Shown here one piece after another: positions 1 through 64,000 of a stretch of 64,000 nucleotides of DNA. A program made the translations under genes and the position numbers. Source of the stretch: Chamaesiphon sp. GTDB lineage: Bacteria; Cyanobacteriota; Cyanobacteriia; Cyanobacteriales; Chamaesiphonaceae. The notes beneath the pieces are model-generated. The model did not search any database, was not told the DNA's origin, and was given only the letters and a program-made list of their open reading frames with translations. The first letter of the stretch is position 1. Every line of letters starts with the position of its first letter. The stretch is taken from assembly GCA_965246715.1 (NCBI GenBank), contig CBDFFH010000027.1, positions 32,001 through 96,000 of the forward strand, in the 5' to 3' direction.

Positions 1-119
1 TCGCTCGGTTTTTGCATCTATGGTACGGAACTAGAGACATTTTCAAAAGCTGGATGCCTCTACGATGAGCATTTGATGACCTTGGCTCTTACACCACAAC
101 AGAGCTATTAGCTTTGTAG

Positions 120-274
120 CCCATATTCCGCACTTCGGAAAAGTAGTATGAAAAAAGCCTGATTTTACGTTGCGGCGATCGACAAGCTACTAGCATTTAC
201 AATCAGTAACATGGCTAAAATGTCGAGTCTTCGTATATTACTCTTCGATCGGAAATCGAAGTGCGGAATGTGGG
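120..274. mobile_element. 155-bp MITE with 18-bp terminal inverted repeats and 6-bp target duplication
   Basis: CCCATATTCCGCACTTCG (120-137) vs CGAAGTGCGGAATGTGGG (257-274), 17/18 complementary; TTGTAG on both flanks (114-119, 275-280); non-coding interior. Confidence 0.85.
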
Positions 275-276
275 TT

Positions 277-516
277 GTAGAGTGGGTAATGCTCACCGAC
301 TAGGTTTCAGGCATTGTCGATCGAGCTGAAGCTTATCTTTAATTAGTTGCCAAAATCCGCTCGTCATTTATTTATCAATTTTGATCGAGAGATTATTTCT
401 TTTATTCGATCGCCATTACCATCGTTGTCAATTTATTTGCTTTCATTGAGCTGATGATGGTGGGCAAATATTATCATTTCGATTGATTATTCTGGTGCTA
501 AGTTTGCCCACCCTAC
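277..516. repeat. GTAG-type REP-like repeat cluster (REPIN-like)
   Basis: GTAGAGTGGGTAATGCTCACC+CTAGGTTTCAGG at 277; GGTGGGCAAA 459-468; inverted head TTTGCCCACCCTAC 503-516; homologues at 2083 and 46122. Confidence 0.7.
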
Positions 517-533
517 GGTAGAGATGTTTTGCT

Positions 534-1955
534 TTACTCTCTTGTAGGTTCTTGAATCGGATATTCCCGATCTAGAACAGTAAACTTATTTGGATTTTTT
601 AAAATGTTAAATGCTTCAGCAACTTCTCTTACCCAAATATCATCTTGTTCTGTCCAATTTGTTACATCCAAGTATATAGCATCATGAGATCGACCTCCGT
701 TTTCAATGCCTGGTTCAGTAGCTATTCCGATAATATGCTGAGCATCAGGATACTTAAGCTTCACGCTCGAACAACAAGCTTCTAACAAATACCTGCGTTT
801 TTCTCGATATTCATCATAAGCCATCGAATCAAATTCTGGCAGCGTTAGGAAAACATAGTATGGTTCTTGAGGTGACGAGGCGCAAAGATACCGAGTTGCA
901 CGCATATTTCTTGGTGCTGACTGAATTATTCCCATAAGTCCCGCAACAAGATTTCTCCTCCGAAAACGTGGTTCTCGTGCCAAAAAACGGAGAAGTGGTT
1001 CTGTTCCTTGGACACCAGCATGAGTTGTAAAATACTCAGTACCTTCCACTACATGATTACTGAATTCTTCAATCAACCGATCCCATCCGTAACTGATTCT
1101 GTCCGCCAAAATTTGAGCTTTTCGTTCGGGGCTTTCAGTGAATTCTTCCCAATAACCCTCGTCAAAAAAAAGATAATTTATTTGCTCGCTCTCATTAGAC
1201 AGAATGACGAAATCATGCTCATCATTCTCATTCATATGCAGAAGGTAATAAGCTAGTAAATCTTCTTCTCCTGCGGCAAAAATAGTCGTGTCCGATCTAA
1301 TTAGTTTCTCTTTTTTATCTAAATAAGAAACAAAATCAGAAATAGTATCTAATGTGTTCAAAACAATATCCAGAGACGTATCATCGAGAACGTGAACAAA
1401 TGTTCGACTTGGATCGATATCTCCAATGCAAAATGGAATACCTCCATTTGCCCCCATGTAATGATTCACCGCGCCTTTAATAGAAGAATTAATCATAAGA
1501 CTTCCGCTACCATTAAATTCTTGTTGGCAGCGTAAGGAATTACCATGTGCAACAACAATTAAGTGAAACTTCGCTGTCGATAAATCTGGGATATCGATAG
1601 GAAAAGGTGAAGTACATGAACGATCTAAAAAAAGACGATTTCTGTGTTGCCCAATCCATCTTTCAGCTCCCCAAACTTGATCTGCTGATTTCTGCACTGT
1701 TTTCTTGAACCATCTATTCCAGTCAATCTCAAGCCGAGCGCTATTAGGAAATTGGCAATCTTTGTCTGAAAAAATAATGATGTGGTTTTCAAATATCACC
1801 AATAAGTCGCATACCTCTTTCCCCTCTGTTTTCTTGCTTAAATCTTGGTCTCTATATATTCCTGGATAACTCCAAAGTGATAAAAAAGTGCGGTCGCAAA
1901 GATGCTTTAGGTAGCATTCTGATTCGGTAACACCGTCAGCTCGCTTGATAGGCAT
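534..1955 (-). CDS. Hypothetical protein with possible NERD/PD-(D/E)XK-like nuclease N-terminal domain
   Basis: 473 aa from ATG 1955 (the ORF-track extension to 2105 runs through repeats); motif EVCDLLV..IIIFSDK; AT-rich. Confidence 0.6.
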   Translation of the reverse strand: MPIKRADGVTESECYLKHLCDRTFLSLWSYPGIYRDQDLSKKTEGKEVCDLLVIFENHIIIFSDKDCQFPNSARLEIDWNRWFKKTVQKSADQVWGAERWIGQHRNRLFLDRSCTSPFPIDIPDLSTAKFHLIVVAHGNSLRCQQEFNGSGSLMINSSIKGAVNHYMGANGGIPFCIGDIDPSRTFVHVLDDTSLDIVLNTLDTISDFVSYLDKKEKLIRSDTTIFAAGEEDLLAYYLLHMNENDEHDFVILSNESEQINYLFFDEGYWEEFTESPERKAQILADRISYGWDRLIEEFSNHVVEGTEYFTTHAGVQGTEPLLRFLAREPRFRRRNLVAGLMGIIQSAPRNMRATRYLCASSPQEPYYVFLTLPEFDSMAYDEYREKRRYLLEACCSSVKLKYPDAQHIIGIATEPGIENGGRSHDAIYLDVTNWTEQDDIWVREVAEAFNILKNPNKFTVLDREYPIQEPTRE

Positions 1956-1978
1956 AATAGGTAAGTCAAGTAGAGGTA

Positions 1979-2083
1979 GTGGCTTGACCAGACTAAAATT
2001 GTGGGTAAAGATCTCGCTCAAAATATTACTGATTGTATTTTTCAGAGTTCTGAATGCCCACAATTTTAGTCTGGTCGTCCCAG
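1979..2083. mobile_element. ~105-bp MITE flanked by TA dinucleotides
   Basis: Perfect 20-bp IR GACCAGACTAAAATTGTGGG (1986-2005)/(2057-2076), imperfect extension to flanking TA; homologue at 46012-46110. Confidence 0.75.
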
Positions 2084-2167
2084 TAGGGTGGGCACTACCC
2101 ACCAACTAGGTTTCAGGTATTCTCGATCGATATAAAACTAATGTTTAGTTGCTAAAACTCGATCGCT
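2083..2167 (+). repeat. GTAG-type REP-like repeat plus conserved tail
   Basis: GTAGGGTGGGCACTACCCACC AACTAGGTTTCAGG...TTAGTTGC, similar to 277-365. Confidence 0.7.
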
Positions 2168-2290
2168 AATTAGCCGATCGATGATTTGCAGACGATCGCT
2201 AGCTTCAGTGTGGTGGATCGAACCTCTACAGCTTACCTTACTGTCAAATCGATCGATAATGGAGATCTGATGTTTATCTGTTACTTGCTT

Positions 2291-4358
2291 ATGCAACCGC
2301 CTCACGCAGCCAAGCTAGCTCACCAGATTGAGATTCACGGGGACACGATCGTCGATGACTATTTCTGGCTCCGCGATCGAGATAATCCGCAAGTGATGGC
2401 ATATCTTAATGCAGAGAATGAGTATACAGAGCAAATATTAGCACCACACGCCGAATTGCGGGAGAGTCTATTCCAAGAGCTAAAAGCGCGAGTCAAACAG
2501 GATGATAACAGTGTCCCCGTCAAAAAAGATGGTTATTACTATTACTCCAGAGTTGCTGCGGGTCAGCAATACACCATTCATTGCCGCAAGCAAGGCGATC
2601 TAACTAGTCCTGAAGAAATCATCCTGGATGAAAATCAGATTGCTGAAGGTCAGCCTTATTTTCAGCTTGGTACATTTAGCATCAGTCCCAACCACCAACT
2701 CCTGGCATATTCCGAAGATACCGATGGCTCGGAGACATATACACTCCGAATTAAAAATCTGGAGACAGGCGAGCTATTGCCAGAATCAATTGCCAATACT
2801 TACTACTCGTTAGAGTGGGTAAACGATAATCGGACTTTCTATTACACCGTTTTGGACGAAAATTTGCGCCCTTATCGGCTCTATCGGCACACAGTCGGAC
2901 AGCCTGTCGAGCGCGATGAGCTAATTTATGAAGAACGGGATGCACAGTTTTTTGTCGGTTGCGACAAATCCCGCGACGATCGCTATATCTTTTTAAACAC
3001 TAACGGCAAAATCACCAGCGAAGCATATTTTGTCTCAGCCGACACTCCGCAGGATACTTTTAAGCTCGTTACACCTCGTCAGAAAGGGCATGAGTATAGC
3101 GTCATCCATCATCAGGGCTATTTCTACATTCTCACCAATAACAACGCACAGAACTTCCGGATCGTGAGGACGCTGGTAGCGCAACCACAGCAACAGCATT
3201 GGGAGGAGTATATTCCTCACGATCCCGATCGCTTACTTGAAGGAATTGATGAGTTTAAAGATTACTTCATTATTAGCGAACGCTATCGGGGTTTAGGCCA
3301 ATTGCGGGCAATTGAGATCCAGAGTCAAACATCACATTATCTGGAATTCGACGATTCTACTTATCTGGTGTTTGGGGCGGCTAATTGGGAATACGACACG
3401 CAGACATTCCGCTTTGGCTATACATCTCTAGTCTCACCGATGACGGTATTCGAGTACGATCTGCGTTCGCTAAGCGTCGGCTCTGCCGAATCGCGAACGC
3501 AGACAATTCTCAAGCAAAATGAGATTCCTGGGGGTTACGATCCCAGCCAGTACCATTCAGAGCGAATTTTTGCGCGTTCTCACGATGGTGTGGAAGTGCC
3601 GATCTCGATCGTTTATCGTCGAGACTTTCAGCGCCATGGCACAGCTCCACTCTCTCTATGGCTACGGCTCCTACGGTGCGAGCTTAGATCCGGGCTTTTC
3701 TACCAATCGACTCAGTTTACTCGATCGCGGCTTTATCTACGCGATCGCCCATATTCGTGGTGGTTCGGAGTTGGGGCGACACTGGTATGAGTCGGGTAAG
3801 TTCTTGCAGAAAAAGAACACCTTTTTGGACTTTGTGGCTTGTGCCGAACATCTGATTGCCGAAAAGTATACCAGCGCGGGCAATATTGCCATTGCGGGTG
3901 GTAGTGCGGGTGGGTTGCTAGTCGGGGCGACGATTAATCTCAAACCCGAACTATTCAAGGCGGCGATCGCTCAAGTACCATTTGTCGATGTGCTGAATAC
4001 GATGCTGAATGCCAATTTGCCCCTGACGCAGTTAGAGTACGACGAGTGGGGCAATCCCGCCGATGAGGAGTTTTACCGCTATATTCACTCCTATTCCCCT
4101 TACGATAATGTCGAAGCTAAAGCTTACCCACACCTACTAATTACGGCGGGGTTGAACGATCCGCGCGTGACTTATTGGGAGCCTGCCAAGTGGACGGCAA
4201 AATTGCGAGATCTCAAAACTGATGAGAATTTACTCCTGCTCAAAACCAATCTGGATTCTGGACACGGTGGCGCATCGGGACGTTATGAATATCTCAAGGA
4301 TATCGCTTTGGAATATACTTTTTTACTTACTGTTTTTGAGAAAGTGAGCAATGTTTAA
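2291..4358 (+). pseudogene. ptrB: Oligopeptidase B (S9A), frameshifted near 3650-3657
   Basis: DDYFWLRD N-terminus in one frame; GYGSYG, HIRGG, GGSAGG, DPRV, GHGG in a second frame; the switch lies in a CTCTCTCT run. Confidence 0.85.
3466..3489 (+). mobile_element. 24-nt small dispersed repeat inserted in HIP1
   Basis: GCG[TTCGCTAAGCGTCGGCTCTGCCGA]ATCGC; removal restores GCGATCGC; adds 8 codons to ptrB. Confidence 0.8.
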
Positions 4359-4377
4359 ATTAATTGAGAATTGCAGA

Positions 4378-4414
4378 TGCGCTATACCGTCGGGTTCCCC
4401 GACGGTATAGCGCA
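4378..4414. terminator. Perfect 17-bp hairpin between convergent genes
   Basis: TGCGCTATACCGTCGGG-TTC-CCCGACGGTATAGCGCA. Confidence 0.6.
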
Positions 4415-4486
4415 CCAAGCAGAGAATTGGGTTGTTAGGATGGGGACTAGCCAGGAGCAGCATGGCCGATTTTGAAATCTAGTCCT

Positions 4487-6064
4487 TTACTGTTGCCGAT
4501 TTTCGCCTAACATCACAGCCGCGATCGCAGCACTGGCAACTGCTAATCCCGCCGCAATCCACATCACCCAACGGAAACCATCGACAAATGCCAGCGCGAT
4601 CGCCGACCGCAGTGCGGCACTTGCATTAATACTCAAGCCTGGAGGCACTGCTGCCGCCGCTAAGTTGATGCGCTGGGTATCGAGAAATTGTCGGGCTGGT
4701 ACGGACAGATCGAGTGAGATAATGCTGCGATCTAAGCTGGCGTTGAAAATATTGGCGACGATAATGCCCAAAACCGCGATCGCCACCAAACCAGCAATGC
4801 GGGAAACGGCGTTATTAATGCCCGAAGCTGCGCCTGCATAGCGCACTTCCACAGCCGCCATCACAGTGGTGGTCAGCGGTGCCACACAGATCGCCATCCC
4901 CAAACCCAGCACGATGACTGCCGGAAAAAATGTCGTCCAATAGCTGCCGCCGATGCTCGGTACACTCATCAAAGCCAGTCCCACCGCCGCAATCGTCGGG
5001 CCGACAACGAGCGGTTTTCTGGCACCATAGCGATCGACCAACCCACCAGACCATCGCGACAGCAAAAACATCAAAATTGGAAACGGCACCAGTGCTGCAC
5101 CCGCCGCTGTCGGCGAGTAGTGCTGCACTTGAATTAAATTAAATGGCAGAAAAAATAACGCTCCCGCCAGTGCCGCATACAGCAAGAGCGTGAGCAGATT
5201 GGCACCGCTGAAGGTGCGAGAACGAAATAATTGCAACGGCACCATCGGTGCTGCCAGATGGGATTCGATCGTTATAAATGCACCCAAACAGATCGTACCG
5301 AGGGCGATCGCACTCCAGACTCGGAAATTGCCAAAGCCCTGGCTGGAGGATTCAATCAGTCCGTACACCACGCCGCCCAAACCAACTACTGCTAATACTG
5401 CGCCTACCCAATCCAGTTTTGAAGATGCCTCTGGGTTGCGGCTTTCTGGTACCTGCCATAGACTCACAGCCAGCACGATCGCCGCTAACGGCACATTAAT
5501 GAAAAATAGCCAGTGCCAAGAAGCATGTTCGATTAACCAGCCGCCGAGTACTGGCCCAATCGCGGAGGTCATCGCTGTAAAGCCAGACCAAACCCCAATC
5601 GCCCTACCGCGTCGCTCTGGTGGAAACGCCGCGCTAATAATTGCCAAACTGCCAGGAATGAGTAAAGCACCACCGATACCTTGTAACGATCGCGCCCAAA
5701 TCAGTTGCTGCACATTGGGCGATAACCCGCACCAGACGGATGCTAGGGTGAATAAGCTTACCCCGATCGTGAAGATCCGCCGCCGTCCAAAGCGATCGCC
5801 CAAAGCACCACCAACGAGAATTAAGGCAGCGACAAACAGCGCGTAGGACTCGACCACCCACTGGACATCAGTAGCTGTCGCGCCAAGTTCGGTTTGGAGA
5901 GTGGGCAGGGCAACATTGACGATCGTGCTATCGATCGAAGCCATACTAGAGCCGAGAATTGTAGCGACCAAGACCCATACCTGGGCACTGGGAGCGCAAG
6001 GGGTCACACAAGGTTGAGAGCGGATCGCACCTTCATCGCAAGGCTGTTTGATGATGTTGGTCAT
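4487..6064 (-). CDS. MFS transporter, DHA2 (EmrB/QacA-like)
   Basis: DSTIVNVALP, GALGDRFGRRR, WLFFINVP; many hydrophobic segments. Confidence 0.9.
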   Translation of the reverse strand: MTNIIKQPCDEGAIRSQPCVTPCAPSAQVWVLVATILGSSMASIDSTIVNVALPTLQTELGATATDVQWVVESYALFVAALILVGGALGDRFGRRRIFTIGVSLFTLASVWCGLSPNVQQLIWARSLQGIGGALLIPGSLAIISAAFPPERRGRAIGVWSGFTAMTSAIGPVLGGWLIEHASWHWLFFINVPLAAIVLAVSLWQVPESRNPEASSKLDWVGAVLAVVGLGGVVYGLIESSSQGFGNFRVWSAIALGTICLGAFITIESHLAAPMVPLQLFRSRTFSGANLLTLLLYAALAGALFFLPFNLIQVQHYSPTAAGAALVPFPILMFLLSRWSGGLVDRYGARKPLVVGPTIAAVGLALMSVPSIGGSYWTTFFPAVIVLGLGMAICVAPLTTTVMAAVEVRYAGAASGINNAVSRIAGLVAIAVLGIIVANIFNASLDRSIISLDLSVPARQFLDTQRINLAAAAVPPGLSINASAALRSAIALAFVDGFRWVMWIAAGLAVASAAIAAVMLGENRQQ

Positions 6065-6324
6065 TAGATAAAGGTTTTATCGACATAGCACCATTGCCAA
6101 TCTTCATCTGGCTCGATCGATCTCACAATGGGATGTTCGCTAGTGTGAAAGTGTTTGGTGGCATGTTTATTCTTGGACGAATCACAACAAGCGACGTGTC
6201 CGCAAGTTAGGCACTCGCGCAGATGTACCCAAGTGTCGCCCATTGCGAGACATTCTTCGCAGCCATTGGTGCTGCTGGGTGTGACTTGACGAATTTGGTC
6301 GAGATGGGTGCAAGGTGTACTCAT
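6064..6324 (-). CDS. Stand-alone UBP-type zinc finger protein
   Basis: CTH..CEEC..WVHLRECLTCGHVACCDSS..HATKHF..H; start MSTPCTHL; stop overlaps MFS start. Confidence 0.85.
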   Translation of the reverse strand: MSTPCTHLDQIRQVTPSSTNGCEECLAMGDTWVHLRECLTCGHVACCDSSKNKHATKHFHTSEHPIVRSIEPDEDWQWCYVDKTFI

Positions 6325-6490
6325 TGATGTTTGCTCCACATAAATTAAGTCGATTGGCAATACCGATCGCCATGTCATACTTCAAATTATAACTAGCCAC
6401 CTATCGATCTCAGGAATTCAGCCCCGTCGCACCCACAACCCAAGCAGATCGGTCTCAAAGTAATCTATTCGCAAATAATTGTGGTAAATT

Positions 6491-6946
6491 TTACCCTTCG
6501 ATGCGATCGACCACACTCAAGCAGGTTTGAGTCAAATCTAGTACGTGCCGAATGGCTAAAGCTCGATCGGTGTCTGAATACTTACCAATGGTAAGGCGCA
6601 GTTCATTTGCAAATAAACCGTAGATTGCGCCAAGACTTTGAAATACTTTGGGAGTCGCAGCTACCAAGATACCGCGTCTGTCATTGGGATCGCGCATCCG
6701 CTCGACTAATCCCTTTATTTCCAAGCGATCGATGAGTGCAGTAACGCTACCAGTGGTCAAGTCCAGAGCTGTGGCGATATAAGTCGGCGTAACCGAACCA
6801 TGTTCGAGCAAATTGAGGCAGCGTAGATCGTTGCGAGCGATAGCAAGACTGTTAGCCGCTGCATGGTCTAGCCGATCGATTGCCGAGTGCAATTGACGGC
6901 AAGCCGCAACAATATCTACACCATCCTCAACGATCTGCTCTTCCAT
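6491..6946 (-). CDS. MarR family regulator
   Basis: GSVTALIDRLE..GLVER..DPNDRR. Confidence 0.9.
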   Translation of the reverse strand: MEEQIVEDGVDIVAACRQLHSAIDRLDHAAANSLAIARNDLRCLNLLEHGSVTPTYIATALDLTTGSVTALIDRLEIKGLVERMRDPNDRRGILVAATPKVFQSLGAIYGLFANELRLTIGKYSDTDRALAIRHVLDLTQTCLSVVDRIEG

Positions 6947-7082
6947 AGTAAATTCCTAAATCGTAGCTCAAAAGACATCGCGAATCGCAGACTCAATATT
7001 AGCTTGATTGACAAGTTACTTGATTATTTATATTCTAGATGAACGAGGTTTATCATGCAACTCATCATTTAAGGAATCAGTC

Positions 7083-7655
7083 ATGGAGCTATTAACCATT
7101 ATCTTAGGCATTGCAGTAGCGATCGCCGTTGTTGTTTTTCTCACTCCCAAGTTTGTTAAGTACACAGAAGAAATTACGATCGATGCTGCTGCTTCACAAG
7201 TTTACGACCATATTCGGTTCCAAAAAGACTTGATGCGCTGGTCGGCTTGGCCGAGCGTAACTGGATCGACCTGTGAATGCCAGCAGGAAGATGGTGGCGT
7301 TGGTGCTCAAACAGTGTTTTTTGGCAAAGACGGCAAACGGAGCGGACATCAGGAAGTCACTGCGATATCTGAAAATAAAAGTGTCGATTTTGAACTCTTC
7401 GGTGGTGGTCCGCCTCACAAAGCTAAGATGCAGTTTGAATTGATACCGATAAACGCGACGCGCACAAAAGTGCTATTGCACTTCAATAACGAGATTATGC
7501 CTCCTTTCAATCTGATACTCAGACTTGTTGGCGTTGTGAGTTGGACGCGTAAAATGCACCAAAAAGATTTAGATGGTCTAAAAAGATTTTCAGAACCACC
7601 GTTCCAAACTTACACTGGGCAACCTGTATCAATTTCTGGTACGACTCGATCGTGA
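7083..7655 (+). CDS. SRPBCC/polyketide cyclase-like protein with N-terminal membrane anchor
   Basis: Hydrophobic N-terminus, ITIDA..VY, WSAW, DLDGLK; divergent from marR. Confidence 0.7.
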   Translation: MELLTIILGIAVAIAVVVFLTPKFVKYTEEITIDAAASQVYDHIRFQKDLMRWSAWPSVTGSTCECQQEDGGVGAQTVFFGKDGKRSGHQEVTAISENKSVDFELFGGGPPHKAKMQFELIPINATRTKVLLHFNNEIMPPFNLILRLVGVVSWTRKMHQKDLDGLKRFSEPPFQTYTGQPVSISGTTRS

Positions 7656-7850
7656 GTATTTACCGAATCCCACGTCGCACCTATAACCCAAGCAGATCGA
7701 TCGGTTTAGTCTGGCGAACGGGACAGGATAACGATACGGTGAAAGCTTTCTGTACATTTGCTGCCAGTCATCATTGGTAACGCGATCGAGTCAATAAATA
7801 ATTATTGAAACTCGATCGGTTGATTGATGGCATCCAGAAAATTGTCAGAT

Positions 7851-8597
7851 TCAGAGTTGACCGATCCCACCATCGACGGCAATTTCAGCACCCAAAATAT
7901 AAGCGGAATCTGACGTACTTAGAAACAAGACTGCTTTGGCAATTTCTTCAGGAGTACCAAATCGTTTCATCGGGATTTGAGCGATGAATTTCTGTGCATT
8001 TGCTTCGAGAGCTGCTGGAGATAAACCAGTTCGACTGTGAAAAGGGGTGGCGATCGCACCTGGACTAACCGTATTCACGCGGATACCTCGATCGATTAGC
8101 TCCGCAGCAAATGTTCTAGCTAGCGATCTTACTGCTGCTTTACTGGCTGATACAACGCTGGTACCTGGAAGACCGAGACTACCGATAAAAGAAGTATTGA
8201 GGACAATGACAGCATTGTCATTAAGATGCGTTAGAGCCTTTTGAACTGTGAAATAGAGTCCTTTGAGATTGATTGAAAAGACTTCATCATAGATTGCTTC
8301 AGTCGTATCTGTTAGTGATGTAAATCTGCCAATCCCAGCATTTGCAAACAAGACATCGATTTTACCCACCTTTTCAGCGATCGAGTGGTAAAGTCGATCG
8401 ATCTGTTCCAGATTTGCGACATCTGTTTGCAGTGCTAATACATCTCCACCAATTGTTGAAGCTGCGTTATTGAGAGTATCGAGATCGCGTCCAACAATAA
8501 TAACCTTAGCCCCTTCTTGGCTAAATAGTTTCGCAGTTGCTAATCCAATCCCACTATTTCCACCTGTCACCAGCGCAACTTTTCCAGCTAATTTCAT
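7851..8597 (-). CDS. SDR oxidoreductase
   Basis: TGGNSGIG, ANAG, SVVSASK (catalytic Tyr position is Val). Confidence 0.9.
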   Translation of the reverse strand: MKLAGKVALVTGGNSGIGLATAKLFSQEGAKVIIVGRDLDTLNNAASTIGGDVLALQTDVANLEQIDRLYHSIAEKVGKIDVLFANAGIGRFTSLTDTTEAIYDEVFSINLKGLYFTVQKALTHLNDNAVIVLNTSFIGSLGLPGTSVVSASKAAVRSLARTFAAELIDRGIRVNTVSPGAIATPFHSRTGLSPAALEANAQKFIAQIPMKRFGTPEEIAKAVLFLSTSDSAYILGAEIAVDGGIGQL

Positions 8598-8733
8598 AAG
8601 ATTTCCTCTAGTATTTGTCTCGATCGAACATTTCTCAATCAAAGCACGATCTACCTCCCAAATGGAAGTATTTACCAAAAAGTGCGATACTTACCAAATA
8701 GTGAAAATAGTTAATTTACAAGGCTTTAGAAGC

Positions 8734-9144
8734 ATGAATAGCACGACGCTCCAACAGGCAAGACAGGCTCTCAACCAAAAACAGGTGTTTAATTCCACCT
8801 GTGTAGTCCCGCGCGTCCTCGACCATATTGGTAGTAAGTGGGCTATTTTGATTATTTACGCGCTCTCGCAGGGTACGAAGCGATATAGCCAGCTCCAGCG
8901 GCAAATTGAAGGTGTATCGCCAAAAATGTTGATTCAAAATTTGCGGAAGCTGGAAGCTTGTGGTTTGGTCGGACGGATCGTGCATCCAGTCGTGCCGCCA
9001 CAAGTGGATTATTTCTTAACTCCGCTGGGTGAAACGTTAGTCGATCCATTGGCAATGCTTTATGAGTGGGCTGAAAATCATATCCATGAATTCAACCAAA
9101 CTAATGCAAAGGACGAGAGTAATCTTACTCCCCTATCTTCTTAA
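8734..9144 (+). CDS. HxlR family regulator
   Basis: IGSKW, SPKML, VPPQVDYFLT. Confidence 0.9.
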   Translation: MNSTTLQQARQALNQKQVFNSTCVVPRVLDHIGSKWAILIIYALSQGTKRYSQLQRQIEGVSPKMLIQNLRKLEACGLVGRIVHPVVPPQVDYFLTPLGETLVDPLAMLYEWAENHIHEFNQTNAKDESNLTPLSS

Positions 9145-9217
9145 ACAAATCGAAACTGGCGGATAATAAATACAATGAATTCTCGATCGTGGCATCTCTT
9201 GTTGCCAGCGATCGATC

Positions 9218-9994
9218 TCAGGAATTACGTCCCGCCATCACACCACCATCCACATTCCAGGTCGCACCTGTAACCCACGCAGATCGATCGGACAGTAAGA
9301 ACGCGATCGTCTCTGCCACATCAACGGGTTGCCCGATCCGTCCGATGGGATGAAAATTATTGAAGCCCTGTAAGGTAGTGTGGATATCTTCTGGCTGGAT
9401 AAACGCTCCATAAATTGGCGTTTCGACGACAGCAGGAGCCACAGCATTGACCCGAATTTGGTACTGAGCCAGTTCCATTGCTAAGTGCTGGGTGAGCGAG
9501 TGTAAACCTGCCTTCGCCATCGAGTAAGCTGAGGATGGAGTCGCGAGTATCGCTTGATGTGCCCACATCGATCCCACATTGACAATCGCACCGCCATGTT
9601 GCTGTTGCACCATATTCCGCACGACCTGCTGTGTAGCAAAAAAGGTGCCATGATTGAGATTGAGATAGCGATCGTAGTCGGCTTCTGAGTGTTCGAGAAA
9701 TGACTTGGGTTGAAAAACACCCGCAGTATTGACGAGATAGCGAACATGCGGGAGTTCGGCTGCAATACGATCGATTAGTCGAGACGTATCTTGACGATCG
9801 CTGATATCTACTTGCCAGATATGGATCTTACCGCGATCTTCGAGATCGGCTGCTGTGGCTTGAAGTTCGTCGAGATTGCGTCCGACGATCGTGACGTTCG
9901 CCCCCTGCGCGAGTAAAATTTCGACAACCGATCGTCCGATCCCACCGCTACCACCGATAATGAGAGCTTGTTGCTGCTTAAATTCTGAGTACAT
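9218..9994 (-). CDS. SDR oxidoreductase
   Basis: GGSGGIG, YSMAK, VDGG. Confidence 0.9.
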
Positions 9995-10142
9995 GATAAT
10001 TTCCTGGTTGAGAAGATCGATCTTGATGGCAGCAGTATCATAATCAACTCAGATAGATTAGAAAAGTAAGCACTTTCCGGTGAGGTACGCACTTTTTGGT
10101 AGCAATTAAGGTAGGAAGCGAACAAAATTTTGAGTTGGACAA

Positions 10143-10538
10143 ATGGATATTGTAAAGCTAGATAAAGCACCTTCAGCAGCAGCAATGGTGGAGTATATCG
10201 TCGGTTGTAAGTGGTCGATTCGCATTTTGACCTCGATCCGTCAAGGGGTGGATCGCCCTGGTGCCATCACGAGATCGATCGATGGACTGACGACTAAAGT
10301 TCAGGGAGATTGCTTGAGCAAAATGGTGGGGTTTGGGATTTTGAAAAGGATCGCTTACGGAGAGATTCCGCCACGAGTGGAGTACAAACTCACCAATTTT
10401 GGGCAACGTTTCATCTCGATTTTGGATGCAGTCGCACAATTACAGCAAGAGATCGATGCTGCCAGTCAGCAGCCGAGTGAGGAAATGGGAGCGGTTGAAT
10501 TCGATTCTCAGCCGTCTTCAAACACTTACTCTCGATAG
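10143..10538 (+). CDS. HxlR family regulator
   Basis: VGCKW, PPRVEYKLT. Confidence 0.85.
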   Translation: MDIVKLDKAPSAAAMVEYIVGCKWSIRILTSIRQGVDRPGAITRSIDGLTTKVQGDCLSKMVGFGILKRIAYGEIPPRVEYKLTNFGQRFISILDAVAQLQQEIDAASQQPSEEMGAVEFDSQPSSNTYSR

Positions 10539-10639
10539 TTCGATCGAGAACTCGAACTAAAATTGTAGCTACTCGCTCGAATGATAGATACGCCATGCAG
10601 CGATCTAACTTAGTTCTCCGACCAAATCCCATCAATTCG

Positions 10640-10690
10640 CTAGTTACCAATCTCAATTAGAATCCCATTCAGGTCGCGCATATATGCTAA
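10640..10690 (-). pseudogene. 3' remnant of a VOC/glyoxalase gene
   Basis: Reads LAYMRDLNGILIEIGN*, paralogous to VAYVRDVDGILIEIGN of the 11642 gene. Confidence 0.75.
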
Positions 10691-10691
10691 C

Positions 10692-11582
10692 CTATCGATC
10701 GGCTGTGAGGAGCGGTCGGAAGACATCCTCAGACCATTGCTTGAATGTTGTTGTAGTACTTGTCTCGGCGGTGCGAGGTTCGGCATCATAGATCCCCTCA
10801 GCGACTTCGGCAAACAGATCCACTAGACTCTGTGCAAAAGCTGGACTACAGCCATTCGTCAGCATCGATCGGTAATAAGCTTCCGCAGAAATAGGTTGAA
10901 AGCGCACGGGTTTAACGAGCACTTCACTCAAAATTGTCGCTACTCGATCGAGTGATAGATCCTCTGCACCATGCACCCCAACGCCGCTTTGTCCCCACCA
11001 ATCTAGATCGAGTAACCACTTGAGAGCCACAGCAGCGATATCTTGAGTACACACCATTGGGATTGGCAAGTCAGCAGGAAAGGGATAAAAATATAATCCC
11101 TGTTGGGAAATTGGTTTCAATTGCCATAAAAAGTTCTCCATGAAGTTGCCACATCGTAAATATTTGATGTTGGCACCAGTCAGATCGAGCAGTTCTTCCA
11201 TTGCATGAAGTGCCGAAATTGCACCTGCATTTTGAGCGTGTCCTTTGCCACCGCTGGATATTGCTACTATGCGCGGTGGTAATTCTATTCGCTCGATCGC
11301 AGTACAAAGAGCTTGAGTAAAATTTAAGTAATATTTTAGAACATTATCCTGAGTATGGCTTTGGGGAATACACCAGAATAGTGACTCTAAACCATTAAGT
11401 GCTGGCGATAGCACATTGGGATCGGCAATAGATCCTTGAATTATCTCGATCTTATTTGCTACATCGGGGTCGATTTTGTCAGGATAACGAGCAATAACCC
11501 GCACAGATCGATCTGCATTTACGACCGACCTCAAGACATGGCGACCGATATTTCCAGTGGGCGTTGTAATTAGAATAGTCAT
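10692..11582 (-). CDS. NmrA-like NAD(P)-binding protein
   Basis: TPTGNIG, LRCGNFMEN. Confidence 0.8.
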   Translation of the reverse strand: MTILITTPTGNIGRHVLRSVVNADRSVRVIARYPDKIDPDVANKIEIIQGSIADPNVLSPALNGLESLFWCIPQSHTQDNVLKYYLNFTQALCTAIERIELPPRIVAISSGGKGHAQNAGAISALHAMEELLDLTGANIKYLRCGNFMENFLWQLKPISQQGLYFYPFPADLPIPMVCTQDIAAVALKWLLDLDWWGQSGVGVHGAEDLSLDRVATILSEVLVKPVRFQPISAEAYYRSMLTNGCSPAFAQSLVDLFAEVAEGIYDAEPRTAETSTTTTFKQWSEDVFRPLLTADR

Positions 11583-11641
11583 GAACTTTTAAGAGCAATA
11601 TTTGTACCGATTGGAGTTAGCTATGCACTCAAAAATTCTGA

Positions 11642-12031
11642 TTACCAGGATGAATTGCCAATTTCAATCAGAATGCCATCCACATCTCGAACGTATGCCA
11701 CCGTCTGTCCCCAAGGTTTAACTACAGGCTCTGCATAAACAGTCGCCCCAGCAGCGATCGCAGTTGCAAAAGCTGCGATTACATCATCAGTGACAAAACA
11801 AATGGCAATTCCGGCAGGTAAATTAGAGAGGCTGTGCTCTTGAAACCCTTGGGAAAGACCATATTTTACAGCTTCACTCGCAGCAAAATGAAGTGTACTT
11901 TCACCCGTTTCTAGCTCGGCAAATAAGCCATTTTCATGAACAAAACGTTGCTGGAAACCAAACGCTTGCTCGTATAAAGCGATCGCTTTGGGAACGTCTT
12001 TGACAAACAAAGTTGGATGAGAGAATTTCAT
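11642..12031 (-). CDS. VOC/glyoxalase family protein
   Basis: KPWGQTVAYVRD..GILIE. Confidence 0.9.
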   Translation of the reverse strand: MKFSHPTLFVKDVPKAIALYEQAFGFQQRFVHENGLFAELETGESTLHFAASEAVKYGLSQGFQEHSLSNLPAGIAICFVTDDVIAAFATAIAAGATVYAEPVVKPWGQTVAYVRDVDGILIEIGNSSW

Positions 12032-12129
12032 GGCTGCTACCGATTTGAGAACGTTTGTACGATATCACGATCGATGATGGATGTAGAATAGCTAAAAGTC
12101 CGCATTTCATAACCGATCGTCCAGAAGTA

Positions 12130-13071
12130 ATGTTAATTCCTGACGCACTTACCGATGCGCTCCAGACGCTCCGACTACAAAACACTCACTCTGGCTATTT
12201 CAAGTTCACATCACCGTGGGGCGTGAGAATTCCCAACGATAACGATCGAGAAGTGGCGTATCACATTGTGATGAAGGGGGAATGCTGGCTGCTGATGGAT
12301 GGTACAGCCATTCACTTAACAAGTGGCGATCTAGTCATCTTGCTCGAACGAGTCGAACATATTATTTGCGATCGAGTATCTAGTCCAGTAGCTAATCTCG
12401 ACGAGGTGATTAGGATCGAGCCAAATCAGGGCTATAACCAGATTTCTTATGGTGGCGATGGCATTGCCGCAGAGCTGGTGTCTGGATGTTTCGAGCTATT
12501 GGGCGACCGCGATCGCAATCCGCTCCTCTTGGCACTACCACCGCTAATCCATATCAAAAATGAGCGGTCGTTGTTGGTGCCTTGGCTGGAGCAGACATTA
12601 CAATTTATCGCCGCTGAAATTGCGATCGGGCAACTTGGTTGTCAAACAGTCGTGGCGCGGCTGATGGATGTATTATTCATTCAAGCCGTTCGCGCCTATG
12701 TGAATGGATTAGCTCACGAACAAGGTAACTGGCTATCAGCATTAGTCGATCGAGAAATTGGCACTGCTTTATCCCTAATTCATCGCACTCCCGAATATCC
12801 TTGGACGGTTGCAGATTTAGCCGACAAGATTCCGATGTCTCGCTCGGCATTTGCCGCGCGATTTACCCAGTTAGTCGGACAGCCACCACTGCAATATTTA
12901 ACCAACTGGCGGATGGTTAAAGGTGCGGGTTTATTGCGGGATAGTCAGTTAGGACTGCGAGAGATCGGACTGCAAGTCGGTTATGAATCGGAAGTATCTT
13001 TTAGTAGAGCCTTTAAACGCTGGGCGGGTATTGCTCCTAGTTTTTATCGACAGCAGCAATCTGTATCCTAA
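12130..13071 (+). CDS. AraC family regulator (cupin sensor, RclR-like)
   Basis: PWTVADLA..MSRSAFAARF, VGYESE..FSRAFKR. Confidence 0.9.
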   Translation: MLIPDALTDALQTLRLQNTHSGYFKFTSPWGVRIPNDNDREVAYHIVMKGECWLLMDGTAIHLTSGDLVILLERVEHIICDRVSSPVANLDEVIRIEPNQGYNQISYGGDGIAAELVSGCFELLGDRDRNPLLLALPPLIHIKNERSLLVPWLEQTLQFIAAEIAIGQLGCQTVVARLMDVLFIQAVRAYVNGLAHEQGNWLSALVDREIGTALSLIHRTPEYPWTVADLADKIPMSRSAFAARFTQLVGQPPLQYLTNWRMVKGAGLLRDSQLGLREIGLQVGYESEVSFSRAFKRWAGIAPSFYRQQQSVS

Positions 13072-13304
13072 ATCTCCCGCTCGTTTTTGCTCGTGGGTAT
13101 TGCCACGAGCAAACATAGACGGAGATCGATTCCCTAGCTAACTAGCGTTGAGACAAGGCTCCAACTCCAATAAAATAAGCAGAAGCCACCGCACCTAATA
13201 GATACAACAACCAAGTCAGGAAAAACCCCATAGTACGATCGCTCGATCGTCCGCATCAATCCTTGATTTAAAAAGATCGAACTTTTAATGAATATCTATC
13301 AAGG

Positions 13305-13375
13305 ATCGATCGAATTGCAATCGATAACCTGCTTTCAGGCGATGCCAATACGCGATCGATTGCAATTCGATCGAT
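13305..13375. repeat. Perfect 21-bp inverted repeat with 29-nt loop
   Basis: ATCGATCGAATTGCAATCGAT (13305-13325)/(13355-13375); part of the element recurs at 27939-27964. Confidence 0.7.
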
Positions 13376-13402
13376 AAACTATTAGCAATCTTTACGGCTG
13401 GA

Positions 13403-14275
13403 TTACTTCGATCTAGCCGTTTCCTTGAAAAAGGATGACAGGAGCTGTGTCAGTCGTTCGGGTTGTTCTTCAGGTATCAAATGACCGCAACGTTCGATCG
13501 TTATGCCTCGGATATCTTGGCACAAGGGCTGCATAGTCTGTAACAATCGATCGCCAGCACCGCTTTCGCCACCAATTGCCAGAACAGGCATCAATAGGAG
13601 AGTTTTAGCACTTTGCCGATTGTGTTCCGCATCTTGCACGAATGTTCGATAGTGGGAAAACCCACCCCGCATTCCGCCTGGAGCTGCGTAGCAGCGCACA
13701 TACTCGGCAATATCTCGATCGCTTAAAGTTTGAGGATTATAGGGATCTCGCCTGTAAGCAATGGCACTCAGGTACAGTTCTTCACGACCCTGCGTTAACG
13801 CTTCGGGAAGATCGTCTACCATGTGAAACCAATGGTGCCATAAAAAACCATTCGCCCTAGCATCTTCTAAACCAAAACCTGGTAAGAGGACATCCAAGAT
13901 CGCTAATTGCCGCACTCCATCTGGATAAGCTTTTGCATAGGCGTAGGCAACCATGCCGCCGATATCGTGTCCGACTAGGCAAATGCGATCGTAGCCCAAA
14001 GCCTGGACTAGTTGGTAGATATCCTCTGCCACATTTCGCTTGTCATAGCCCGATTGCGGCTTTTCGGAGTCGCCGATGCCTCTGAGGTCTGGGGCAATAA
14101 TGGTATATTGACTTGCTAATAAAGGCATGACTTTGCGCCACGCATACCAAGTTTGCGGCCAGCCATGTAGTAACACGAGCGGTTCGCCTTGTCCACCCAT
14201 TACATAGTGCAGTCGAACCCCATTAACTTGAATCCGATGATGACTAAATATACTGTCAAAGTTTTGCTCGTTCAT
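13403..14275 (-). CDS. Alpha/beta hydrolase, epoxide hydrolase-like
   Basis: HGWP, GHDIGG, CGHLIPEE. Confidence 0.9.
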   Translation of the reverse strand: MNEQNFDSIFSHHRIQVNGVRLHYVMGGQGEPLVLLHGWPQTWYAWRKVMPLLASQYTIIAPDLRGIGDSEKPQSGYDKRNVAEDIYQLVQALGYDRICLVGHDIGGMVAYAYAKAYPDGVRQLAILDVLLPGFGLEDARANGFLWHHWFHMVDDLPEALTQGREELYLSAIAYRRDPYNPQTLSDRDIAEYVRCYAAPGGMRGGFSHYRTFVQDAEHNRQSAKTLLLMPVLAIGGESGAGDRLLQTMQPLCQDIRGITIERCGHLIPEEQPERLTQLLSSFFKETARSK

Positions 14276-14388
14276 CCTGTCGATCTAATGTCCTTACTAG
14301 TTTTGTCAGATTCTCGTCGGTGCAACTGCCTCAATACCATAATTTTTTAAGTAACCAAGACGAAAAGATCCACATTAAGAGCGATAAG

Positions 14389-14787
14389 TCAGGTAAAAAG
14401 GGTTGATATATCCATAAACAGTCGGACAGAGGTAACTAATCCTGCATCATTTTTCTCGGTAATCGCTACAGCCGGAATTGTTACAGATTTATTGTCTTTG
14501 CGCTTAAATGTATTGAATGCTTCTAAAACAAAGTTTCGATCGTCACCATAGATATTTTGCAAATTGTGTTCGTCACTATCGATCGTTGCCCAGAATGCTG
14601 CTAAGCTTTCTACAATATTTTTCTTGCCTTTAACGATCGGATTATTGCAAAATTGCATTTCACAATCTTCTGCCAAGAATGTGGCATAAGCATTAATATC
14701 GAGGTTATCCATTGCATTTAAGTACGTAAGATACCACTCATATGAACTATGGCTGAGTTGATTGACTTTGAGTTCGTCGGTTTTCAT
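14389..14787 (-). CDS. SnoaL/NTF2-like protein
   Basis: 132 aa with NTF2-like pattern; near-identical partial copy at 47993-48346. Confidence 0.7.
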   Translation of the reverse strand: MKTDELKVNQLSHSSYEWYLTYLNAMDNLDINAYATFLAEDCEMQFCNNPIVKGKKNIVESLAAFWATIDSDEHNLQNIYGDDRNFVLEAFNTFKRKDNKSVTIPAVAITEKNDAGLVTSVRLFMDISTLFT

Positions 14788-14829
14788 GAGAATATCCTCT
14801 TTAAATTACAAAAAATTGAAGTTCGATCG

Positions 14830-15738
14830 CTAGTTAAGTTGGGAAGCCTTCCAGGAGGCGTAGTAGGTTTCAATTTCATCAATGATTCCCGTGTGGCGAG
14901 GACTCCAACCCAAAATTCGTGCGGCTTTGCGGGAAGTGATGAATTCGTTTTGGTCGAACCAGGTACTGGCTAAATCATCCTCTTGCTGTAGTCCAAATTC
15001 GATTGCACCGCTATAGTTGGCGGCTTTCAAACAAGCCTGCATCACTTCCAAACAAGTTGGACGCTGCTCGTCGGCAATGCAGAAAATCTCACCATCGATC
15101 GCGGCTCCACTTTCTGCCACCCGCACGTAAGCTTCTGCTAAATCATGAATATGTACCCAGCTCCAACCTTTCTCGCGATCGCCGCGATATACCGCCCTAC
15201 CCTGTCCCATCGCAAACCATTGACTGCTAATACTCGATCGACCGTCGATACCATACATAAAACCTGGACGTAGAACAACCTTCCGACAATGTGGGATTGG
15301 CATGGCAAACATCTTTTGCTCCATATCCATGCGAAATGCCAGCTTGTGTTCGGGGTTTGCTGGAGTCGTCTCATCCATGACCCGTTCGGGACGTTTGCCA
15401 TAGATCGAGCAGCCTGTTGTATAGATGAACAGCCGATTCCGTGGAGAAGTTTCCGCTGCTTGCTGCAATGTCTCAAACAGTTTTAAGTCAGTTCCTTGCG
15501 GATCTTCAAAATCCATCATGGTATGGATGAGAACATCAGTTTGTTCGAGCAAGTGGTGATAAGTTTGTGGTTGTTTGACATCGCCAACTGCTATTTGAAC
15601 CTCGTGCCGTTGCAGCTCTTGAGCGCGGGGTTGGCCAACGTCGCGGACTAATCCATACACCTGATGACCTGCTTGGCGAAGGGCGATCGCCGCATGAAAT
15701 CCGGCATATCCAGTTGCACCTGTAATTAAAATTTTCAT
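14830..15738 (-). CDS. NAD-dependent epimerase/dehydratase family protein
   Basis: TGATGYAG, VLRPGFMYG, WVHIHDLA. Confidence 0.85.
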   Translation of the reverse strand: MKILITGATGYAGFHAAIALRQAGHQVYGLVRDVGQPRAQELQRHEVQIAVGDVKQPQTYHHLLEQTDVLIHTMMDFEDPQGTDLKLFETLQQAAETSPRNRLFIYTTGCSIYGKRPERVMDETTPANPEHKLAFRMDMEQKMFAMPIPHCRKVVLRPGFMYGIDGRSSISSQWFAMGQGRAVYRGDREKGWSWVHIHDLAEAYVRVAESGAAIDGEIFCIADEQRPTCLEVMQACLKAANYSGAIEFGLQQEDDLASTWFDQNEFITSRKAARILGWSPRHTGIIDEIETYYASWKASQLN

Positions 15739-15893
15739 CTTTTTCTACCTAAAGGTACAATAATGCTGTTAAAGACTAGCTCTAACTCTCATAACTACTA
15801 GCATATTGAGATTTATCGATGATGTCTTTGACAAATCTTGCGAATATTTTGCTAAATCTTGCGGTTTGCAGTTGTCGAAAGGTTCGATCGGAG

Positions 15894-16793
15894 CTAAAGC
15901 TTTTTTCGATACTGAGTGGGAGTAATACCAGTATGCTTGCGAAAGAAGTTAGTAAATTGTGCTTGAGTAGAAAAACCTAAATAATTACTAACTTCAACAA
16001 TCGAGAGATTGAGTTGAGTTAATAATCGCTTTGCCAAGTCAATTCGCTGTTGCATCACATACTGCCACAATGGGATTCCCATTGTTTGTTTAAACATCCG
16101 CGCAAAGTGAAATTGACTCAGACCAACGCTTGTCGCGATCGCTGCCAAGGACAAATCTTCACTTAAGTGAGCGTGAACATAATCGATCGCTTGCTGAGTT
16201 TGTGGATGAGAAGAACACCCAATAGTTTCTAGCGGTCGTGCTTTTGTTGAATAACAATAGACTAAATGAGCCGCAAGCGCATTACTCAGTGATTCTGCAT
16301 AAATACGACTGCCAATCGGGTCGGTTTCTAAAGCTATTTTTAGCGATCGCCCAAGCTGATAAATTAGCGGATCTGATTTAGCGAAATGAGGCAAAATTTC
16401 GATTCGATCGGGGTCGATAACTTCAGGATCTAATTGCTTTAAAAAGGTTGGCTCAAAACCGATCAAGAGTAGATCTTGTTCTCCTGTCGATCGAATCCAG
16501 TGGCGTGTATTTGCAGGTACGATACAAACATCCCCAGCAATAATCGATTCATGGCGAAATTGCCCATCTAACCTTCGTTCTGACTGCACTACTCCCTGAG
16601 TTTGAATCGCAATTACATGTTGGGTTGGATAATGCTCTGGTGTTTCGTGAGCTGAAGAGTGATGAGCTTCTAAGTAGATTCCATTCAACTGGATTTTGCT
16701 GCTAAATTCAACCTGAGCGGCTGGAACCGTCTGCAAAATCACAGACTCTTGGCTGTGGTCGATCGCGATTGCATGGTTTTGTGTCATCGGCAA
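15894..16793 (-). CDS. AraC family regulator
   Basis: LSLAAIA..SQFHFARMFK, GFSTQAQFT. Confidence 0.9.
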   Translation of the reverse strand: MPMTQNHAIAIDHSQESVILQTVPAAQVEFSSKIQLNGIYLEAHHSSAHETPEHYPTQHVIAIQTQGVVQSERRLDGQFRHESIIAGDVCIVPANTRHWIRSTGEQDLLLIGFEPTFLKQLDPEVIDPDRIEILPHFAKSDPLIYQLGRSLKIALETDPIGSRIYAESLSNALAAHLVYCYSTKARPLETIGCSSHPQTQQAIDYVHAHLSEDLSLAAIATSVGLSQFHFARMFKQTMGIPLWQYVMQQRIDLAKRLLTQLNLSIVEVSNYLGFSTQAQFTNFFRKHTGITPTQYRKKL

Positions 16794-16996
16794 ATCGCAC
16801 CTTCAACATCGAACGCGTCTACTTCTGGGCGATCTCGCACTGCTGTAGACAATTATTGCAACTCTTAACTCATTTTAGCCCGTTTTGGTACAGTGAAATT
16901 GTTTGTATGTTCTCCAAGACCTGAAGCTTGTGCTGTTATTCTAAATTGAGGTTTTCTTGCCAAGTTTCAGCTATTTTTTGCCTCGGATTGATTCTA

Positions 16997-18268
16997 TTAA
17001 TCTATGACTATCACCATTTCTTGATAAGCACGTAACATAAAGTTCGAGACGGGTATGAGTGGTTGTCCTAGCTCTAGGTGCAGACTGGGATAGTGTCGCG
17101 TTAATTCCTCCAACACGAGGCGGATTTCGAGTTTGGCTAAGGATGCGCCGATACAGTAGTGAATGCCATGTCCAAAGCTGAGGTGACTGCTAGCATTTTC
17201 ACGTCTGAAGTTCAGCCGATCGGGATTAGGGAATTGAGCCGGATCGTGATTGCCCGCTAGGTAAGCAATCCAGACAGTGGAGTCTTTGGGAATCGTCACT
17301 TCGCCCAATACGGCATCGCGGCTGGTACGACGGAATAGCCCGATCGCCGAACCACCATGCCGGATTAACTCATCTACAGCAGTAGCGATGCGATCGGGGT
17401 GCTGGCATAACTCCTCCCACAGTTCGCGCTGACTCAGGAGACTATACAGCGTGTTGCCAATCAAGGCGGCGGTGGTTTCATGCCCTGCAAACACCAAGCC
17501 AACTGTCAGTCCCGCAATTTCTTCATCACTCAGGGGATCTTCGTCACTTTGTCGCGCCTCGATCGCGGAACTGATTAAGTTATCAGCGGGATTAGTGGCG
17601 TAGTATTTGACTCGATCGAGCATATAAGTATAATACTCGACGACACTTTGCCCGATCGCCCGCTGTTCTTCTGCACTCCAACCAGGATTCTGTAGCTTGA
17701 CAAAATCGGTACTCCAGCGTTTGATGTCTGGCGCATCCGCATCGGCGATCCCCATCAGACGGCAGATCGTCAGTAATGGCAGCCTGTCGCAGAAAGTTTT
17801 GATAACTTCAGCCCGCTTATTTGTCCGCAGCTCGGCAAGTAATTCGTGGATTAGCTCGCGAATTTGTGGTTCTAGGATCGCAACTTGACGGGGCGTGAAC
17901 GCTCGCTGGAAATTGTTGCGTAATCGCGTATGAGCGGGAGGATCGTTATCGATGAGCGAATAACGATACACCGGATGTTCCAATCCACCCATCACCTTGA
18001 GTGCTTCTGGCGAGACTAACGCTGGAGCGGAGAATGCTCCACCAGAGGTGAATGTATTGGTATCTTGCATAACTGCCTTGAGGTCATCATAGCGAGTCAC
18101 CACCCACATATTCATGACTGGGCTGAAGAACACAGGCTGCTCCTGCTGCGCTGCCATAAATGCTGATTGGGGGGCAAGGTTAAAGTGGGGCGTAAAGGGG
18201 TTGAATTGCTCCGGCGATCGCATGTGCGCGACTGGACACTTCAATGCTTCAATATTCTCGACAGACAT
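16997..18268 (-). CDS. Cytochrome P450
   Basis: AGHETT, ELIR, FGHGIHYCIG; ATG 18268 with TAGGAG RBS. Confidence 0.95.
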   Translation of the reverse strand: MSVENIEALKCPVAHMRSPEQFNPFTPHFNLAPQSAFMAAQQEQPVFFSPVMNMWVVTRYDDLKAVMQDTNTFTSGGAFSAPALVSPEALKVMGGLEHPVYRYSLIDNDPPAHTRLRNNFQRAFTPRQVAILEPQIRELIHELLAELRTNKRAEVIKTFCDRLPLLTICRLMGIADADAPDIKRWSTDFVKLQNPGWSAEEQRAIGQSVVEYYTYMLDRVKYYATNPADNLISSAIEARQSDEDPLSDEEIAGLTVGLVFAGHETTAALIGNTLYSLLSQRELWEELCQHPDRIATAVDELIRHGGSAIGLFRRTSRDAVLGEVTIPKDSTVWIAYLAGNHDPAQFPNPDRLNFRRENASSHLSFGHGIHYCIGASLAKLEIRLVLEELTRHYPSLHLELGQPLIPVSNFMLRAYQEMVIVID

Positions 18269-18282
18269 AGCCAACTCCTAAA

Positions 18283-18438
18283 TTTATACGATAGTTTGAA
18301 AATTTTAGACCTGTTAGAACCTGTAAATTCGACTCAGAGCTAAGAAAGTTCTTTGAATTCTAGGTTGTAGAGTTGAGATGATATTAGATCGCTTCAGCTA
18401 ATTCATACGTTCGTTTGATATTAAACCATATGTTTGCA
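18283..18438. promoter_or_regulatory. Three TetR-type operator-like sites upstream of the P450
   Basis: TTTATACgataGTTTGAA 18283, TTCATACgttcGTTTGAT 18402, TTAAACCatatGTTTGCA 18421. Confidence 0.55.
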
Positions 18439-18480
18439 CAAATGACCAGAACTTGCTAACCAAGAAGTGGCAACGCCTCG

Positions 18481-19248
18481 TTAGGCGGCTTTACGTGCTG
18501 ATACAGCCGATGGCGCAAAGCTGCCAAAAGATACGGCTTTAAGCACTAAATCTCGAACCGGATTGTTGTAAAGCTGTACGTTTACCAGACCGCGAAGCTC
18601 GAAGTGTTTTGCATACTCAGCTTGGTTGACGATATCGGATAAAACGATCGTGCCATTAGGTTTGAGCACCCTCACAATTTCATCTAGGGCTGTTTGGCGA
18701 TCTGCTGCTGCTTCCAAATTGTGAACCGTCCAGTTGGAAACGATCGCATCAAAGTAGTTTTCGGGGAAAGGCAACTGACGCATATCGGCTGTTTTGACTT
18801 CAATCCGCTCTATGACCCCTTCAATTGCGGCGTTGGATAAGGCAGCATCAGCACTGTTATTCGCTTGGTCTTGTTGCTGCCATAGGTCGATACCGATCGC
18901 TTTGCCAGAAGTTAGCCGCTTTGCCGCCCCGACTAGCATCAAACCCCGTCCACATCCCACATCGAGGACTAGCTCGTCACCCGACCACTGGACTAGATTG
19001 AGGAGGTTTTCGCTGTCTTTTAGCTTTGCTACTTTACTGTAATAAATCATGAAGCAGCCCATCCCTAGCAGGTAAGTGGCTGCAATGCCAAATATTGTAG
19101 CGATAATAATTTTTAGAGTTAGCCCAAATACTGATGAGAGCAAAGCTACCAGGAAGACTGCTAGCGCAACTGTACCAGCGATAAAAAAGAAGCGAACTAG
19201 ACCTGGTGCATCGATGCCATATTGAGGGCGTTGGGTAAGGTTGCTCAT
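18481..19248 (-). CDS. Class I SAM methyltransferase with N-terminal membrane helices
   Basis: VLDVGCGRG, RVLKPNG. Confidence 0.9.
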   Translation of the reverse strand: MSNLTQRPQYGIDAPGLVRFFFIAGTVALAVFLVALLSSVFGLTLKIIIATIFGIAATYLLGMGCFMIYYSKVAKLKDSENLLNLVQWSGDELVLDVGCGRGLMLVGAAKRLTSGKAIGIDLWQQQDQANNSADAALSNAAIEGVIERIEVKTADMRQLPFPENYFDAIVSNWTVHNLEAAADRQTALDEIVRVLKPNGTIVLSDIVNQAEYAKHFELRGLVNVQLYNNPVRDLVLKAVSFGSFAPSAVSARKAA

Positions 19249-19292
19249 AATGATGATTTAACTGGATTTGCGATCGAGCTGACTCAACTCTA

Positions 19293-19310
19293 TTAAAACA
19301 TACGTTTGAA
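19293..19310. promoter_or_regulatory. TetR operator-like palindrome
   Basis: TTAAAACatacGTTTGAA between the divergent methyltransferase and tetR. Confidence 0.6.
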
Positions 19311-19411
19311 TTAATTCCCAAGTCCGAATCTAAAATAGCTGGTAAGCTGGATTTATGTGCTGACTAGCCCGTGCTCGATTAGCATCGCTCGAACTCTTAC
19401 TGACATAGGAA

Positions 19412-20032
19412 ATGCCCACTTCAACGACCGATACTAAAGAACAAATCATTAACGTCGCCGAGCGGCTGTTTGCGGAGCACGGCTTTGCTGGGACGACGTT
19501 ACGAAATGTCGTGAGTGAGGCGGGTGTTAACTTGGCAGCCGTTCACTACCACTTCGGTTCCAAGGAAGAGTTATATCGAGCCGTGGTGGCGCGGTTTGCT
19601 CGTCCGATCGTCGATCGAGAATTAGCACTGCTAGAAGAACTTAAAGCAGCCCATGAATTACCTTCGGTGGAAGCGATCTTGACGGCAATGCTCGAACCCA
19701 ACCTGGAAATCTTATCCCAAGATCGAGATATCCTGCTGATTAGAGCAAAATTTATGGGGCGTTGTCGCACGGAGCCAGAGCCGATTCAGAGTATCGCGAA
19801 TCAGGAATTTGTGGTAGCAATGGCGGCGTATTTAGATGTATTGCAGCGGGTTTTGCCCGAACAATCGCGATCGCAACTCAGTTGGAAGTTCGATCTGGTC
19901 ATTGCCGCGTTAATTCGGGTGCTGACTGAAGCTGGAAAACCTTATGGATTACTCAAAAGCAATAGCCCTGAAGATATTCGATCGACTACTCAACAACTCG
20001 TGCGGTTTCTAAGTCCAGGGATGCGATCGTGA
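19412..20032 (+). CDS. TetR family regulator
   Basis: AERLFAEHGF..AGVNLAAVHYHFGSKEEL. Confidence 0.95.
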   Translation: MPTSTTDTKEQIINVAERLFAEHGFAGTTLRNVVSEAGVNLAAVHYHFGSKEELYRAVVARFARPIVDRELALLEELKAAHELPSVEAILTAMLEPNLEILSQDRDILLIRAKFMGRCRTEPEPIQSIANQEFVVAMAAYLDVLQRVLPEQSRSQLSWKFDLVIAALIRVLTEAGKPYGLLKSNSPEDIRSTTQQLVRFLSPGMRS

Positions 20033-20065
20033 GCACAATCCGCTCCTGTTGGTAATACCACTAAT

Positions 20066-21448
20066 TTATCGATTAATTGGCAATCGCACCTGAAAGCGCG
20101 TATTCCCAGGCTCCGATGTAAAGCCGAGCTTGCCCTGATGTTGCCCGACGACAATCCGCCGTGCGATGTCGAGTCCCAATCCCGTCCCTTTCCCAACTTC
20201 TTTAGTCGTGAAAAACTGGTCGAAAATACGCGGTTGGACATCAGTGGGAATCCCCGCACCATCATCGGCAATTTCGACTAGGACATATTCATCTTCAACT
20301 GATGTCCGAATCCATAGATGTCCTTTGCCATTGGTGGCATCGAGCGCATTGTCGATTAAATTCGTCCAAACTTGATTGAGTTGGGGCGCGTAGGCAGATA
20401 TTTTGGGTACATTCCCATACTGCTTTTCTACTACCATACCGTACTTGAGTTTGTGCTTGAGAATGATGAGCGTATTCTCAATTCCCTCATGAATATCGAT
20501 TTCTTGTAATGGCGATCGATCTAAATAAGAGTAATTTTTCATCGCCGTAATTAGCTCGGAAATCCGCGTCGATCCGAGCTTAATATCTTCTAATAGCTTG
20601 ATGCTAGTCAGGGTTGTTTCCAGCCAAGTCAAGACACACTCCAGACAATCAGGAGTAATCTGAGCGGTCACTTCATCTAGCTGCGTCACATCCAAACCCG
20701 CAGTCACCAACATCGGAGCCAGCTTCCAAGCGTTTGCGACCTCATGAGCGTCTAACCAATCAGCAATCTCATCTTCGGCTTCACTTTGCGCGATCGGATC
20801 GAGTTGCGAAGTCTTGAGGGCGGCGGTATTAGCCTTATTATACAAATCATCTAAAAAAGCAATTTGGTCGGCTGTAAGCAGTTGTTGGTGCAGTCTGAGT
20901 GCTAAAGAGGGCAGGGTTTGTAAGGCTGATTCGAGGTTATTTACATTGCTGCGAACGGCAGCGGCGGGGTTATTTAACTCGTGAGCGAGTCCGGCGGATA
21001 AGGTGCCTAAAGAAATTAGTTTTGCTTGCTGCTGAGTGACGGTTTCGTGGATTTGCGATCGCTCGACGGCAATCTTGAGGATGCGCCGCATCACACCAGG
21101 GCACAGTTCCAGCATTTTCCAAAAGTCGTCGGGAGACAGCTTGTATAACCGCACATTGGTGAGTGCCCGTCCGCTAGTCGGATACGGCTGCTCTAGCAAC
21201 AAAATCAGTTCGGCAAACACTTCGCCCATACCTAGTGTCACCGCTGGCACGACTTCTCCACCGACGTTGCGCGTCCACTCGATTTGTCCGGCGAGAATGA
21301 TGTAGAAACCATCGGGCGGATCGCCTTGTTTGGCAATTTGCGTACCGCGATCGATCGTGATTTCGCTACCCAGTCCGGCGATGCACTGTAATTGCTCGTC
21401 ATTCAGGTTAGAAAACAGTGGCATTCGACGGAAGGTGTCAATTTGCAT
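20066..21448 (-). CDS. cNMP-binding-domain sensor histidine kinase
   Basis: N-terminal Crp-like domain; AHELNNP, NLIDNA, DDGAG, GTGLGL. Confidence 0.92.
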   Translation of the reverse strand: MQIDTFRRMPLFSNLNDEQLQCIAGLGSEITIDRGTQIAKQGDPPDGFYIILAGQIEWTRNVGGEVVPAVTLGMGEVFAELILLLEQPYPTSGRALTNVRLYKLSPDDFWKMLELCPGVMRRILKIAVERSQIHETVTQQQAKLISLGTLSAGLAHELNNPAAAVRSNVNNLESALQTLPSLALRLHQQLLTADQIAFLDDLYNKANTAALKTSQLDPIAQSEAEDEIADWLDAHEVANAWKLAPMLVTAGLDVTQLDEVTAQITPDCLECVLTWLETTLTSIKLLEDIKLGSTRISELITAMKNYSYLDRSPLQEIDIHEGIENTLIILKHKLKYGMVVEKQYGNVPKISAYAPQLNQVWTNLIDNALDATNGKGHLWIRTSVEDEYVLVEIADDGAGIPTDVQPRIFDQFFTTKEVGKGTGLGLDIARRIVVGQHQGKLGFTSEPGNTRFQVRLPINR

Positions 21449-21514
21449 GGGGGCGATGGGGAGTTTTCAAGAACTAGAATTACTGACGACAATATTGCCG
21501 AGCGGGTAGCATTC

Positions 21515-21838
21515 CTATTCTTCCAGTTTTACATAAACCTCTGTTGGGTGAGCTGTGGCAAAGGAGATGTCCCATTCCCGAAAGCCTAAACTTCGATATA
21601 ACCCAGCAGCTACTTCATTTTCTTTGCGATAACTGGTGGCGATGATTTCCACATCAGGACACAACTTGAGACGGCGAATTATCTCAGTCATAGTGGCTCG
21701 TCCATAGCCTTGCCGCTGATACTGACAATCGATCGTCAACCGCATGATGAATCCGACTCTCGCAACAATCTCATACATCAAAAAGCCAATTACAGGCACT
21801 TGAGGCTGTTCGTAGCCACATGCCGCCGCATCATAAAT
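21515..21838 (-). pseudogene. 5'-truncated GNAT acetyltransferase
   Basis: QRQGYG motif; frame continues upstream (IYDAAACGYEQPQVP) with no ATG. Confidence 0.65.
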
Positions 21839-21995
21839 CGTCCTAGCTAATTCCTGAAGATCGGGATATCCTGAAAACCTTTGTGGAGAAACACTTTTGG
21901 AGATCGATCGTAGAACGGAGTGTCGATCGAGGCGCAGTCACTTTCGATATTTCAAGAGTTTCGGATGTTCCATGCGAAATGGTAAATGATTCCGG

Positions 21996-22198
21996 CTAAT
22001 CCAAAGGACTTCTGACTCCTTCACCACCACAATTGAGAACGTCAGTATAAATCATCGTAGTTTTCACGTCTCTATGCCCCAACAATACATAACGAACAAT
22101 CCATTGCATGTAGGTTTCTTTTATGTGGTAGGAGTAATGCTTGAGGCGAAAATTGCATCTCTAACTTGCTTTAGCAGCCTCTTAGGGGGATTTTGCAT
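21996..22198 (-). pseudogene. intI: Integron integrase remnant (frameshift plus large internal deletion)
   Basis: [16 protein letters not shown]/(+2 nt)/[22 protein letters not shown] joined to [28 protein letters not shown], i.e. IntI N- and C-terminal signatures. Confidence 0.88.
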
Positions 22199-22246
22199 AA
22201 TGTTACAATAATTTGAAAAATTTAGCAGATCCACCTTAAATAGGAT

Positions 22247-22356
22247 GATAGGTGAAAAGTTTCTGCTTTTGCATAGGGAATATGCTGAATTTTCCAGTCT
22301 ATCTACCCGAATTTGGATGGATAGGTGGAAAGTTTCCGCCTAATAATAGTTATCCG
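22247..22356 (+). other. attI-like recombination site
   Basis: CCGCCTAATAATA-GTTATCC (GTT at 22349) upstream of the divergent intI; 20-bp direct repeats 22247-22266 and 22320-22339 (18/20). Confidence 0.7.
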
Positions 22357-22390
22357 TATCGACACGCCTAGTTAAAGGAGCAAGCTTTTA

Positions 22391-23080
22391 ATGCGGATGC
22401 AGACACTGCAAGATGGGGCTGAGTCATTCATCGTCTCGGTGTACGAAGCCGCAGAAAGTTCCCCCATAGTGCTTTTCGCAGTGGGAGCAGGTGGTCAGCC
22501 GAAACGTCACTCTACGCTTTTGAACGCCTTGGCTGAATCCGGTTGCACGGTTGTTGCACCGCATTTCGAGCGACTTGCTTCGCCAATTCCTACGGAAGCG
22601 GACTTAACTCTCCGGGCAAGGCGCTTGTCCCTCACACTCGACGCGTTCGTTCAACCTAGCGCAACAGCGGCAGGTGTGGGGCATTCTATTGGTGCAGCTA
22701 CCCTTGTTGCTCTAACGGGAGCACAAATGTGGTTAGGGACTGGTCTGCGCGTCGATATCACACCGGATAGCCGATTAACTCGCCTCGCCTTGTTGGCGAC
22801 ACCTACCGGGTTCTTCCAAGCTCCGGGAGCACTTGATGCGGTGCGGGTTCCAATTCTGGCATGGGTGGGTTCCAAGGATGGCATCACGCCTCCCTCCCAA
22901 ACTGAATGGTTGGCTCATGCCGTGCGCGATTGGCAAACAGTGGATGTTCGCGTCACTGATGGTGCTGACCATTTCTCGTTCATGGATCTACCGCCGCCGC
23001 AAACTACGGAGCCGTTGCCAAATAAGCAGGCATTTCTTCGGGAGCATTCAAGTGAAGTTTGCAAGTTCGTGGTTGGCTGA
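22391..23080 (+). CDS. Integron cassette gene: alpha/beta hydrolase
   Basis: GHSIG, GSKD, DHFSF; AAAGGAG RBS; lies between attI and attC. Confidence 0.85.
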   Translation: MRMQTLQDGAESFIVSVYEAAESSPIVLFAVGAGGQPKRHSTLLNALAESGCTVVAPHFERLASPIPTEADLTLRARRLSLTLDAFVQPSATAAGVGHSIGAATLVALTGAQMWLGTGLRVDITPDSRLTRLALLATPTGFFQAPGALDAVRVPILAWVGSKDGITPPSQTEWLAHAVRDWQTVDVRVTDGADHFSFMDLPPPQTTEPLPNKQAFLREHSSEVCKFVVG

Positions 23081-23120
23081 GGAGCACTATCGGTGGCCAA
23101 CAACATGCGACGAGTGATAC

Positions 23121-23207
23121 GGATAACAATCCCAATGCACCGGAACAATGTCAAGCGATCGGTGAACTGCAAAGGATATCTATGTCCGGTGGCTGGAACT
23201 GTTAGGC
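23121..23207 (+). other. attC site (87 bp)
   Basis: GGATAAC..AATGCACCGGA..TCCGGTGGCTGG..GTTAGGC; GATACGGATAAC (23116-23127) is the exact reverse complement of the cassette start GTTATCCGTATC (22349-22360). Confidence 0.85.
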
Positions 23208-23407
23208 TGCTGTTGATGCGATCGCACCCGATCGGTTCAAAACTTGAGGCAATCGGGTATCTAGATTTAATTGATGACACGCTCTAGATTGACCTGAATG
23301 GATCGAGCAATCCGATCGCGATCGTTTGATGCCAGATGGAGCCACCAGCTAGACAATCTTAATCTAACTGCCAGGTGAGAACTACTTGAATTTTTAAGCT
23401 ACTTCCG

Positions 23408-23926
23408 CTACACCTTGACTGCTTGCGCTATCCGCTTCATATAGATTGCCTTGCTATCCCCATCCGCATAGAAGTTTGGGATGAAACCAACCTCTTTATA
23501 TCCATACTTGCCGTAAAACGCGCGAGTCGCGTCGTACTTCGGTAGGGAACTCGTTTCGATAATTAACAATTGACCGCCGCCCGCACAGGCATGTGCCTCT
23601 ACGAACCGCAGCAGTTCGCCACCGATGCCCTGTCCCTGGCGTTCTGGTGCGACGGCAATCATCCACAGATCCCATGTGCGGTTGGACATAGCGTTCGGGT
23701 CGAAATATACTACCCCAATCGGCAAGCCACTAGGGTCGTCCGACCAAATCTCGACCCGATGGTCGGCAGGACAGTTATCCAATACTTCCTGGAGGAAATC
23801 GACCTCAGTAGGCAGAAACATTCCCGCTGCGATCGCCAGGGCGATTAGATCGGGCGTGTCGGACGGGATAGCGGGGCGAATTGTGGACGGAACTTCGGCA
23901 ACAGAGAGGTTTGGAAGTGTAGTCAT
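23408..23926 (-). CDS. GNAT acetyltransferase
   Basis: AVAPERQGQGIG, AFYGKYGY. Confidence 0.9.
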   Translation of the reverse strand: MTTLPNLSVAEVPSTIRPAIPSDTPDLIALAIAAGMFLPTEVDFLQEVLDNCPADHRVEIWSDDPSGLPIGVVYFDPNAMSNRTWDLWMIAVAPERQGQGIGGELLRFVEAHACAGGGQLLIIETSSLPKYDATRAFYGKYGYKEVGFIPNFYADGDSKAIYMKRIAQAVKV

Positions 23927-24026
23927 AGTGTTATGTCACCCTAGATTTATACTAACTAGTCTGGGTATCACCTATCTAGCACTGCAACTGTCAAGCAGTC
24001 CCTCAGCTCTTTGTTGCTAATTTGGC

Positions 24027-24884
24027 TCAGGCTGTAGCATTAACTAACCAGGCTGAGGCTGGCATTTGGACTCCATCTTCGGTATGGTAGGTCTTTAGGC
24101 GATCGGACAGTTCCGAATCAATAGCAGTCCTGACGGCATCGGGTAAATCTGGTGGCAATTGGGCAACACCCAATGCTGCGAGCAGAAATTTAGCGGCTGA
24201 TTCAGGGTTAGCACCCGCACCACCGACCGCCAAGTCGTGCTGCCAAGGTGAAATATCGATATCCTGAAAGCCAGCCGTGTGAAGGATTTCCTCTACATAG
24301 CTCGGCTCGGCAAAAGCAAACGGACCTGGAGCGCGAGGGACAGGTGTGGGCAAAGGCACACGAGCGGCGATAACCTTCACGACTTCAAACATCCAGGGAT
24401 TCTGTGGCAGGGAGTTCCAGCAAACCATAGACAGCCTGCCACTCGGCTTTAAGAAATCGTGGATATGAGTAAAGGCTGCATGGGGATTGCTAAAAAACAT
24501 GATGCCGAAGCGGGAGACAATACAATCCGCTTGCTCAGTAGCTAGCGGAGTCACCGCCGCATCGCCAAGCACGAACTGTACGTTCTCAATTCCTAATGTT
24601 GCTGCCCGTTTTGTTGCTTCAGCCACCAGCACTGGTGAGATGTCCAACCCTGTCACTGCACCTGCTGCGCCAACCTGTTGGGCGATTGCGATACTAGTCG
24701 CACCAGCCCCGCAGCCGATATCGATAATCTGCTCGCCTGAGCGACATCCAGCCCGTTCGATGAGGGCATCGCCGATGGGTTTAATCATCCCTTCAAAGCG
24801 ATCGACATTGGCAAGCCAGCGGTCGCCGTTTTGCCCCGCCCATAAGGTTTCTTGAGTTGGTTGCTCTTTAATTGTTTCAGTCAT
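24027..24884 (-). CDS. Class I SAM methyltransferase
   Basis: IDIGCGAG, SRFGIMFF, PGPFAFA. Confidence 0.9.
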   Translation of the reverse strand: MTETIKEQPTQETLWAGQNGDRWLANVDRFEGMIKPIGDALIERAGCRSGEQIIDIGCGAGATSIAIAQQVGAAGAVTGLDISPVLVAEATKRAATLGIENVQFVLGDAAVTPLATEQADCIVSRFGIMFFSNPHAAFTHIHDFLKPSGRLSMVCWNSLPQNPWMFEVVKVIAARVPLPTPVPRAPGPFAFAEPSYVEEILHTAGFQDIDISPWQHDLAVGGAGANPESAAKFLLAALGVAQLPPDLPDAVRTAIDSELSDRLKTYHTEDGVQMPASAWLVNATA

Positions 24885-24892
24885 ATTTATAA

Positions 24893-24993
24893 CCTACATT
24901 TCGCACTTCGATTTTTGCTCGAAAGGTAATCTAATAATATTCGTCATTTCGGCGACCGCAATAAATGTAAATACTTACGAGATCGAGCGATCG
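24893..24993. mobile_element. Partial copy of the 120-274 MITE
   Basis: CCTACATTTCGCACTTCGATTT... aligns with the reverse complement of about 175-274. Confidence 0.65.
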
Positions 24994-25023
24994 ATTTGAG
25001 GGAGTAAAATATTAGAGGTTCTA

Positions 25024-26112
25024 CTAGCTGTCCTTTTTATCATACTCGATCGATTCAGCGCGGCGATCGAGAAAATGTGCTTGATAATATCGACAAAATT
25101 CGATCGTCGGCGCATCTGAAGGCACTAAAACCTCAACCCCTAAAGGTGGAACTTCAGCAGGCGAAGCTGTCTCCATAATCCGGCGATCTTCGCCCAAGAT
25201 AATTGGAGTAAGTAAGTTAAATAAAGATAGAATTGGATTGAAGTGTCCAAAATTGCGCCGACTCACTACTATCATTCGCGCTCGATTTTCAGCGATCGGT
25301 ACGCACCAGATATGCAGCAATGAACGTTTAGATTCAGAATCAGTCGGAATGCCTAAAGTTAGTCCATTTGGCGGCAAAAATTCTAACCATCCTTTATCTA
25401 AAGATTCAGTATTTTTATCGGCTTTAATTAACCAATCGAGACGGAAAGCACCATCTACCCCCTTGGTAATTGTTGTCTCTAGATGAGGATTTTGTGATTT
25501 GCCTAATGCTCTCCCGTATGCCGCTCCAATCGTGCGCGGATGCACGTAGGGAATATGTGCCACATCCAGCATCGTTTGAGTCGCTCGACTCCAATGTGTA
25601 TCCCATTCCCGCTCGGTAATATTACCAAACCACCCAGCCGCTGCAAGGGAATCTGGGATATTTAGCAGTGGGATCTCGCTCGTCGTGTCCGTGCTAGTGT
25701 AAACCCACAGTAAACCACCAACTTCTTGACAGGGTAGAGCTGAAGCTTTTACGGCATCTAGGTTGGGCGCATCATTGAGCGCGATAAGAGTGCAATTTCC
25801 TTGCCCATCGTATTGCCAGCCATGAAATGGACATTGGATGCAACCGTCACTAGTTATGCTTCCACCAGATAGTTTGACACTACGGTGGGGACATCGATCG
25901 ATTAAAGCACTAACATTACCATTAGCGTCACGAAAAAACACTAGCGGAATGCTATCTAACTCGATCGCTAAAATCCCTTTTTGATCGAGTGCTTTAACGT
26001 TCGTAACCGGAGTCCACTGTGCGGGCAAACTGGGGAATCTTACCTGTCGGCTAGGGTGCATATATATTTGGGCTGATTTAATTGACTTGGATAACTCCAG
26101 AGCTGCCCTCAT
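25024..26112 (-). CDS. Rieske non-heme iron oxygenase subunit (VanA-like)
   Basis: CPHR..CPFHGW, DVAHIPYVH. Confidence 0.9.
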   Translation of the reverse strand: MRAALELSKSIKSAQIYMHPSRQVRFPSLPAQWTPVTNVKALDQKGILAIELDSIPLVFFRDANGNVSALIDRCPHRSVKLSGGSITSDGCIQCPFHGWQYDGQGNCTLIALNDAPNLDAVKASALPCQEVGGLLWVYTSTDTTSEIPLLNIPDSLAAAGWFGNITEREWDTHWSRATQTMLDVAHIPYVHPRTIGAAYGRALGKSQNPHLETTITKGVDGAFRLDWLIKADKNTESLDKGWLEFLPPNGLTLGIPTDSESKRSLLHIWCVPIAENRARMIVVSRRNFGHFNPILSLFNLLTPIILGEDRRIMETASPAEVPPLGVEVLVPSDAPTIEFCRYYQAHFLDRRAESIEYDKKDS

Positions 26113-26146
26113 AGAATACCGACTTTATTGAGTTCTGTCTTGTCAA

Positions 26147-27010
26147 TTATTGAAAAATTTGTCGAGATCTTGACCGATCGCGATATATTCCTGGTGGAAT
26201 ACCGACATGGCGATGAAATACTTTAGTAAAGTGACTTTGGCTGTCAAAGCCAACAACGTGACAAATTTCGACAATCGATCGATCTCCATCGATTAGTAGT
26301 TGTTTAGCTTGTTCGATTCGGCAATTAGTTACATATCGGTGTAGGGTATTGCCAGTGGATCGTTTGAACGAGCGAATTAGGTAGAACTTATTCATTTTAA
26401 CAATAGTTGCTAATTCATCCAGACTCAGATCTCGATCGAGGTGATTATTAATATAATTAGTCAAAATTTCTAACCGCTCTCGATCCAATTTCCCAATTGA
26501 GTTTTGAGCGATCGAGGTTGATGTTGTATGATGCCTGAGTAATTGTAGAATCAAAGTTGCTATCAGAGATTCAATGTAGAGTTTTTCTCTAACATGATGA
26601 CTTATTAATTCCTGCTTTATTGTTAACCCGATGGCATTAATTAGCGGATCTTGACGCTTGTAGTGTGGGACGATTTCGATGAGATCGCGATCGCTCAGAC
26701 CGAGCATCATCTGACGAACATAATTGGCATCGAGATCGATAAGTAGAAATTCAATCGATCGATCCCAAACTACACGGCGACTCATCCCCATCGGCAAGAA
26801 GGTAAACTCGCCTGGATGCAGTTGATTTGTTTGATAGCATCCGTTATACCACTGTTCGACATGAAAATTGTTGCCAAGATTGAGCATGATTCGGTGTTTG
26901 GCAAGCAATGATTCTGGCAGCTCACTCGCAGCTTGTTGGCAATAGTCGATGGTCAGATGTTCGAGTTGCTCGGTGCCCAAACATAGACGAGACGGAATAA
27001 TTGAATTCAC
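26147..27010 (-). CDS. AraC family regulator
   Basis: LSLDELA, GFDSQSHFT. Confidence 0.9.
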   Translation of the reverse strand: MNSIIPSRLCLGTEQLEHLTIDYCQQAASELPESLLAKHRIMLNLGNNFHVEQWYNGCYQTNQLHPGEFTFLPMGMSRRVVWDRSIEFLLIDLDANYVRQMMLGLSDRDLIEIVPHYKRQDPLINAIGLTIKQELISHHVREKLYIESLIATLILQLLRHHTTSTSIAQNSIGKLDRERLEILTNYINNHLDRDLSLDELATIVKMNKFYLIRSFKRSTGNTLHRYVTNCRIEQAKQLLIDGDRSIVEICHVVGFDSQSHFTKVFHRHVGIPPGIYRDRSRSRQIFQ

Positions 27011-27233
27011 TTGCTTGGTTTTAACAATCTTAATGTTGATGAGAGGATAGAGTTGTGGCGATGATTATCTGCCCAGCATAAAGGTCTGCTCTAACTATAA
27101 CAAGACCGATCGATTTAGATAAAGCTTGGTTTTTCCATGATGAGCAGGTGGCTGTTTGTGGCGATCGAATGGCTAGATGCGATCGCCAACATTTATCTGG
27201 TGATGCAGAAAGACGATCGATCTGGGCACGTTG

Positions 27234-27830
27234 TCAGATGATGTTAACAGGCGAGCGCGATGAAATATCTTGCCCTAAATTTAGACGATCTGCTCGGACA
27301 AAGCAGCAATCGCCCGGATCGTAGGATTGAAGTTGCGGGCGATCGCTGCTGTCTACTTCCTCATACCCAAGCCGCCTCAACAGCCGAATACTCCTGTGGT
27401 TCGCTGGATGTACTGTCGCCCACCATTGGGTTCCTGGCAACGCTGCATCGAGGTAATCGTGCCACCAGCACATTGCTTCAAAAGCCAATCCCTTTCCCCA
27501 CCAATCTCGACCAAATAAATACGCTAGTTCGCCCCACTCGCCGTACCACGTCGCCTCCAGACGACCGATCGCCACAGCTTCAGGAGCTGGCAACCGCACC
27601 ACCATATTAAACCATCGCTCGTTGGCGTGTAGCCTACCGGAGATAATCGGCATTGTGGAATTCACTGGAGCGCGAGATCGGGCGGCATAATTCATCCTCA
27701 TTTCTTCGATTGTGGGTGGGTTTCCCGTCGCATCGATAAAGGCGAGAACAGCAGGATCGTTGAGAATGGCGAACAGCTCGTCGGCATGGGCAGCAGTCAG
27801 AGGCTCGAACCGGAGATTTTTACTCTGCAT
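27234..27830 (-). CDS. RimJ/RimL-type GNAT
   Basis: WWGKGLA, NHRSIRLLRRLGY; carries an 8-aa insertion. Confidence 0.85.
   Translation of the reverse strand: MQSKNLRFEPLTAAHADELFAILNDPAVLAFIDATGNPPTIEEMRMNYAARSRAPVNSTMPIISGRLHANERWFNMVVRLPAPEAVAIGRLEATWYGEWGELAYLFGRDWWGKGLAFEAMCWWHDYLDAALPGTQWWATVHPANHRSIRLLRRLGYEEVDSSDRPQLQSYDPGDCCFVRADRLNLGQDISSRSPVNII
27622..27645 (+). mobile_element. 24-nt small dispersed repeat in CG^ATCG
   Basis: CG[TTGGCGTGTAGCCTACCGGAGATA]ATCG; removal restores TCGATCGG (MPIERW on the minus strand). Confidence 0.7.
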
Positions 27831-28008
27831 TGGGGTGATCCTCTTTTCCTTTTGCTAGCTAGTTAACGGTCGATTATTGCGATCGATGTGGGTACTTCCG
27901 AACAATTTCGCACTTCATCATTCGATCGCGGCAAGTTATCAGGCGATGTCAATGCGAGATCGATCTTAATGAAATGTCCTTCGCTAAATTGCTTGGCGCA
28001 AATATTTA

Positions 28009-28326
28009 CTACTTAAGTTCCCAGTCCAACAGATTTTCCCCTGAGACGATCGATCCTGCTTGACTAGGTAACGGTTGAATCCCCTGCTGACAAACTGAGG
28101 TCAAAAATGTGATGAAATCGCTCAAACGAATAAATTGAGGCTGGGTTTCTAAAAATTCTTCGGTTACTAACATCGGTGGTAGCTTTATCCCGTTGGCACA
28201 ATAGATGACGGGTTTGTCTGGATCTAACCGCATCATGCAATAAATCGTCCGATCGTCATCAGTCAAGATCGCAAACGGTAGTAAATCGACTGGGCATCTG
28301 CCCAATTTGAGATGGCGATCGCTCAC
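28009..28326 (-). CDS. Hypothetical protein
   Basis: 105-aa ORF, no recognised motif. Confidence 0.35.
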   Translation of the reverse strand: MSDRHLKLGRCPVDLLPFAILTDDDRTIYCMMRLDPDKPVIYCANGIKLPPMLVTEEFLETQPQFIRLSDFITFLTSVCQQGIQPLPSQAGSIVSGENLLDWELK

Positions 28327-28429
28327 AGCTATAAAATCTAGACGATAGCGTCACTCGATCTGTGACGACAAGTTGTTGGCGATATAAATATCCGATCGCC
28401 ATGAAATGTTCTGCCAACTATCTCTTAAA

Positions 28430-29008
28430 TTATGGAGCTAAACCTTGCCACAATGCCTCGATCGCATCGGAAATCGCGCATTCTAGATCGATCGACTGAT
28501 GAGCACCAATACTTTCAGATAACGCGAGGTTGTGTAAGTGTGAAAGGAGAATTGCTGCTGTCGCCGCAACATTACTCCCTTGGATTCGCCCCAATTCTAC
28601 CTCAGCATTGAGATATTCAGTAAGTCGATCGATAATTTGCATTCCAGGTAGCATATGACGTTGCAAAAATGTGGGCAGATCGAAGGCTGGATGAGCGATT
28701 AAGGATAGAAAGATGGGCATTACCTCACAGAAGTAACCCACGATCTGTAAACCGATCGCTTTAAGGTTGGCAATTACCTCTTTTTCTCCAGGTTGAATGC
28801 CAAATATGGCATCAAGTTCGGCTGCTGGCGGCACCATTGCGGCAAAGAAGATCTCTTCTTTGGTGCTAAATCGCTGGAAGATTACAGCTTCAGAGATACC
28901 CACCATCTTAGCCAGCATTCTAGTCGAAGCTTTCGCGCCTTCCTGGAGAAAGAGAGATCGCGCTACTGCGAGAATTTCTTCATCTGTAATAGTTTTCTTG
29001 CGGGGCAT
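28430..29008 (-). CDS. TetR family regulator
   Basis: ARSLF..GISEAVIFQRFSTKEE. Confidence 0.9.
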   Translation of the reverse strand: MPRKKTITDEEILAVARSLFLQEGAKASTRMLAKMVGISEAVIFQRFSTKEEIFFAAMVPPAAELDAIFGIQPGEKEVIANLKAIGLQIVGYFCEVMPIFLSLIAHPAFDLPTFLQRHMLPGMQIIDRLTEYLNAEVELGRIQGSNVAATAAILLSHLHNLALSESIGAHQSIDLECAISDAIEALWQGLAP

Positions 29009-29047
29009 TAAATTTGCAGTTAGGTGAAGGCTCTGGGCGTGAGGTTG

Positions 29048-29497
29048 TCATCGCAACATAATCCCATGTTCGCGGCGGATTTGGGCGATCGACTGTTCCT
29101 TGAGCTTTGCCAGTTCTGCTACAGCCACTCTTTTTTTCATGCGTAAGCTTTTGAATACGATCGCCACGATGTGCGGCAGACACGTCAACCAGATACCCAT
29201 CAACTTGAAATGTCCGATCCCAGCCAAAACACTGCGATGCTCTTGGCTGGCAACAGCGCGGTGCATCTGGCTGATGTCTGCGGTTGTGGCTAGGAGCATC
29301 CAGATGTGTGCGGCGATTTCATCTCGAACGGAAGTGCCCAGATCGAACAAGATATGTACTGCGTCGTGCTGCTCTAGGGCTTGCTTTATTTCAACGGATA
29401 TTTTAGCGGACATGTCGCCTTCAGACTCCGATTCGCGCAATTTTTGAATTGCCTCTCCCAGGGTCATTGAAATTTCAGCACCGAGTTGTTCGTTCAT
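29048..29497 (-). CDS. Hypothetical protein with HDxxH motif (Coq4-like)
   Basis: HDAVHILF..DE; likely start MNEQ. Confidence 0.5.
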   Translation of the reverse strand: MNEQLGAEISMTLGEAIQKLRESESEGDMSAKISVEIKQALEQHDAVHILFDLGTSVRDEIAAHIWMLLATTADISQMHRAVASQEHRSVLAGIGHFKLMGIWLTCLPHIVAIVFKSLRMKKRVAVAELAKLKEQSIAQIRREHGIMLR

Positions 29498-29535
29498 TGC
29501 AGATCTCCGATCTTGCGTAGCATGACAAATAACAT

Positions 29536-29614
29536 AAGCAAGCACTCGCTCACTTTCATTGATAAATAATATCTTATCGTGCGTTTTTTATATAAGCAAG
29601 TGCGTACTCATTTT
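29536..29614. promoter_or_regulatory. Two operator-like repeats
   Basis: AAGCAAGCACTCGCTCACTTT (29536) and AAGCAAGTGCGTACTCATTTT (29594), upstream of the operon containing tetR. Confidence 0.5.
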
Positions 29615-29700
29615 AGCAAAGGCGATCGTCCGCTCTCAGATTGAATCGATCGAATCGATCGGGATCGACTGCGCCCAACTGGATAGCTACATTTGTCTAT

Positions 29701-30252
29701 CTACAAGGGACGTTGCCAAGGCTCACTGTACTGTTGATAACCAACTCGCTTAAATGTAGAAATCATCGGGATATTATTGACATCTGTATCACAAAACACC
29801 CTCCACACTCCAATATCTTGTAATACCCTCGTTCCTTTAAGCAACAAATCGATCGCCAAACCCTGTCGGCGATATTGCGGCAAAACCCCGAAGTAATAAA
29901 TAGTTGCTTCTTCCAGCCCGTCTCGCTTGCTGCCTGAATAAATGACAGGGAAAACAAACCCAACGATTCGATCGTCTTTATCGACTCCAATTTGCCACCA
30001 CTCATCTCGATAAGAGAAACCATCTTTCGACTCAGCTAGAAACTGCTTGGCAGCTTGTCGAGCACCCAGTTCTGAGACTTGTTTGCGGTCTTTAGCATCA
30101 ATTGAGGACTCCATCACCTGGGCAACTACCGATATTAACACCTTATCGCTCAGAGTGTTGGCAGCTTTAAACTCTAATCGAGCGGGAACCTCGATCGATG
30201 GCTGAGGTTCTTCCCAGACAAAGGGCACTTTCCAGTAAGTTTGCTAGCTCAT
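29701..30252 (-). CDS. GNAT acetyltransferase; TAG at codon 3 (pseudogene or restart at GTG 30228)
   Basis: ATG AGC TAG CAA ACT TAC TGG AAA GTG; GVLPQYRRQGLA. Confidence 0.7.
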
Positions 30253-30405
30253 ATTAAAATTCAACATTGGCGAAATAACGATCGTATGAACCGAACGCAG
30301 ATCGACCCTTGGCGAACACCTAAAGCTGCCCGATCGAATGAATCGATCGCCTCAAGTTTGTTAGTGATGCAAACAGTCGATCGATCCATAAGATATTTTA
30401 TTAGA

Positions 30406-31188
30406 TTAGACAATCGACTTGAGTGTATCTAATCCAGAAATAAAAGTTTCCCGATCTGAATATTCAGCTCCAAAGATGGCATCCATCAAAGCGAACATCA
30501 GACCATAAAAAGAAGATCGCTCCAATAATGAGTCAACCACAGGATAAGTTGATGCAAGCTGCTCGACAAAAGGATTACCATAACTGACAACAAGCCCAGC
30601 TATATCCCAGCCAGGATCGCCCCATGCCAATGTAGCAAAATCAATGATGCCAGTGATATTCTGTTCGCCATCCCAGAGAATATTGCTCGAACCAAAGTCA
30701 CCGTGTCTCAATACACAAGGTAGGCTCGGCAATTGCTCGATATGTGATTGAATCTGCAAATACAAAGCCGCAGCAGTAGTTGAAGCTAGGCAAGGAAAAA
30801 CAAACTGCTCTGCTTTATCCAGAAAACATGTCCACCAGCTCCGATCGATAGTAGGTAGCTCGATCTCACTCAACACATGTGGCTCGATTTCGTGCAGCGA
30901 CATCAGAAAACGCCCAATTTGAGTTGCTAAAAGGTTTCTAGTCGCATCGGTAAGATTTTGTACCGATCTGAGTGGTTCGCCCAGAAGTTGGGGATGCAAT
31001 GTTACGAATTCATTACTAATCTCCACAATTTGCATGTCTGGAATTGGCAGCACCAGCAAATTGCGGAGTAGCGGCAAAACTTTGACTTCTTTACGAACTC
31101 CTGAGATCGCATCCGCATAACGAGGACGACGAACCACGACGTTGCCTAATATAACAACATCACTATTCTGGCTATCAATTAATTTCAT
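30406..31188 (-). CDS. APH-family phosphotransferase
   Basis: HGDFGSSNIL, GIIDF, GDPGWD. Confidence 0.85.
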   Translation of the reverse strand: MKLIDSQNSDVVILGNVVVRRPRYADAISGVRKEVKVLPLLRNLLVLPIPDMQIVEISNEFVTLHPQLLGEPLRSVQNLTDATRNLLATQIGRFLMSLHEIEPHVLSEIELPTIDRSWWTCFLDKAEQFVFPCLASTTAAALYLQIQSHIEQLPSLPCVLRHGDFGSSNILWDGEQNITGIIDFATLAWGDPGWDIAGLVVSYGNPFVEQLASTYPVVDSLLERSSFYGLMFALMDAIFGAEYSDRETFISGLDTLKSIV

Positions 31189-31194
31189 ATCAAA

Positions 31195-32877
31195 TCACTT
31201 TAGAGATCCAACATTTGCCAAATACTGATGGACGAACTGAACGCAGATCGACCCCTCACCCACCCCCGATGCTACCCGCTTGACAGAACCATGCCGGACA
31301 TCGCCCACCGCAAACACCCCAGGAATATTAGTTTCCAGCAAATAGGGATCGCGATCGAGTTTCCAACCCTTGGGGCGATGACCGCTCGATAGACTACTAC
31401 CACTGTGAAGATCGGCTCCAGTGACGATAAAACCGCGATCGTCGCACTCGATCGTCCCATGTAGCCATTCCGTGCGCGGGACGGCACCAATAAAGATAAA
31501 TAACGAGGTTGCGGGTACCATTTTCACTTCCCCTGCAACCTCAATCGCGATCGATTCCAGACTCGTTTCACCTTTAGCTTCCACCACACTCGAATGCGGC
31601 TGGACGGTAATATTCGGCGTTTCGGCAATCTGCTCGATCAGATATTGCGACATGCTTTTAGTCAGCGATTCACCCCGCACCAGCATCGTCACTTGACGGG
31701 CATATTTCGAGAAATACATCGCCGCTTGTCCGGCAGAATTAGCACCGCCAATGATATAAACCTCCTCATCCTGACAGGACATCGCTTCCGTCTGCGCCGC
31801 TCCGTAGTATACGCCCGCTCCAGTCAATCGATCGAGTCCCGGTACATCCAGCCGCCGCCATGACACGCCCAGAGCCAAAATCAGCGCGTGGCAACTAATC
31901 TCACTCCCATCTGATAAAGTAATAAAACGATAAGGATCTTCGACCCGCATTCCCGTTACCTCTTGCGGGCTGAGAATCTCCACCCCAAAGCGTCTAGCTT
32001 GAGTGACCGCACGTCGGGCCAAATCGTTGCCACTCAAACCCGCTGGAAAGCCCAGATAATTTTCAATGCGCGAACTGGTGCCTGCTTGCCCGCCAGGGGC
32101 TTCGCGTTCGACCATTACTGTCCTTAGCCCCTCCGATGCTCCATAGACCGCAGCAGCCAGTCCAGCGGGGCCACCGCCGACAATAATCAGGTCGTAGAAA
32201 GGCTTTTCGGCTTGGGTACGCAGGCCGATTTTTTCGGCAACTTGGGCGATCGAGGGTTGAATTAAGCTGTTATCATCGCTAAAGATGACCAGGGGTAGAG
32301 ACAAGCGATCGCAGTTGGCAAAGGTGGCGAGTTTTTGGGCTTCTTCGGATAGTTCGATATCCAACCACTGATAAGGGATTTGATTTCGCGCCAGGAAATC
32401 TTTCATATCGTGGGACTGGGGCGACCACCGATTGCCGATGACGCGGATGCCTTCAAAAGCTGGGCGAAAGTTGGCAAACCAATCATCAAGGAGATCGTTC
32501 AAGACTGGGAAAAGTTTTTCTTCCGGCGGGTTCCAGGGTTTGAGTAGATAGTAATCGATTTGGGTACTATTGATGGCGCGAATGGCAGCATCGGTATCGG
32601 CGTATGCTGTTAACAATACTCGCTTTGCTTCAGGAAAAATCTGTAAGGCTTGCTCTAAAAACTCGACCCCATTCATCTGCGGCATCCGCTGATCCACGAG
32701 AAATAGAGCGACGGGTTCGTTGCGGAGTTTGAGCTTTTGGGTGGCTTCAAGTGCCGCCGCGCCAGAATCGGCACGGATAATCCGATAGCGATCGCCATAT
32801 TGCTGTCGTAAGTCTCGCGCCACGGCTTGGAGCACATCAGCATCGTCATCAACGGTCAAAATGACAGGTTTAACCAT
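31195..32877 (-). CDS. Receiver domain fused to thioredoxin-reductase-like FAD oxidoreductase
   Basis: TVDDD..DQRMP..KPW; GGGPAG, IENYLGFP, GGANSA, FAVGD; CxxC replaced by YYGAA. Confidence 0.9.
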   Translation of the reverse strand: MVKPVILTVDDDADVLQAVARDLRQQYGDRYRIIRADSGAAALEATQKLKLRNEPVALFLVDQRMPQMNGVEFLEQALQIFPEAKRVLLTAYADTDAAIRAINSTQIDYYLLKPWNPPEEKLFPVLNDLLDDWFANFRPAFEGIRVIGNRWSPQSHDMKDFLARNQIPYQWLDIELSEEAQKLATFANCDRLSLPLVIFSDDNSLIQPSIAQVAEKIGLRTQAEKPFYDLIIVGGGPAGLAAAVYGASEGLRTVMVEREAPGGQAGTSSRIENYLGFPAGLSGNDLARRAVTQARRFGVEILSPQEVTGMRVEDPYRFITLSDGSEISCHALILALGVSWRRLDVPGLDRLTGAGVYYGAAQTEAMSCQDEEVYIIGGANSAGQAAMYFSKYARQVTMLVRGESLTKSMSQYLIEQIAETPNITVQPHSSVVEAKGETSLESIAIEVAGEVKMVPATSLFIFIGAVPRTEWLHGTIECDDRGFIVTGADLHSGSSLSSGHRPKGWKLDRDPYLLETNIPGVFAVGDVRHGSVKRVASGVGEGSICVQFVHQYLANVGSLK

Positions 32878-32880
32878 GTT

Positions 32881-32985
32881 GGAGATGGGTGCAGGGTGTA
32901 CTCATTGATGTTTGCTCCAAATAGATTAAGTCGATCGATTAATTGGCAATCGCAGTTGAAAGCGCGTATTCCCTGGCTCAGATTT
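32881..32985 (-). pseudogene. Scar: kinase 3' end followed by UBP-ZnF 5' end
   Basis: SEPGNTRFQLRLPINRST* (matches 20066-20120), then MSTPCTHL (matches 6301-6352). Confidence 0.8.
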
Positions 32986-32993
32986 TTGTGGGA

Positions 32994-33209
32994 TTAATGC
33001 TCTAAGCTAGTAGCTGTTGAAGATCGATCGCCCAATATCTGACGTAAATACTCGCCAATTTCGCTGCAATAGGATGAGTGGGGGGCACCTTCTAGCGACA
33101 TCTCAATAATTTCGCCTCTAACTAATTCTACTTTGCGCTCATCGAGTATCTCCATCTCAATCATCTGATGATAATCTTGGAGACTCCATTTCGCAGTAAC
33201 GATCGTCAT
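32994..33209 (-). pseudogene. Truncated Uma2 family endonuclease
   Basis: KWSLQDYHQM..VELVRGEIIEMS..H; similarity ends at a CGATCG near 33025. Confidence 0.75.
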
Positions 33210-33285
33210 CGAATCTTACCTCACGACTTGAGATAGTATAGATATTATATCATTCAGGCTGAGGAGTATTTCAAGGAGAGACTTG

Positions 33286-33915
33286 ATGCCCAAAGCGACA
33301 GACAGCATTAACCTTCGTCTAGCTTGCTTAGAAGATATCCCTGCTTTAGCCGCGCTGATTCCAGTATCTGCTAGATCGCTTCAGGCAAGCTATTACACTC
33401 CGGCGCAAATTGAAGGAGCGTTAGGAACCGTCTTTGGTGTCGATAGTCAACTGATTCAGGATGCTACTTATTTCATTGCCGAAAGCGAAAACCAGATTGT
33501 CGGTTGTGGTGGCTGGAGTAGGCGCAAAACACTTTATGGTGGAGATTCTCGTACCGTTGGCGAAGCGTCTGCCTGCGCAGAGAGGCTCCGCCAACGGGGC
33601 AAGAACATCGAGGAAGATCGGTTGCTCGATCCCAGTATCGATGCTGCCAAGATTCGGGCATTCTTTGTGCATCCAGCATGGGCACGAAGAGGAATCGGTA
33701 GCGAGATTATGCGCCGATGTGAAATGGCAGCATTAGACGCTGGATTTAAAACCATTGAGATTGTTGCTACATTAGCGGGCGAACCGCTATATCAAAGTTT
33801 CGGGTATCATTTAATCGCTCGATTTGAGATCGCGCTTCCTAATAACAACGTTCTTCCAGTCATTCGGATGTTCAAGAATTTTACGCAGGCGAACCACCCG
33901 TCGTATTTACATTAG
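33286..33915 (+). CDS. GNAT acetyltransferase with 16-aa insertion
   Basis: GCGGWS, IRAFFVHPAWARRGIG; paralog of 36298. Confidence 0.9.
   Translation: MPKATDSINLRLACLEDIPALAALIPVSARSLQASYYTPAQIEGALGTVFGVDSQLIQDATYFIAESENQIVGCGGWSRRKTLYGGDSRTVGEASACAERLRQRGKNIEEDRLLDPSIDAAKIRAFFVHPAWARRGIGSEIMRRCEMAALDAGFKTIEIVATLAGEPLYQSFGYHLIARFEIALPNNNVLPVIRMFKNFTQANHPSYLH
33547..33594. mobile_element. Two nested 24-nt small dispersed repeats
   Basis: Outer (minus) TTGGCGGAGCCTCTCGGTACGAGA interrupted by inner (plus) TTGGCGAAGCGTCTGCCTGCGCAG; removal gives GGDRGK, like GADRAK in the paralog. Confidence 0.8.
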
Positions 33916-34074
33916 ATTCCGCCGCCGTGATGACTCCTGGCAGTTTTTATCAAGAAATTATTCAAGCGGTAAAACAGTTAAATCGTCGAGTTATGCAGCC
34001 AAAGCGAGCGAAATTAGCAGTATCATTCGATCGGAAAATGGTGTCAAAATAGTGTGTGGCGCGATCGATACTCA

Positions 34075-34680
34075 TTAATCATTCATCAGACCAAAGTTCT
34101 TCGCTGATGCTAACGAAATGTCTGGCAGGTTACGCAGCATATCATCCCAAGTATTTTGTCCTTGCAAAGCTTCCACGATAATCTGAAGCGGTTCGCTAAG
34201 AATCGCTGGAAAATCTGCCTCTTCAGAAAACTGAATTTTATACGCTAACTGTTCTTGAGGTGGCGTAAACCGAGCATTAATGCCCGCTTTGTTACCTCTG
34301 GCATCAACCCGATACCAACCAATCTCAGGTAGATATATGGCATTAAAACCATGCAAAGTATAAGGCGCACCCTTGTCATCAATACTCAATCGCTGATAAC
34401 AAAATCCGGTTGGAATTAGATTAGCTCGTAGTAGTGCTGCTAGCAGATGACTCTTGGCGAAGCAATAACCTGTTCGATGCTGAAGAACATCTGACGCTCG
34501 ACAAGTCACGGGATTCATTCGATAGTCAACACTGTGACGGATCTCGTCTTTGACCCATTTAAAGCAGGCTTTGGCGATCGCGATTGGTGCCCGCTCTCCC
34601 GCTGCAATTTGTTTGGCACATGCGATGATTTCAGGATGCTGCCAATCGATAATTTCACTAACTTTCAAGTATTCTTCCAT
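34075..34680 (-). CDS. Transglutaminase-like protein
   Basis: GYCFAKSHL, HGFN, WYRVD. Confidence 0.85.
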   Translation of the reverse strand: MEEYLKVSEIIDWQHPEIIACAKQIAAGERAPIAIAKACFKWVKDEIRHSVDYRMNPVTCRASDVLQHRTGYCFAKSHLLAALLRANLIPTGFCYQRLSIDDKGAPYTLHGFNAIYLPEIGWYRVDARGNKAGINARFTPPQEQLAYKIQFSEEADFPAILSEPLQIIVEALQGQNTWDDMLRNLPDISLASAKNFGLMND

Positions 34681-34701
34681 ATCCCAAACGTGCAGACATA
34701 G

Positions 34702-36144
34702 TTAAGTTTCATCTGTTTCTTCTGGATTAGTTAGATCGTGACTAACTACAGGCAATGGTAATCGAATCAAAAAACAAGTCGCACCAGGTTTAGAGTCTAG
34801 GGATACTGTCCCGTGATGGCGATTTTCGACAATCCGCCGGACGATATCCAAACCCAGCCCAGTGCCCTGTCCTACGGGTTTGGTAGTAAAGAAGGATTCA
34901 AAGATCCGCGATTGAATTTCTGGCGGAATGCCCATGCCAGAATCTGCCACCTCGACGCGAATATAGTTACCGTCCTGCGTGGTAGTAATTTTGAGCCGAC
35001 CTTTGCCATCCATTGCATCGATCGCGTTATCGATGAGGTTCGTCCAGACCTGATTGAGTTCGCTCCCATAGGCTTCAATTTGGGGCAAGGCGCGATCGTA
35101 ACACCGCTCGACTTCAATTCCGGTCTTGAGCCGATGTGAGAAGATTTGCAGCGTATCTTCGATGCCCTGATGGACATCGACTAATTGCCGTACCCCACGA
35201 TCGAGATAGGAATATGACTTCATCGATTGTACTAGTGCCGCAATCCGTTCGGCTCCGCGCAACCCGCTGTCAATCATCGACATCACATCAAACGAGAGTG
35301 CCAGCCACCGCACGCCCAGATCTCGAAGTTCTGTCGGATCGTTCCGCCAGCGATCGGTGAGATTTGCCAAGGTTTCTACCGTCACACCCCCGATCGCTAG
35401 TGGTGCAGCTAGGTTCCAGGCATTGTCCACCCCGTAGTCTTCTAGCCACTCTAATAACTGTTCTTCCAGATCGCTGACTAGGAGCGAGTCGAGACGATCG
35501 TGCAAGATCCGATCGTAGCCCTCGTCGTGGACTCGCAGCCACTGCTGGGTGTGTGCGGCTTCGAGCTGGTGCTGCCCGTAGACTAGATTCATCCGCTGTA
35601 GCTCAAATAAGGCGGGAATGACATCTTTCAAGGCGTGGACGACAGCGGCAGCGGGATTGTTCAGTTCATGAGCCAAACCCGCCGCCAGAGTACCTAATGC
35701 TGCCATCTTCTCGCGACCGCGAATGAATGATTCGACCCCGCGCAGTCGCCGCGCCATCACGCGAAACACAGCCCGTTCAAAGTCCCGACATTCGTGGAGC
35801 AGGGTGCGAAAATCATCGCCTGCAATTTCGTAAGTCAGGCAGGGTGTGAGCGCATGTAGGGTAACGGGTACGGGTTCGTCAGTGAGGATCGGTGCTTCAC
35901 CAAAGAATTCAGGTGCGCTGTGTTGACCGATCGGGATGTCGATGCCTTCACTGATACGGGTAATCCCGATTTGACCGGAGATTAAGATAAATACGCCTCG
36001 TGCGATGGTGCCTTCTTGGACGAGGATTTCGCCAGCAGTTAGCTCGACTTTGTGGGCGCGATCGCACGCCCAATGTAGTCGTTCTGGTGGTAGGTGTTGA
36101 AATAATTCCAGCTTGGCGAGGTCTTCGATACAGAGCATTAGCAA
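34702..36144 (-). CDS. cNMP-binding-domain sensor histidine kinase
   Basis: Crp-like domain, AHELNNP, NLIDNA, GTGLGL; paralog of 20066. Confidence 0.92.
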   Translation of the reverse strand: MLMLCIEDLAKLELFQHLPPERLHWACDRAHKVELTAGEILVQEGTIARGVFILISGQIGITRISEGIDIPIGQHSAPEFFGEAPILTDEPVPVTLHALTPCLTYEIAGDDFRTLLHECRDFERAVFRVMARRLRGVESFIRGREKMAALGTLAAGLAHELNNPAAAVVHALKDVIPALFELQRMNLVYGQHQLEAAHTQQWLRVHDEGYDRILHDRLDSLLVSDLEEQLLEWLEDYGVDNAWNLAAPLAIGGVTVETLANLTDRWRNDPTELRDLGVRWLALSFDVMSMIDSGLRGAERIAALVQSMKSYSYLDRGVRQLVDVHQGIEDTLQIFSHRLKTGIEVERCYDRALPQIEAYGSELNQVWTNLIDNAIDAMDGKGRLKITTTQDGNYIRVEVADSGMGIPPEIQSRIFESFFTTKPVGQGTGLGLDIVRRIVENRHHGTVSLDSKPGATCFLIRLPLPVVSHDLTNPEETDET

Positions 36145-36297
36145 TAATCCTCAGCTTGTGGAGGTTGAGTTAAGGAAGTTTAACGCATCATCAGTTTGCG
36201 TAAAGTTCATCTCGATCGAGGGTAGTGTAGATATCCTGTTGTGACTAAAGCGGCAGAACGTTCCCAATCACCGCAAAAAGTCTTAATTAGCATCCCT

Positions 36298-36852
36298 TCA
36301 ACGATCCAAGTGAGTCTGTGCAAAACTTTTGACCATACGAACAACAGGAAGAACGCTTTCGTTGGGAAGCGAAATATCAAATTGCTGACTCACGTTATAG
36401 CCGAATCTGCGATATAACGGTTCCCCCGCCAACGTGGCAATAATCTCAATAGTCTTAAATCCAGCTTCTAATGCTGCTTCACACTGTTCCATAATCTGGC
36501 TACCAATCCCTCTTCGTGCCCACTCAGGATGAACAAAGAACGCACGAATCTTTGCCGAATCAAAGCTTGGATCGAGCAACCGATCTTCTTCCGCCTTCTT
36601 AGCCCGATCGGCTCCATAAAGCGTTTTTCGTTTACTCCAACCACCACAGCCGATAATTTGGTGCGTGTTCTCGGCTATAAAGTAAGTTCCATCCTGAATC
36701 AGTTGGCTGTCAACACCAAAAACGGTTCCCAATGCTGCTTCAATTTGTTCTGACGTGTAGTAGGTTGCTTGAAGTGTTCTAGCGGATTCTAGAATCAGAT
36801 TCGCTAAAGCAGCGATGTCTTCTTGGCGAGCTAGACGAATCTGTATGTCCAT
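36298..36852 (-). CDS. GNAT acetyltransferase
   Basis: Start MDIQIRL after AGGAGG; paralog of 33286. Confidence 0.9.
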   Translation of the reverse strand: MDIQIRLARQEDIAALANLILESARTLQATYYTSEQIEAALGTVFGVDSQLIQDGTYFIAENTHQIIGCGGWSKRKTLYGADRAKKAEEDRLLDPSFDSAKIRAFFVHPEWARRGIGSQIMEQCEAALEAGFKTIEIIATLAGEPLYRRFGYNVSQQFDISLPNESVLPVVRMVKSFAQTHLDR

Positions 36853-37064
36853 TCTACCTCCTGCATGAATAGTAAAAGAGTGGGACAGTAATCGATACAG
36901 TCGATCGAACAGAAGATCGCCCACCCGCAGGGCATTAGCAACTATCGTCTATGCCATGAGATTTTAGGTTTAGGCGATCGCGGCTAGTTTACCAATCTCG
37001 ATTTCGACATCTTTAAATATCATCACAGCGATGACACGATTAACTTCGTTGTTCATTTTCAAAC

Positions 37065-37418
37065 TTATGACTCGTATCCCAATGTTAGCAAAACTACGTC
37101 TTCCAATTGTGCAATTATTTCGGGACTTAGTTGTCCCAATGTGCGAATCAAACGAGTTTTATCTAGCACTCTTATCTGAAAACATAGGGCGACAGAATCT
37201 TGAGTGAGTCCACCATTACCTTGTTCGATTAATAAGCAGATTGGCAAGGCAGCGCGACGTTGGTTGGTAGTTAGAGGAATGGCAATAGTCGTAGTTGAGA
37301 ATTGGGAAACAAGGTTATTTTGGAAAATGATGACGGGACGAATGCCAGCTTGTTCGGAACCTTGAGTAGGATTGAGATCGGCTAGCCATATTTCACCCCG
37401 TTTCAAGGGATTAGTCAT
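37065..37418 (-). CDS. mazF: PemK/MazF family toxin
   Basis: RGEIWLADLNPTQGSEQAGIRP, IPLTT. Confidence 0.9.
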   Translation of the reverse strand: MTNPLKRGEIWLADLNPTQGSEQAGIRPVIIFQNNLVSQFSTTTIAIPLTTNQRRAALPICLLIEQGNGGLTQDSVALCFQIRVLDKTRLIRTLGQLSPEIIAQLEDVVLLTLGYES

Positions 37419-37654
37419 CGTTGGTCTTCTCGATCGAGCATTACTGCATAGTCGTTCATGCCCACTTCGGCAAACGCACGATCTTCATCAGCAAACTCCG
37501 CAAACACGTCAGCCAGTTGGATTGGATCGAGGACAACCCGATGGCGACGCTCATTGCGAAACTTCAAGAAAGCAATAAATTCAGCTACTTGCTGGAGTTG
37601 ACTGTGAGTGAGTCGATCCAAGTCCTGCTTAATGGCTTCAGTGCTTACTGGCAT
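37415..37654 (-). CDS. Putative antitoxin
   Basis: 79 aa, acidic C-terminus, ATGA overlap with the toxin. Confidence 0.7.
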   Translation of the reverse strand: MPVSTEAIKQDLDRLTHSQLQQVAEFIAFLKFRNERRHRVVLDPIQLADVFAEFADEDRAFAEVGMNDYAVMLDREDQR

Positions 37655-37801
37655 AGGAAGAAAAAACGTTCGGATTTCCCTATTATAAAAGATCGCAATC
37701 GAATTATTTGAGTCGATCGATTAAAATATCCCCCCAAGGCATTAGCAATAATGCCCACTCTACAAGGGTTATTGTGTGGTGTGCAACGGCTCTATAAATC
37801 T

Positions 37802-38641
37802 CTATTTTCGGCCCAGTATATATAAAGTAGTGAGGTCATCCCAAATTCCCTCCTGAGTTATGAGAGATTCTAGCTCTGCCTCAAATTCCGCTTTAGCTTG
37901 TGCCAACTGTGCTGATGAAAGTTGTGGTAACTCATTGCCAGATAACTTTAAGGAGGTAGACGAAGGATGCACGACGACTCCTTGCCAGGTTGCTTTTGCG
38001 TTATTTAAATCCGTGTAGCTGCCATATTGCTCTGTTTTGACTTCAACTGCCGAAAAGCCGCTATCAATAAACAAATTTTGACACTGCTCAACCGATCCAA
38101 TCCGATTGCTAGCCTCTAACGAAACGCCATATTTTGCAAACACTTTTCTTAACACAACAGCCCCAATATATGCTGTATCAGCGGGAGTATGAACACCGAT
38201 TCGACCCCCAGGCTTGAGAAATTGATGCCACAGCCGTAATGTAGCTTGCTTGTTTTCCATCCAGGGAAATGTATTCGCGCACAAAACATAATCGAAATGA
38301 TCGACCGGACAATCGAGAGCCTCGGCATCTGCAAGCTGAAACGATACATTCGTGAGTCCCAATGCTTCAACTTTGCTTTGTGCTTGCTCTAGCATTCCAG
38401 CAGAAATGTCGATTCCAATCACCTGCCCTCGATTGCCGACAATTTGGGCTGCCGCGATCGCCAGATGACCTGTGCCTGTGCCAATATCTAAAACAGTCTG
38501 CCCAGCACTAACCTGCGAATACTCCAGCAGATGATGACAAATCTGCACATGCCATTCGCTCTTATCATAGCTTTGACTTCTACGATCGTAAGATTCCGCC
38601 ACCCCTTGCTTGTACTCATTTAATTCAAGTTGCTTCACCAT
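37802..38641 (-). CDS. Class I SAM methyltransferase (UbiE-like)
   Basis: VLDIGTGTG, LKPGG. Confidence 0.9.
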   Translation of the reverse strand: MVKQLELNEYKQGVAESYDRRSQSYDKSEWHVQICHHLLEYSQVSAGQTVLDIGTGTGHLAIAAAQIVGNRGQVIGIDISAGMLEQAQSKVEALGLTNVSFQLADAEALDCPVDHFDYVLCANTFPWMENKQATLRLWHQFLKPGGRIGVHTPADTAYIGAVVLRKVFAKYGVSLEASNRIGSVEQCQNLFIDSGFSAVEVKTEQYGSYTDLNNAKATWQGVVVHPSSTSLKLSGNELPQLSSAQLAQAKAEFEAELESLITQEGIWDDLTTLYILGRK

Positions 38642-38795
38642 TGGATGTCTTTTACAACTGCAATTTAACCTAACGCCAACTCAATTTTACTCCGAGCGCA
38701 ACGGCTTTACCAGTGAGCTAGAGATTCAATTTTGGTGGCGATAGATTCGGGAGACGAGAAGATCTTGGATCGAATTGTGCTGGATTGAGATCGAA

Positions 38796-40361
38796 TTAGT
38801 TCAGTCGAGCGATCAGAATATTGCCCACCCGCAACGCATTAGCAATAATCGTCAATGTCGGATTGACAGCCGAACTGGAGGGGAAGAAACTCCCATCCAC
38901 CACATAGAGATTATCCACATCGTGAGTGCGACAATTCAAATCTAGAACTGAAGTGGTGGGATCTGTCCCAAAGGTACAGGTACCGCACTGATGCCCTACC
39001 GATGGCAGCGTCATCGTATTGCGCGGATAGATACTAAAGGGAATTATCTGCTCCGCTCGATCGACTTGTTTGAGCGTGTCAATCCAGCGTTTCGTCAACC
39101 GATCGCTTGCCGCTAAATTATTCGGCGTATAGTCGAGATAGAGCCGATCTCCAGCTACGCGCACCCGATTGGCAAGATCGGGTAAATCTTCAGTTTGCAG
39201 CCACCAGCCGACAGTGCGATCGGCAACAGTCTTGAGTTCTGCTTCTGGGCGCAGTTTGAGCAGGGGAGCTAGGAGGGCGGGGGCTTCGGCTGGTAGCATC
39301 GCGGCGAGGACATTGCCTGTATTTTGAATCAATCCCATCGGATAGGGAAAGTCGGGTTCTCCCCAATAAAAATCGCTGATACAAATGGTTTTTTGATAGA
39401 CAGCAGGATTGAGTTTAGGACTGAGTTGTACCAAGGCAGTGCAGACGTGTTTCATCAGATTGCGTCCCACTCGATCGGAACTATTTGCCAAGCCGTTGGG
39501 ATGTTTGTCATTGCTCGATCGGAGTAGTAATGCTGCTGAGTTAATTGCTCCACAAGCAACTACGATAATATCGCCTGTAAAGGTTTGCACTTCGCCGTGA
39601 ATCTCTGCTTCGACTTGGGTTACTTCGCGTCCTGAAGGACTGGTATGCAGGCGGGTGACTCTAGCTTCAGTTATCAAAGTCACATTCCTATTGTGGCGAA
39701 TTGGCTCGATACAATTGACATCGGCATCAGCTTTACCCTGTGTCAAACAGGGAAAGCCATCGCAGGTATTGCAACGAATGCAATTGCCCAAGCTTTTATC
39801 GACTTCGTTAAGTTTCAAGCCCAATGGCAGATTGAAAGGATTCAAACCCGCATTACTCAACCCATCTGCCAGCTCTTGCATCCGAGGTTCGTGACTGACT
39901 GGGGGGTGGGGATAGGGGTGAGTGCGAGCGGGTTCGGTGGGGTCGCTACCCGCTTGTCCGTGGACATCATACAGTTGTTCCGCTCGATCGTAATAAGGGG
40001 CAAAATCGGCATATTTCAGCCCCCATGCTGGCGAAATTCCATCTTTGTGGGCGACTGCTTCAAAATCCCGTTCGCGCATACGGAGCAGGGCTGCACCGTA
40101 GACTTTGGTATTACCCCCTACCCAATAGTTTGTTGCGGGACGGAAGGCGCGATCGTGTGTGTCGAACCACTGTTCTGAGGTGTGATAGCGTTCGCGTTGA
40201 TAGACTTCGAGGGCACTCCAGTTTTCTTTTTCTCTGGGGAGGAAGGTGCCGCGTTCGAGGATTAAGATCTGTTTACCGCTGGGAGCGAGGTGATGCGCTA
40301 GGGTGCCGCCGCCTGCGCCTGTGCCGATAATGATGATGTCGTAATGAGTGTTGGTAGACAT
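38796..40361 (-). CDS. GMC family oxidoreductase
   Basis: GTGAGGG, VGGNTKVYG, HQCGT, NPTLT. Confidence 0.92.
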   Translation of the reverse strand: MSTNTHYDIIIIGTGAGGGTLAHHLAPSGKQILILERGTFLPREKENWSALEVYQRERYHTSEQWFDTHDRAFRPATNYWVGGNTKVYGAALLRMRERDFEAVAHKDGISPAWGLKYADFAPYYDRAEQLYDVHGQAGSDPTEPARTHPYPHPPVSHEPRMQELADGLSNAGLNPFNLPLGLKLNEVDKSLGNCIRCNTCDGFPCLTQGKADADVNCIEPIRHNRNVTLITEARVTRLHTSPSGREVTQVEAEIHGEVQTFTGDIIVVACGAINSAALLLRSSNDKHPNGLANSSDRVGRNLMKHVCTALVQLSPKLNPAVYQKTICISDFYWGEPDFPYPMGLIQNTGNVLAAMLPAEAPALLAPLLKLRPEAELKTVADRTVGWWLQTEDLPDLANRVRVAGDRLYLDYTPNNLAASDRLTKRWIDTLKQVDRAEQIIPFSIYPRNTMTLPSVGHQCGTCTFGTDPTTSVLDLNCRTHDVDNLYVVDGSFFPSSSAVNPTLTIIANALRVGNILIARLN

Positions 40362-40519
40362 TGATTTTTCTTGGAGATTATTAGGAAATTTACTGATTCA
40401 ATCGGTGTAACGTCTCGTTTTACCGACGATAGAAACCTCTGGTACTCGGTCGGCAGTTTCTATATAGTAAGTATGCAAGTAAGTTATTACGTTGAGATCG
40501 TTTACTTCGCTTGGGTTAT

Positions 40520-41020
40520 TTACCGAGTTCTTCGCCAAATCCAGACTTCACCATCATCTGGATCGATCTTACTCCCGTCTCTAACAAACTGATTCTTCTC
40601 CAAAACTCTCCAAGATGCTGAATTCAACGGAGTCGTACAAGCCACGATCGTTTGAATCTCAACATGGGAAAATCCCTCCCTAAGCAACAGATCGACAGCT
40701 TGAGTAGCAAATCCGCGTCTCTGTTGGGAAGGCACGATTCCATATCCAATTTCAACCGAACCGTTGATATCTGGAGGACTTTTAAAACCGCACATCCCCA
40801 CAATTAATCGATCGACTACAATCAATTGAGGCGACCACCAAAAACTATTTCTGGGGTCTTTGTTTAATCGATAGTTCACAAACTCTAACAAGAAACGGGG
40901 GGCAACCTCTTCATTATTAGGTAGCAATAATCCCTCTATTTCAGATGGTTCGGGTTGCGCTAGGAGTGCGGTCAGATCATTTTCTGTGGCTTGACGAAGA
41001 ATCAACATAAAATATTGCAA
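40520..41020 (-). CDS. RimJ/RimL-type GNAT
   Basis: EIGYGI..QRRGFA, ASWRVLEK. Confidence 0.85.
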   Translation of the reverse strand: MQYFMLILRQATENDLTALLAQPEPSEIEGLLLPNNEEVAPRFLLEFVNYRLNKDPRNSFWWSPQLIVVDRLIVGMCGFKSPPDINGSVEIGYGIVPSQQRRGFATQAVDLLLREGFSHVEIQTIVACTTPLNSASWRVLEKNQFVRDGSKIDPDDGEVWIWRRTR

Positions 41021-41050
41021 GAGAGTGCTTTACTGACTAATCCGAAGCGA

Positions 41051-41863
41051 TTACACGAGTCGATCGCTCAAATCCATCTTTCTATCTCGATCGAAATTAC
41101 ACCGAAAAATACAGCGTTTGTGGTTGTCGTGGTGTAATTTGGCGCACTTGACAGCCCGTTTACCAAATAGATAAGTATATAAACCTGCTGCTGACAACAT
41201 CCCGCTCGGTGGGACGATCGCATACAGCCAGAATGCCGTCCAAATTTGGGCAGGTAAGGCAGAAGCAAGGCTTCGTGCTGGATTCATCCCAAAGCCCGAT
41301 AAAGGGGCTTCTAGGGTGACGTAGAGGGCGACTAGGCATCCCGAAAATAGTCCGGTGTAGCGATTTAGTTTTTGGTGATTGCTGGTGAGTAACACCATCA
41401 TCATCATGATAAAGGCGATCGCCCATTCACCCAATAACGCACCACTCCAACCCAGGGCACCAGGTACCGTGACGATATAATCGATCGGTGGTTGGGTAAA
41501 TGCTTGCCCAAACACGATCGCAACTAGACAAACACCCACCCAGCCGCCTAAACATTGAAACAAGATATAAAATAACGCATCCTGGGTTTTAACTTTGCCC
41601 AGACGGTAGAAAGTCAGCGTCACGGCTGGGTTCATGTGGGCACCAGATTGTTTTCCCCAAGGCGAATAAATTAGAGCGATCGCGGTTGACCCCATCGCGA
41701 TGCCGATTAAAAATCTCCGCAGATCGCCGTTGGGAATATTGTGATGAATGAGCGAGTCGGGATACTCAAACACGAGCGTCATTACCCCCGCCACAATCAT
41801 GAATAGCCCCAGCATGGCTGCTTCCATCAGGTATTCTGGCAAGTGGTTTCTAAAGTTTTCCAT
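41051..41863 (-). CDS. MIP/aquaporin family channel with Cys/His-rich tail
   Basis: [26 protein letters not shown]; start overlaps the glycosidase stop. Confidence 0.9.
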
Positions 41864-44528
41864 CCCCTTCCGCCTCGGTGCGATGTCTGGCATTTTGGAA
41901 AATCAGGGTGGCGACTAAGCCCGTCCAACCTGTTTGGTGGCTGGCTCCAAGTCCGGCACCATTATCGCCATGAAAATATTCGTGAAACAAAATATAATCG
42001 CGCCAATGCGGATCGGTTTGGAATTTGGTAATCCCACCATAGACTGGACGGCGACCGGATTTATCTGGTTGAAATAGGGCGACTAACCGTTCGGATAGGG
42101 CGATCGCGACTTCTTTGAGCGTCATCTCAATTCCCGATCCGGTCGGACATTCGACCTTGAAATCGTCCCCGAAGTAGGTATGAAATTGCCACAGGGATTC
42201 AATAATCAGGTAGTTGACAGGGAACCAGATGGGACCGCGCCAGTTGGAATTACCGCCAAATAAATCCGTTGTGGATTCGGCTGGCTCGTAATGAATGTAA
42301 TAATCGTGACCGTCTAATTTGAGGCAGTAGGGATGGTCTTGATGGTACTTGGAGACGGCGCGAATCCCAAAGGGGCTAAAGAATTCATTTTCGTCCAGCA
42401 GGCGTTGGAGAATCCGCTGAAGCTTGCTGCGATAAGCGATCGCCAGCAATCGCCGCGCTCCCGTTCCTGGCGTTTCCATACAGGCGACATTATCTTTGAG
42501 ATCGTGGCGATTGCGAATGAACCAGTCCATCCGCCGCTTGAAGCCAGGGAATTTTTCTAGGGTTTCTAGTTCCAATACAGCGACAGCATACAGGGGAATC
42601 AATCCCACCATCGATCGCACTTTCAGCGGCAACTGTCGTCCATCGGGCAGGTTCAGTGCATCGTAGTAGAAGCCATCTTCCTCATCCCACAGGGCAATCT
42701 CGTCTTCGCCGATGCCATCGATCGCATCGGCAATATACAGGAAATGCTCGAAGAATTTACTGGCAATATCTTCATAAGCGTCATCCGCTTTCGCCAGCTC
42801 TAGGGCGATCCTGAGCATATTCAGGCAATACATCCCCATCCAACTAGTACCGTCTGCTTGATTGAGATAACCGCCAGTCGGCAACTCGGCACTGCGATCG
42901 AAGATCCCGATATTATCCAGCCCTAGAAATCCGCCCTGGAACACATTCTTACCGGAAATATCTTTGCGATTTACCCACCAGGTAAAGTTGAGCATCAACT
43001 TGTGAAACACCCGCTGGAGAAAGGCGCGATCGCCCTGTCCGCAAGACTTTTGCTCGATGAGATAGACCTGCAATGCCGCCCACGCTTGAACGGGGGGATT
43101 GACATCGCTAAATTTCCACTCGTAGGCTGGTAATTGACCGTTGGGGTGCATATACCATTCTCGCGTGAGCCGATCGAGTTGCAGCTTGGCAAAGTCAGGA
43201 TCGATCTGGGCTAAGGGAATCAGGTGGAAGCCCAGATCCCATGCCGCAAACCAGGGATACTCCCACTTATCGGGCATGGAAATAATATCTTCACTAAATA
43301 GATACGTCCATTCGTGATTCCGTCCGGTTTTCCGTTCCGCAGGTGGCGAAGGCTGGCCCGGATCGCCTTTAAGCCAGTCATGGACGCTGTACTGGTAATA
43401 TTGTTTGCTCCACAGCAATCCGGCAAAAGCTTGTCTTTGGATCTGGCGATCGTCCTCCGACATGGGGAATGGGCAAGCTGCTTGATAGAATTCGTCGGCT
43501 TCTTGTTTGCGGATTTGGAAAATACGATCGAATTCATCGCCAAACGGTTCTAAAATCTGAGATCGATCGCTCAATCGCAGTCGCACGGTTTTGGTCTCTC
43601 CAGGCGCAAATGAAAGCGAGTAATTGGCAGCAAATTTGGTACCGATGCGATCGGGATTTATCGCCTGTTTTTGTCCATTTACCACATAATTATTAATACC
43701 ATCTTTGAGATAGGGAGAACGATTTTCCGTCCCAAATAATCGATCGTAATTGGTTTCGTTATCGGTAAATAGCAATTCGGCTGCACCTTCACAATCTAGC
43801 CAGCGCGTTCCTAGTGAGGGATGATGCGTCTCAATCCGGCTGAGGATAGAATCTGAATTTACCACTTTCATCGTGGGTCGTTCCATTTCTGGGTTCCAAT
43901 CCCAGAGATTCCGAAACCAGAGGGTTGGGAGTAGCTGTAAAGTGCTAGCTTCATTACTCCGGTTGACGATCGTAATTTGAATCAGAATATCTTCTGGTGC
44001 CGCTTTAGCATATTCCACGAAGACATCAAAGTAGCGATCGTCGTTAAATATACCTGTATTCAGTAACTCAAACTCCGGCTCCAATCTACTGCGGCGGCGA
44101 TTTTCTTCAATTAACTGAGTATAGGGAAATGCCCGTTGAGGATACTTATACAGACACTTCATATAAGAATGCGTCGGCGTATTATCCAAATAAAAATAGT
44201 ACTCCTTGACATCCTCACCATGATTGCCTTCATTCCCCGTCAATCCAAACAGTCGCTCCTTCAAAATCGGATCGTTGCCATTCCACAATGCAATCGCAAA
44301 ACACAACCGTTGCCTGGTATCGGAAATTCCGGCAATCCCATCTTCACCCCAACGGTAGACCCGCGATCGCGCGTGGTCGTGGGGAAAGTAGTCCCAAGCC
44401 GACCCATCGCGGCTATAATCTTCGCGGACGGTGCCCCACTGGCGATCGCTCAGATATGACCCCCAACGTTTCCAATAAGCGACCCGCTCTCGATCTTGTG
44501 CTAGTCTCTGTTGCTCTTGAGTCATCAA
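41850..44528 (-). CDS. MGH1-like (GH63-related) glycoside hydrolase
   Basis: [32 protein letters not shown]. Confidence 0.9.
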
Positions 44529-44634
44529 ATTTTCTCCAGTACGGCTAACATCGATCGAGTCACGTAGCGATTGTCTTAAAAGTCAAGAAAAAACCGAGAT
44601 AATTAGATAATCAATGTAGCCTGAATCATTCACT

Positions 44635-44666
44635 GGTCAAAATGACAGGTTTAACCATGTTGGAGA
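44635..44666 (-). repeat. 32-bp exact copy of the REC-TrxB start region
   Basis: Identical to 32854-32885 (MVKPVILT). Confidence 0.85.
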
Positions 44667-44864
44667 ATGTACGTCAATGGATCGCTATAGAGTAGTTTAA
44701 CGCAAAAGAAATTTATCCCAAAACTACGTTTAGGTTTTCTCGATCTAATCACGACCAAACAGCATTAGTTCGCTCTCAATCGTGCTGATTGAGTTGACTT
44801 AAACGTAGATGGCGACCAGTGAGCAGCCTACTGACTGCTTTAAGCAGAAAATTCAATTTCAGGC

Positions 44865-44908
44865 TTGACAAACCTAATTAAGTTAACCTAAGCTAATTGA
44901 GTTAGCTT
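44865..44908 (+). promoter_or_regulatory. Sigma70-type promoter overlapping operator-like palindromes
   Basis: TTGACA-18-TAAGCT; AGCTAA-TTGAG-TTAGCT palindrome. Confidence 0.5.
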
Positions 44909-44934
44909 CTTAGTTGTCAATCAATATTTAGCTT

Positions 44935-45531
44935 ATGTCACGTCCTAGAGGACAAACACTCTCGCGAAAAGATGTGGTTAATGCTGCCATCCACTGTTTG
45001 CAACAAGATGGTGAGTCTGGTTTAGGTGTAAATCGAGTTGCTCATGAATTGGGAATTCGCCCTCCTTCGATGTACAAGCACATTGATGGTAATGAAGCAT
45101 TACGTCGTGCAGTAGCAATTGAAGGAATGCGTCGGTTGACCGATTATCTGAGTCATCAGGTGCAAGGTATCCAAGATCATCGGTCTCTCATTCGAGCGAT
45201 CGCTATCGGAATTCGCCAGTTTTTTCATCAGCATCCTGCTTTACATAGCGTGATTACCACAACCCCAGTTGATGACGATCCCGAATATGAATCAGCTAAA
45301 CAAGCTTTTCTCGCCTTCAATGGTGAATATTTACAACCTTTTGGAATACAAGGGGATGAAATCATTCACGCAATGCGATTGTTAGTTTCTACCTGTCATG
45401 GTTTTGTATTGTTGGAACGCTCAAGGCGATTTACTGCACCTCAATCCTTAGATGATAGTTATGAATGGTCGATCGACAGCTTAATTTTTGCGCTCGAACA
45501 TAGACAGCACGACGGATATGTAGAGCAATAA
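44935..45531 (+). CDS. TetR family regulator (WHG-type C-terminus)
   Basis: VAHELGIRPPSMYKH, CHGFVLLE. Confidence 0.9.
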   Translation: MSRPRGQTLSRKDVVNAAIHCLQQDGESGLGVNRVAHELGIRPPSMYKHIDGNEALRRAVAIEGMRRLTDYLSHQVQGIQDHRSLIRAIAIGIRQFFHQHPALHSVITTTPVDDDPEYESAKQAFLAFNGEYLQPFGIQGDEIIHAMRLLVSTCHGFVLLERSRRFTAPQSLDDSYEWSIDSLIFALEHRQHDGYVEQ

Positions 45532-45576
45532 CTGCCTCGCTTTATCAAAGATTGATGTTACTTTAGGAGTTCAAAC

Positions 45577-45996
45577 ATGGAAACACCTGCACGTTATCTT
45601 TTGTTTCACGCCTCAATTGTTCTCCTCATTGGATTACTGTGCGGCGTACCATACGGTCAGGCGATCGTGAATAAAAAGAGTGATGAAGTAATCAGGGCAT
45701 GGAAACTAGCGCATGGCGCATTATCGCTTGGCGCGACTACGATGATTGGAATGGCAGCGATTCTTTCATCTCTGCAAGTTGATACAGGCATTCAGTGGGC
45801 AATTGCAATCACATTTATTATTTCAGGTTATGGTTTCTGTATAGCCTTAACGATTGAGCCGTTTGTAGGGGATAGAGGTTTATCTTGGTCTGGGATATGG
45901 TCTAATAAAGTTGTCTTTATCGGCAATATTATTGGTGCTTTGAGTTCTTTGATTGGGACGTTGATAATAGTTTATGCCTCCTATGTATCTTTATAG
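45577..45996 (+). CDS. Small membrane protein, styrene-oxide isomerase (StyC)-like
   Basis: Four hydrophobic helices, WKLAH motif. Confidence 0.5.
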   Translation: METPARYLLFHASIVLLIGLLCGVPYGQAIVNKKSDEVIRAWKLAHGALSLGATTMIGMAAILSSLQVDTGIQWAIAITFIISGYGFCIALTIEPFVGDRGLSWSGIWSNKVVFIGNIIGALSSLIGTLIIVYASYVSL

Positions 45997-46011
45997 CAAG
46001 AAGTCCCAGTA

Positions 46012-46110
46012 GTGGCGTGACCGGACTAAAACTGTGAGCATTTAGATCCCTGAAAATACAATTATTATATTTCACGCGATCGTTATTACACACATTTTTA
46101 GTCCGGTCAT
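46012..46110. mobile_element. Second copy of the 1979-2083 MITE, opposite orientation
   Basis: TGACCGGACTAAAA IR; interior matches the reverse complement of 2006-2056. Confidence 0.75.
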
Positions 46111-46121
46111 ATTAGTGGCCA

Positions 46122-46161
46122 GTAGGGTGGGCAATGTCCACCAACTAGGTTTCAGGCATTC
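46122..46161 (+). repeat. GTAG-type REP-like repeat
   Basis: GTAGGGTGGGCAATGTCCACCAACTAGGTTTCAGGCATTC. Confidence 0.7.
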
Positions 46162-46203
46162 TTGCCTGTTCTATATATATTTTCACCGACCCACTTATCG
46201 CGG

Positions 46204-46971
46204 CTATTGCTCTTGGTAATTCCACAGCAATCCACCATCGACAACGAAGGTGGTACCAGTCACATAATCTGACTCCGAGCTAGCCAAAAATGCCACCATT
46301 GCCGCCACATCTTCCGGTTTTCCCAATCGCTTGAGCGGAATATTTTGGAGCAGGGCATTGAGTTTTTCGGGATCGTTTAATAACTTGGTATTGATTGGAG
46401 TTTCGATCGCGCCTGGAGCCACATTATTAATCGTAATTCCCAAAGGAGCAAGCTCGATCGCCAGATTGCGAGTCAGCATTTTCAAGCCACCCTTACTAGC
46501 GCAGTAAGCGGCAAAGTGCGGGAAAGGTAGCTCTTCATGTACCGAACTAATATTGATGACTTTGCCAGGTTGCTTGAGTGCCATCCGATGCTGGACGAAA
46601 GCTTGGATGGCAAAAAAGATCCCCTTGAGATTGACATTCATCACCGCATCATAATCGGCTTCAGTAACATCCCAGAAATCGGCATTCTTCTCAATCCCCG
46701 CATTATTGACCAAAATATCGAGCTGACCGAAATGAGCGATACTTTCTGATACCATCCGCTGGACATCGGCGATCTTACCCGTATCCGCTTGGACGATAAA
46801 ACCACCGCTGCCAGCCGCTTGCACCTTGGCGAGAGTCTCCGCTGCGCCTTCTGGGTGAGAACGATAGTCGATCGCAATTCTAGCTCCAGCTTCGGCTAGC
46901 CGAATGGCGATCGCTTGTCCGATCCCCTGACTGCTCCCCGTAACTAAGGCGACTTTTCCTGCCAGTTTCAT
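46204..46971 (-). CDS. gdh: Glucose 1-dehydrogenase-like SDR
   Basis: SSVHE..P.PHF..YCASKGG, PGAIETPIN. Confidence 0.75.
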   Translation of the reverse strand: MKLAGKVALVTGSSQGIGQAIAIRLAEAGARIAIDYRSHPEGAAETLAKVQAAGSGGFIVQADTGKIADVQRMVSESIAHFGQLDILVNNAGIEKNADFWDVTEADYDAVMNVNLKGIFFAIQAFVQHRMALKQPGKVINISSVHEELPFPHFAAYCASKGGLKMLTRNLAIELAPLGITINNVAPGAIETPINTKLLNDPEKLNALLQNIPLKRLGKPEDVAAMVAFLASSESDYVTGTTFVVDGGLLWNYQEQ

Positions 46972-47203
46972 ATTGTTATTTCTCAAGAATAGATAGAATT
47001 TGACTTAGATAAAATAGCAAAAATTTTGCTGACAATCGCCGAAGGTTCCACACCAAAAATCGACGTTGGCATCGCACCTACCTTCGTAGAAGTCTCTTTG
47101 AGAGAAAATCGCGGCATCTCCCGATCGACGAAATAATAGGTAAATCCGAGTTTGAGCTGCCTTACCCGATCGATTAACGTTGAAACGGTCGAGATTGTCT
47201 CGC

Positions 47204-47959
47204 TCACATCTTTGCCCCTCCGTTAGCACAAATCTCTTGACCTGTTAACCACCGCGCCTCTTCACTCACCAAGAATGCCACCACATCCGCAATATCTTGG
47301 GGCGTTCCCACCCGATTGAAGGGCGAACTGGCGGCGGCTTGCTGCTGCACTTCCGGCGGCATGTTGCCAAACATGCCAGGAACTGTCGGCCCAGGCATGA
47401 GAGTATTGACCGTGATATTGCGATCGCCCACTTCTGTTGCCAGTACTTGAGTAAAGAGCTTAATTGCTGCCTTACTTGCTGCATAAATTGCCATCCCAGC
47501 TTCGGGATGAAGGGTGGTGGAGGAAGAAATGTTGACGATTCTGCCACCATTACTCATGTGTCGTGCGGCTTCCTGTAGGGCAAACAACACGCCACGCACA
47601 TTCAGGTTAAACACCTTGTCATAGTCCTCCTCGGTCACGTCCGCGATCGCACCCACCACGCCTATACCTGCATTGTTGACTAAAATATCGAGTTGCCCGA
47701 AGTGCTGCATCGTCTCGGCAAACAAACGGCGAACATCCTCCACTTTGCTCAAGCTTGCCTGGATTGCCACGCTCTTGCCGCCTGTTGATTCGATCGCCTT
47801 CACGACTTCATTCGCTTCTTGTTCGCTGCCTGAGTAATTAACAACCACCGTTGCGCCATCGCGTCCCAGTCGTTCGGCAATGCCACGTCCGATGCCGCGC
47901 GATGAACCTGTGACAATAGCTACTTTTCCTGTCAAATCTGCCAATGCTCTGACCTCCAA
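47204..47959 (-). CDS. SDR oxidoreductase
   Basis: TGSSRGIG, NNAG, YAASK. Confidence 0.9.
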   Translation of the reverse strand: MEVRALADLTGKVAIVTGSSRGIGRGIAERLGRDGATVVVNYSGSEQEANEVVKAIESTGGKSVAIQASLSKVEDVRRLFAETMQHFGQLDILVNNAGIGVVGAIADVTEEDYDKVFNLNVRGVLFALQEAARHMSNGGRIVNISSSTTLHPEAGMAIYAASKAAIKLFTQVLATEVGDRNITVNTLMPGPTVPGMFGNMPPEVQQQAAASSPFNRVGTPQDIADVVAFLVSEEARWLTGQEICANGGAKM

Positions 47960-47992
47960 TAGGGTTTTTTATTTTTCAATAGGTTCGATAAG

Positions 47993-48346
47993 TCAGGCAA
48001 AAAGAGTAGAGATATCCATAAACAGTCGAACAGAGGTAACTAATCCTTCATCATTTTTCTCTGTAATCGCCACAGCCGGAATTGTTATAGATTGATTGTC
48101 TTTGCGTTTAAAGGTGTTGAATGCTTCTAAGACAAAATTCCGATCGTCACCATAGATATTTTGCAAATTGTGTTCGTCGCTATCGATCGTTGCCCAGAAG
48201 GCTGCTAAGCTTTCTACAATCTTCTGCTTACCTTTGACAAGTGGATTGTTGCAAAACTGCATTTCACAATCTTCTGCCAAGAAGGTGGCATAGGTATCGA
48301 TGTCGAGTTTATCCATTGCATTTAAATAAGTAAGATACCACTCATA
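47993..48346 (-). pseudogene. 5'-truncated duplicate of the SnoaL gene at 14389
   Basis: YEWYLTYLNAMD...FMDISTLF nearly identical; first 14 codons absent. Confidence 0.85.
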
Positions 48347-48855
48347 TGCACTAGGACAAGCTGAACTGCAAACATCCCCACGCCACCTGCTGCTCCATGA
48401 ATCAACACGGTTTGTCCGGCAGACAAGCGACCTCGATCGAACAATGCTTGCCACGCTGTTAATGCTACGGCTGGAATGGAGGCGGCTTCGAGATAATCGA
48501 GCGATTCGGGCTTGGGCGCGATCGCATCGACTTTGGCGATCGCATATTCAGCAAACGAACCAGAACGGCTGCGTTCCATCATGCCGTACACGGCTTGCCC
48601 CACTTCAAAGGCAGTGACACCCTCGCCGAGTGCCGCCACAACTCCAGCGGCATCCGAACCAAGTACGATCGGTAATTCAAATTTAAAAACTTGTTCCAAT
48701 TCCCCGTCGCGAATTTTCCAATCGATGCCGTTAATGCCAGCGGCGTAAACTTCTACTAAGACCTCACCCGCTTGCGGTTCTGGACGTGGTGTGTCCTCAT
48801 AAACTAGTGCTGCTGGTCCGTAGGCATGTATTCGCATTGCTTTCATCATTGCCAT
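48347..48855 (-). pseudogene. 3'-truncated MDR/quinone oxidoreductase
   Basis: MKAMRIH..GAAGGVG..VQL, then breaks into the SnoaL copy. Confidence 0.8.
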
Positions 48856-49000
48856 CGATTGACTCCTGTATTTGAGATAATGGGCGAACGTCACCAGACG
48901 TTAAATGTTTCCTCGTCAACAGACCAAATTAAAGCGAAGGCGCAGGTAAGCGGCAACTTCAGCGGTCGCACATTTTGCCACTTCTGTTGAAGTTGCGGTT

Positions 49001-49912
49001 TTAAGACTCTCCCTTGCTCAAGAATTGCGCGATCGTCAGAGGTTTGATGTGAGGATAGCGATCGTTTTGCAAATGGTCGAGTTTGCCTTTACCCGATACC
49101 ATCGTGTATTCGTACTGCTGTGGAACATACTCTACAGGCGAACTGGCTGAAGGTTTTTTGGCAGCAATCCAGGCTTGCAATTCTGCTACACTACCCAAGG
49201 GTTTTTCCTTTAAGATGTTGCCTGTCGCCTGTTCGTAGGCAGCTTTCAACTGCTTGGTAGTCAGGACATCACCCGCCACTTCCAGTGCCGTATTGGCCAA
49301 GTCTGGATCGCTAACAGCTTCAGCGACATACTTGGCAGTGTCGTCGGTAGTCGTGAAATCGAGCGGCGTATCGCCATCGCCCCAGTACTGAAATGTCTGA
49401 TGTTCTAGGTCGAACTGCGGCATATAGGGAGTACCGACGTTATCCATAAACGCGCCATTGAGTACCAATGTATACTCCAAACCGCTGTGCTGGAGATACT
49501 CAAATACTTCCTTGCGTTTATCTAAATTGTCATTATCGCCATAGTCCAACTTGCGGTAGTCCACTGAATAATCGGAAGGAATGAAGCGTTTAACACCCTG
49601 CTGTTTAGCCGCGTCAATTAGGTTTTTTTGCCCTGGCGTAGTCACTTCATTATTGCCGACCGCAGACACGACCACATCTACTCCCGTACACAGTTGCAGC
49701 AAGGTTTCTGGCTCCATCAAGTTGCCTTCGACGATCGTCGCACCTTGGGCTTTCATTGCGTCGATTTTTTGGTGATTTTCTGCATTACTATCGATACTCG
49801 TTCGCACCATTGCCCGAACATTAATGTTGCCTTTGTCGAGCAGAGCCGCAACAATTTTTCCACCCAGCATTCCTGTGGCACCAGCAACTAGAACAGTCGA
49901 TTTTGTACTCAT
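49001..49912 (-). CDS. NmrA/isoflavone reductase-like oxidoreductase
   Basis: GATGMLG, VKRFIPSDY. Confidence 0.85.
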   Translation of the reverse strand: MSTKSTVLVAGATGMLGGKIVAALLDKGNINVRAMVRTSIDSNAENHQKIDAMKAQGATIVEGNLMEPETLLQLCTGVDVVVSAVGNNEVTTPGQKNLIDAAKQQGVKRFIPSDYSVDYRKLDYGDNDNLDKRKEVFEYLQHSGLEYTLVLNGAFMDNVGTPYMPQFDLEHQTFQYWGDGDTPLDFTTTDDTAKYVAEAVSDPDLANTALEVAGDVLTTKQLKAAYEQATGNILKEKPLGSVAELQAWIAAKKPSASSPVEYVPQQYEYTMVSGKGKLDHLQNDRYPHIKPLTIAQFLSKGES

Positions 49913-50060
49913 GATTTTCCTGTTATTGTTTAATGAATTTGCGTATAACGGCGATTGAGTGATTGCGATCGCTCTGTGTCAAACAGTCAGATTTTCCCTG
50001 TGTGTTACTAAAGCTTGAGTATAGACAACTAAAACTTTTGTCATTCTTTTTCCTATATAT

Positions 50061-51002
50061 TTATGAGCCGAGCGATCGCTCTAGTAACCCTCGATCCCAA
50101 TGGGCTAAATTTGCTGCCGCCTCATAGGTGCTTTGCAGAAACGTCAGCAGCATTGCTTCTGGATCGGCTGCTTGCCGTACTGTCTCATAGGGCAAGATAA
50201 ACTCTCGCATCTGGGAGTTGTAAAACGCCTCCTTGGGCTGAATTGGATAGGTTTGAAAGGCGGACGGTTCGGGATAAGCGTAGGCGTAAAAAACAGCCTC
50301 TGTCACTGCTTTATCTCCTGCCCAGAATCCGCAGCTACTCACCTCATGGGAGTATGCTTCCCGCGTTACCCAATCCGCCATTCCCGGCACTCCACCAGGA
50401 TGCTGGGGAGCTGGTCGTCCAGAGAAGCGAGTGAGGGCGAGATCGAAACTACCCCAGAAAAAATGGACTGGACTAGATTTGCCAATGAAGTTCGATCGAA
50501 AAGTTCTCAGGATGCGATCGGTTGGCACCAGAATTTGCCAAAATCGCTGGGCTGATTCTGGATCGTAAGTAGTATGTTCGTTATCTCGATCGAAGGGAAT
50601 GGGATCGGCGATCTCTTGAGGCATCGTCCAAATCCGCACTTCAATATCGATCTGGTTCAATGCTGCCATCACCGTCTGGTAGAAATCTGCTACCGATCGC
50701 GGCATCAGGGCAACGGTTTGGGTTGCGCCATCGCTCGATTCAATGTGCAACTGACGATCGATAAAGTCAAACCGGATCTCTACAGCACGGGTTTTGTAGG
50801 GAATTGTCCCAGTTGTCAACCCGCGTGGGGTCACGTAGAGGGTTGAATGCCACCAGTGATTGACTGGGGGAGACAGTGCCAGTCGAATTTTGCCCACGAT
50901 CTGCGTCCATAAGTGGAGTGTTGTGTAGGTCTCTTGCCAGTCTGCCAGCGGCAAACTAGGGAACAAGAGTTCAGCAGGCGAATCGGAAGTGGAAATAACC
51001 AT
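50061..51002 (-). CDS. DUF5996-like conserved protein
   Basis: HLWTQIVGK, HFFWGSFDLA, EAYSHE. Confidence 0.7.
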   Translation of the reverse strand: MVISTSDSPAELLFPSLPLADWQETYTTLHLWTQIVGKIRLALSPPVNHWWHSTLYVTPRGLTTGTIPYKTRAVEIRFDFIDRQLHIESSDGATQTVALMPRSVADFYQTVMAALNQIDIEVRIWTMPQEIADPIPFDRDNEHTTYDPESAQRFWQILVPTDRILRTFRSNFIGKSSPVHFFWGSFDLALTRFSGRPAPQHPGGVPGMADWVTREAYSHEVSSCGFWAGDKAVTEAVFYAYAYPEPSAFQTYPIQPKEAFYNSQMREFILPYETVRQAADPEAMLLTFLQSTYEAAANLAHWDRGLLERSLGS

Positions 51003-51014
51003 ATAGCAACTTCT

Positions 51015-51728
51015 TTAGGCGAGGTCGAATAACAAAATTTCAGCGTTGGATTCAGTGGTCAGTTCCAGCAATTCTGGACTGTTAATTTGCACCCCATCGC
51101 CTTCTCGCAATGATTCGCCATTTAGTGTCACTATGCCCCTTGCCACTTGAAGCCAAGCGAAACGATTGGGGGGTGTTTGAAATTCGATCCGCTCGCCCGT
51201 TGATAGCACTGAGACATAAAGATTGATGTCTTGATGAATCACGACCGAACTTTCTCGCCCATCTTTGGCAGCAACCAGTCGCAGTTTGCCTTGCTTCTCT
51301 GTCAAGGGGAAATCGCGTTGGTCGTAGCGAGGGGTGATATTTTGGCGATCTGGCAGCATCCAAATTTGAAGAAAATGCACGGGTTCGCGATCGGAATTAT
51401 TAAATTCGCTGTGCTGAATGCCCGTGCCTGCGCTCATGATTTGCACATCGCCTGGGCGAATCACCGAGCCAGTGCCCAAGCTATCTTTATGTGCCAATTC
51501 TCCTTCTAACACATAGGTGAGAATTTCCATGTCACGGTGTCCGTGAGTGCCAAACCCAGCACCTGGAATAACCCTGTCGTCGTTGATTACCCGCAGCGAT
51601 CGAAATCCCATGCGATTGGGATCTTGAAAGTTGCCAAAAGAAAACGTATGGTGGCTGTCTAGCCAACCAATTTTGCTATGCCCTCGGAGATTGCGGTCGT
51701 GAATTGTGTGTACGGTATTGCTAATCAT
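51015..51728 (-). CDS. Pirin family protein
   Basis: HGHRDME, HSE, LQIW. Confidence 0.92.
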   Translation of the reverse strand: MISNTVHTIHDRNLRGHSKIGWLDSHHTFSFGNFQDPNRMGFRSLRVINDDRVIPGAGFGTHGHRDMEILTYVLEGELAHKDSLGTGSVIRPGDVQIMSAGTGIQHSEFNNSDREPVHFLQIWMLPDRQNITPRYDQRDFPLTEKQGKLRLVAAKDGRESSVVIHQDINLYVSVLSTGERIEFQTPPNRFAWLQVARGIVTLNGESLREGDGVQINSPELLELTTESNAEILLFDLA

Positions 51729-51776
51729 CTCATCGCCTTGTATTAGTGGACTTGCTTGGATTAAGGTGTAAACGGT

Positions 51777-52394
51777 TTAACTAATCTGCTGCTGCTCCAT
51801 CGCCCGTTTTACCCCCTCGTCTTCGCGCCAATGATGATAAAAGCGGTCGAGATTGGGATAATCTGCCAAGCCATTCGGTAACAAATTGCCCCAACGAATC
51901 ATCGCAAACGCATAGGCATCTGCGATTGTGCGGCGATTTTCCACCACATAATCTTTACCCTCTAAATGTCGATCCAAATGCTGGTACACGCGATCGATGA
52001 GTTTATAGGAGGCTTCCTTGATGGATTGCTGGGTTCGATCGCTGGTGTCGGTTGAGTACCGAGCTGGCACAAAAAATGGAAAAAAGGCAGGATGTACATC
52101 ACCAGTCAGAAAGGCGAGCCAGCGGTCGAGGTCATACCCATCTTGCAACGTGCCATCATCGCCCAGCTTTGCCGCTGGATATTTCCGCGCTAAATATTTG
52201 AGCACAGCATCCGCTTGATTCATCACGCCACTCTTGCCGTCAATGATGGCAGGAACTTGTCCCAACGGGTTGAGTTCGAGATACTCTGGATCGCTCGGCT
52301 GCACTTTTTGGAGATCGTAGGTTTCGCCAATCCACTCCAAAACGATATGAGGGGCCAGAGCGCAGGTTCCAGGAGCGTAGAATAGTTTAATCAT
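51777..52394 (-). CDS. Glutathione S-transferase (beta-class-like)
   Basis: PGTCAL, NPLGQVP, TIADAY. Confidence 0.9.
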   Translation of the reverse strand: MIKLFYAPGTCALAPHIVLEWIGETYDLQKVQPSDPEYLELNPLGQVPAIIDGKSGVMNQADAVLKYLARKYPAAKLGDDGTLQDGYDLDRWLAFLTGDVHPAFFPFFVPARYSTDTSDRTQQSIKEASYKLIDRVYQHLDRHLEGKDYVVENRRTIADAYAFAMIRWGNLLPNGLADYPNLDRFYHHWREDEGVKRAMEQQQIS

Positions 52395-52537
52395 AGTTGT
52401 GTCACCTCAGCGTTGTAAAAGTTGAATACAGTCAATTTTGTAGTCATGATTTTCCTGTTATTGTTTAATGAATTTCGTATATCGGCGATCGAGTGGCTAG
52501 ATTTGATCGCCTTCAACCCTCACCAATCTCGCCCGTC

Positions 52538-52738
52538 TCATCTCAAATCGAAGTAATTGAGTTTGTTCGTTATCTGCTCGCCAATGTCCCAAACTCCTTC
52601 GGCTGCCCAAGTAGCGCGAAATGCTTCATAATCCAAATGATTGGCAGCATCAGCAGAGCGATCGCATAAAGCACGAATCGCCGCTTCGTCTACTAGTTGA
52701 TGTAGCATGGCATTGTCGGTCACGTTTGGCTCTACCAT
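52538..52738 (-). pseudogene. Truncated SnoaL/NTF2-like gene
   Basis: LVDEAAIRAL..WAAEGVW, then premature end. Confidence 0.55.
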
Positions 52739-52821
52739 GATTTTTCTTGTCCTTTTTTCTAGTTTTCAGCGATTATAATGGCAGTAATTTAGCTTTCACA
52801 GAAATATTTTTACGACACCAT

Positions 52822-53208
52822 TTAATGAGGCAGACTAGTTACTTGAAAAGCTACTACACGCCAACGATCGGGCTGCCGTAGCCAGACTCGGATAATCCGG
52901 TAGAGTCCGCGATCGGTTTTGCCTTTATATGTTTCATTCACATCCCAAGTTGCCGTGACGATCGCGGTATTTTCGTGAATTCGGACTAAAATATCGCTGG
53001 GATTGATATATTCCATTTGAACTAGCTTCTGTGCTAAGTTCTCTAGATAAGTTGCGCGATCGACGACTTCACCAACAGGGCTGGTATACAAGAAGTCATC
53101 GGTCAAAAAATCATCGAAGGTTTCAGCATCATTTTTGATATAAACATCAATCCATTCCTGCTCCGCAGCCATCACTTCTCTTGTTACATCGGATTCAGCG
53201 ATGTTCAT
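52822..53208 (-). CDS. NTF2-like (DUF4440) protein
   Basis: LTDDF, VRIHENTAIV, WRVVAFQ. Confidence 0.8.
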   Translation of the reverse strand: MNIAESDVTREVMAAEQEWIDVYIKNDAETFDDFLTDDFLYTSPVGEVVDRATYLENLAQKLVQMEYINPSDILVRIHENTAIVTATWDVNETYKGKTDRGLYRIIRVWLRQPDRWRVVAFQVTSLPH

Positions 53209-53308
53209 ATTCTGTCTGCTCCTATCTCAAAATATGTAAGTTGTTGACAACGATCGTTCGCCATTAGCGCGATTGAATTGCACTAGACTAATTTGCATCG
53301 TAACTAAG

Positions 53309-53737
53309 TTATGGTTGCAAATTCTTCAGCCGCTTGCGCTCTAGAGAATAAGCAATACCCAGCAATATGAAAATAACCACATCAACAATTGGTTGAAATG
53401 GAACTGCATTTGCAGCAAACTCTGGATCGATTAGTGCGGTTCCAGGAAAAAACACGCTACCTAGTTGCGTAATCCAGTAAGCAGATGCAAATACCAATGC
53501 GGCTCTAAGCTGAACCTTCTGAGCTGAAATATCTCGTGCCGATCGCCATGTAAACCAGAGCGTACTCGTGCCTAGCACTACAGCCAGCAGCATTGTTTGT
53601 GCATTATGAAACTTAGCATGTGGAGTCCAATGTGGATTATAAATATGTGTTTGATTCCAATCAAATACATATGGGCTAATTATGGTAAACACCGCAACAA
53701 ATGTAATAATTGACCTACCAGCTCGGATGTTTCTCAT
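53309..53737 (-). CDS. Conserved membrane protein (DUF6640-like)
   Basis: DWNQTHIYNPHWTPHAKFH. Confidence 0.6.
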   Translation of the reverse strand: MRNIRAGRSIITFVAVFTIISPYVFDWNQTHIYNPHWTPHAKFHNAQTMLLAVVLGTSTLWFTWRSARDISAQKVQLRAALVFASAYWITQLGSVFFPGTALIDPEFAANAVPFQPIVDVVIFILLGIAYSLERKRLKNLQP

Positions 53738-53752
53738 ATTACTCCCTACTAT

Positions 53753-54100
53753 TTAATCCTCTACAATGCCATTTATATCGGCAGTAAATTCCACCGTATA
53801 AAGGTGTTGGTCGGCACTAATTAATAAATCTTTATTAACTTCCCGCAACCTCAGATACTCAGCATCCCGATGACTGGCTTCAAACGCTGCTTGACTTTCC
53901 CACTGGGTATAATTGACAACGCGCACACCATCAATACTCCGATGGATGCTTGAAGCAATAAATCCAGGTTGTTTCCGCATTACTGTGTCGAGTTCCGATC
54001 GCAGTGCAGCTAGCAAAGCTGCTTGTTTTTCTGCTGCAACTGTAAAGACATTCACCATCGTGATGACTGGATTGCTCTTTTTGATTGTGATGCGATTCAT
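53753..54100 (-). CDS. Antibiotic biosynthesis monooxygenase (ABM) family protein
   Basis: QPGFI..HRSIDG..VNYTQWES. Confidence 0.85.
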   Translation of the reverse strand: MNRITIKKSNPVITMVNVFTVAAEKQAALLAALRSELDTVMRKQPGFIASSIHRSIDGVRVVNYTQWESQAAFEASHRDAEYLRLREVNKDLLISADQHLYTVEFTADINGIVED

Positions 54101-54177
54101 AATTTAATTTCTCCTTGAATTTTTAGAGGTTTGCCCGATCGAATAACTCCTCAATCTTCACCAAAGGTGATGTGAAG

Positions 54178-54912
54178 CTACAAAATACCACCGTTAGCTT
54201 GAATATTCTGTCCTGTCACCCAATGGGCATCATCACTGACCAAAAACGCCACCACATCCGCGATATCTCCTGGTTGTCCCAAGCGTCCGAGGGGTGTTTG
54301 TTGAATCAGCGGATCGATCGCAGCTTGAGGCATCGTTAACCCATCCGTATCGGTGACACCTGGAGAGATGACATTGACCGTTACCTGACGATGCCCGATT
54401 TCTTTAGCCAGAGCGAAAGCAAATCGTTCGCCTGCGGCTTTACTGGCGGCATAAATACCACCAGTTGGAATCGGCATCATCGTCCCACCAGTCGAGAATT
54501 GGACGATCCGACCGCTATCTTTCACGCGATTAGCGGCTGCTTGCAACATATACATCGCACCCTTGGCATTGACCGAAAATACTTTGTCAAAGTCCTCGTC
54601 AGTTAATTCGGTATGGGGCTTAAATACCGATACTCCTGCCACATTCACAACGATATCGATATCGCCTAATTTCTGTTCGGTTTCATCAAACAAGCGCAGC
54701 ACGTCAGCTCGATCTGCCACACTGCCTTGAATTGCGATCGCTCGTCCACCCTGCGATTCAATCTCTTGGACTACAGCGTGAGCTTTGTCGGGGGAAGCGA
54801 TATAGTTGACTGCAACTGTTGCACCATCTTTACTCAAGCGTAAAGCCACCGCTCGCCCAATCCCCCGCGATGAAGCCGTCACGATCGCCACTTTTCCGGT
54901 TAAATTTGTCAT
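54178..54912 (-). CDS. SDR oxidoreductase
   Basis: TASSRGIG, YAASK; paralog of 47204. Confidence 0.9.
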   Translation of the reverse strand: MTNLTGKVAIVTASSRGIGRAVALRLSKDGATVAVNYIASPDKAHAVVQEIESQGGRAIAIQGSVADRADVLRLFDETEQKLGDIDIVVNVAGVSVFKPHTELTDEDFDKVFSVNAKGAMYMLQAAANRVKDSGRIVQFSTGGTMMPIPTGGIYAASKAAGERFAFALAKEIGHRQVTVNVISPGVTDTDGLTMPQAAIDPLIQQTPLGRLGQPGDIADVVAFLVSDDAHWVTGQNIQANGGIL

Positions 54913-55097
54913 GAGTAGCCTCTTACTATTTTAAATTCTGTCTTTACAACAAATACTAAAAAATGGTTGAAGTATTCCTTTTGGGATATTACGGTCGATC
55001 GCCCAATCTCGAAATCAATCAAAAGAAAGATTTTTGAACCAAATTTGCTAAATTTAACCTCTACATTTCGATCGCGATTTTAAAAAGTATTGAGATT

Positions 55098-56303
55098 TTA
55101 AGTTGCCTCAGAGCGGGTGAGGTTTCGCACTTGAGACTTAAAGACTGCAACTACCAGCGCGATCGCGACTAAAATCCCGCCAGTCAGAGCATAGACTCCG
55201 CCTAAGCCGAGCGTTTTAGTAAATGGTTGACTGGCAATCGGCGATAGAAACTGTCCCAAAAACATCGCGGTGGAAAGACCGCCCAAAGCCAGACCCCGCT
55301 TGGTATCGGGGACGGCGGTACTGAGCCAAACTGTCATATTCGGCATTAAGATCCCCAGCCCCATTCCAGCGATTGCTAAACCAGCCAACACTTGCGCCCA
55401 GATCGAGCTTTGTCCGATGAGTAAATAGCCAATGCCCATCAAGCCAAAGATAATCGGTAGAAAACCAACAAAGTCTAGCCGCTGTCTGAGTTTGGCATAG
55501 CTTACAGAGGCTCCAGCACTAAATAACGTACATAAAGCGATCGCCATCCCACTTTGGGTAGGTTCAGCTTTGACTAAGCTCTCTAGGAAGAACGGCAACT
55601 GCACGGGAATGAGATAGAAAGCGAGTTGGCTGATTACTGTTAAACCATAAACGATCGCCATAATCGCGATCGGTAAAGCCTGAGTAGAGGTATTTGCCTT
55701 AGAATCGCGGGCGATCGAATGCTGCCGATCGGGTTCTAAGATAAATAGCGCGATCGCTGGGACAATCGCCCAAGCAAACAGATAGATGCCGAAGGGAAAA
55801 TGCCAATTTTGCTGTGCTAGAGTGCCTCCCAGCGTCAGGAACAACACCCCACCCAAACCCATCGAGCCTGCTTGCAAACCCATGAAGGCTGCTCGATCTG
55901 AGCCAGTATAGTAATCGGCAATCAGCGTCGTCGCGCTCACCATTACGCCAGCAACCGCCAATCCCAAACAGGCACGTCCGATTAAAATTGCGGTTAAATC
56001 GTTGAGGTACAGCCCCGAACTGCCTACTAGTCCATAGACAAACGTTGCAGATAATAGTAAGGTTTTGCGTCCATAACGATCGACGATCGCCCCGGCAATT
56101 AGCGAACCAATTACAATAAACAGTACGGGCATAGTAATCGTTAATTTGACTAATGTAGTTAGGGTGTCCCGATCGACACTCCCAGTTACAAAATGTTTGG
56201 TCATTGCGGGTAGAGCTGGCGAGACAGTTGCCCCAGACATCACCGTCAGGCTACTAGCCAATAACAGTGTTAATTTGGTCGTCCAAGTATTGGGATTTGA
56301 CAT
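55098..56303 (-). CDS. MFS transporter
   Basis: DRYGRK; about 12 hydrophobic segments. Confidence 0.9.
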   Translation of the reverse strand: MSNPNTWTTKLTLLLASSLTVMSGATVSPALPAMTKHFVTGSVDRDTLTTLVKLTITMPVLFIVIGSLIAGAIVDRYGRKTLLLSATFVYGLVGSSGLYLNDLTAILIGRACLGLAVAGVMVSATTLIADYYTGSDRAAFMGLQAGSMGLGGVLFLTLGGTLAQQNWHFPFGIYLFAWAIVPAIALFILEPDRQHSIARDSKANTSTQALPIAIMAIVYGLTVISQLAFYLIPVQLPFFLESLVKAEPTQSGMAIALCTLFSAGASVSYAKLRQRLDFVGFLPIIFGLMGIGYLLIGQSSIWAQVLAGLAIAGMGLGILMPNMTVWLSTAVPDTKRGLALGGLSTAMFLGQFLSPIASQPFTKTLGLGGVYALTGGILVAIALVVAVFKSQVRNLTRSEAT

Positions 56304-56350
56304 CAGTTAACTCTTTTTTATTAATAGTTACAACTCGATCTAATATCTTT

Positions 56351-57283
56351 TTAGCCGATCGATGACTGGAGATGTTCGAGTGGCTCTATATTATGAAAAT
56401 GAGCAAAATCAATATACCGATTGCGATCGTCAACGATGTGAATGATATCGACTAGTCGGTGATTCAAAACGATATGATGCGCGCCATAAGTGTGGCGAGA
56501 ATGCACATTTTGCGAGACAGTTTCATCCATCCCGCTTAATGCTGCGATAATCTGCGATTGAGAAGCAATCAAAGATTCAGCCGAAAAACCATATAGGGGA
56601 CTGTGCTCGTCGATCGGGTGCATCAATGTCCACGGGAGTGAGAAAGTGGGCGTATGGGAACGCGATAACGACAGTTGATAAAATCGCCTAATCTGTTGCC
56701 CTTCTGTAGTAACTTCATCCCGACTGAGGTAGATCGTCACCTGTGCTTCGAGAATCTGATTGCGCCGCTGATTGCCAGCTCGAAACATTAAAGTGGGCAG
56801 ATCGTTGTGGGGTGCAATTACGGCAAACTTACTAAAAATCACCTTGGCTGTCGGACGCGAAAACCGCGCAAAACTAATTCCCGTCAATAGTGCGAGTGCA
56901 AACAAACTGGCGATCGATTCGATCGTCACGATCGTATTGGCATAGGTAGTTTGCGGAGACATCACCCCATAACCGATCCCCGCAAAAGTCTGAACGCTAA
57001 AGAAAAAAGCATCTTCAAAGGAGCCAGGTTTACCATTGAGGATGCCATTTCCTCCCAGCAGAAATAGCCCCGCAAAGATAACATTCAAGCCCAAGTATAA
57101 ACAGCAAACAATAACGATAAAACCCCACCAAGGCAATGTCAACATCAAGTGGTAAGGTTCTTGCCAGTTTCGATACCATTTGTTGAGTCCCTGCACTGAA
57201 AATAGCCCATCTTCAACCTTGATATGGAGTCTATTTCTTGAAGATAATTGCGGCGATCGAATGCCAATTTTGGGAATTTTCAT
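56351..57283 (-). CDS. KirBac-type inward rectifier channel
   Basis: FFFSVQTFAGIGYG, FARFSRP, HPIDEHSPL. Confidence 0.9.
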   Translation of the reverse strand: MKIPKIGIRSPQLSSRNRLHIKVEDGLFSVQGLNKWYRNWQEPYHLMLTLPWWGFIVIVCCLYLGLNVIFAGLFLLGGNGILNGKPGSFEDAFFFSVQTFAGIGYGVMSPQTTYANTIVTIESIASLFALALLTGISFARFSRPTAKVIFSKFAVIAPHNDLPTLMFRAGNQRRNQILEAQVTIYLSRDEVTTEGQQIRRFYQLSLSRSHTPTFSLPWTLMHPIDEHSPLYGFSAESLIASQSQIIAALSGMDETVSQNVHSRHTYGAHHIVLNHRLVDIIHIVDDRNRYIDFAHFHNIEPLEHLQSSIG

Positions 57284-57284
57284 T

Positions 57285-57689
57285 TTAATTATTAGCAAGG
57301 ACTGAGGTAAATTTAGCGAAGTAGGCAGGATCGGCGATGCGATTAATTAGCAACATTTTTCCATCACTATTCACAATAGATCGATCGCCGAAATGTCCTT
57401 CTAACTCTTCACCGCTGAACTTAATCCGAATCTTCAAGACTTCATGATAGATAATGCGACCTGGGTAGACTTCAATCGGATTATAAGCCTGAGCCGATTT
57501 AAACTCGATTTTGGCAAAGATTGATTGCCAAGTTGTTGGGTTACAGAAGAATGCCGAACCTTCATGCGACTTATCATTGACAATATAAGCCAGTCCTGGA
57601 TGGAAAAGTTGGGCAATCGCCTGCGAGTTAGTTTGTTGTAATGCCGCAGCATAATCGTTAAGCCATTGCATACCAATAGATGTGGTCAT
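57285..57689 (-). CDS. Hypothetical NTF2-like protein
   Basis: 134 aa in a co-directional run. Confidence 0.5.
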   Translation of the reverse strand: MTTSIGMQWLNDYAAALQQTNSQAIAQLFHPGLAYIVNDKSHEGSAFFCNPTTWQSIFAKIEFKSAQAYNPIEVYPGRIIYHEVLKIRIKFSGEELEGHFGDRSIVNSDGKMLLINRIADPAYFAKFTSVLANN

Positions 57690-57733
57690 GAATTACTTCC
57701 GCTAATCGGTTTCCTGTCAACTTTCAATCTAAA

Positions 57734-58474
57734 TCAAACTAAAGCATCGCCGCCGTCTACGAGTAAAGTAGCTCCGGTGACAAAGCCATTACCCATCAAA
57801 AAAAGTACGGCATCAGCAATCTCTTCAGGTTTACCGATTCGCTGGACTGGCAACTTATTAGCGATCGCTTCGACAATTTCATCCCGCTGTTCGCCGAATA
57901 CTTTATCGAGCATTTCACTATCGATTACACCCGCACAAACTGTATTTACTCGAATTGGTGCTAACTCTACGGCTAAATTTCGGGCTACAGCTTCAATCCC
58001 AGCATTGGCAGCACCAGCAACGGCAAATCCAGGATAACCGCGCCGACCAGCCAACCCTGAAATAAAGGTAATCGAACCATTCATCCGAATTCGATCGCTG
58101 GTATGTTTCACTACCTGTAAAGCTCCCCAAATCTTGCTGTCTAAAGTCGGACGCAGTTTCTCGATCGTGGTTGCGGGTAAGGTAGCAGTGGTGGCATCTT
58201 GAGCGGAAATAAACAGGTGGTCGAAATCCCCAATCTTGGCAAATGCTTGGGATATGGCAGCTTCATCCATGATATCAATTGCGATCGCTCGAACATGCTC
58301 TCCAATCGCATCTTTGGCTCGATTCCGCAAAGCGGAGGCTACGCCAACGAGTTTAGATAGCGATCGTCCCAAAATGAAAATGCTTGCACCTTCACTATGC
58401 GCTAGTTTTGCCACTGCCAAGCCAATACCCGAACCACCGCCGACGATCGCTACAACCTTATTTGTTAATCGCAT
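57734..58474 (-). CDS. SDR oxidoreductase with 8-aa insertion
   Basis: GGGSGIG, LAPIRVN. Confidence 0.85.
   Translation of the reverse strand: MRLTNKVVAIVGGGSGIGLAVAKLAHSEGASIFILGRSLSKLVGVASALRNRAKDAIGEHVRAIAIDIMDEAAISQAFAKIGDFDHLFISAQDATTATLPATTIEKLRPTLDSKIWGALQVVKHTSDRIRMNGSITFISGLAGRRGYPGFAVAGAANAGIEAVARNLAVELAPIRVNTVCAGVIDSEMLDKVFGEQRDEIVEAIANKLPVQRIGKPEEIADAVLFLMGNGFVTGATLLVDGGDALV
58324..58347 (-). mobile_element. 24-nt small dispersed repeat in CG^ATCG
   Basis: CG[TTGGCGTAGCCTCCGCTTTGCGGA]ATCG; removal restores TCGATCGA (KLDRAK). Confidence 0.85.
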
Positions 58475-58581
58475 TTTTAACTCCTTCACCTAATGTCATC
58501 ACTCATCTTGCCTCAATTAAATAAGTAGATCGGGATAAAGATCGATCGGTGCGATCGCGCGGCCAAACAGAACGTAAGCTC

Positions 58582-59373
58582 TCAGTTAACCGTCGGCACA
58601 AAGCCACCATCAACTCGAATATTCGCACCATTGATATAGTCAGCTTTAGGACTGGCAATAAAGGCAACCGCGTTAGCAACATCTTCAACTCGTCCGAGTC
58701 GTCCCGATGGATTTGGTCCCCACTCCGCCACCAACTTCTGTTCGCGCTCCCCTTTATCTTTAGGAACTCCCGCCTCATCAGCCAGCTTGTCGATCATTTC
58801 TGTCCAGATGACTCCAGGACTGATAGCGTTGCTCGTCACACCTGTATTAGCCAGGGCATTGGCAAGCGAAACAGAAAGATTGACTACGGCTGCTTTTGAA
58901 GCAGCATAAGCACCCTGATAGACCAAGGGTTTACTGGCTTCGCCGCTGGCAATGGAGACGATCCTTCCCCAGCCCCGCTCCCGCATTCCTGGCGCAAGGC
59001 GATTGGTCAGCCGGACAATGCCAGCAACGTTGAGGTTATAGATTTCCATCCAGGTATCGGCATTTGTTTGAAACCAATCCCCCATCGGTGCAATGCCTGC
59101 ATTGTTGACTAAAATATCGATGCCGCCCAGGGTATTCTGTATTGCTGTGACAACGGCTTCTGCTCCTGCTTCTGTAGCTAGATCGCCCACTGCAATCGAC
59201 GCTCTCCCTCCTGCTGCAATGATTTCATTGGCAACTCGCTTGGCTGCGGTTTCTCTCCTGCCCTGCACGATAACGATCGCGCCTTCAGTTGCTAGCGTTT
59301 TGGCGATCGCTTCCCCAATGCCGCTAGTGCTGCCCGTCACAAGTGCTCGTTTGTCTTGAAGTTGTAAGTCCAT
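58582..59373 (-). CDS. SDR oxidoreductase
   Basis: TGSTSGIG, NNAG, YAASK. Confidence 0.9.
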   Translation of the reverse strand: MDLQLQDKRALVTGSTSGIGEAIAKTLATEGAIVIVQGRRETAAKRVANEIIAAGGRASIAVGDLATEAGAEAVVTAIQNTLGGIDILVNNAGIAPMGDWFQTNADTWMEIYNLNVAGIVRLTNRLAPGMRERGWGRIVSIASGEASKPLVYQGAYAASKAAVVNLSVSLANALANTGVTSNAISPGVIWTEMIDKLADEAGVPKDKGEREQKLVAEWGPNPSGRLGRVEDVANAVAFIASPKADYINGANIRVDGGFVPTVN

Positions 59374-59450
59374 CTTGGGTTCTCCTATTTCGATTAATCA
59401 GAAATCTCTTGACGATCGTGCCTGAAATCTAGCTGGTGGGCAGCGATGCG

Positions 59451-60494
59451 CTATGGAATAACACGATCGACTTGCAATTTCTGAAAGGAATTCAAGAACA
59501 TCTGTTCGGAGTCATAACAGTCAGAGAACCCATATTGTCGCGCTTTGAGTGTATCGGACATGATGTCATAATCGAGTGCAAAACAGGCATCGGCGTATGC
59601 CCAGGATGCAATCTCTTCAAATTTGTAGGGCTGAAGCTCGTAACGCTGAACGAGGGAATCCCACAAGGTAGACTTATCAGCCATGAACTCTACCAAGTTG
59701 AGCGGCTGGGGATAGCCTACCTCCAGACCAAAGTGGGTGGCGATTTTAGACCAAAGATGTTCCCAACGAAAGAAGTCTCCATTCGTGATATTAAAGGTTT
59801 GACCAGCACACTGTTCCTCGGTTGCTGACCAAACCATTGCTTTGGCTAGTAGCGTTGCATCAGTCACCTCAAACAATGTGGAGTAGGCTGCTTTCTTACC
59901 TGGAAACCGCAAAGGCAATCCTAATTCTCTTGAAATCACTGCATACATGGCGATCGCAGTTAAGAGATTCATCGGATTGCCAACAGCAAAACCGCAAACT
60001 GCGGAGGGTCGTAGTGCCGTCCAAGTCCAACCTGCTTGCTGGCTGTGCGATCGCAAATAATCTTCTTGGTCGTAATAAAAGTCCGGCGGCATGTGACGGG
60101 CATCGGTTTCTTTAGCTGGAGTTTTGTAAGCACCTAAATGAACGCCATATACTTTTCCGCCCTGCACGAGCACAACTCGATCCAGTGATGAAGATGTACT
60201 CTCAACTGCTTCAACCAGATGCTTGAGCAATGATAAGTTCACGGCACTTTCTCGAACGAGGCTTGCCTGTTGTTGATATGCTGCGAAAAAGATGTGGGTT
60301 ACATCCTTAACCTCTGTCAGTACCAGCTTACATGCCTCCGCATCTGTCAAATCCAAGCTGATATATGATACAGACGTTTCAAATTCTGGAGTACGACGTG
60401 AGATTGCTACAACGTCCCATTCTGATAATGTGCTCAGATAATTGGTCAATGCTCGTCCCGTAACTCCAAGTCCACCTGCAACTAGTGCCTTCAT
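59451..60494 (-). CDS. PRISE-family (progesterone 5-beta-reductase/iridoid synthase-like) SDR
   Basis: GGLGVTG, GGKVYG, FYYDQED, ALRP, FNITNGD. Confidence 0.8.
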   Translation of the reverse strand: MKALVAGGLGVTGRALTNYLSTLSEWDVVAISRRTPEFETSVSYISLDLTDAEACKLVLTEVKDVTHIFFAAYQQQASLVRESAVNLSLLKHLVEAVESTSSSLDRVVLVQGGKVYGVHLGAYKTPAKETDARHMPPDFYYDQEDYLRSHSQQAGWTWTALRPSAVCGFAVGNPMNLLTAIAMYAVISRELGLPLRFPGKKAAYSTLFEVTDATLLAKAMVWSATEEQCAGQTFNITNGDFFRWEHLWSKIATHFGLEVGYPQPLNLVEFMADKSTLWDSLVQRYELQPYKFEEIASWAYADACFALDYDIMSDTLKARQYGFSDCYDSEQMFLNSFQKLQVDRVIP

Positions 60495-60538
60495 TTCTCG
60501 GCTCCATAATTAAGTTAATTCAATTCATCGATCGCCCT

Positions 60539-61471
60539 TTAACTCAAGGAAATCACTAGCTTGCCACGGGTACGCCCACCTGCAACCTGCTCCTGCGCCT
60601 TTGCTGCGGTTTTCAGCGTAAAAACCTCTTGAATCGGTACTTGAATTCCACCCGCATCAGCGATCTTCCCAAGTTCATCTAAGATCCAAGCTTCAGGACG
60701 ACCTCCCGTATACCAGCCTTGAATGCCGCGCTCCATTGGCGGACCCAGCTTCTCTTCGCCACTAATCCAGCAGAGCTTGCCACCATCGCGGATTGCCCCA
60801 GGAGCGCATCGCTTAGTTTCGCCACCAATACAGGACAAGACTGCATCCACACCGCCTGGATGAAGTATTTTTACCGCCTCCACCCAATCACCCTGCGTGT
60901 AATCGATAACGGCATCTGCTCCCAGTTGTTGAAGGAATTCATGATTGCGGGCTGAGGCTGTAGCAATTACACGAGCACCGAGGTAATGACACAGTTGAAC
61001 GGCAATGCTCCCCACCCCACCCGATGCCGCTGCGATCGCGATCGTTTCATCTCGCTGCACTTTGAGGGCTTCCATGATGGCAAGATAGGCAGTTAATCCG
61101 ACGCAGGGTAAGCCAGCCGCTTCTTCAAAACTCAGCGATCGCGGTTTATGTGCGGTATAAGCTGCGGACACGCTGACAAACTCAGCGTAGGTGCCATTGC
61201 CACCCAGCTTATAGCCAAAGACCTCATCGCCAACCTTGAACGCTGTGACTTCATCCCCAACTTTGACCACAATGCCAGAGAAATCTGACCCCATGACCGA
61301 CGGAAACACGTTCGTACCCATATAGCCGTCGCGGAACATCGTATCGACCAAGTTAACACCAGCAGCTTTGACTTGCACCAGTAGATCGCTAGCACCAATT
61401 TCTGGTACGGCAAGATCGGCAAGATGTAATTTGTCAGTCCCACCGTACTCAGTCACAAATATCGCTTTCAT
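60539..61471 (-). CDS. MDR/NADPH:quinone oxidoreductase
   Basis: GSDFSG, AASGGVG, TRGKLV. Confidence 0.9.
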   Translation of the reverse strand: MKAIFVTEYGGTDKLHLADLAVPEIGASDLLVQVKAAGVNLVDTMFRDGYMGTNVFPSVMGSDFSGIVVKVGDEVTAFKVGDEVFGYKLGGNGTYAEFVSVSAAYTAHKPRSLSFEEAAGLPCVGLTAYLAIMEALKVQRDETIAIAAASGGVGSIAVQLCHYLGARVIATASARNHEFLQQLGADAVIDYTQGDWVEAVKILHPGGVDAVLSCIGGETKRCAPGAIRDGGKLCWISGEEKLGPPMERGIQGWYTGGRPEAWILDELGKIADAGGIQVPIQEVFTLKTAAKAQEQVAGGRTRGKLVISLS

Positions 61472-61558
61472 AATTTTCTCCCTGTATTTAGAGTGTTCTC
61501 AAAATGGATGTGGTTACTCGCTTTCGTTCCGTTAAGCTATTCACAACGGAAGCCTGAA

Positions 61559-62329
61559 TTAGGCATCTTTGGGTTTGACCGATGAAACGATCGATAATCC
61601 CTCTAAGCCCATATCAAATGGCAGTTCGTCGATTACCCGCCGCTTCAATTTGCGCGTGAACATCAGCCGAGTGTAGCGGCGAGTGAAGGGATCGAGGCGT
61701 AGCAATTGTTCGGCCAACTCATTGGCTCTGGCAATCAGTTTGTCACGGGGATGAACCTCATTGACCATACCTATTTGCAACGCCTCTGTCGCAGTCAGCT
61801 TCTGCATTGTCAACAGAAAGTAATGTGCCCGCACATCGCCCATTGCGTGTGGGTAGAGAATCTGTACTCCATCAGCAGGCACAACGCCGCCCCCGACCGA
61901 TAAATGCTGATTATCCTGAAAGTACGCCTCCTCAGCCGCCAGAATAATGTCAGCCATCAGCGCATACTCACCGTGAATCCGCGCTGGACCATTCACCGCT
62001 GAGATCACCGGAACGCTAATGTCGAGAAAATTATAGATAAGCTGACGCGCTTCGGTAAGGATGGCATACCAGCCCGCAGGTTTTGTAATGTCGCCCACTG
62101 TGGAAAAGTCGATTTCGCTAATCCACTCATCGCCAGCACCCGTAAAGATAACAACCTCATTTTGTCGATCGCGGGCAATCTCACCAAACGCCTCGGCAAA
62201 CTCTCGGTGTGCTGTCCCTGTATGAATATGCGAACCGCCATTGGTATGCATGGCGATCGTCAAAATGCCAGAGTCGGTGCGCTCCAGTTTCAGGTTTTCG
62301 TACTTATTTTGATAGTCTGCAAATGTCAT
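61559..62329 (-). CDS. Crotonase-family protein, beta-diketone hydrolase-like
   Basis: AVNGPARIH, QDNQH..VPADG. Confidence 0.8.
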   Translation of the reverse strand: MTFADYQNKYENLKLERTDSGILTIAMHTNGGSHIHTGTAHREFAEAFGEIARDRQNEVVIFTGAGDEWISEIDFSTVGDITKPAGWYAILTEARQLIYNFLDISVPVISAVNGPARIHGEYALMADIILAAEEAYFQDNQHLSVGGGVVPADGVQILYPHAMGDVRAHYFLLTMQKLTATEALQIGMVNEVHPRDKLIARANELAEQLLRLDPFTRRYTRLMFTRKLKRRVIDELPFDMGLEGLSIVSSVKPKDA

Positions 62330-62403
62330 TTTGGTGTCCTCCAAAGAACTAAAAGTCAGTCATCGATCGTTATCTAGTCTTGAGAAAAATCTGCTGCCAA
62401 ACC

Positions 62404-63186
62404 CTATCGCTGCTGCATCACATCGATCGCCGAGAGACCCTCAAGCGCGAGACCGATACTGACTCCATCTTCCATCGATCGCTTCAGTTGTTGGGTCAAG
62501 AGTAAACGGGCGTATCGTAAAGCTAACGGTGGCTGTGCCGCCATTTGTGCTGCCAACTCATGCGCTCTGGGCAACAGCTTTTCGGGCGATAAAACTTCGT
62601 TCACGGCACCTAATTCCAATGCCTCTTGTGCTGAAAGCTTTTGCTGTGTCAGCAGGAAGTAACGACCGCGATTCACACCCAAGAGCAACATCCACAGCAC
62701 CTGAACGCCGTCTCCTGGAGCAACTCCGTTCCCAAAATGCGGAAAGTCTTGAAATATTGCTGTTTCAGAAGACAGTACGACATCACACAACAATGCCAAC
62801 TCTGAGTGAGCGATCGCAGGCCCATTCACAACGCCAATCGTCGGCACGGGAATGTCAAGCTGAGCGTTGACGTTGTGTCTGCCTCGCCAGTAGGTGCGAT
62901 CCCAACCGCTAGCCGTGATGTTTTTACCCAAGCCATCAAAGCTAGCAAAACTCTCAGGATCGAAGTCAGCACAAAAGTTTTCACCTGTACCAGTGAGAAT
63001 CACGACTTTGTTGTCACGATCGGCACTGATATCAGCGAAGGCAAACCCAAGCTCTTCATGGATTGTTTTATTGAAGACTAAGGAGCCTCCATTCGTGTGC
63101 AGCCGCATCTCTAAAATGCCGTTTTGCCGCTCTAGATGGATGGATTCATACTTGTTGGCGTAATCATCGAAGGTCATGGTCTTCAT
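62404..63186 (-). CDS. Crotonase-family protein, 6-oxocamphor hydrolase-like
   Basis: IHEEL, NGPAIAH, QDFPHF..PGDG, NRGRYFLLT, LALE. Confidence 0.85.
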   Translation of the reverse strand: MKTMTFDDYANKYESIHLERQNGILEMRLHTNGGSLVFNKTIHEELGFAFADISADRDNKVVILTGTGENFCADFDPESFASFDGLGKNITASGWDRTYWRGRHNVNAQLDIPVPTIGVVNGPAIAHSELALLCDVVLSSETAIFQDFPHFGNGVAPGDGVQVLWMLLLGVNRGRYFLLTQQKLSAQEALELGAVNEVLSPEKLLPRAHELAAQMAAQPPLALRYARLLLTQQLKRSMEDGVSIGLALEGLSAIDVMQQR

Positions 63187-63470
63187 TTTTGTTCTCCTAA
63201 AAAATAGATTCAAATTAAGGTTTAGAAATCTGTTTGTGTACCAAGTGTCTGACTTTAATACCATCGAATGCAGTGTCGATCGACATTTCTCTTCAAGCGT
63301 CCAGTTCAGCTACTATCGTCAACGATCGATATCTTTTCTCTGAGCAAGTTGTAAATCGCTCTAGGCATGATTTACTCTCTCACCTAAGCTTTGATGCTTT
63401 TCGTCTGTCGAGACCTTGAGTTTGAGCTGATGGCAAAGCATGGGCAAAAAAGCCTTTATCTTTATTTCCC

Positions 63471-64000
63471 TCAATGCCAGAGTGTCACAATACCCCCATC
63501 AATTAAGATGTCCTGTCCAGTAATGTAGGATGACTCATCAGACGCTAGAAACAACACTGTGGGAGCTACTTCCTCTGCCGTTCCCCACCGCTTCATCGGA
63601 ATTTGTTGTCGTCTGTCTTCGATATGTTGCAGCGCATCAACTCCAGTTTTTTTGATAATTGGAGTGTCAATAAAGCCAGCACTAATAGAGTTGACCCGAA
63701 TTCCCCGTTCGACTAATTCTGCTGATAGCGATTTAGCTAGAGAAATTACAGCAGCCTTAGTAGCAGCATAAACATTACTTTTGGGTAGACCTCGATGCGC
63801 TGTCCATGAGGCATTCAGGATAATTGAAGCATTGTTGTTAATGCCCTTCAAAGATCTTTGAATTGTAAAAAACAATCCTTTAAAGTTGATGTCTACGATT
63901 CCATCAAAATCTGCTTCAGTCACCTCTAATATGGGAGAGAATTTACCAATACCCGCGTTAGCAAACAAAATATCAATATTGCCAAAACGTGCTTCAATTT
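63471..64000 (-). CDS. SDR oxidoreductase (5' end outside window)
   Basis: ANAG, YAATK, IDGG. Confidence 0.85.
   Translation of the reverse strand, partial: IEARFGNIDILFANAGIGKFSPILEVTEADFDGIVDINFKGLFFTIQRSLKGINNNASIILNASWTAHRGLPKSNVYAATKAAVISLAKSLSAELVERGIRVNSISAGFIDTPIIKKTGVDALQHIEDRRQQIPMKRWGTAEEVAPTVLFLASDESSYITGQDILIDGGIVTLWH

Follow-up and report, generated by a model that had tools for sequence, protein, structure and literature searches.

Two separately conserved gene modules, probably pushed apart by accessory-gene insertion, in Chamaesiphon sp.

The window, a 64,000-nucleotide stretch of a Chamaesiphon sp. contig, carries nine intact open reading frames between positions 4487 and 46971, all on the minus strand and in the order given by an earlier sequence-only reading, which together occupy 12.2 of the 42.5 kb. 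Thirty-six further frames lie between them in our own ORF calls, 9 on the plus strand and 27 on the minus, and because 27 of these 36 intervening frames are also on the minus strand, the minus-strand order of the nine genes is weak evidence. Genes were called with a simple ORF finder and junction positions were taken from BLAST ends; domain and motif searches established gene identities and intact catalytic motifs for two modules. Module A comprises a glucose dehydrogenase (GDH), a GH63-like glucosidase, a MIP channel and a GMC flavoprotein, and module B comprises kinase 1, a REC-Grx-TrxB protein without CxxC (REC-TrxB), kinase 2 and a UBP zinc finger (ZnF). The same genome holds a second, paralogous copy of the island at C36/C37, with other cargo at the same sites.

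In module A, the glucose 1-dehydrogenase-like SDR (46204..46971) matches adh_short and has the glucose 1-dehydrogenase 1RWB as its best PDB match (E 1.7e-63), and with a score of 276 bits it falls short of the 420 bits set as cut-off for NCBIfam PRK08936. The GH63-like glucosidase (41850..44519; PF22422 and PF03200) is of a two-domain type, 889 aa long with an N-terminal beta domain, and is nearest by profile and fold to processing alpha-glucosidase I and YgjK. Its low-confidence model (pLDDT 60.7, TM about 0.4) contains a beta-sandwich and an (alpha/alpha)6 barrel, GH63 sequence motifs are present, and a single-sequence search of the PDB returned no match. We rejected a glucosylglycerate/mannosylglycerate hydrolase (MGH/GgH) of GH63, which would consist of one (alpha/alpha)6 domain some 420-450 aa long, on account of the length and the N-terminal beta domain, and the preference of profile and fold for glucosidase I and YgjK over TTHA0978 further disfavors that identity. 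The enzyme is probably a broad GH63 alpha-glucosidase, with hydrolytic activity predicted from its sequence and model. The MIP channel (41051..41893; PF00230) has two NPA motifs, and its C-terminal tail is rich in Cys. The GMC flavoprotein (38796..40361), of the FAD-glucose/fructose dehydrogenase type, has 6A2U as its best PDB match (E 4.4e-37); its CxxCxxC-x4-C cluster aligns with that of 6A2U and occurs in 9 of 12 homologue rows, and FAD-glucose and fructose dehydrogenases head its matches (E 1e-37 to 1e-26), ahead of oxidases at E 4e-11 or weaker. The protein looks like an iron-sulfur dehydrogenase. With dehydrogenases nearest and the Fe-S Cys cluster aligned, an H2O2-producing glucose or pyranose oxidase was rejected, and since the nearest relative is an iron-sulfur FAD-glucose dehydrogenase and not an oxidase, the earlier proposal of H2O2 flux through the MIP is unsupported.

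Together, these genes likely act on alpha-glucosides or glycogen fragments, freeing glucose that is then oxidized. The GH63-like enzyme would release glucose, the SDR would oxidize glucose to gluconolactone and yield NAD(P)H, the GMC protein would oxidize a sugar and send the electrons out via its Fe-S cluster, and the MIP would pass water or a small neutral solute. The Synpcc7942_1571-1575 cluster of Synechococcus elongatus PCC 7942, a proposed glycogen-to-gluconate route that is up-regulated in the subjective night, likewise has neighboring genes for a MIP, a GMC flavoprotein, a probable glucosidase/debranching enzyme and a glucose 1-dehydrogenase, the likeness being one of family (PMC11889915). 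Module A differs from it in order and lacks the amylomaltase, and the passage on that cluster names neither REC-TrxB nor a kinase (PMC11889915). The S. elongatus control genome contains a PF22422 match. The sequence-only reading knew of no functional description of its system, which holds for the coupling and for the chemistry of module B; the four-family cluster of module A, in contrast, is described in that passage (PMC11889915).

In module B, two soluble histidine kinases with cNMP-fold input domains, kinase 1 (34702..36144; PF00027 and PF02518) and kinase 2 (20066..21448; assigned by domains and motifs), are 38% identical to each other and have intact H, N and G boxes. The kinase 1 H-box AHELNNP recurs in 12/12 close homologues, and a 96% identical copy of kinase 2 lies at C37. 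Sensors that bind cAMP or cGMP have a conserved phosphate-binding cassette with an Arg. Both kinases match PF00027, and their phosphate-binding cassette region is variable and without the Arg of the canonical motif. REC-TrxB (31195..32877), assigned by domains, motifs and fold, consists of REC, a glutaredoxin-like domain and a TrxB-like flavoprotein, without both CxxC motifs. Its receiver is intact, with DDD, DQRMP, LLTAY and KPW conserved across 95 sequences, the dinucleotide motifs GGGPAG, GGANSAG and GDV are conserved, and the top Foldseek matches are TrxB and AhpF. Alignment places YYGAAQTEA where TrxB has its redox CxxC, and CxxC is absent from the six commonest variants, which make up 87 of the 95 sequences. 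Given the lack of the redox CxxC and a score of 211.9 bits against TIGR01292, below the cut-off of 343.45, a genuine thioredoxin reductase was rejected. The protein shares the FAD-binding GxGxxG, the second dinucleotide motif and the overall fold with low-Mr TrxB (TIGR01292; PDB 7JYP) and AhpF, but differs from them in GAAQTEA-like motifs that replace CxxC, in a Grx-like domain with WSPxS and in its sub-cut-off score. The stand-alone UBP-type zinc finger (6064..6324; PF02148) has eight Cys that are invariant among 21 sequences. The ninth gene, a DHA2/EmrB-family MFS transporter (4487..6064; TIGR00711, 311 vs a cut-off of 230 bits), is a loose companion of module B: one of 80 loci has it near REC-TrxB, and it occurs additionally on a Nostoc edaphicum plasmid and in one non-cyanobacterial plasmid region.

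The kinase pair is predicted to switch the cysteine-less flavoprotein: the soluble kinases would phosphorylate the REC aspartate of REC-TrxB, and this phosphorylation would gate an NAD(P)H:flavin reaction, with classical thioredoxin reduction not possible. Module B belongs to a catalogued kind of system, and its chemistry here is a prediction. A 'Mycobacterium-like REC + thioredoxin reductase' is listed in PMC5847659, and S. coelicolor SCO7298/SCO7297 are a TrxB-type response regulator and a kinase (PMC9739842); as there, a receiver fused to a thioredoxin-reductase-like domain has a kinase for a neighbor, here with inserts between them, SCO7298 being likened by the description in that source. 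A Streptomyces fungicidicus homologue is 55% identical, and there REC-TrxB is followed by the kinase and then by the UBP zinc finger. Unlike the Streptomyces TrxB-type system, the Chamaesiphon locus has two kinases and a cyanobacterial sugar-gene neighborhood. For TrxB-type response regulators, the relevant passages offer expression data, on acid shock (PMC2631018) and sulfane sulfur (PMC9952706), and no enzymology.

The sequence-only reading had named a lack of synteny in other genomes as what would refute it, and this did not come about: each half is contiguous elsewhere, and sugar genes lie near REC-TrxB well above chance in cyanobacteria. The four genes of module A form an uninterrupted run in G075:C207 and G002:C452, and G042:C108 has three of them; across 52 genomes, GH63 and GDH lie within 12 kb of each other in 14/21 and GDH and MIP in 10/12. 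A related kinase is present in the fetched flanks of 45 of 80 REC-TrxB loci and ZnF in 18 of 80, and a kinase adjoins REC-TrxB in 12/12 Acidobacteriota loci and in Streptomyces, Tsukamurella, Caballeronia and Deinococcus plasmid regions. As for linkage between the modules, 8 of 42 genomes have GH63 no more than 30 kb from REC-TrxB, where 0.68 were expected, and for GDH the figure is 7 of 23, against 0.31 expected. These counts are not independent, as the eight genomes with a GH63 link belong, apart from one acidobacterium, mostly to heterocystous cyanobacteria, and fragmented contigs hide links. GMC is not enriched near REC-TrxB (1/33 vs 0.71 expected), and sugar genes occur near it in 0 of 12 further Acidobacteriota loci and in none of four non-cyanobacterial plasmid regions. 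The closest orthologues of modules A and B were never found linked, lying on different contigs in G042 and G075, and the full nine-gene set is absent from every other genome examined. The modules are recurrent but loose neighbors in cyanobacteria, more often than chance. Of the one ancestral system that had been proposed, this leaves two conserved, loosely linked halves, without the full set, linkage of the closest orthologues or GMC enrichment.

Copies of gene ends, all in minus-strand orientation, are scattered through the locus. At 32882..32983, a kinase-2 end is joined to a ZnF start and fused onto the REC-TrxB start: 32934-32983 matches the kinase-2 end at 20068-20117 in 46/50 positions and 32882-32935 matches the ZnF start at 6301-6354 in 51/54, which bears out the scar previously read at 32881-32985. 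The same kinase-2-end/ZnF-start junction occurs between whole genes in L013 and L018. The scar at 44625..44682 contains native upstream DNA and the first 24 nt of REC-TrxB, is 86% identical over 58 nt to REC-TrxB upstream plus start in C. polymorphus, and includes the earlier-noted 44635-44666, a true 32/32 copy of 32854-32885. REC-TrxB sits on native upstream in C. polymorphus and in one contig of run X2, which joins 32881 to 44676; tandem duplication then replacement also fits the same two REC-TrxB-start scars. A TetR regulator and a 139-aa protein (44935..45996, plus strand) are inserted between the SDR and the glucosidase, which are adjacent in G002:C452, where this site is empty; the 6-nt TAGCCG stands at both ends of the gap. 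GMC 3' end copies follow a methyltransferase gene (37698..37752; 49/60 to 38790-38849) and a MazF-like gene (36898..36953; 47/56 to 38802-38857), a 19-nt GMC 3' end stub overlaps the kinase 1 start (36135..36153; 18/19 to 38836-38854), and the paralogous island at C36 has three such copies. A REC-TrxB 3' end copy follows an APH-family gene (30259..30308; 41/50 to 31206-31254). The 3' end of a further SDR (9218-9994) is copied at 7667..7704 (34/38 to 9254-9291) and, from the repeat search, again at 6396..6454, which terminates in the 11-nt GATCGATAGGT that it has in common with the NmrA end at 10690-10700; C37 is without the 4.3 kb from 6399 to 10690. Another NmrA gene (49001-49912) also has its start repeated. 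These further repeats, from the GMC 3' end copies onward, had escaped the sequence-only reading. The kinase end said to be kept at 6345-6360 reduces to a weak remnant before ZnF (6353..6361), a 9/9 match that is not significant alone and plausible only by its position and the paralogous copy C37:31466-31546.

Genome-wide, we found 154 gene-end repeats, 115 direct and 39 inverted, and the direct ones place an end copy downstream or a start copy upstream in 79 cases vs 36 others. They involve dozens of unrelated genes on 24 contigs, span 28-296 nt without a common core, and have a median insert of 1.7 kb, a repeat of about 98 nt and 87% identity. As a likely genome-wide insertion by-product, the scars mark junctions and not shared function, so they do not link the parts into one system as had been argued. 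One scarred housekeeping gene is followed by a spacing of 8.6 kb in this genome vs 1.7-3.2 kb in three relatives, and at housekeeping genes the relatives have other cargo, not clean empty sites; no mobile-element genes were found among the 69 window ORFs scanned. Insertions with long target duplication, as set out in the relevant part of PMC2853133, are under 20 kb, have imperfect direct repeats of more than 30 bp and variable length, lack mobile-element genes and occur mostly in naturally competent species, with one Microcystis case. Direct repeats of more than 30 bp likewise surround inserts of under 20 kb here; unlike those insertions (PMC2853133), the cargo is not restriction-modification genes, and the insertions are numerous, stacked at one gene end, polarized to gene termini and CGATCG-rich at the inner junction. 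Collectively, we consider it probable that the nine genes represent two separately conserved modules, not one conserved operon, and that these were pushed apart by repeated accessory-gene insertion, with every insertion likely leaving a duplicated gene end.

A distinctly less favored reading, which keeps the earlier proposal but drops H2O2 and the fixed operon, is that the cyanobacterial modules form one functional system. Glucan breakdown at night or during desiccation (GlgX, an AGE-family epimerase, GH63 and GDH) would supply NAD(P)H, to be spent or sensed by the kinase-gated cysteine-less flavoprotein acting as a valve. A Nostoc sp. C052 plasmid carries MIP-GDH-glucosidase-GlgX-AGE-REC/TrxB-kinase-LtrA on one strand, the same families cluster on the N. 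edaphicum plasmid, and GlgX-AGE lies upstream of REC-TrxB in Gloeothece and G039. The same holds for 6 of 10 second-copy loci, two of them with less than 600 nt of DNA upstream, and in the REC-TrxB tree the copies linked to sugar genes are spread over several separate branches. However, the other six rows of the window's own REC-TrxB clade have no sugar gene in their fetched flanks, several of which are short, and none of the 12 Acidobacteriota loci has one. The linked sugar genes also vary from case to case and often belong to other paralogue lineages (MIP 33-37% identical), and common residence in accessory stress islands accounts for loose linkage without coupling. The recurring glucan-catabolic neighborhood is the first concrete lead on what the widespread REC-TrxB system may do in cyanobacteria.

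It is unlikely that, instead of arising by homology-assisted capture, the scars serve as attachment sites for a cassette system, either site-specific or REP/HUH-driven, that would form an integron-like array at the GMC 3' end. GMC-end copies do begin within about 10 nt of one another in both islands, a GTAG-type hairpin precedes several of them, and the cargo consists of single small genes, including toxin-antitoxin pairs; however, re-duplication of one old junction also explains the aligned starts, the repeats copy many different gene ends with no shared core, unlike the single attC family of an integron array, and the 69 window ORFs scanned contain no recombinase domain or integrase, the nearest integrase found being about 64 kb beyond the window. 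Also unlikely is the full earlier proposal, an ancestral operon of nine genes in precisely this order that couples glycoside oxidation and H2O2 flux via the MIP to the kinases, for although strand and order are shared and every adjacent pair but GMC-kinase 1 is contiguous or nearly so somewhere, the set recurs in no other genome examined, GMC is unenriched near REC-TrxB and of the Fe-S dehydrogenase type, and a REC-TrxB start scar lies within the DNA splitting the GDH-GH63 pair.

Returning to two modules separated by insertions, we tentatively suggest, at low confidence, that Chamaesiphon undergoes genome-wide one-sided homologous capture with a non-homologous joint preferentially at CGATCG, the methylated HIP1 core, the duplicated ends being its fossil record. 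In the favored two-module reading itself, incoming DNA from a relative would recombine homologously within the host gene and the other joint would be non-homologous, 30-250 nt inside the gene end and often at CGATCG, so that the host gene would stay whole and the old end would be left behind the new cargo. Of 46 rows, some of which are probably paralogue remnants and not insertion scars, 11 have CGATCG at the inner junction, where a matched null gives a mean of 2.4 (p 5e-5), and 3 have it at the outer end; the inner vs outer contrast has p 0.039 (7 vs 2 of 38 for repeats of at least 45 nt), and 35 of the 46 junctions have no CGATCG. Insertion is likely favored at the CGATCG repeat, which may be a trace that the HIP1 core leaves in nature when genes are captured. 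HIP1 (GCGATCGC) is tied to site-specific recombination and methylation-dependent transformation (PMC4390886, PMC13756078), and its function is called an open question for three decades in PMC13756078. The HIP1 work, as far as the passages go, consists of laboratory assays and phylogenetic correlation (PMC4390886, PMC13756078), whereas the present data are natural insertion junctions. If true, the hyper-abundant CGATCG palindrome would in nature provide landing points for adding foreign genes without destroying the host gene. Strain pairs of Chamaesiphon and transformable model strains would allow a direct test of such a bias; without the HIP1 bias or the sugar link, the locus is an ordinary accessory island with two known modules. 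The genome has a CGATCG density of 4.6 per kb, with TCGATCGA dominant, in line with what the HIP1 passages report for Chamaesiphon (PMC4390886, PMC13756078).

Pfam searches of 69 ORFs bore out the nine genes of the sequence-only reading together with their strand and order: module A (a glucose dehydrogenase SDR, GDH; a GH63-like glucosidase; a MIP channel; a GMC flavoprotein), module B (cNMP-kinase 1, REC-TrxB, cNMP-kinase 2 and a UBP zinc finger) and an MFS gene at 4487-6064. These genes cover 12.2 of 42.5 kb and are interspersed with 36 other ORFs, nine of them on the plus strand, including GNATs, methyltransferases, SDRs, regulators, a P450 and a MazF-like gene. The single nine-gene operon that had been proposed was absent, as an order, from every other genome examined. 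A promoter and terminator scan of 30000-48000 returned counts at the level of shuffled sequence (promoters 18 vs 24.7, terminators 18 vs 16.9) and is thus uninformative on transcripts; a look-up of RNA records containing 30500-40400 listed none. We conclude that two known modules make up the locus, that their association in cyanobacteria is loose and that stacked insertions have dispersed them; the earlier observation is confirmed and its interpretation partly supported.

REC-TrxB is a 560-aa protein with a receiver domain, a glutaredoxin-like domain (residues 144-217; NCBIfam GlrX_actino, below cut-off) and a TrxB-like domain, and its closest relative is found in Chamaesiphon polymorphus (94%), so the window is Chamaesiphon-like. 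A set of 95 distinct REC-TrxB sequences, drawn from the fetched loci and including that of the window, shows conservation of the receiver residues and of the two dinucleotide motifs. REC-TrxB lacks both CxxC sites, so it cannot be a classical thioredoxin reductase. The boxes of both kinases are intact, and the two share 38% identity. When neighbours were counted in 80 loci with flanks of up to 10 kb, many of them shortened, 45 had a related kinase near REC-TrxB, 18 had the zinc finger and one had the MFS gene. L014 has kinase 1, REC-TrxB and kinase 2 in one contiguous run, and in both L013 and L018 kinase 2 is contiguous with the zinc finger. A draw of Acidobacteriota yielded a REC-TrxB match in 13 of 121 genomes; from 11 of these (the centre genome was omitted, as was one that is unpublished) 12 loci were taken, of which 12/12 have an adjoining kinase, 1/12 has the zinc finger and 0/12 have a sugar gene. 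As far as the available portions of the sources extend, the family has already been catalogued (PMC9739842, table; PMC5847659), the published data on it concern expression only (PMC9952706, PMC2631018) and PMC9025218 does not mention it. The mostly open-access main texts searched yielded no study of REC-TrxB function or of any coupling between REC-TrxB and sugar genes. We also observed a 131-aa glyoxalase-like gene close to REC-TrxB in 24 of the 80 loci (within L012-L091), and toxin-antitoxin genes near it (Phd in 18/80, PIN in 13/80) that often separate REC-TrxB from the kinase.

The module A SDR finds its nearest match in glucose 1-dehydrogenase, and the glucosidase is a two-domain GH63-like protein which, by its profile and a low-confidence model, resembles glucosidase I and YgjK more than the single-domain glucosylglycerate hydrolases; a single-sequence PDB search with it returned no match. 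The GMC protein is closest to FAD-glucose dehydrogenase, whose cysteine cluster binds an Fe-S centre and aligns with its own. Of 12 rows of homologues 9 have the motif, and two of the three without it are one locus taken twice; as far as sequence can tell, the motif points to a dehydrogenase rather than an H2O2 source. All four module A genes are contiguous in one other genome (G075, contig C207; 77-82% identity), and GDH, GH63 and MIP are contiguous in a genome of the same genus (G002, contig C452). PMC11889915 describes a cluster of S. elongatus that is induced at night, contains genes for MIP, GMC and glucose dehydrogenase along with glucosidase/debranching genes, and is a proposed glycogen-to-gluconate route; its likeness to module A is one of gene families. 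The MIP channel carries a Cys/His-rich C-terminal tail (41051-41130), possibly a metal or redox site, with the pattern CAKLH...RCIFRC in 5 of 6 close homologues, and a second MIP lineage retains KLFH...YRCIF. Elsewhere in the same genome, C5:248-287 kb and C20:177-182 kb hold three more GH63 copies (68-70%), which belong to, or lie close to, clusters containing GDH, MIP and GMC paralogues.

To measure linkage between the modules we searched 54 genomes for REC-TrxB, GH63 and GMC, and the 52 bearing REC-TrxB also for MIP and GDH, counting genes within 30 kb on one contig and using genomes with both genes as denominators. GH63 lay by REC-TrxB in 8/42 genomes (0.68 expected), GDH in 7/23 (0.31 expected), MIP in 2/12 (0.11 expected) and GMC in 1/33 (0.71 expected), counts to which no p-value is attached because the genomes were chosen by REC-TrxB likeness and are mutually related. 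Every link between REC-TrxB and a sugar gene was on the same strand. Among seven plasmid regions, two Nostoc plasmids carry MIP, GDH, a glucosidase, GlgX, an AGE-family gene, REC-TrxB and a kinase, a Gloeothece region carries GlgX-AGE, and the four non-cyanobacterial regions carry none of MIP, GDH, glucosidase, GlgX and AGE. GlgX-AGE also lies upstream of REC-TrxB in 6 of 10 second-copy loci, and in a FastTree phylogeny of 93 REC-TrxB rows (L014 and L015, by ORF filter, and duplicate loci omitted) the sugar-linked copies are scattered over several branches. Collectively, these enrichment counts, plasmids, second-copy loci and tree spread indicate that the link is real, loose and mainly cyanobacterial. 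None of the six other members of the window's own REC-TrxB clade has a sugar gene in the flanks available. The string of GlgX, AGE, REC-TrxB and kinase in a second cyanobacterial lineage is a better model than the window for the sugar link. That string, with an AGE-epimerase, is conserved in L008, L125 and L128-L140, and the L008 epimerase has a STAS domain.

Self-comparison of the window uncovered more scars, or short duplicated gene ends and starts, than the three originally listed, two of which are solid and one of which is a 9-nt match. The REC-TrxB start scar, located within the DNA separating GDH from GH63, runs on into DNA that is 86% similar to what natively precedes the gene in C. polymorphus, and a contig of sequencing run X2 (from the same study as X1, which may be the source sample) joins 32881 to 44676. 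These two observations place the block that begins with the glucosidase and reaches the kinase-end scar between REC-TrxB and its old upstream, and the start scar is a recombination junction between the modules, with the order of events going either way. A second island copy (C36:161-175 kb and C37:1-45 kb) shares blocks about 82-100% identical with the window; its cargo at these sites is different, and its REC-TrxB is broken. A run X1 contig has a MIP-end copy behind the GNAT gene at 40520-41020 that the window lacks. The joint 6352-20068, present in runs X1-X3, was dropped as an empty-site allele, the scar 32882-32983 and C37:16048-16116 sharing the joined form; the GDH-to-GMC joint in run contigs is probably a paralogue on C5.

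The island copies share blocks of up to 1.6 kb at 100% identity (C37:24231-31257, equivalent of window 10690-16314), which suggests recent exchange. An internally deleted remnant at 32994-33254 corresponds to a gene nearly whole at C36:171974-172546, which we take to resemble a Uma2-family nuclease; on C36 this gene is joined to REC-TrxB nt 25, the exact stop of the window's scar. An NmrA start-copy scar stands at 49893-49961 and 52428-52495 with DUF5996, pirin and GST genes between, and DUF5996, pirin and an inward-rectifier channel recur by module A or B in L013, L017 and the genome's own C20. GTAG-type repeats, presumably a REP-like family, occur at 277, 516, 2083, 37763 and 46122; the 10-nt pattern has 163 matches genome-wide, and several repeats adjoin scar junctions.

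We then compared the terminal sequences of 5153 crudely called genes with their own contigs. An intergenic copy within 40 kb was found for 545 candidates, and 154 were kept after removing those with more than 8 genome copies: 115 direct (79 with the polarity expected if the host gene stays whole, 36 without it) and 39 inverted. Genes of at least 130 aa gave 77 rows, or 60 after low-complexity, very short, very long and identical rows were excluded, and 46 of these were polar and spread over 24 contigs. Several scarred genes are apparently housekeeping, and from their N-termini we take them to be DNA polymerase I, aconitase, glutamate synthase, sulfite reductase and ComEC. At five housekeeping sites, with five relatives each, flanking content varies among genomes and clean empty sites are not evident; behind the aconitase-like gene the spacing measures 8.6 kb in this genome, 2.3 kb in G009, 1.7 kb in G003 and 3.2 kb in G020, and the relative G015 carries a copy of its own of the glutamate-synthase-like gene end. 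The genome-wide pattern is consistent with insertion with long target duplication, a process described in the part of PMC2853133 available, and the accessible part of PMC2884548 reports flanking repeats for 10-18% of variable segments. A scar search of 2.24 Mb of other genomes' loci, with no copy-number filter and figures not comparable with the 154-scar survey, returned mostly simple repeats and one clear REC-TrxB start copy (L091).

In this 6.1 Mb genome, where CGATCG has a density of 4.6 per kb, the motif occurs at the inner junction of 11/46 polar rows, where the same gene termini would lead one to expect 2.4 (p 5e-5); 3/46 have it at the outer end (inner vs outer, Fisher p 0.039). Repeats of at least 45 nt gave 7/38 inner vs 2/38 outer, and non-polar rows 3/14 and 1/14 at their two ends. 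These figures make a CGATCG bias at the inner junction suggestive, not settled. Literature listings, again mostly open-access, showed no earlier description of CGATCG at the junctions of natural insertions; this bias and the measured sugar-gene association of REC-TrxB are what is new here.

Elsewhere in the window, a prolyl oligopeptidase (S9) gene at 2186-4358 is broken across two overlapping frames, through either a frameshift or an assembly error. A 523-aa ORF at 534-2105, flanked by the GTAG-type repeats at 277 and 2083, has no Pfam or NCBIfam match. A SnoaL-like gene is present in duplicate at 90% (14382-14749 and 47986-48353), the latter copy overlapping a truncated alcohol-dehydrogenase gene at 48322-48894.
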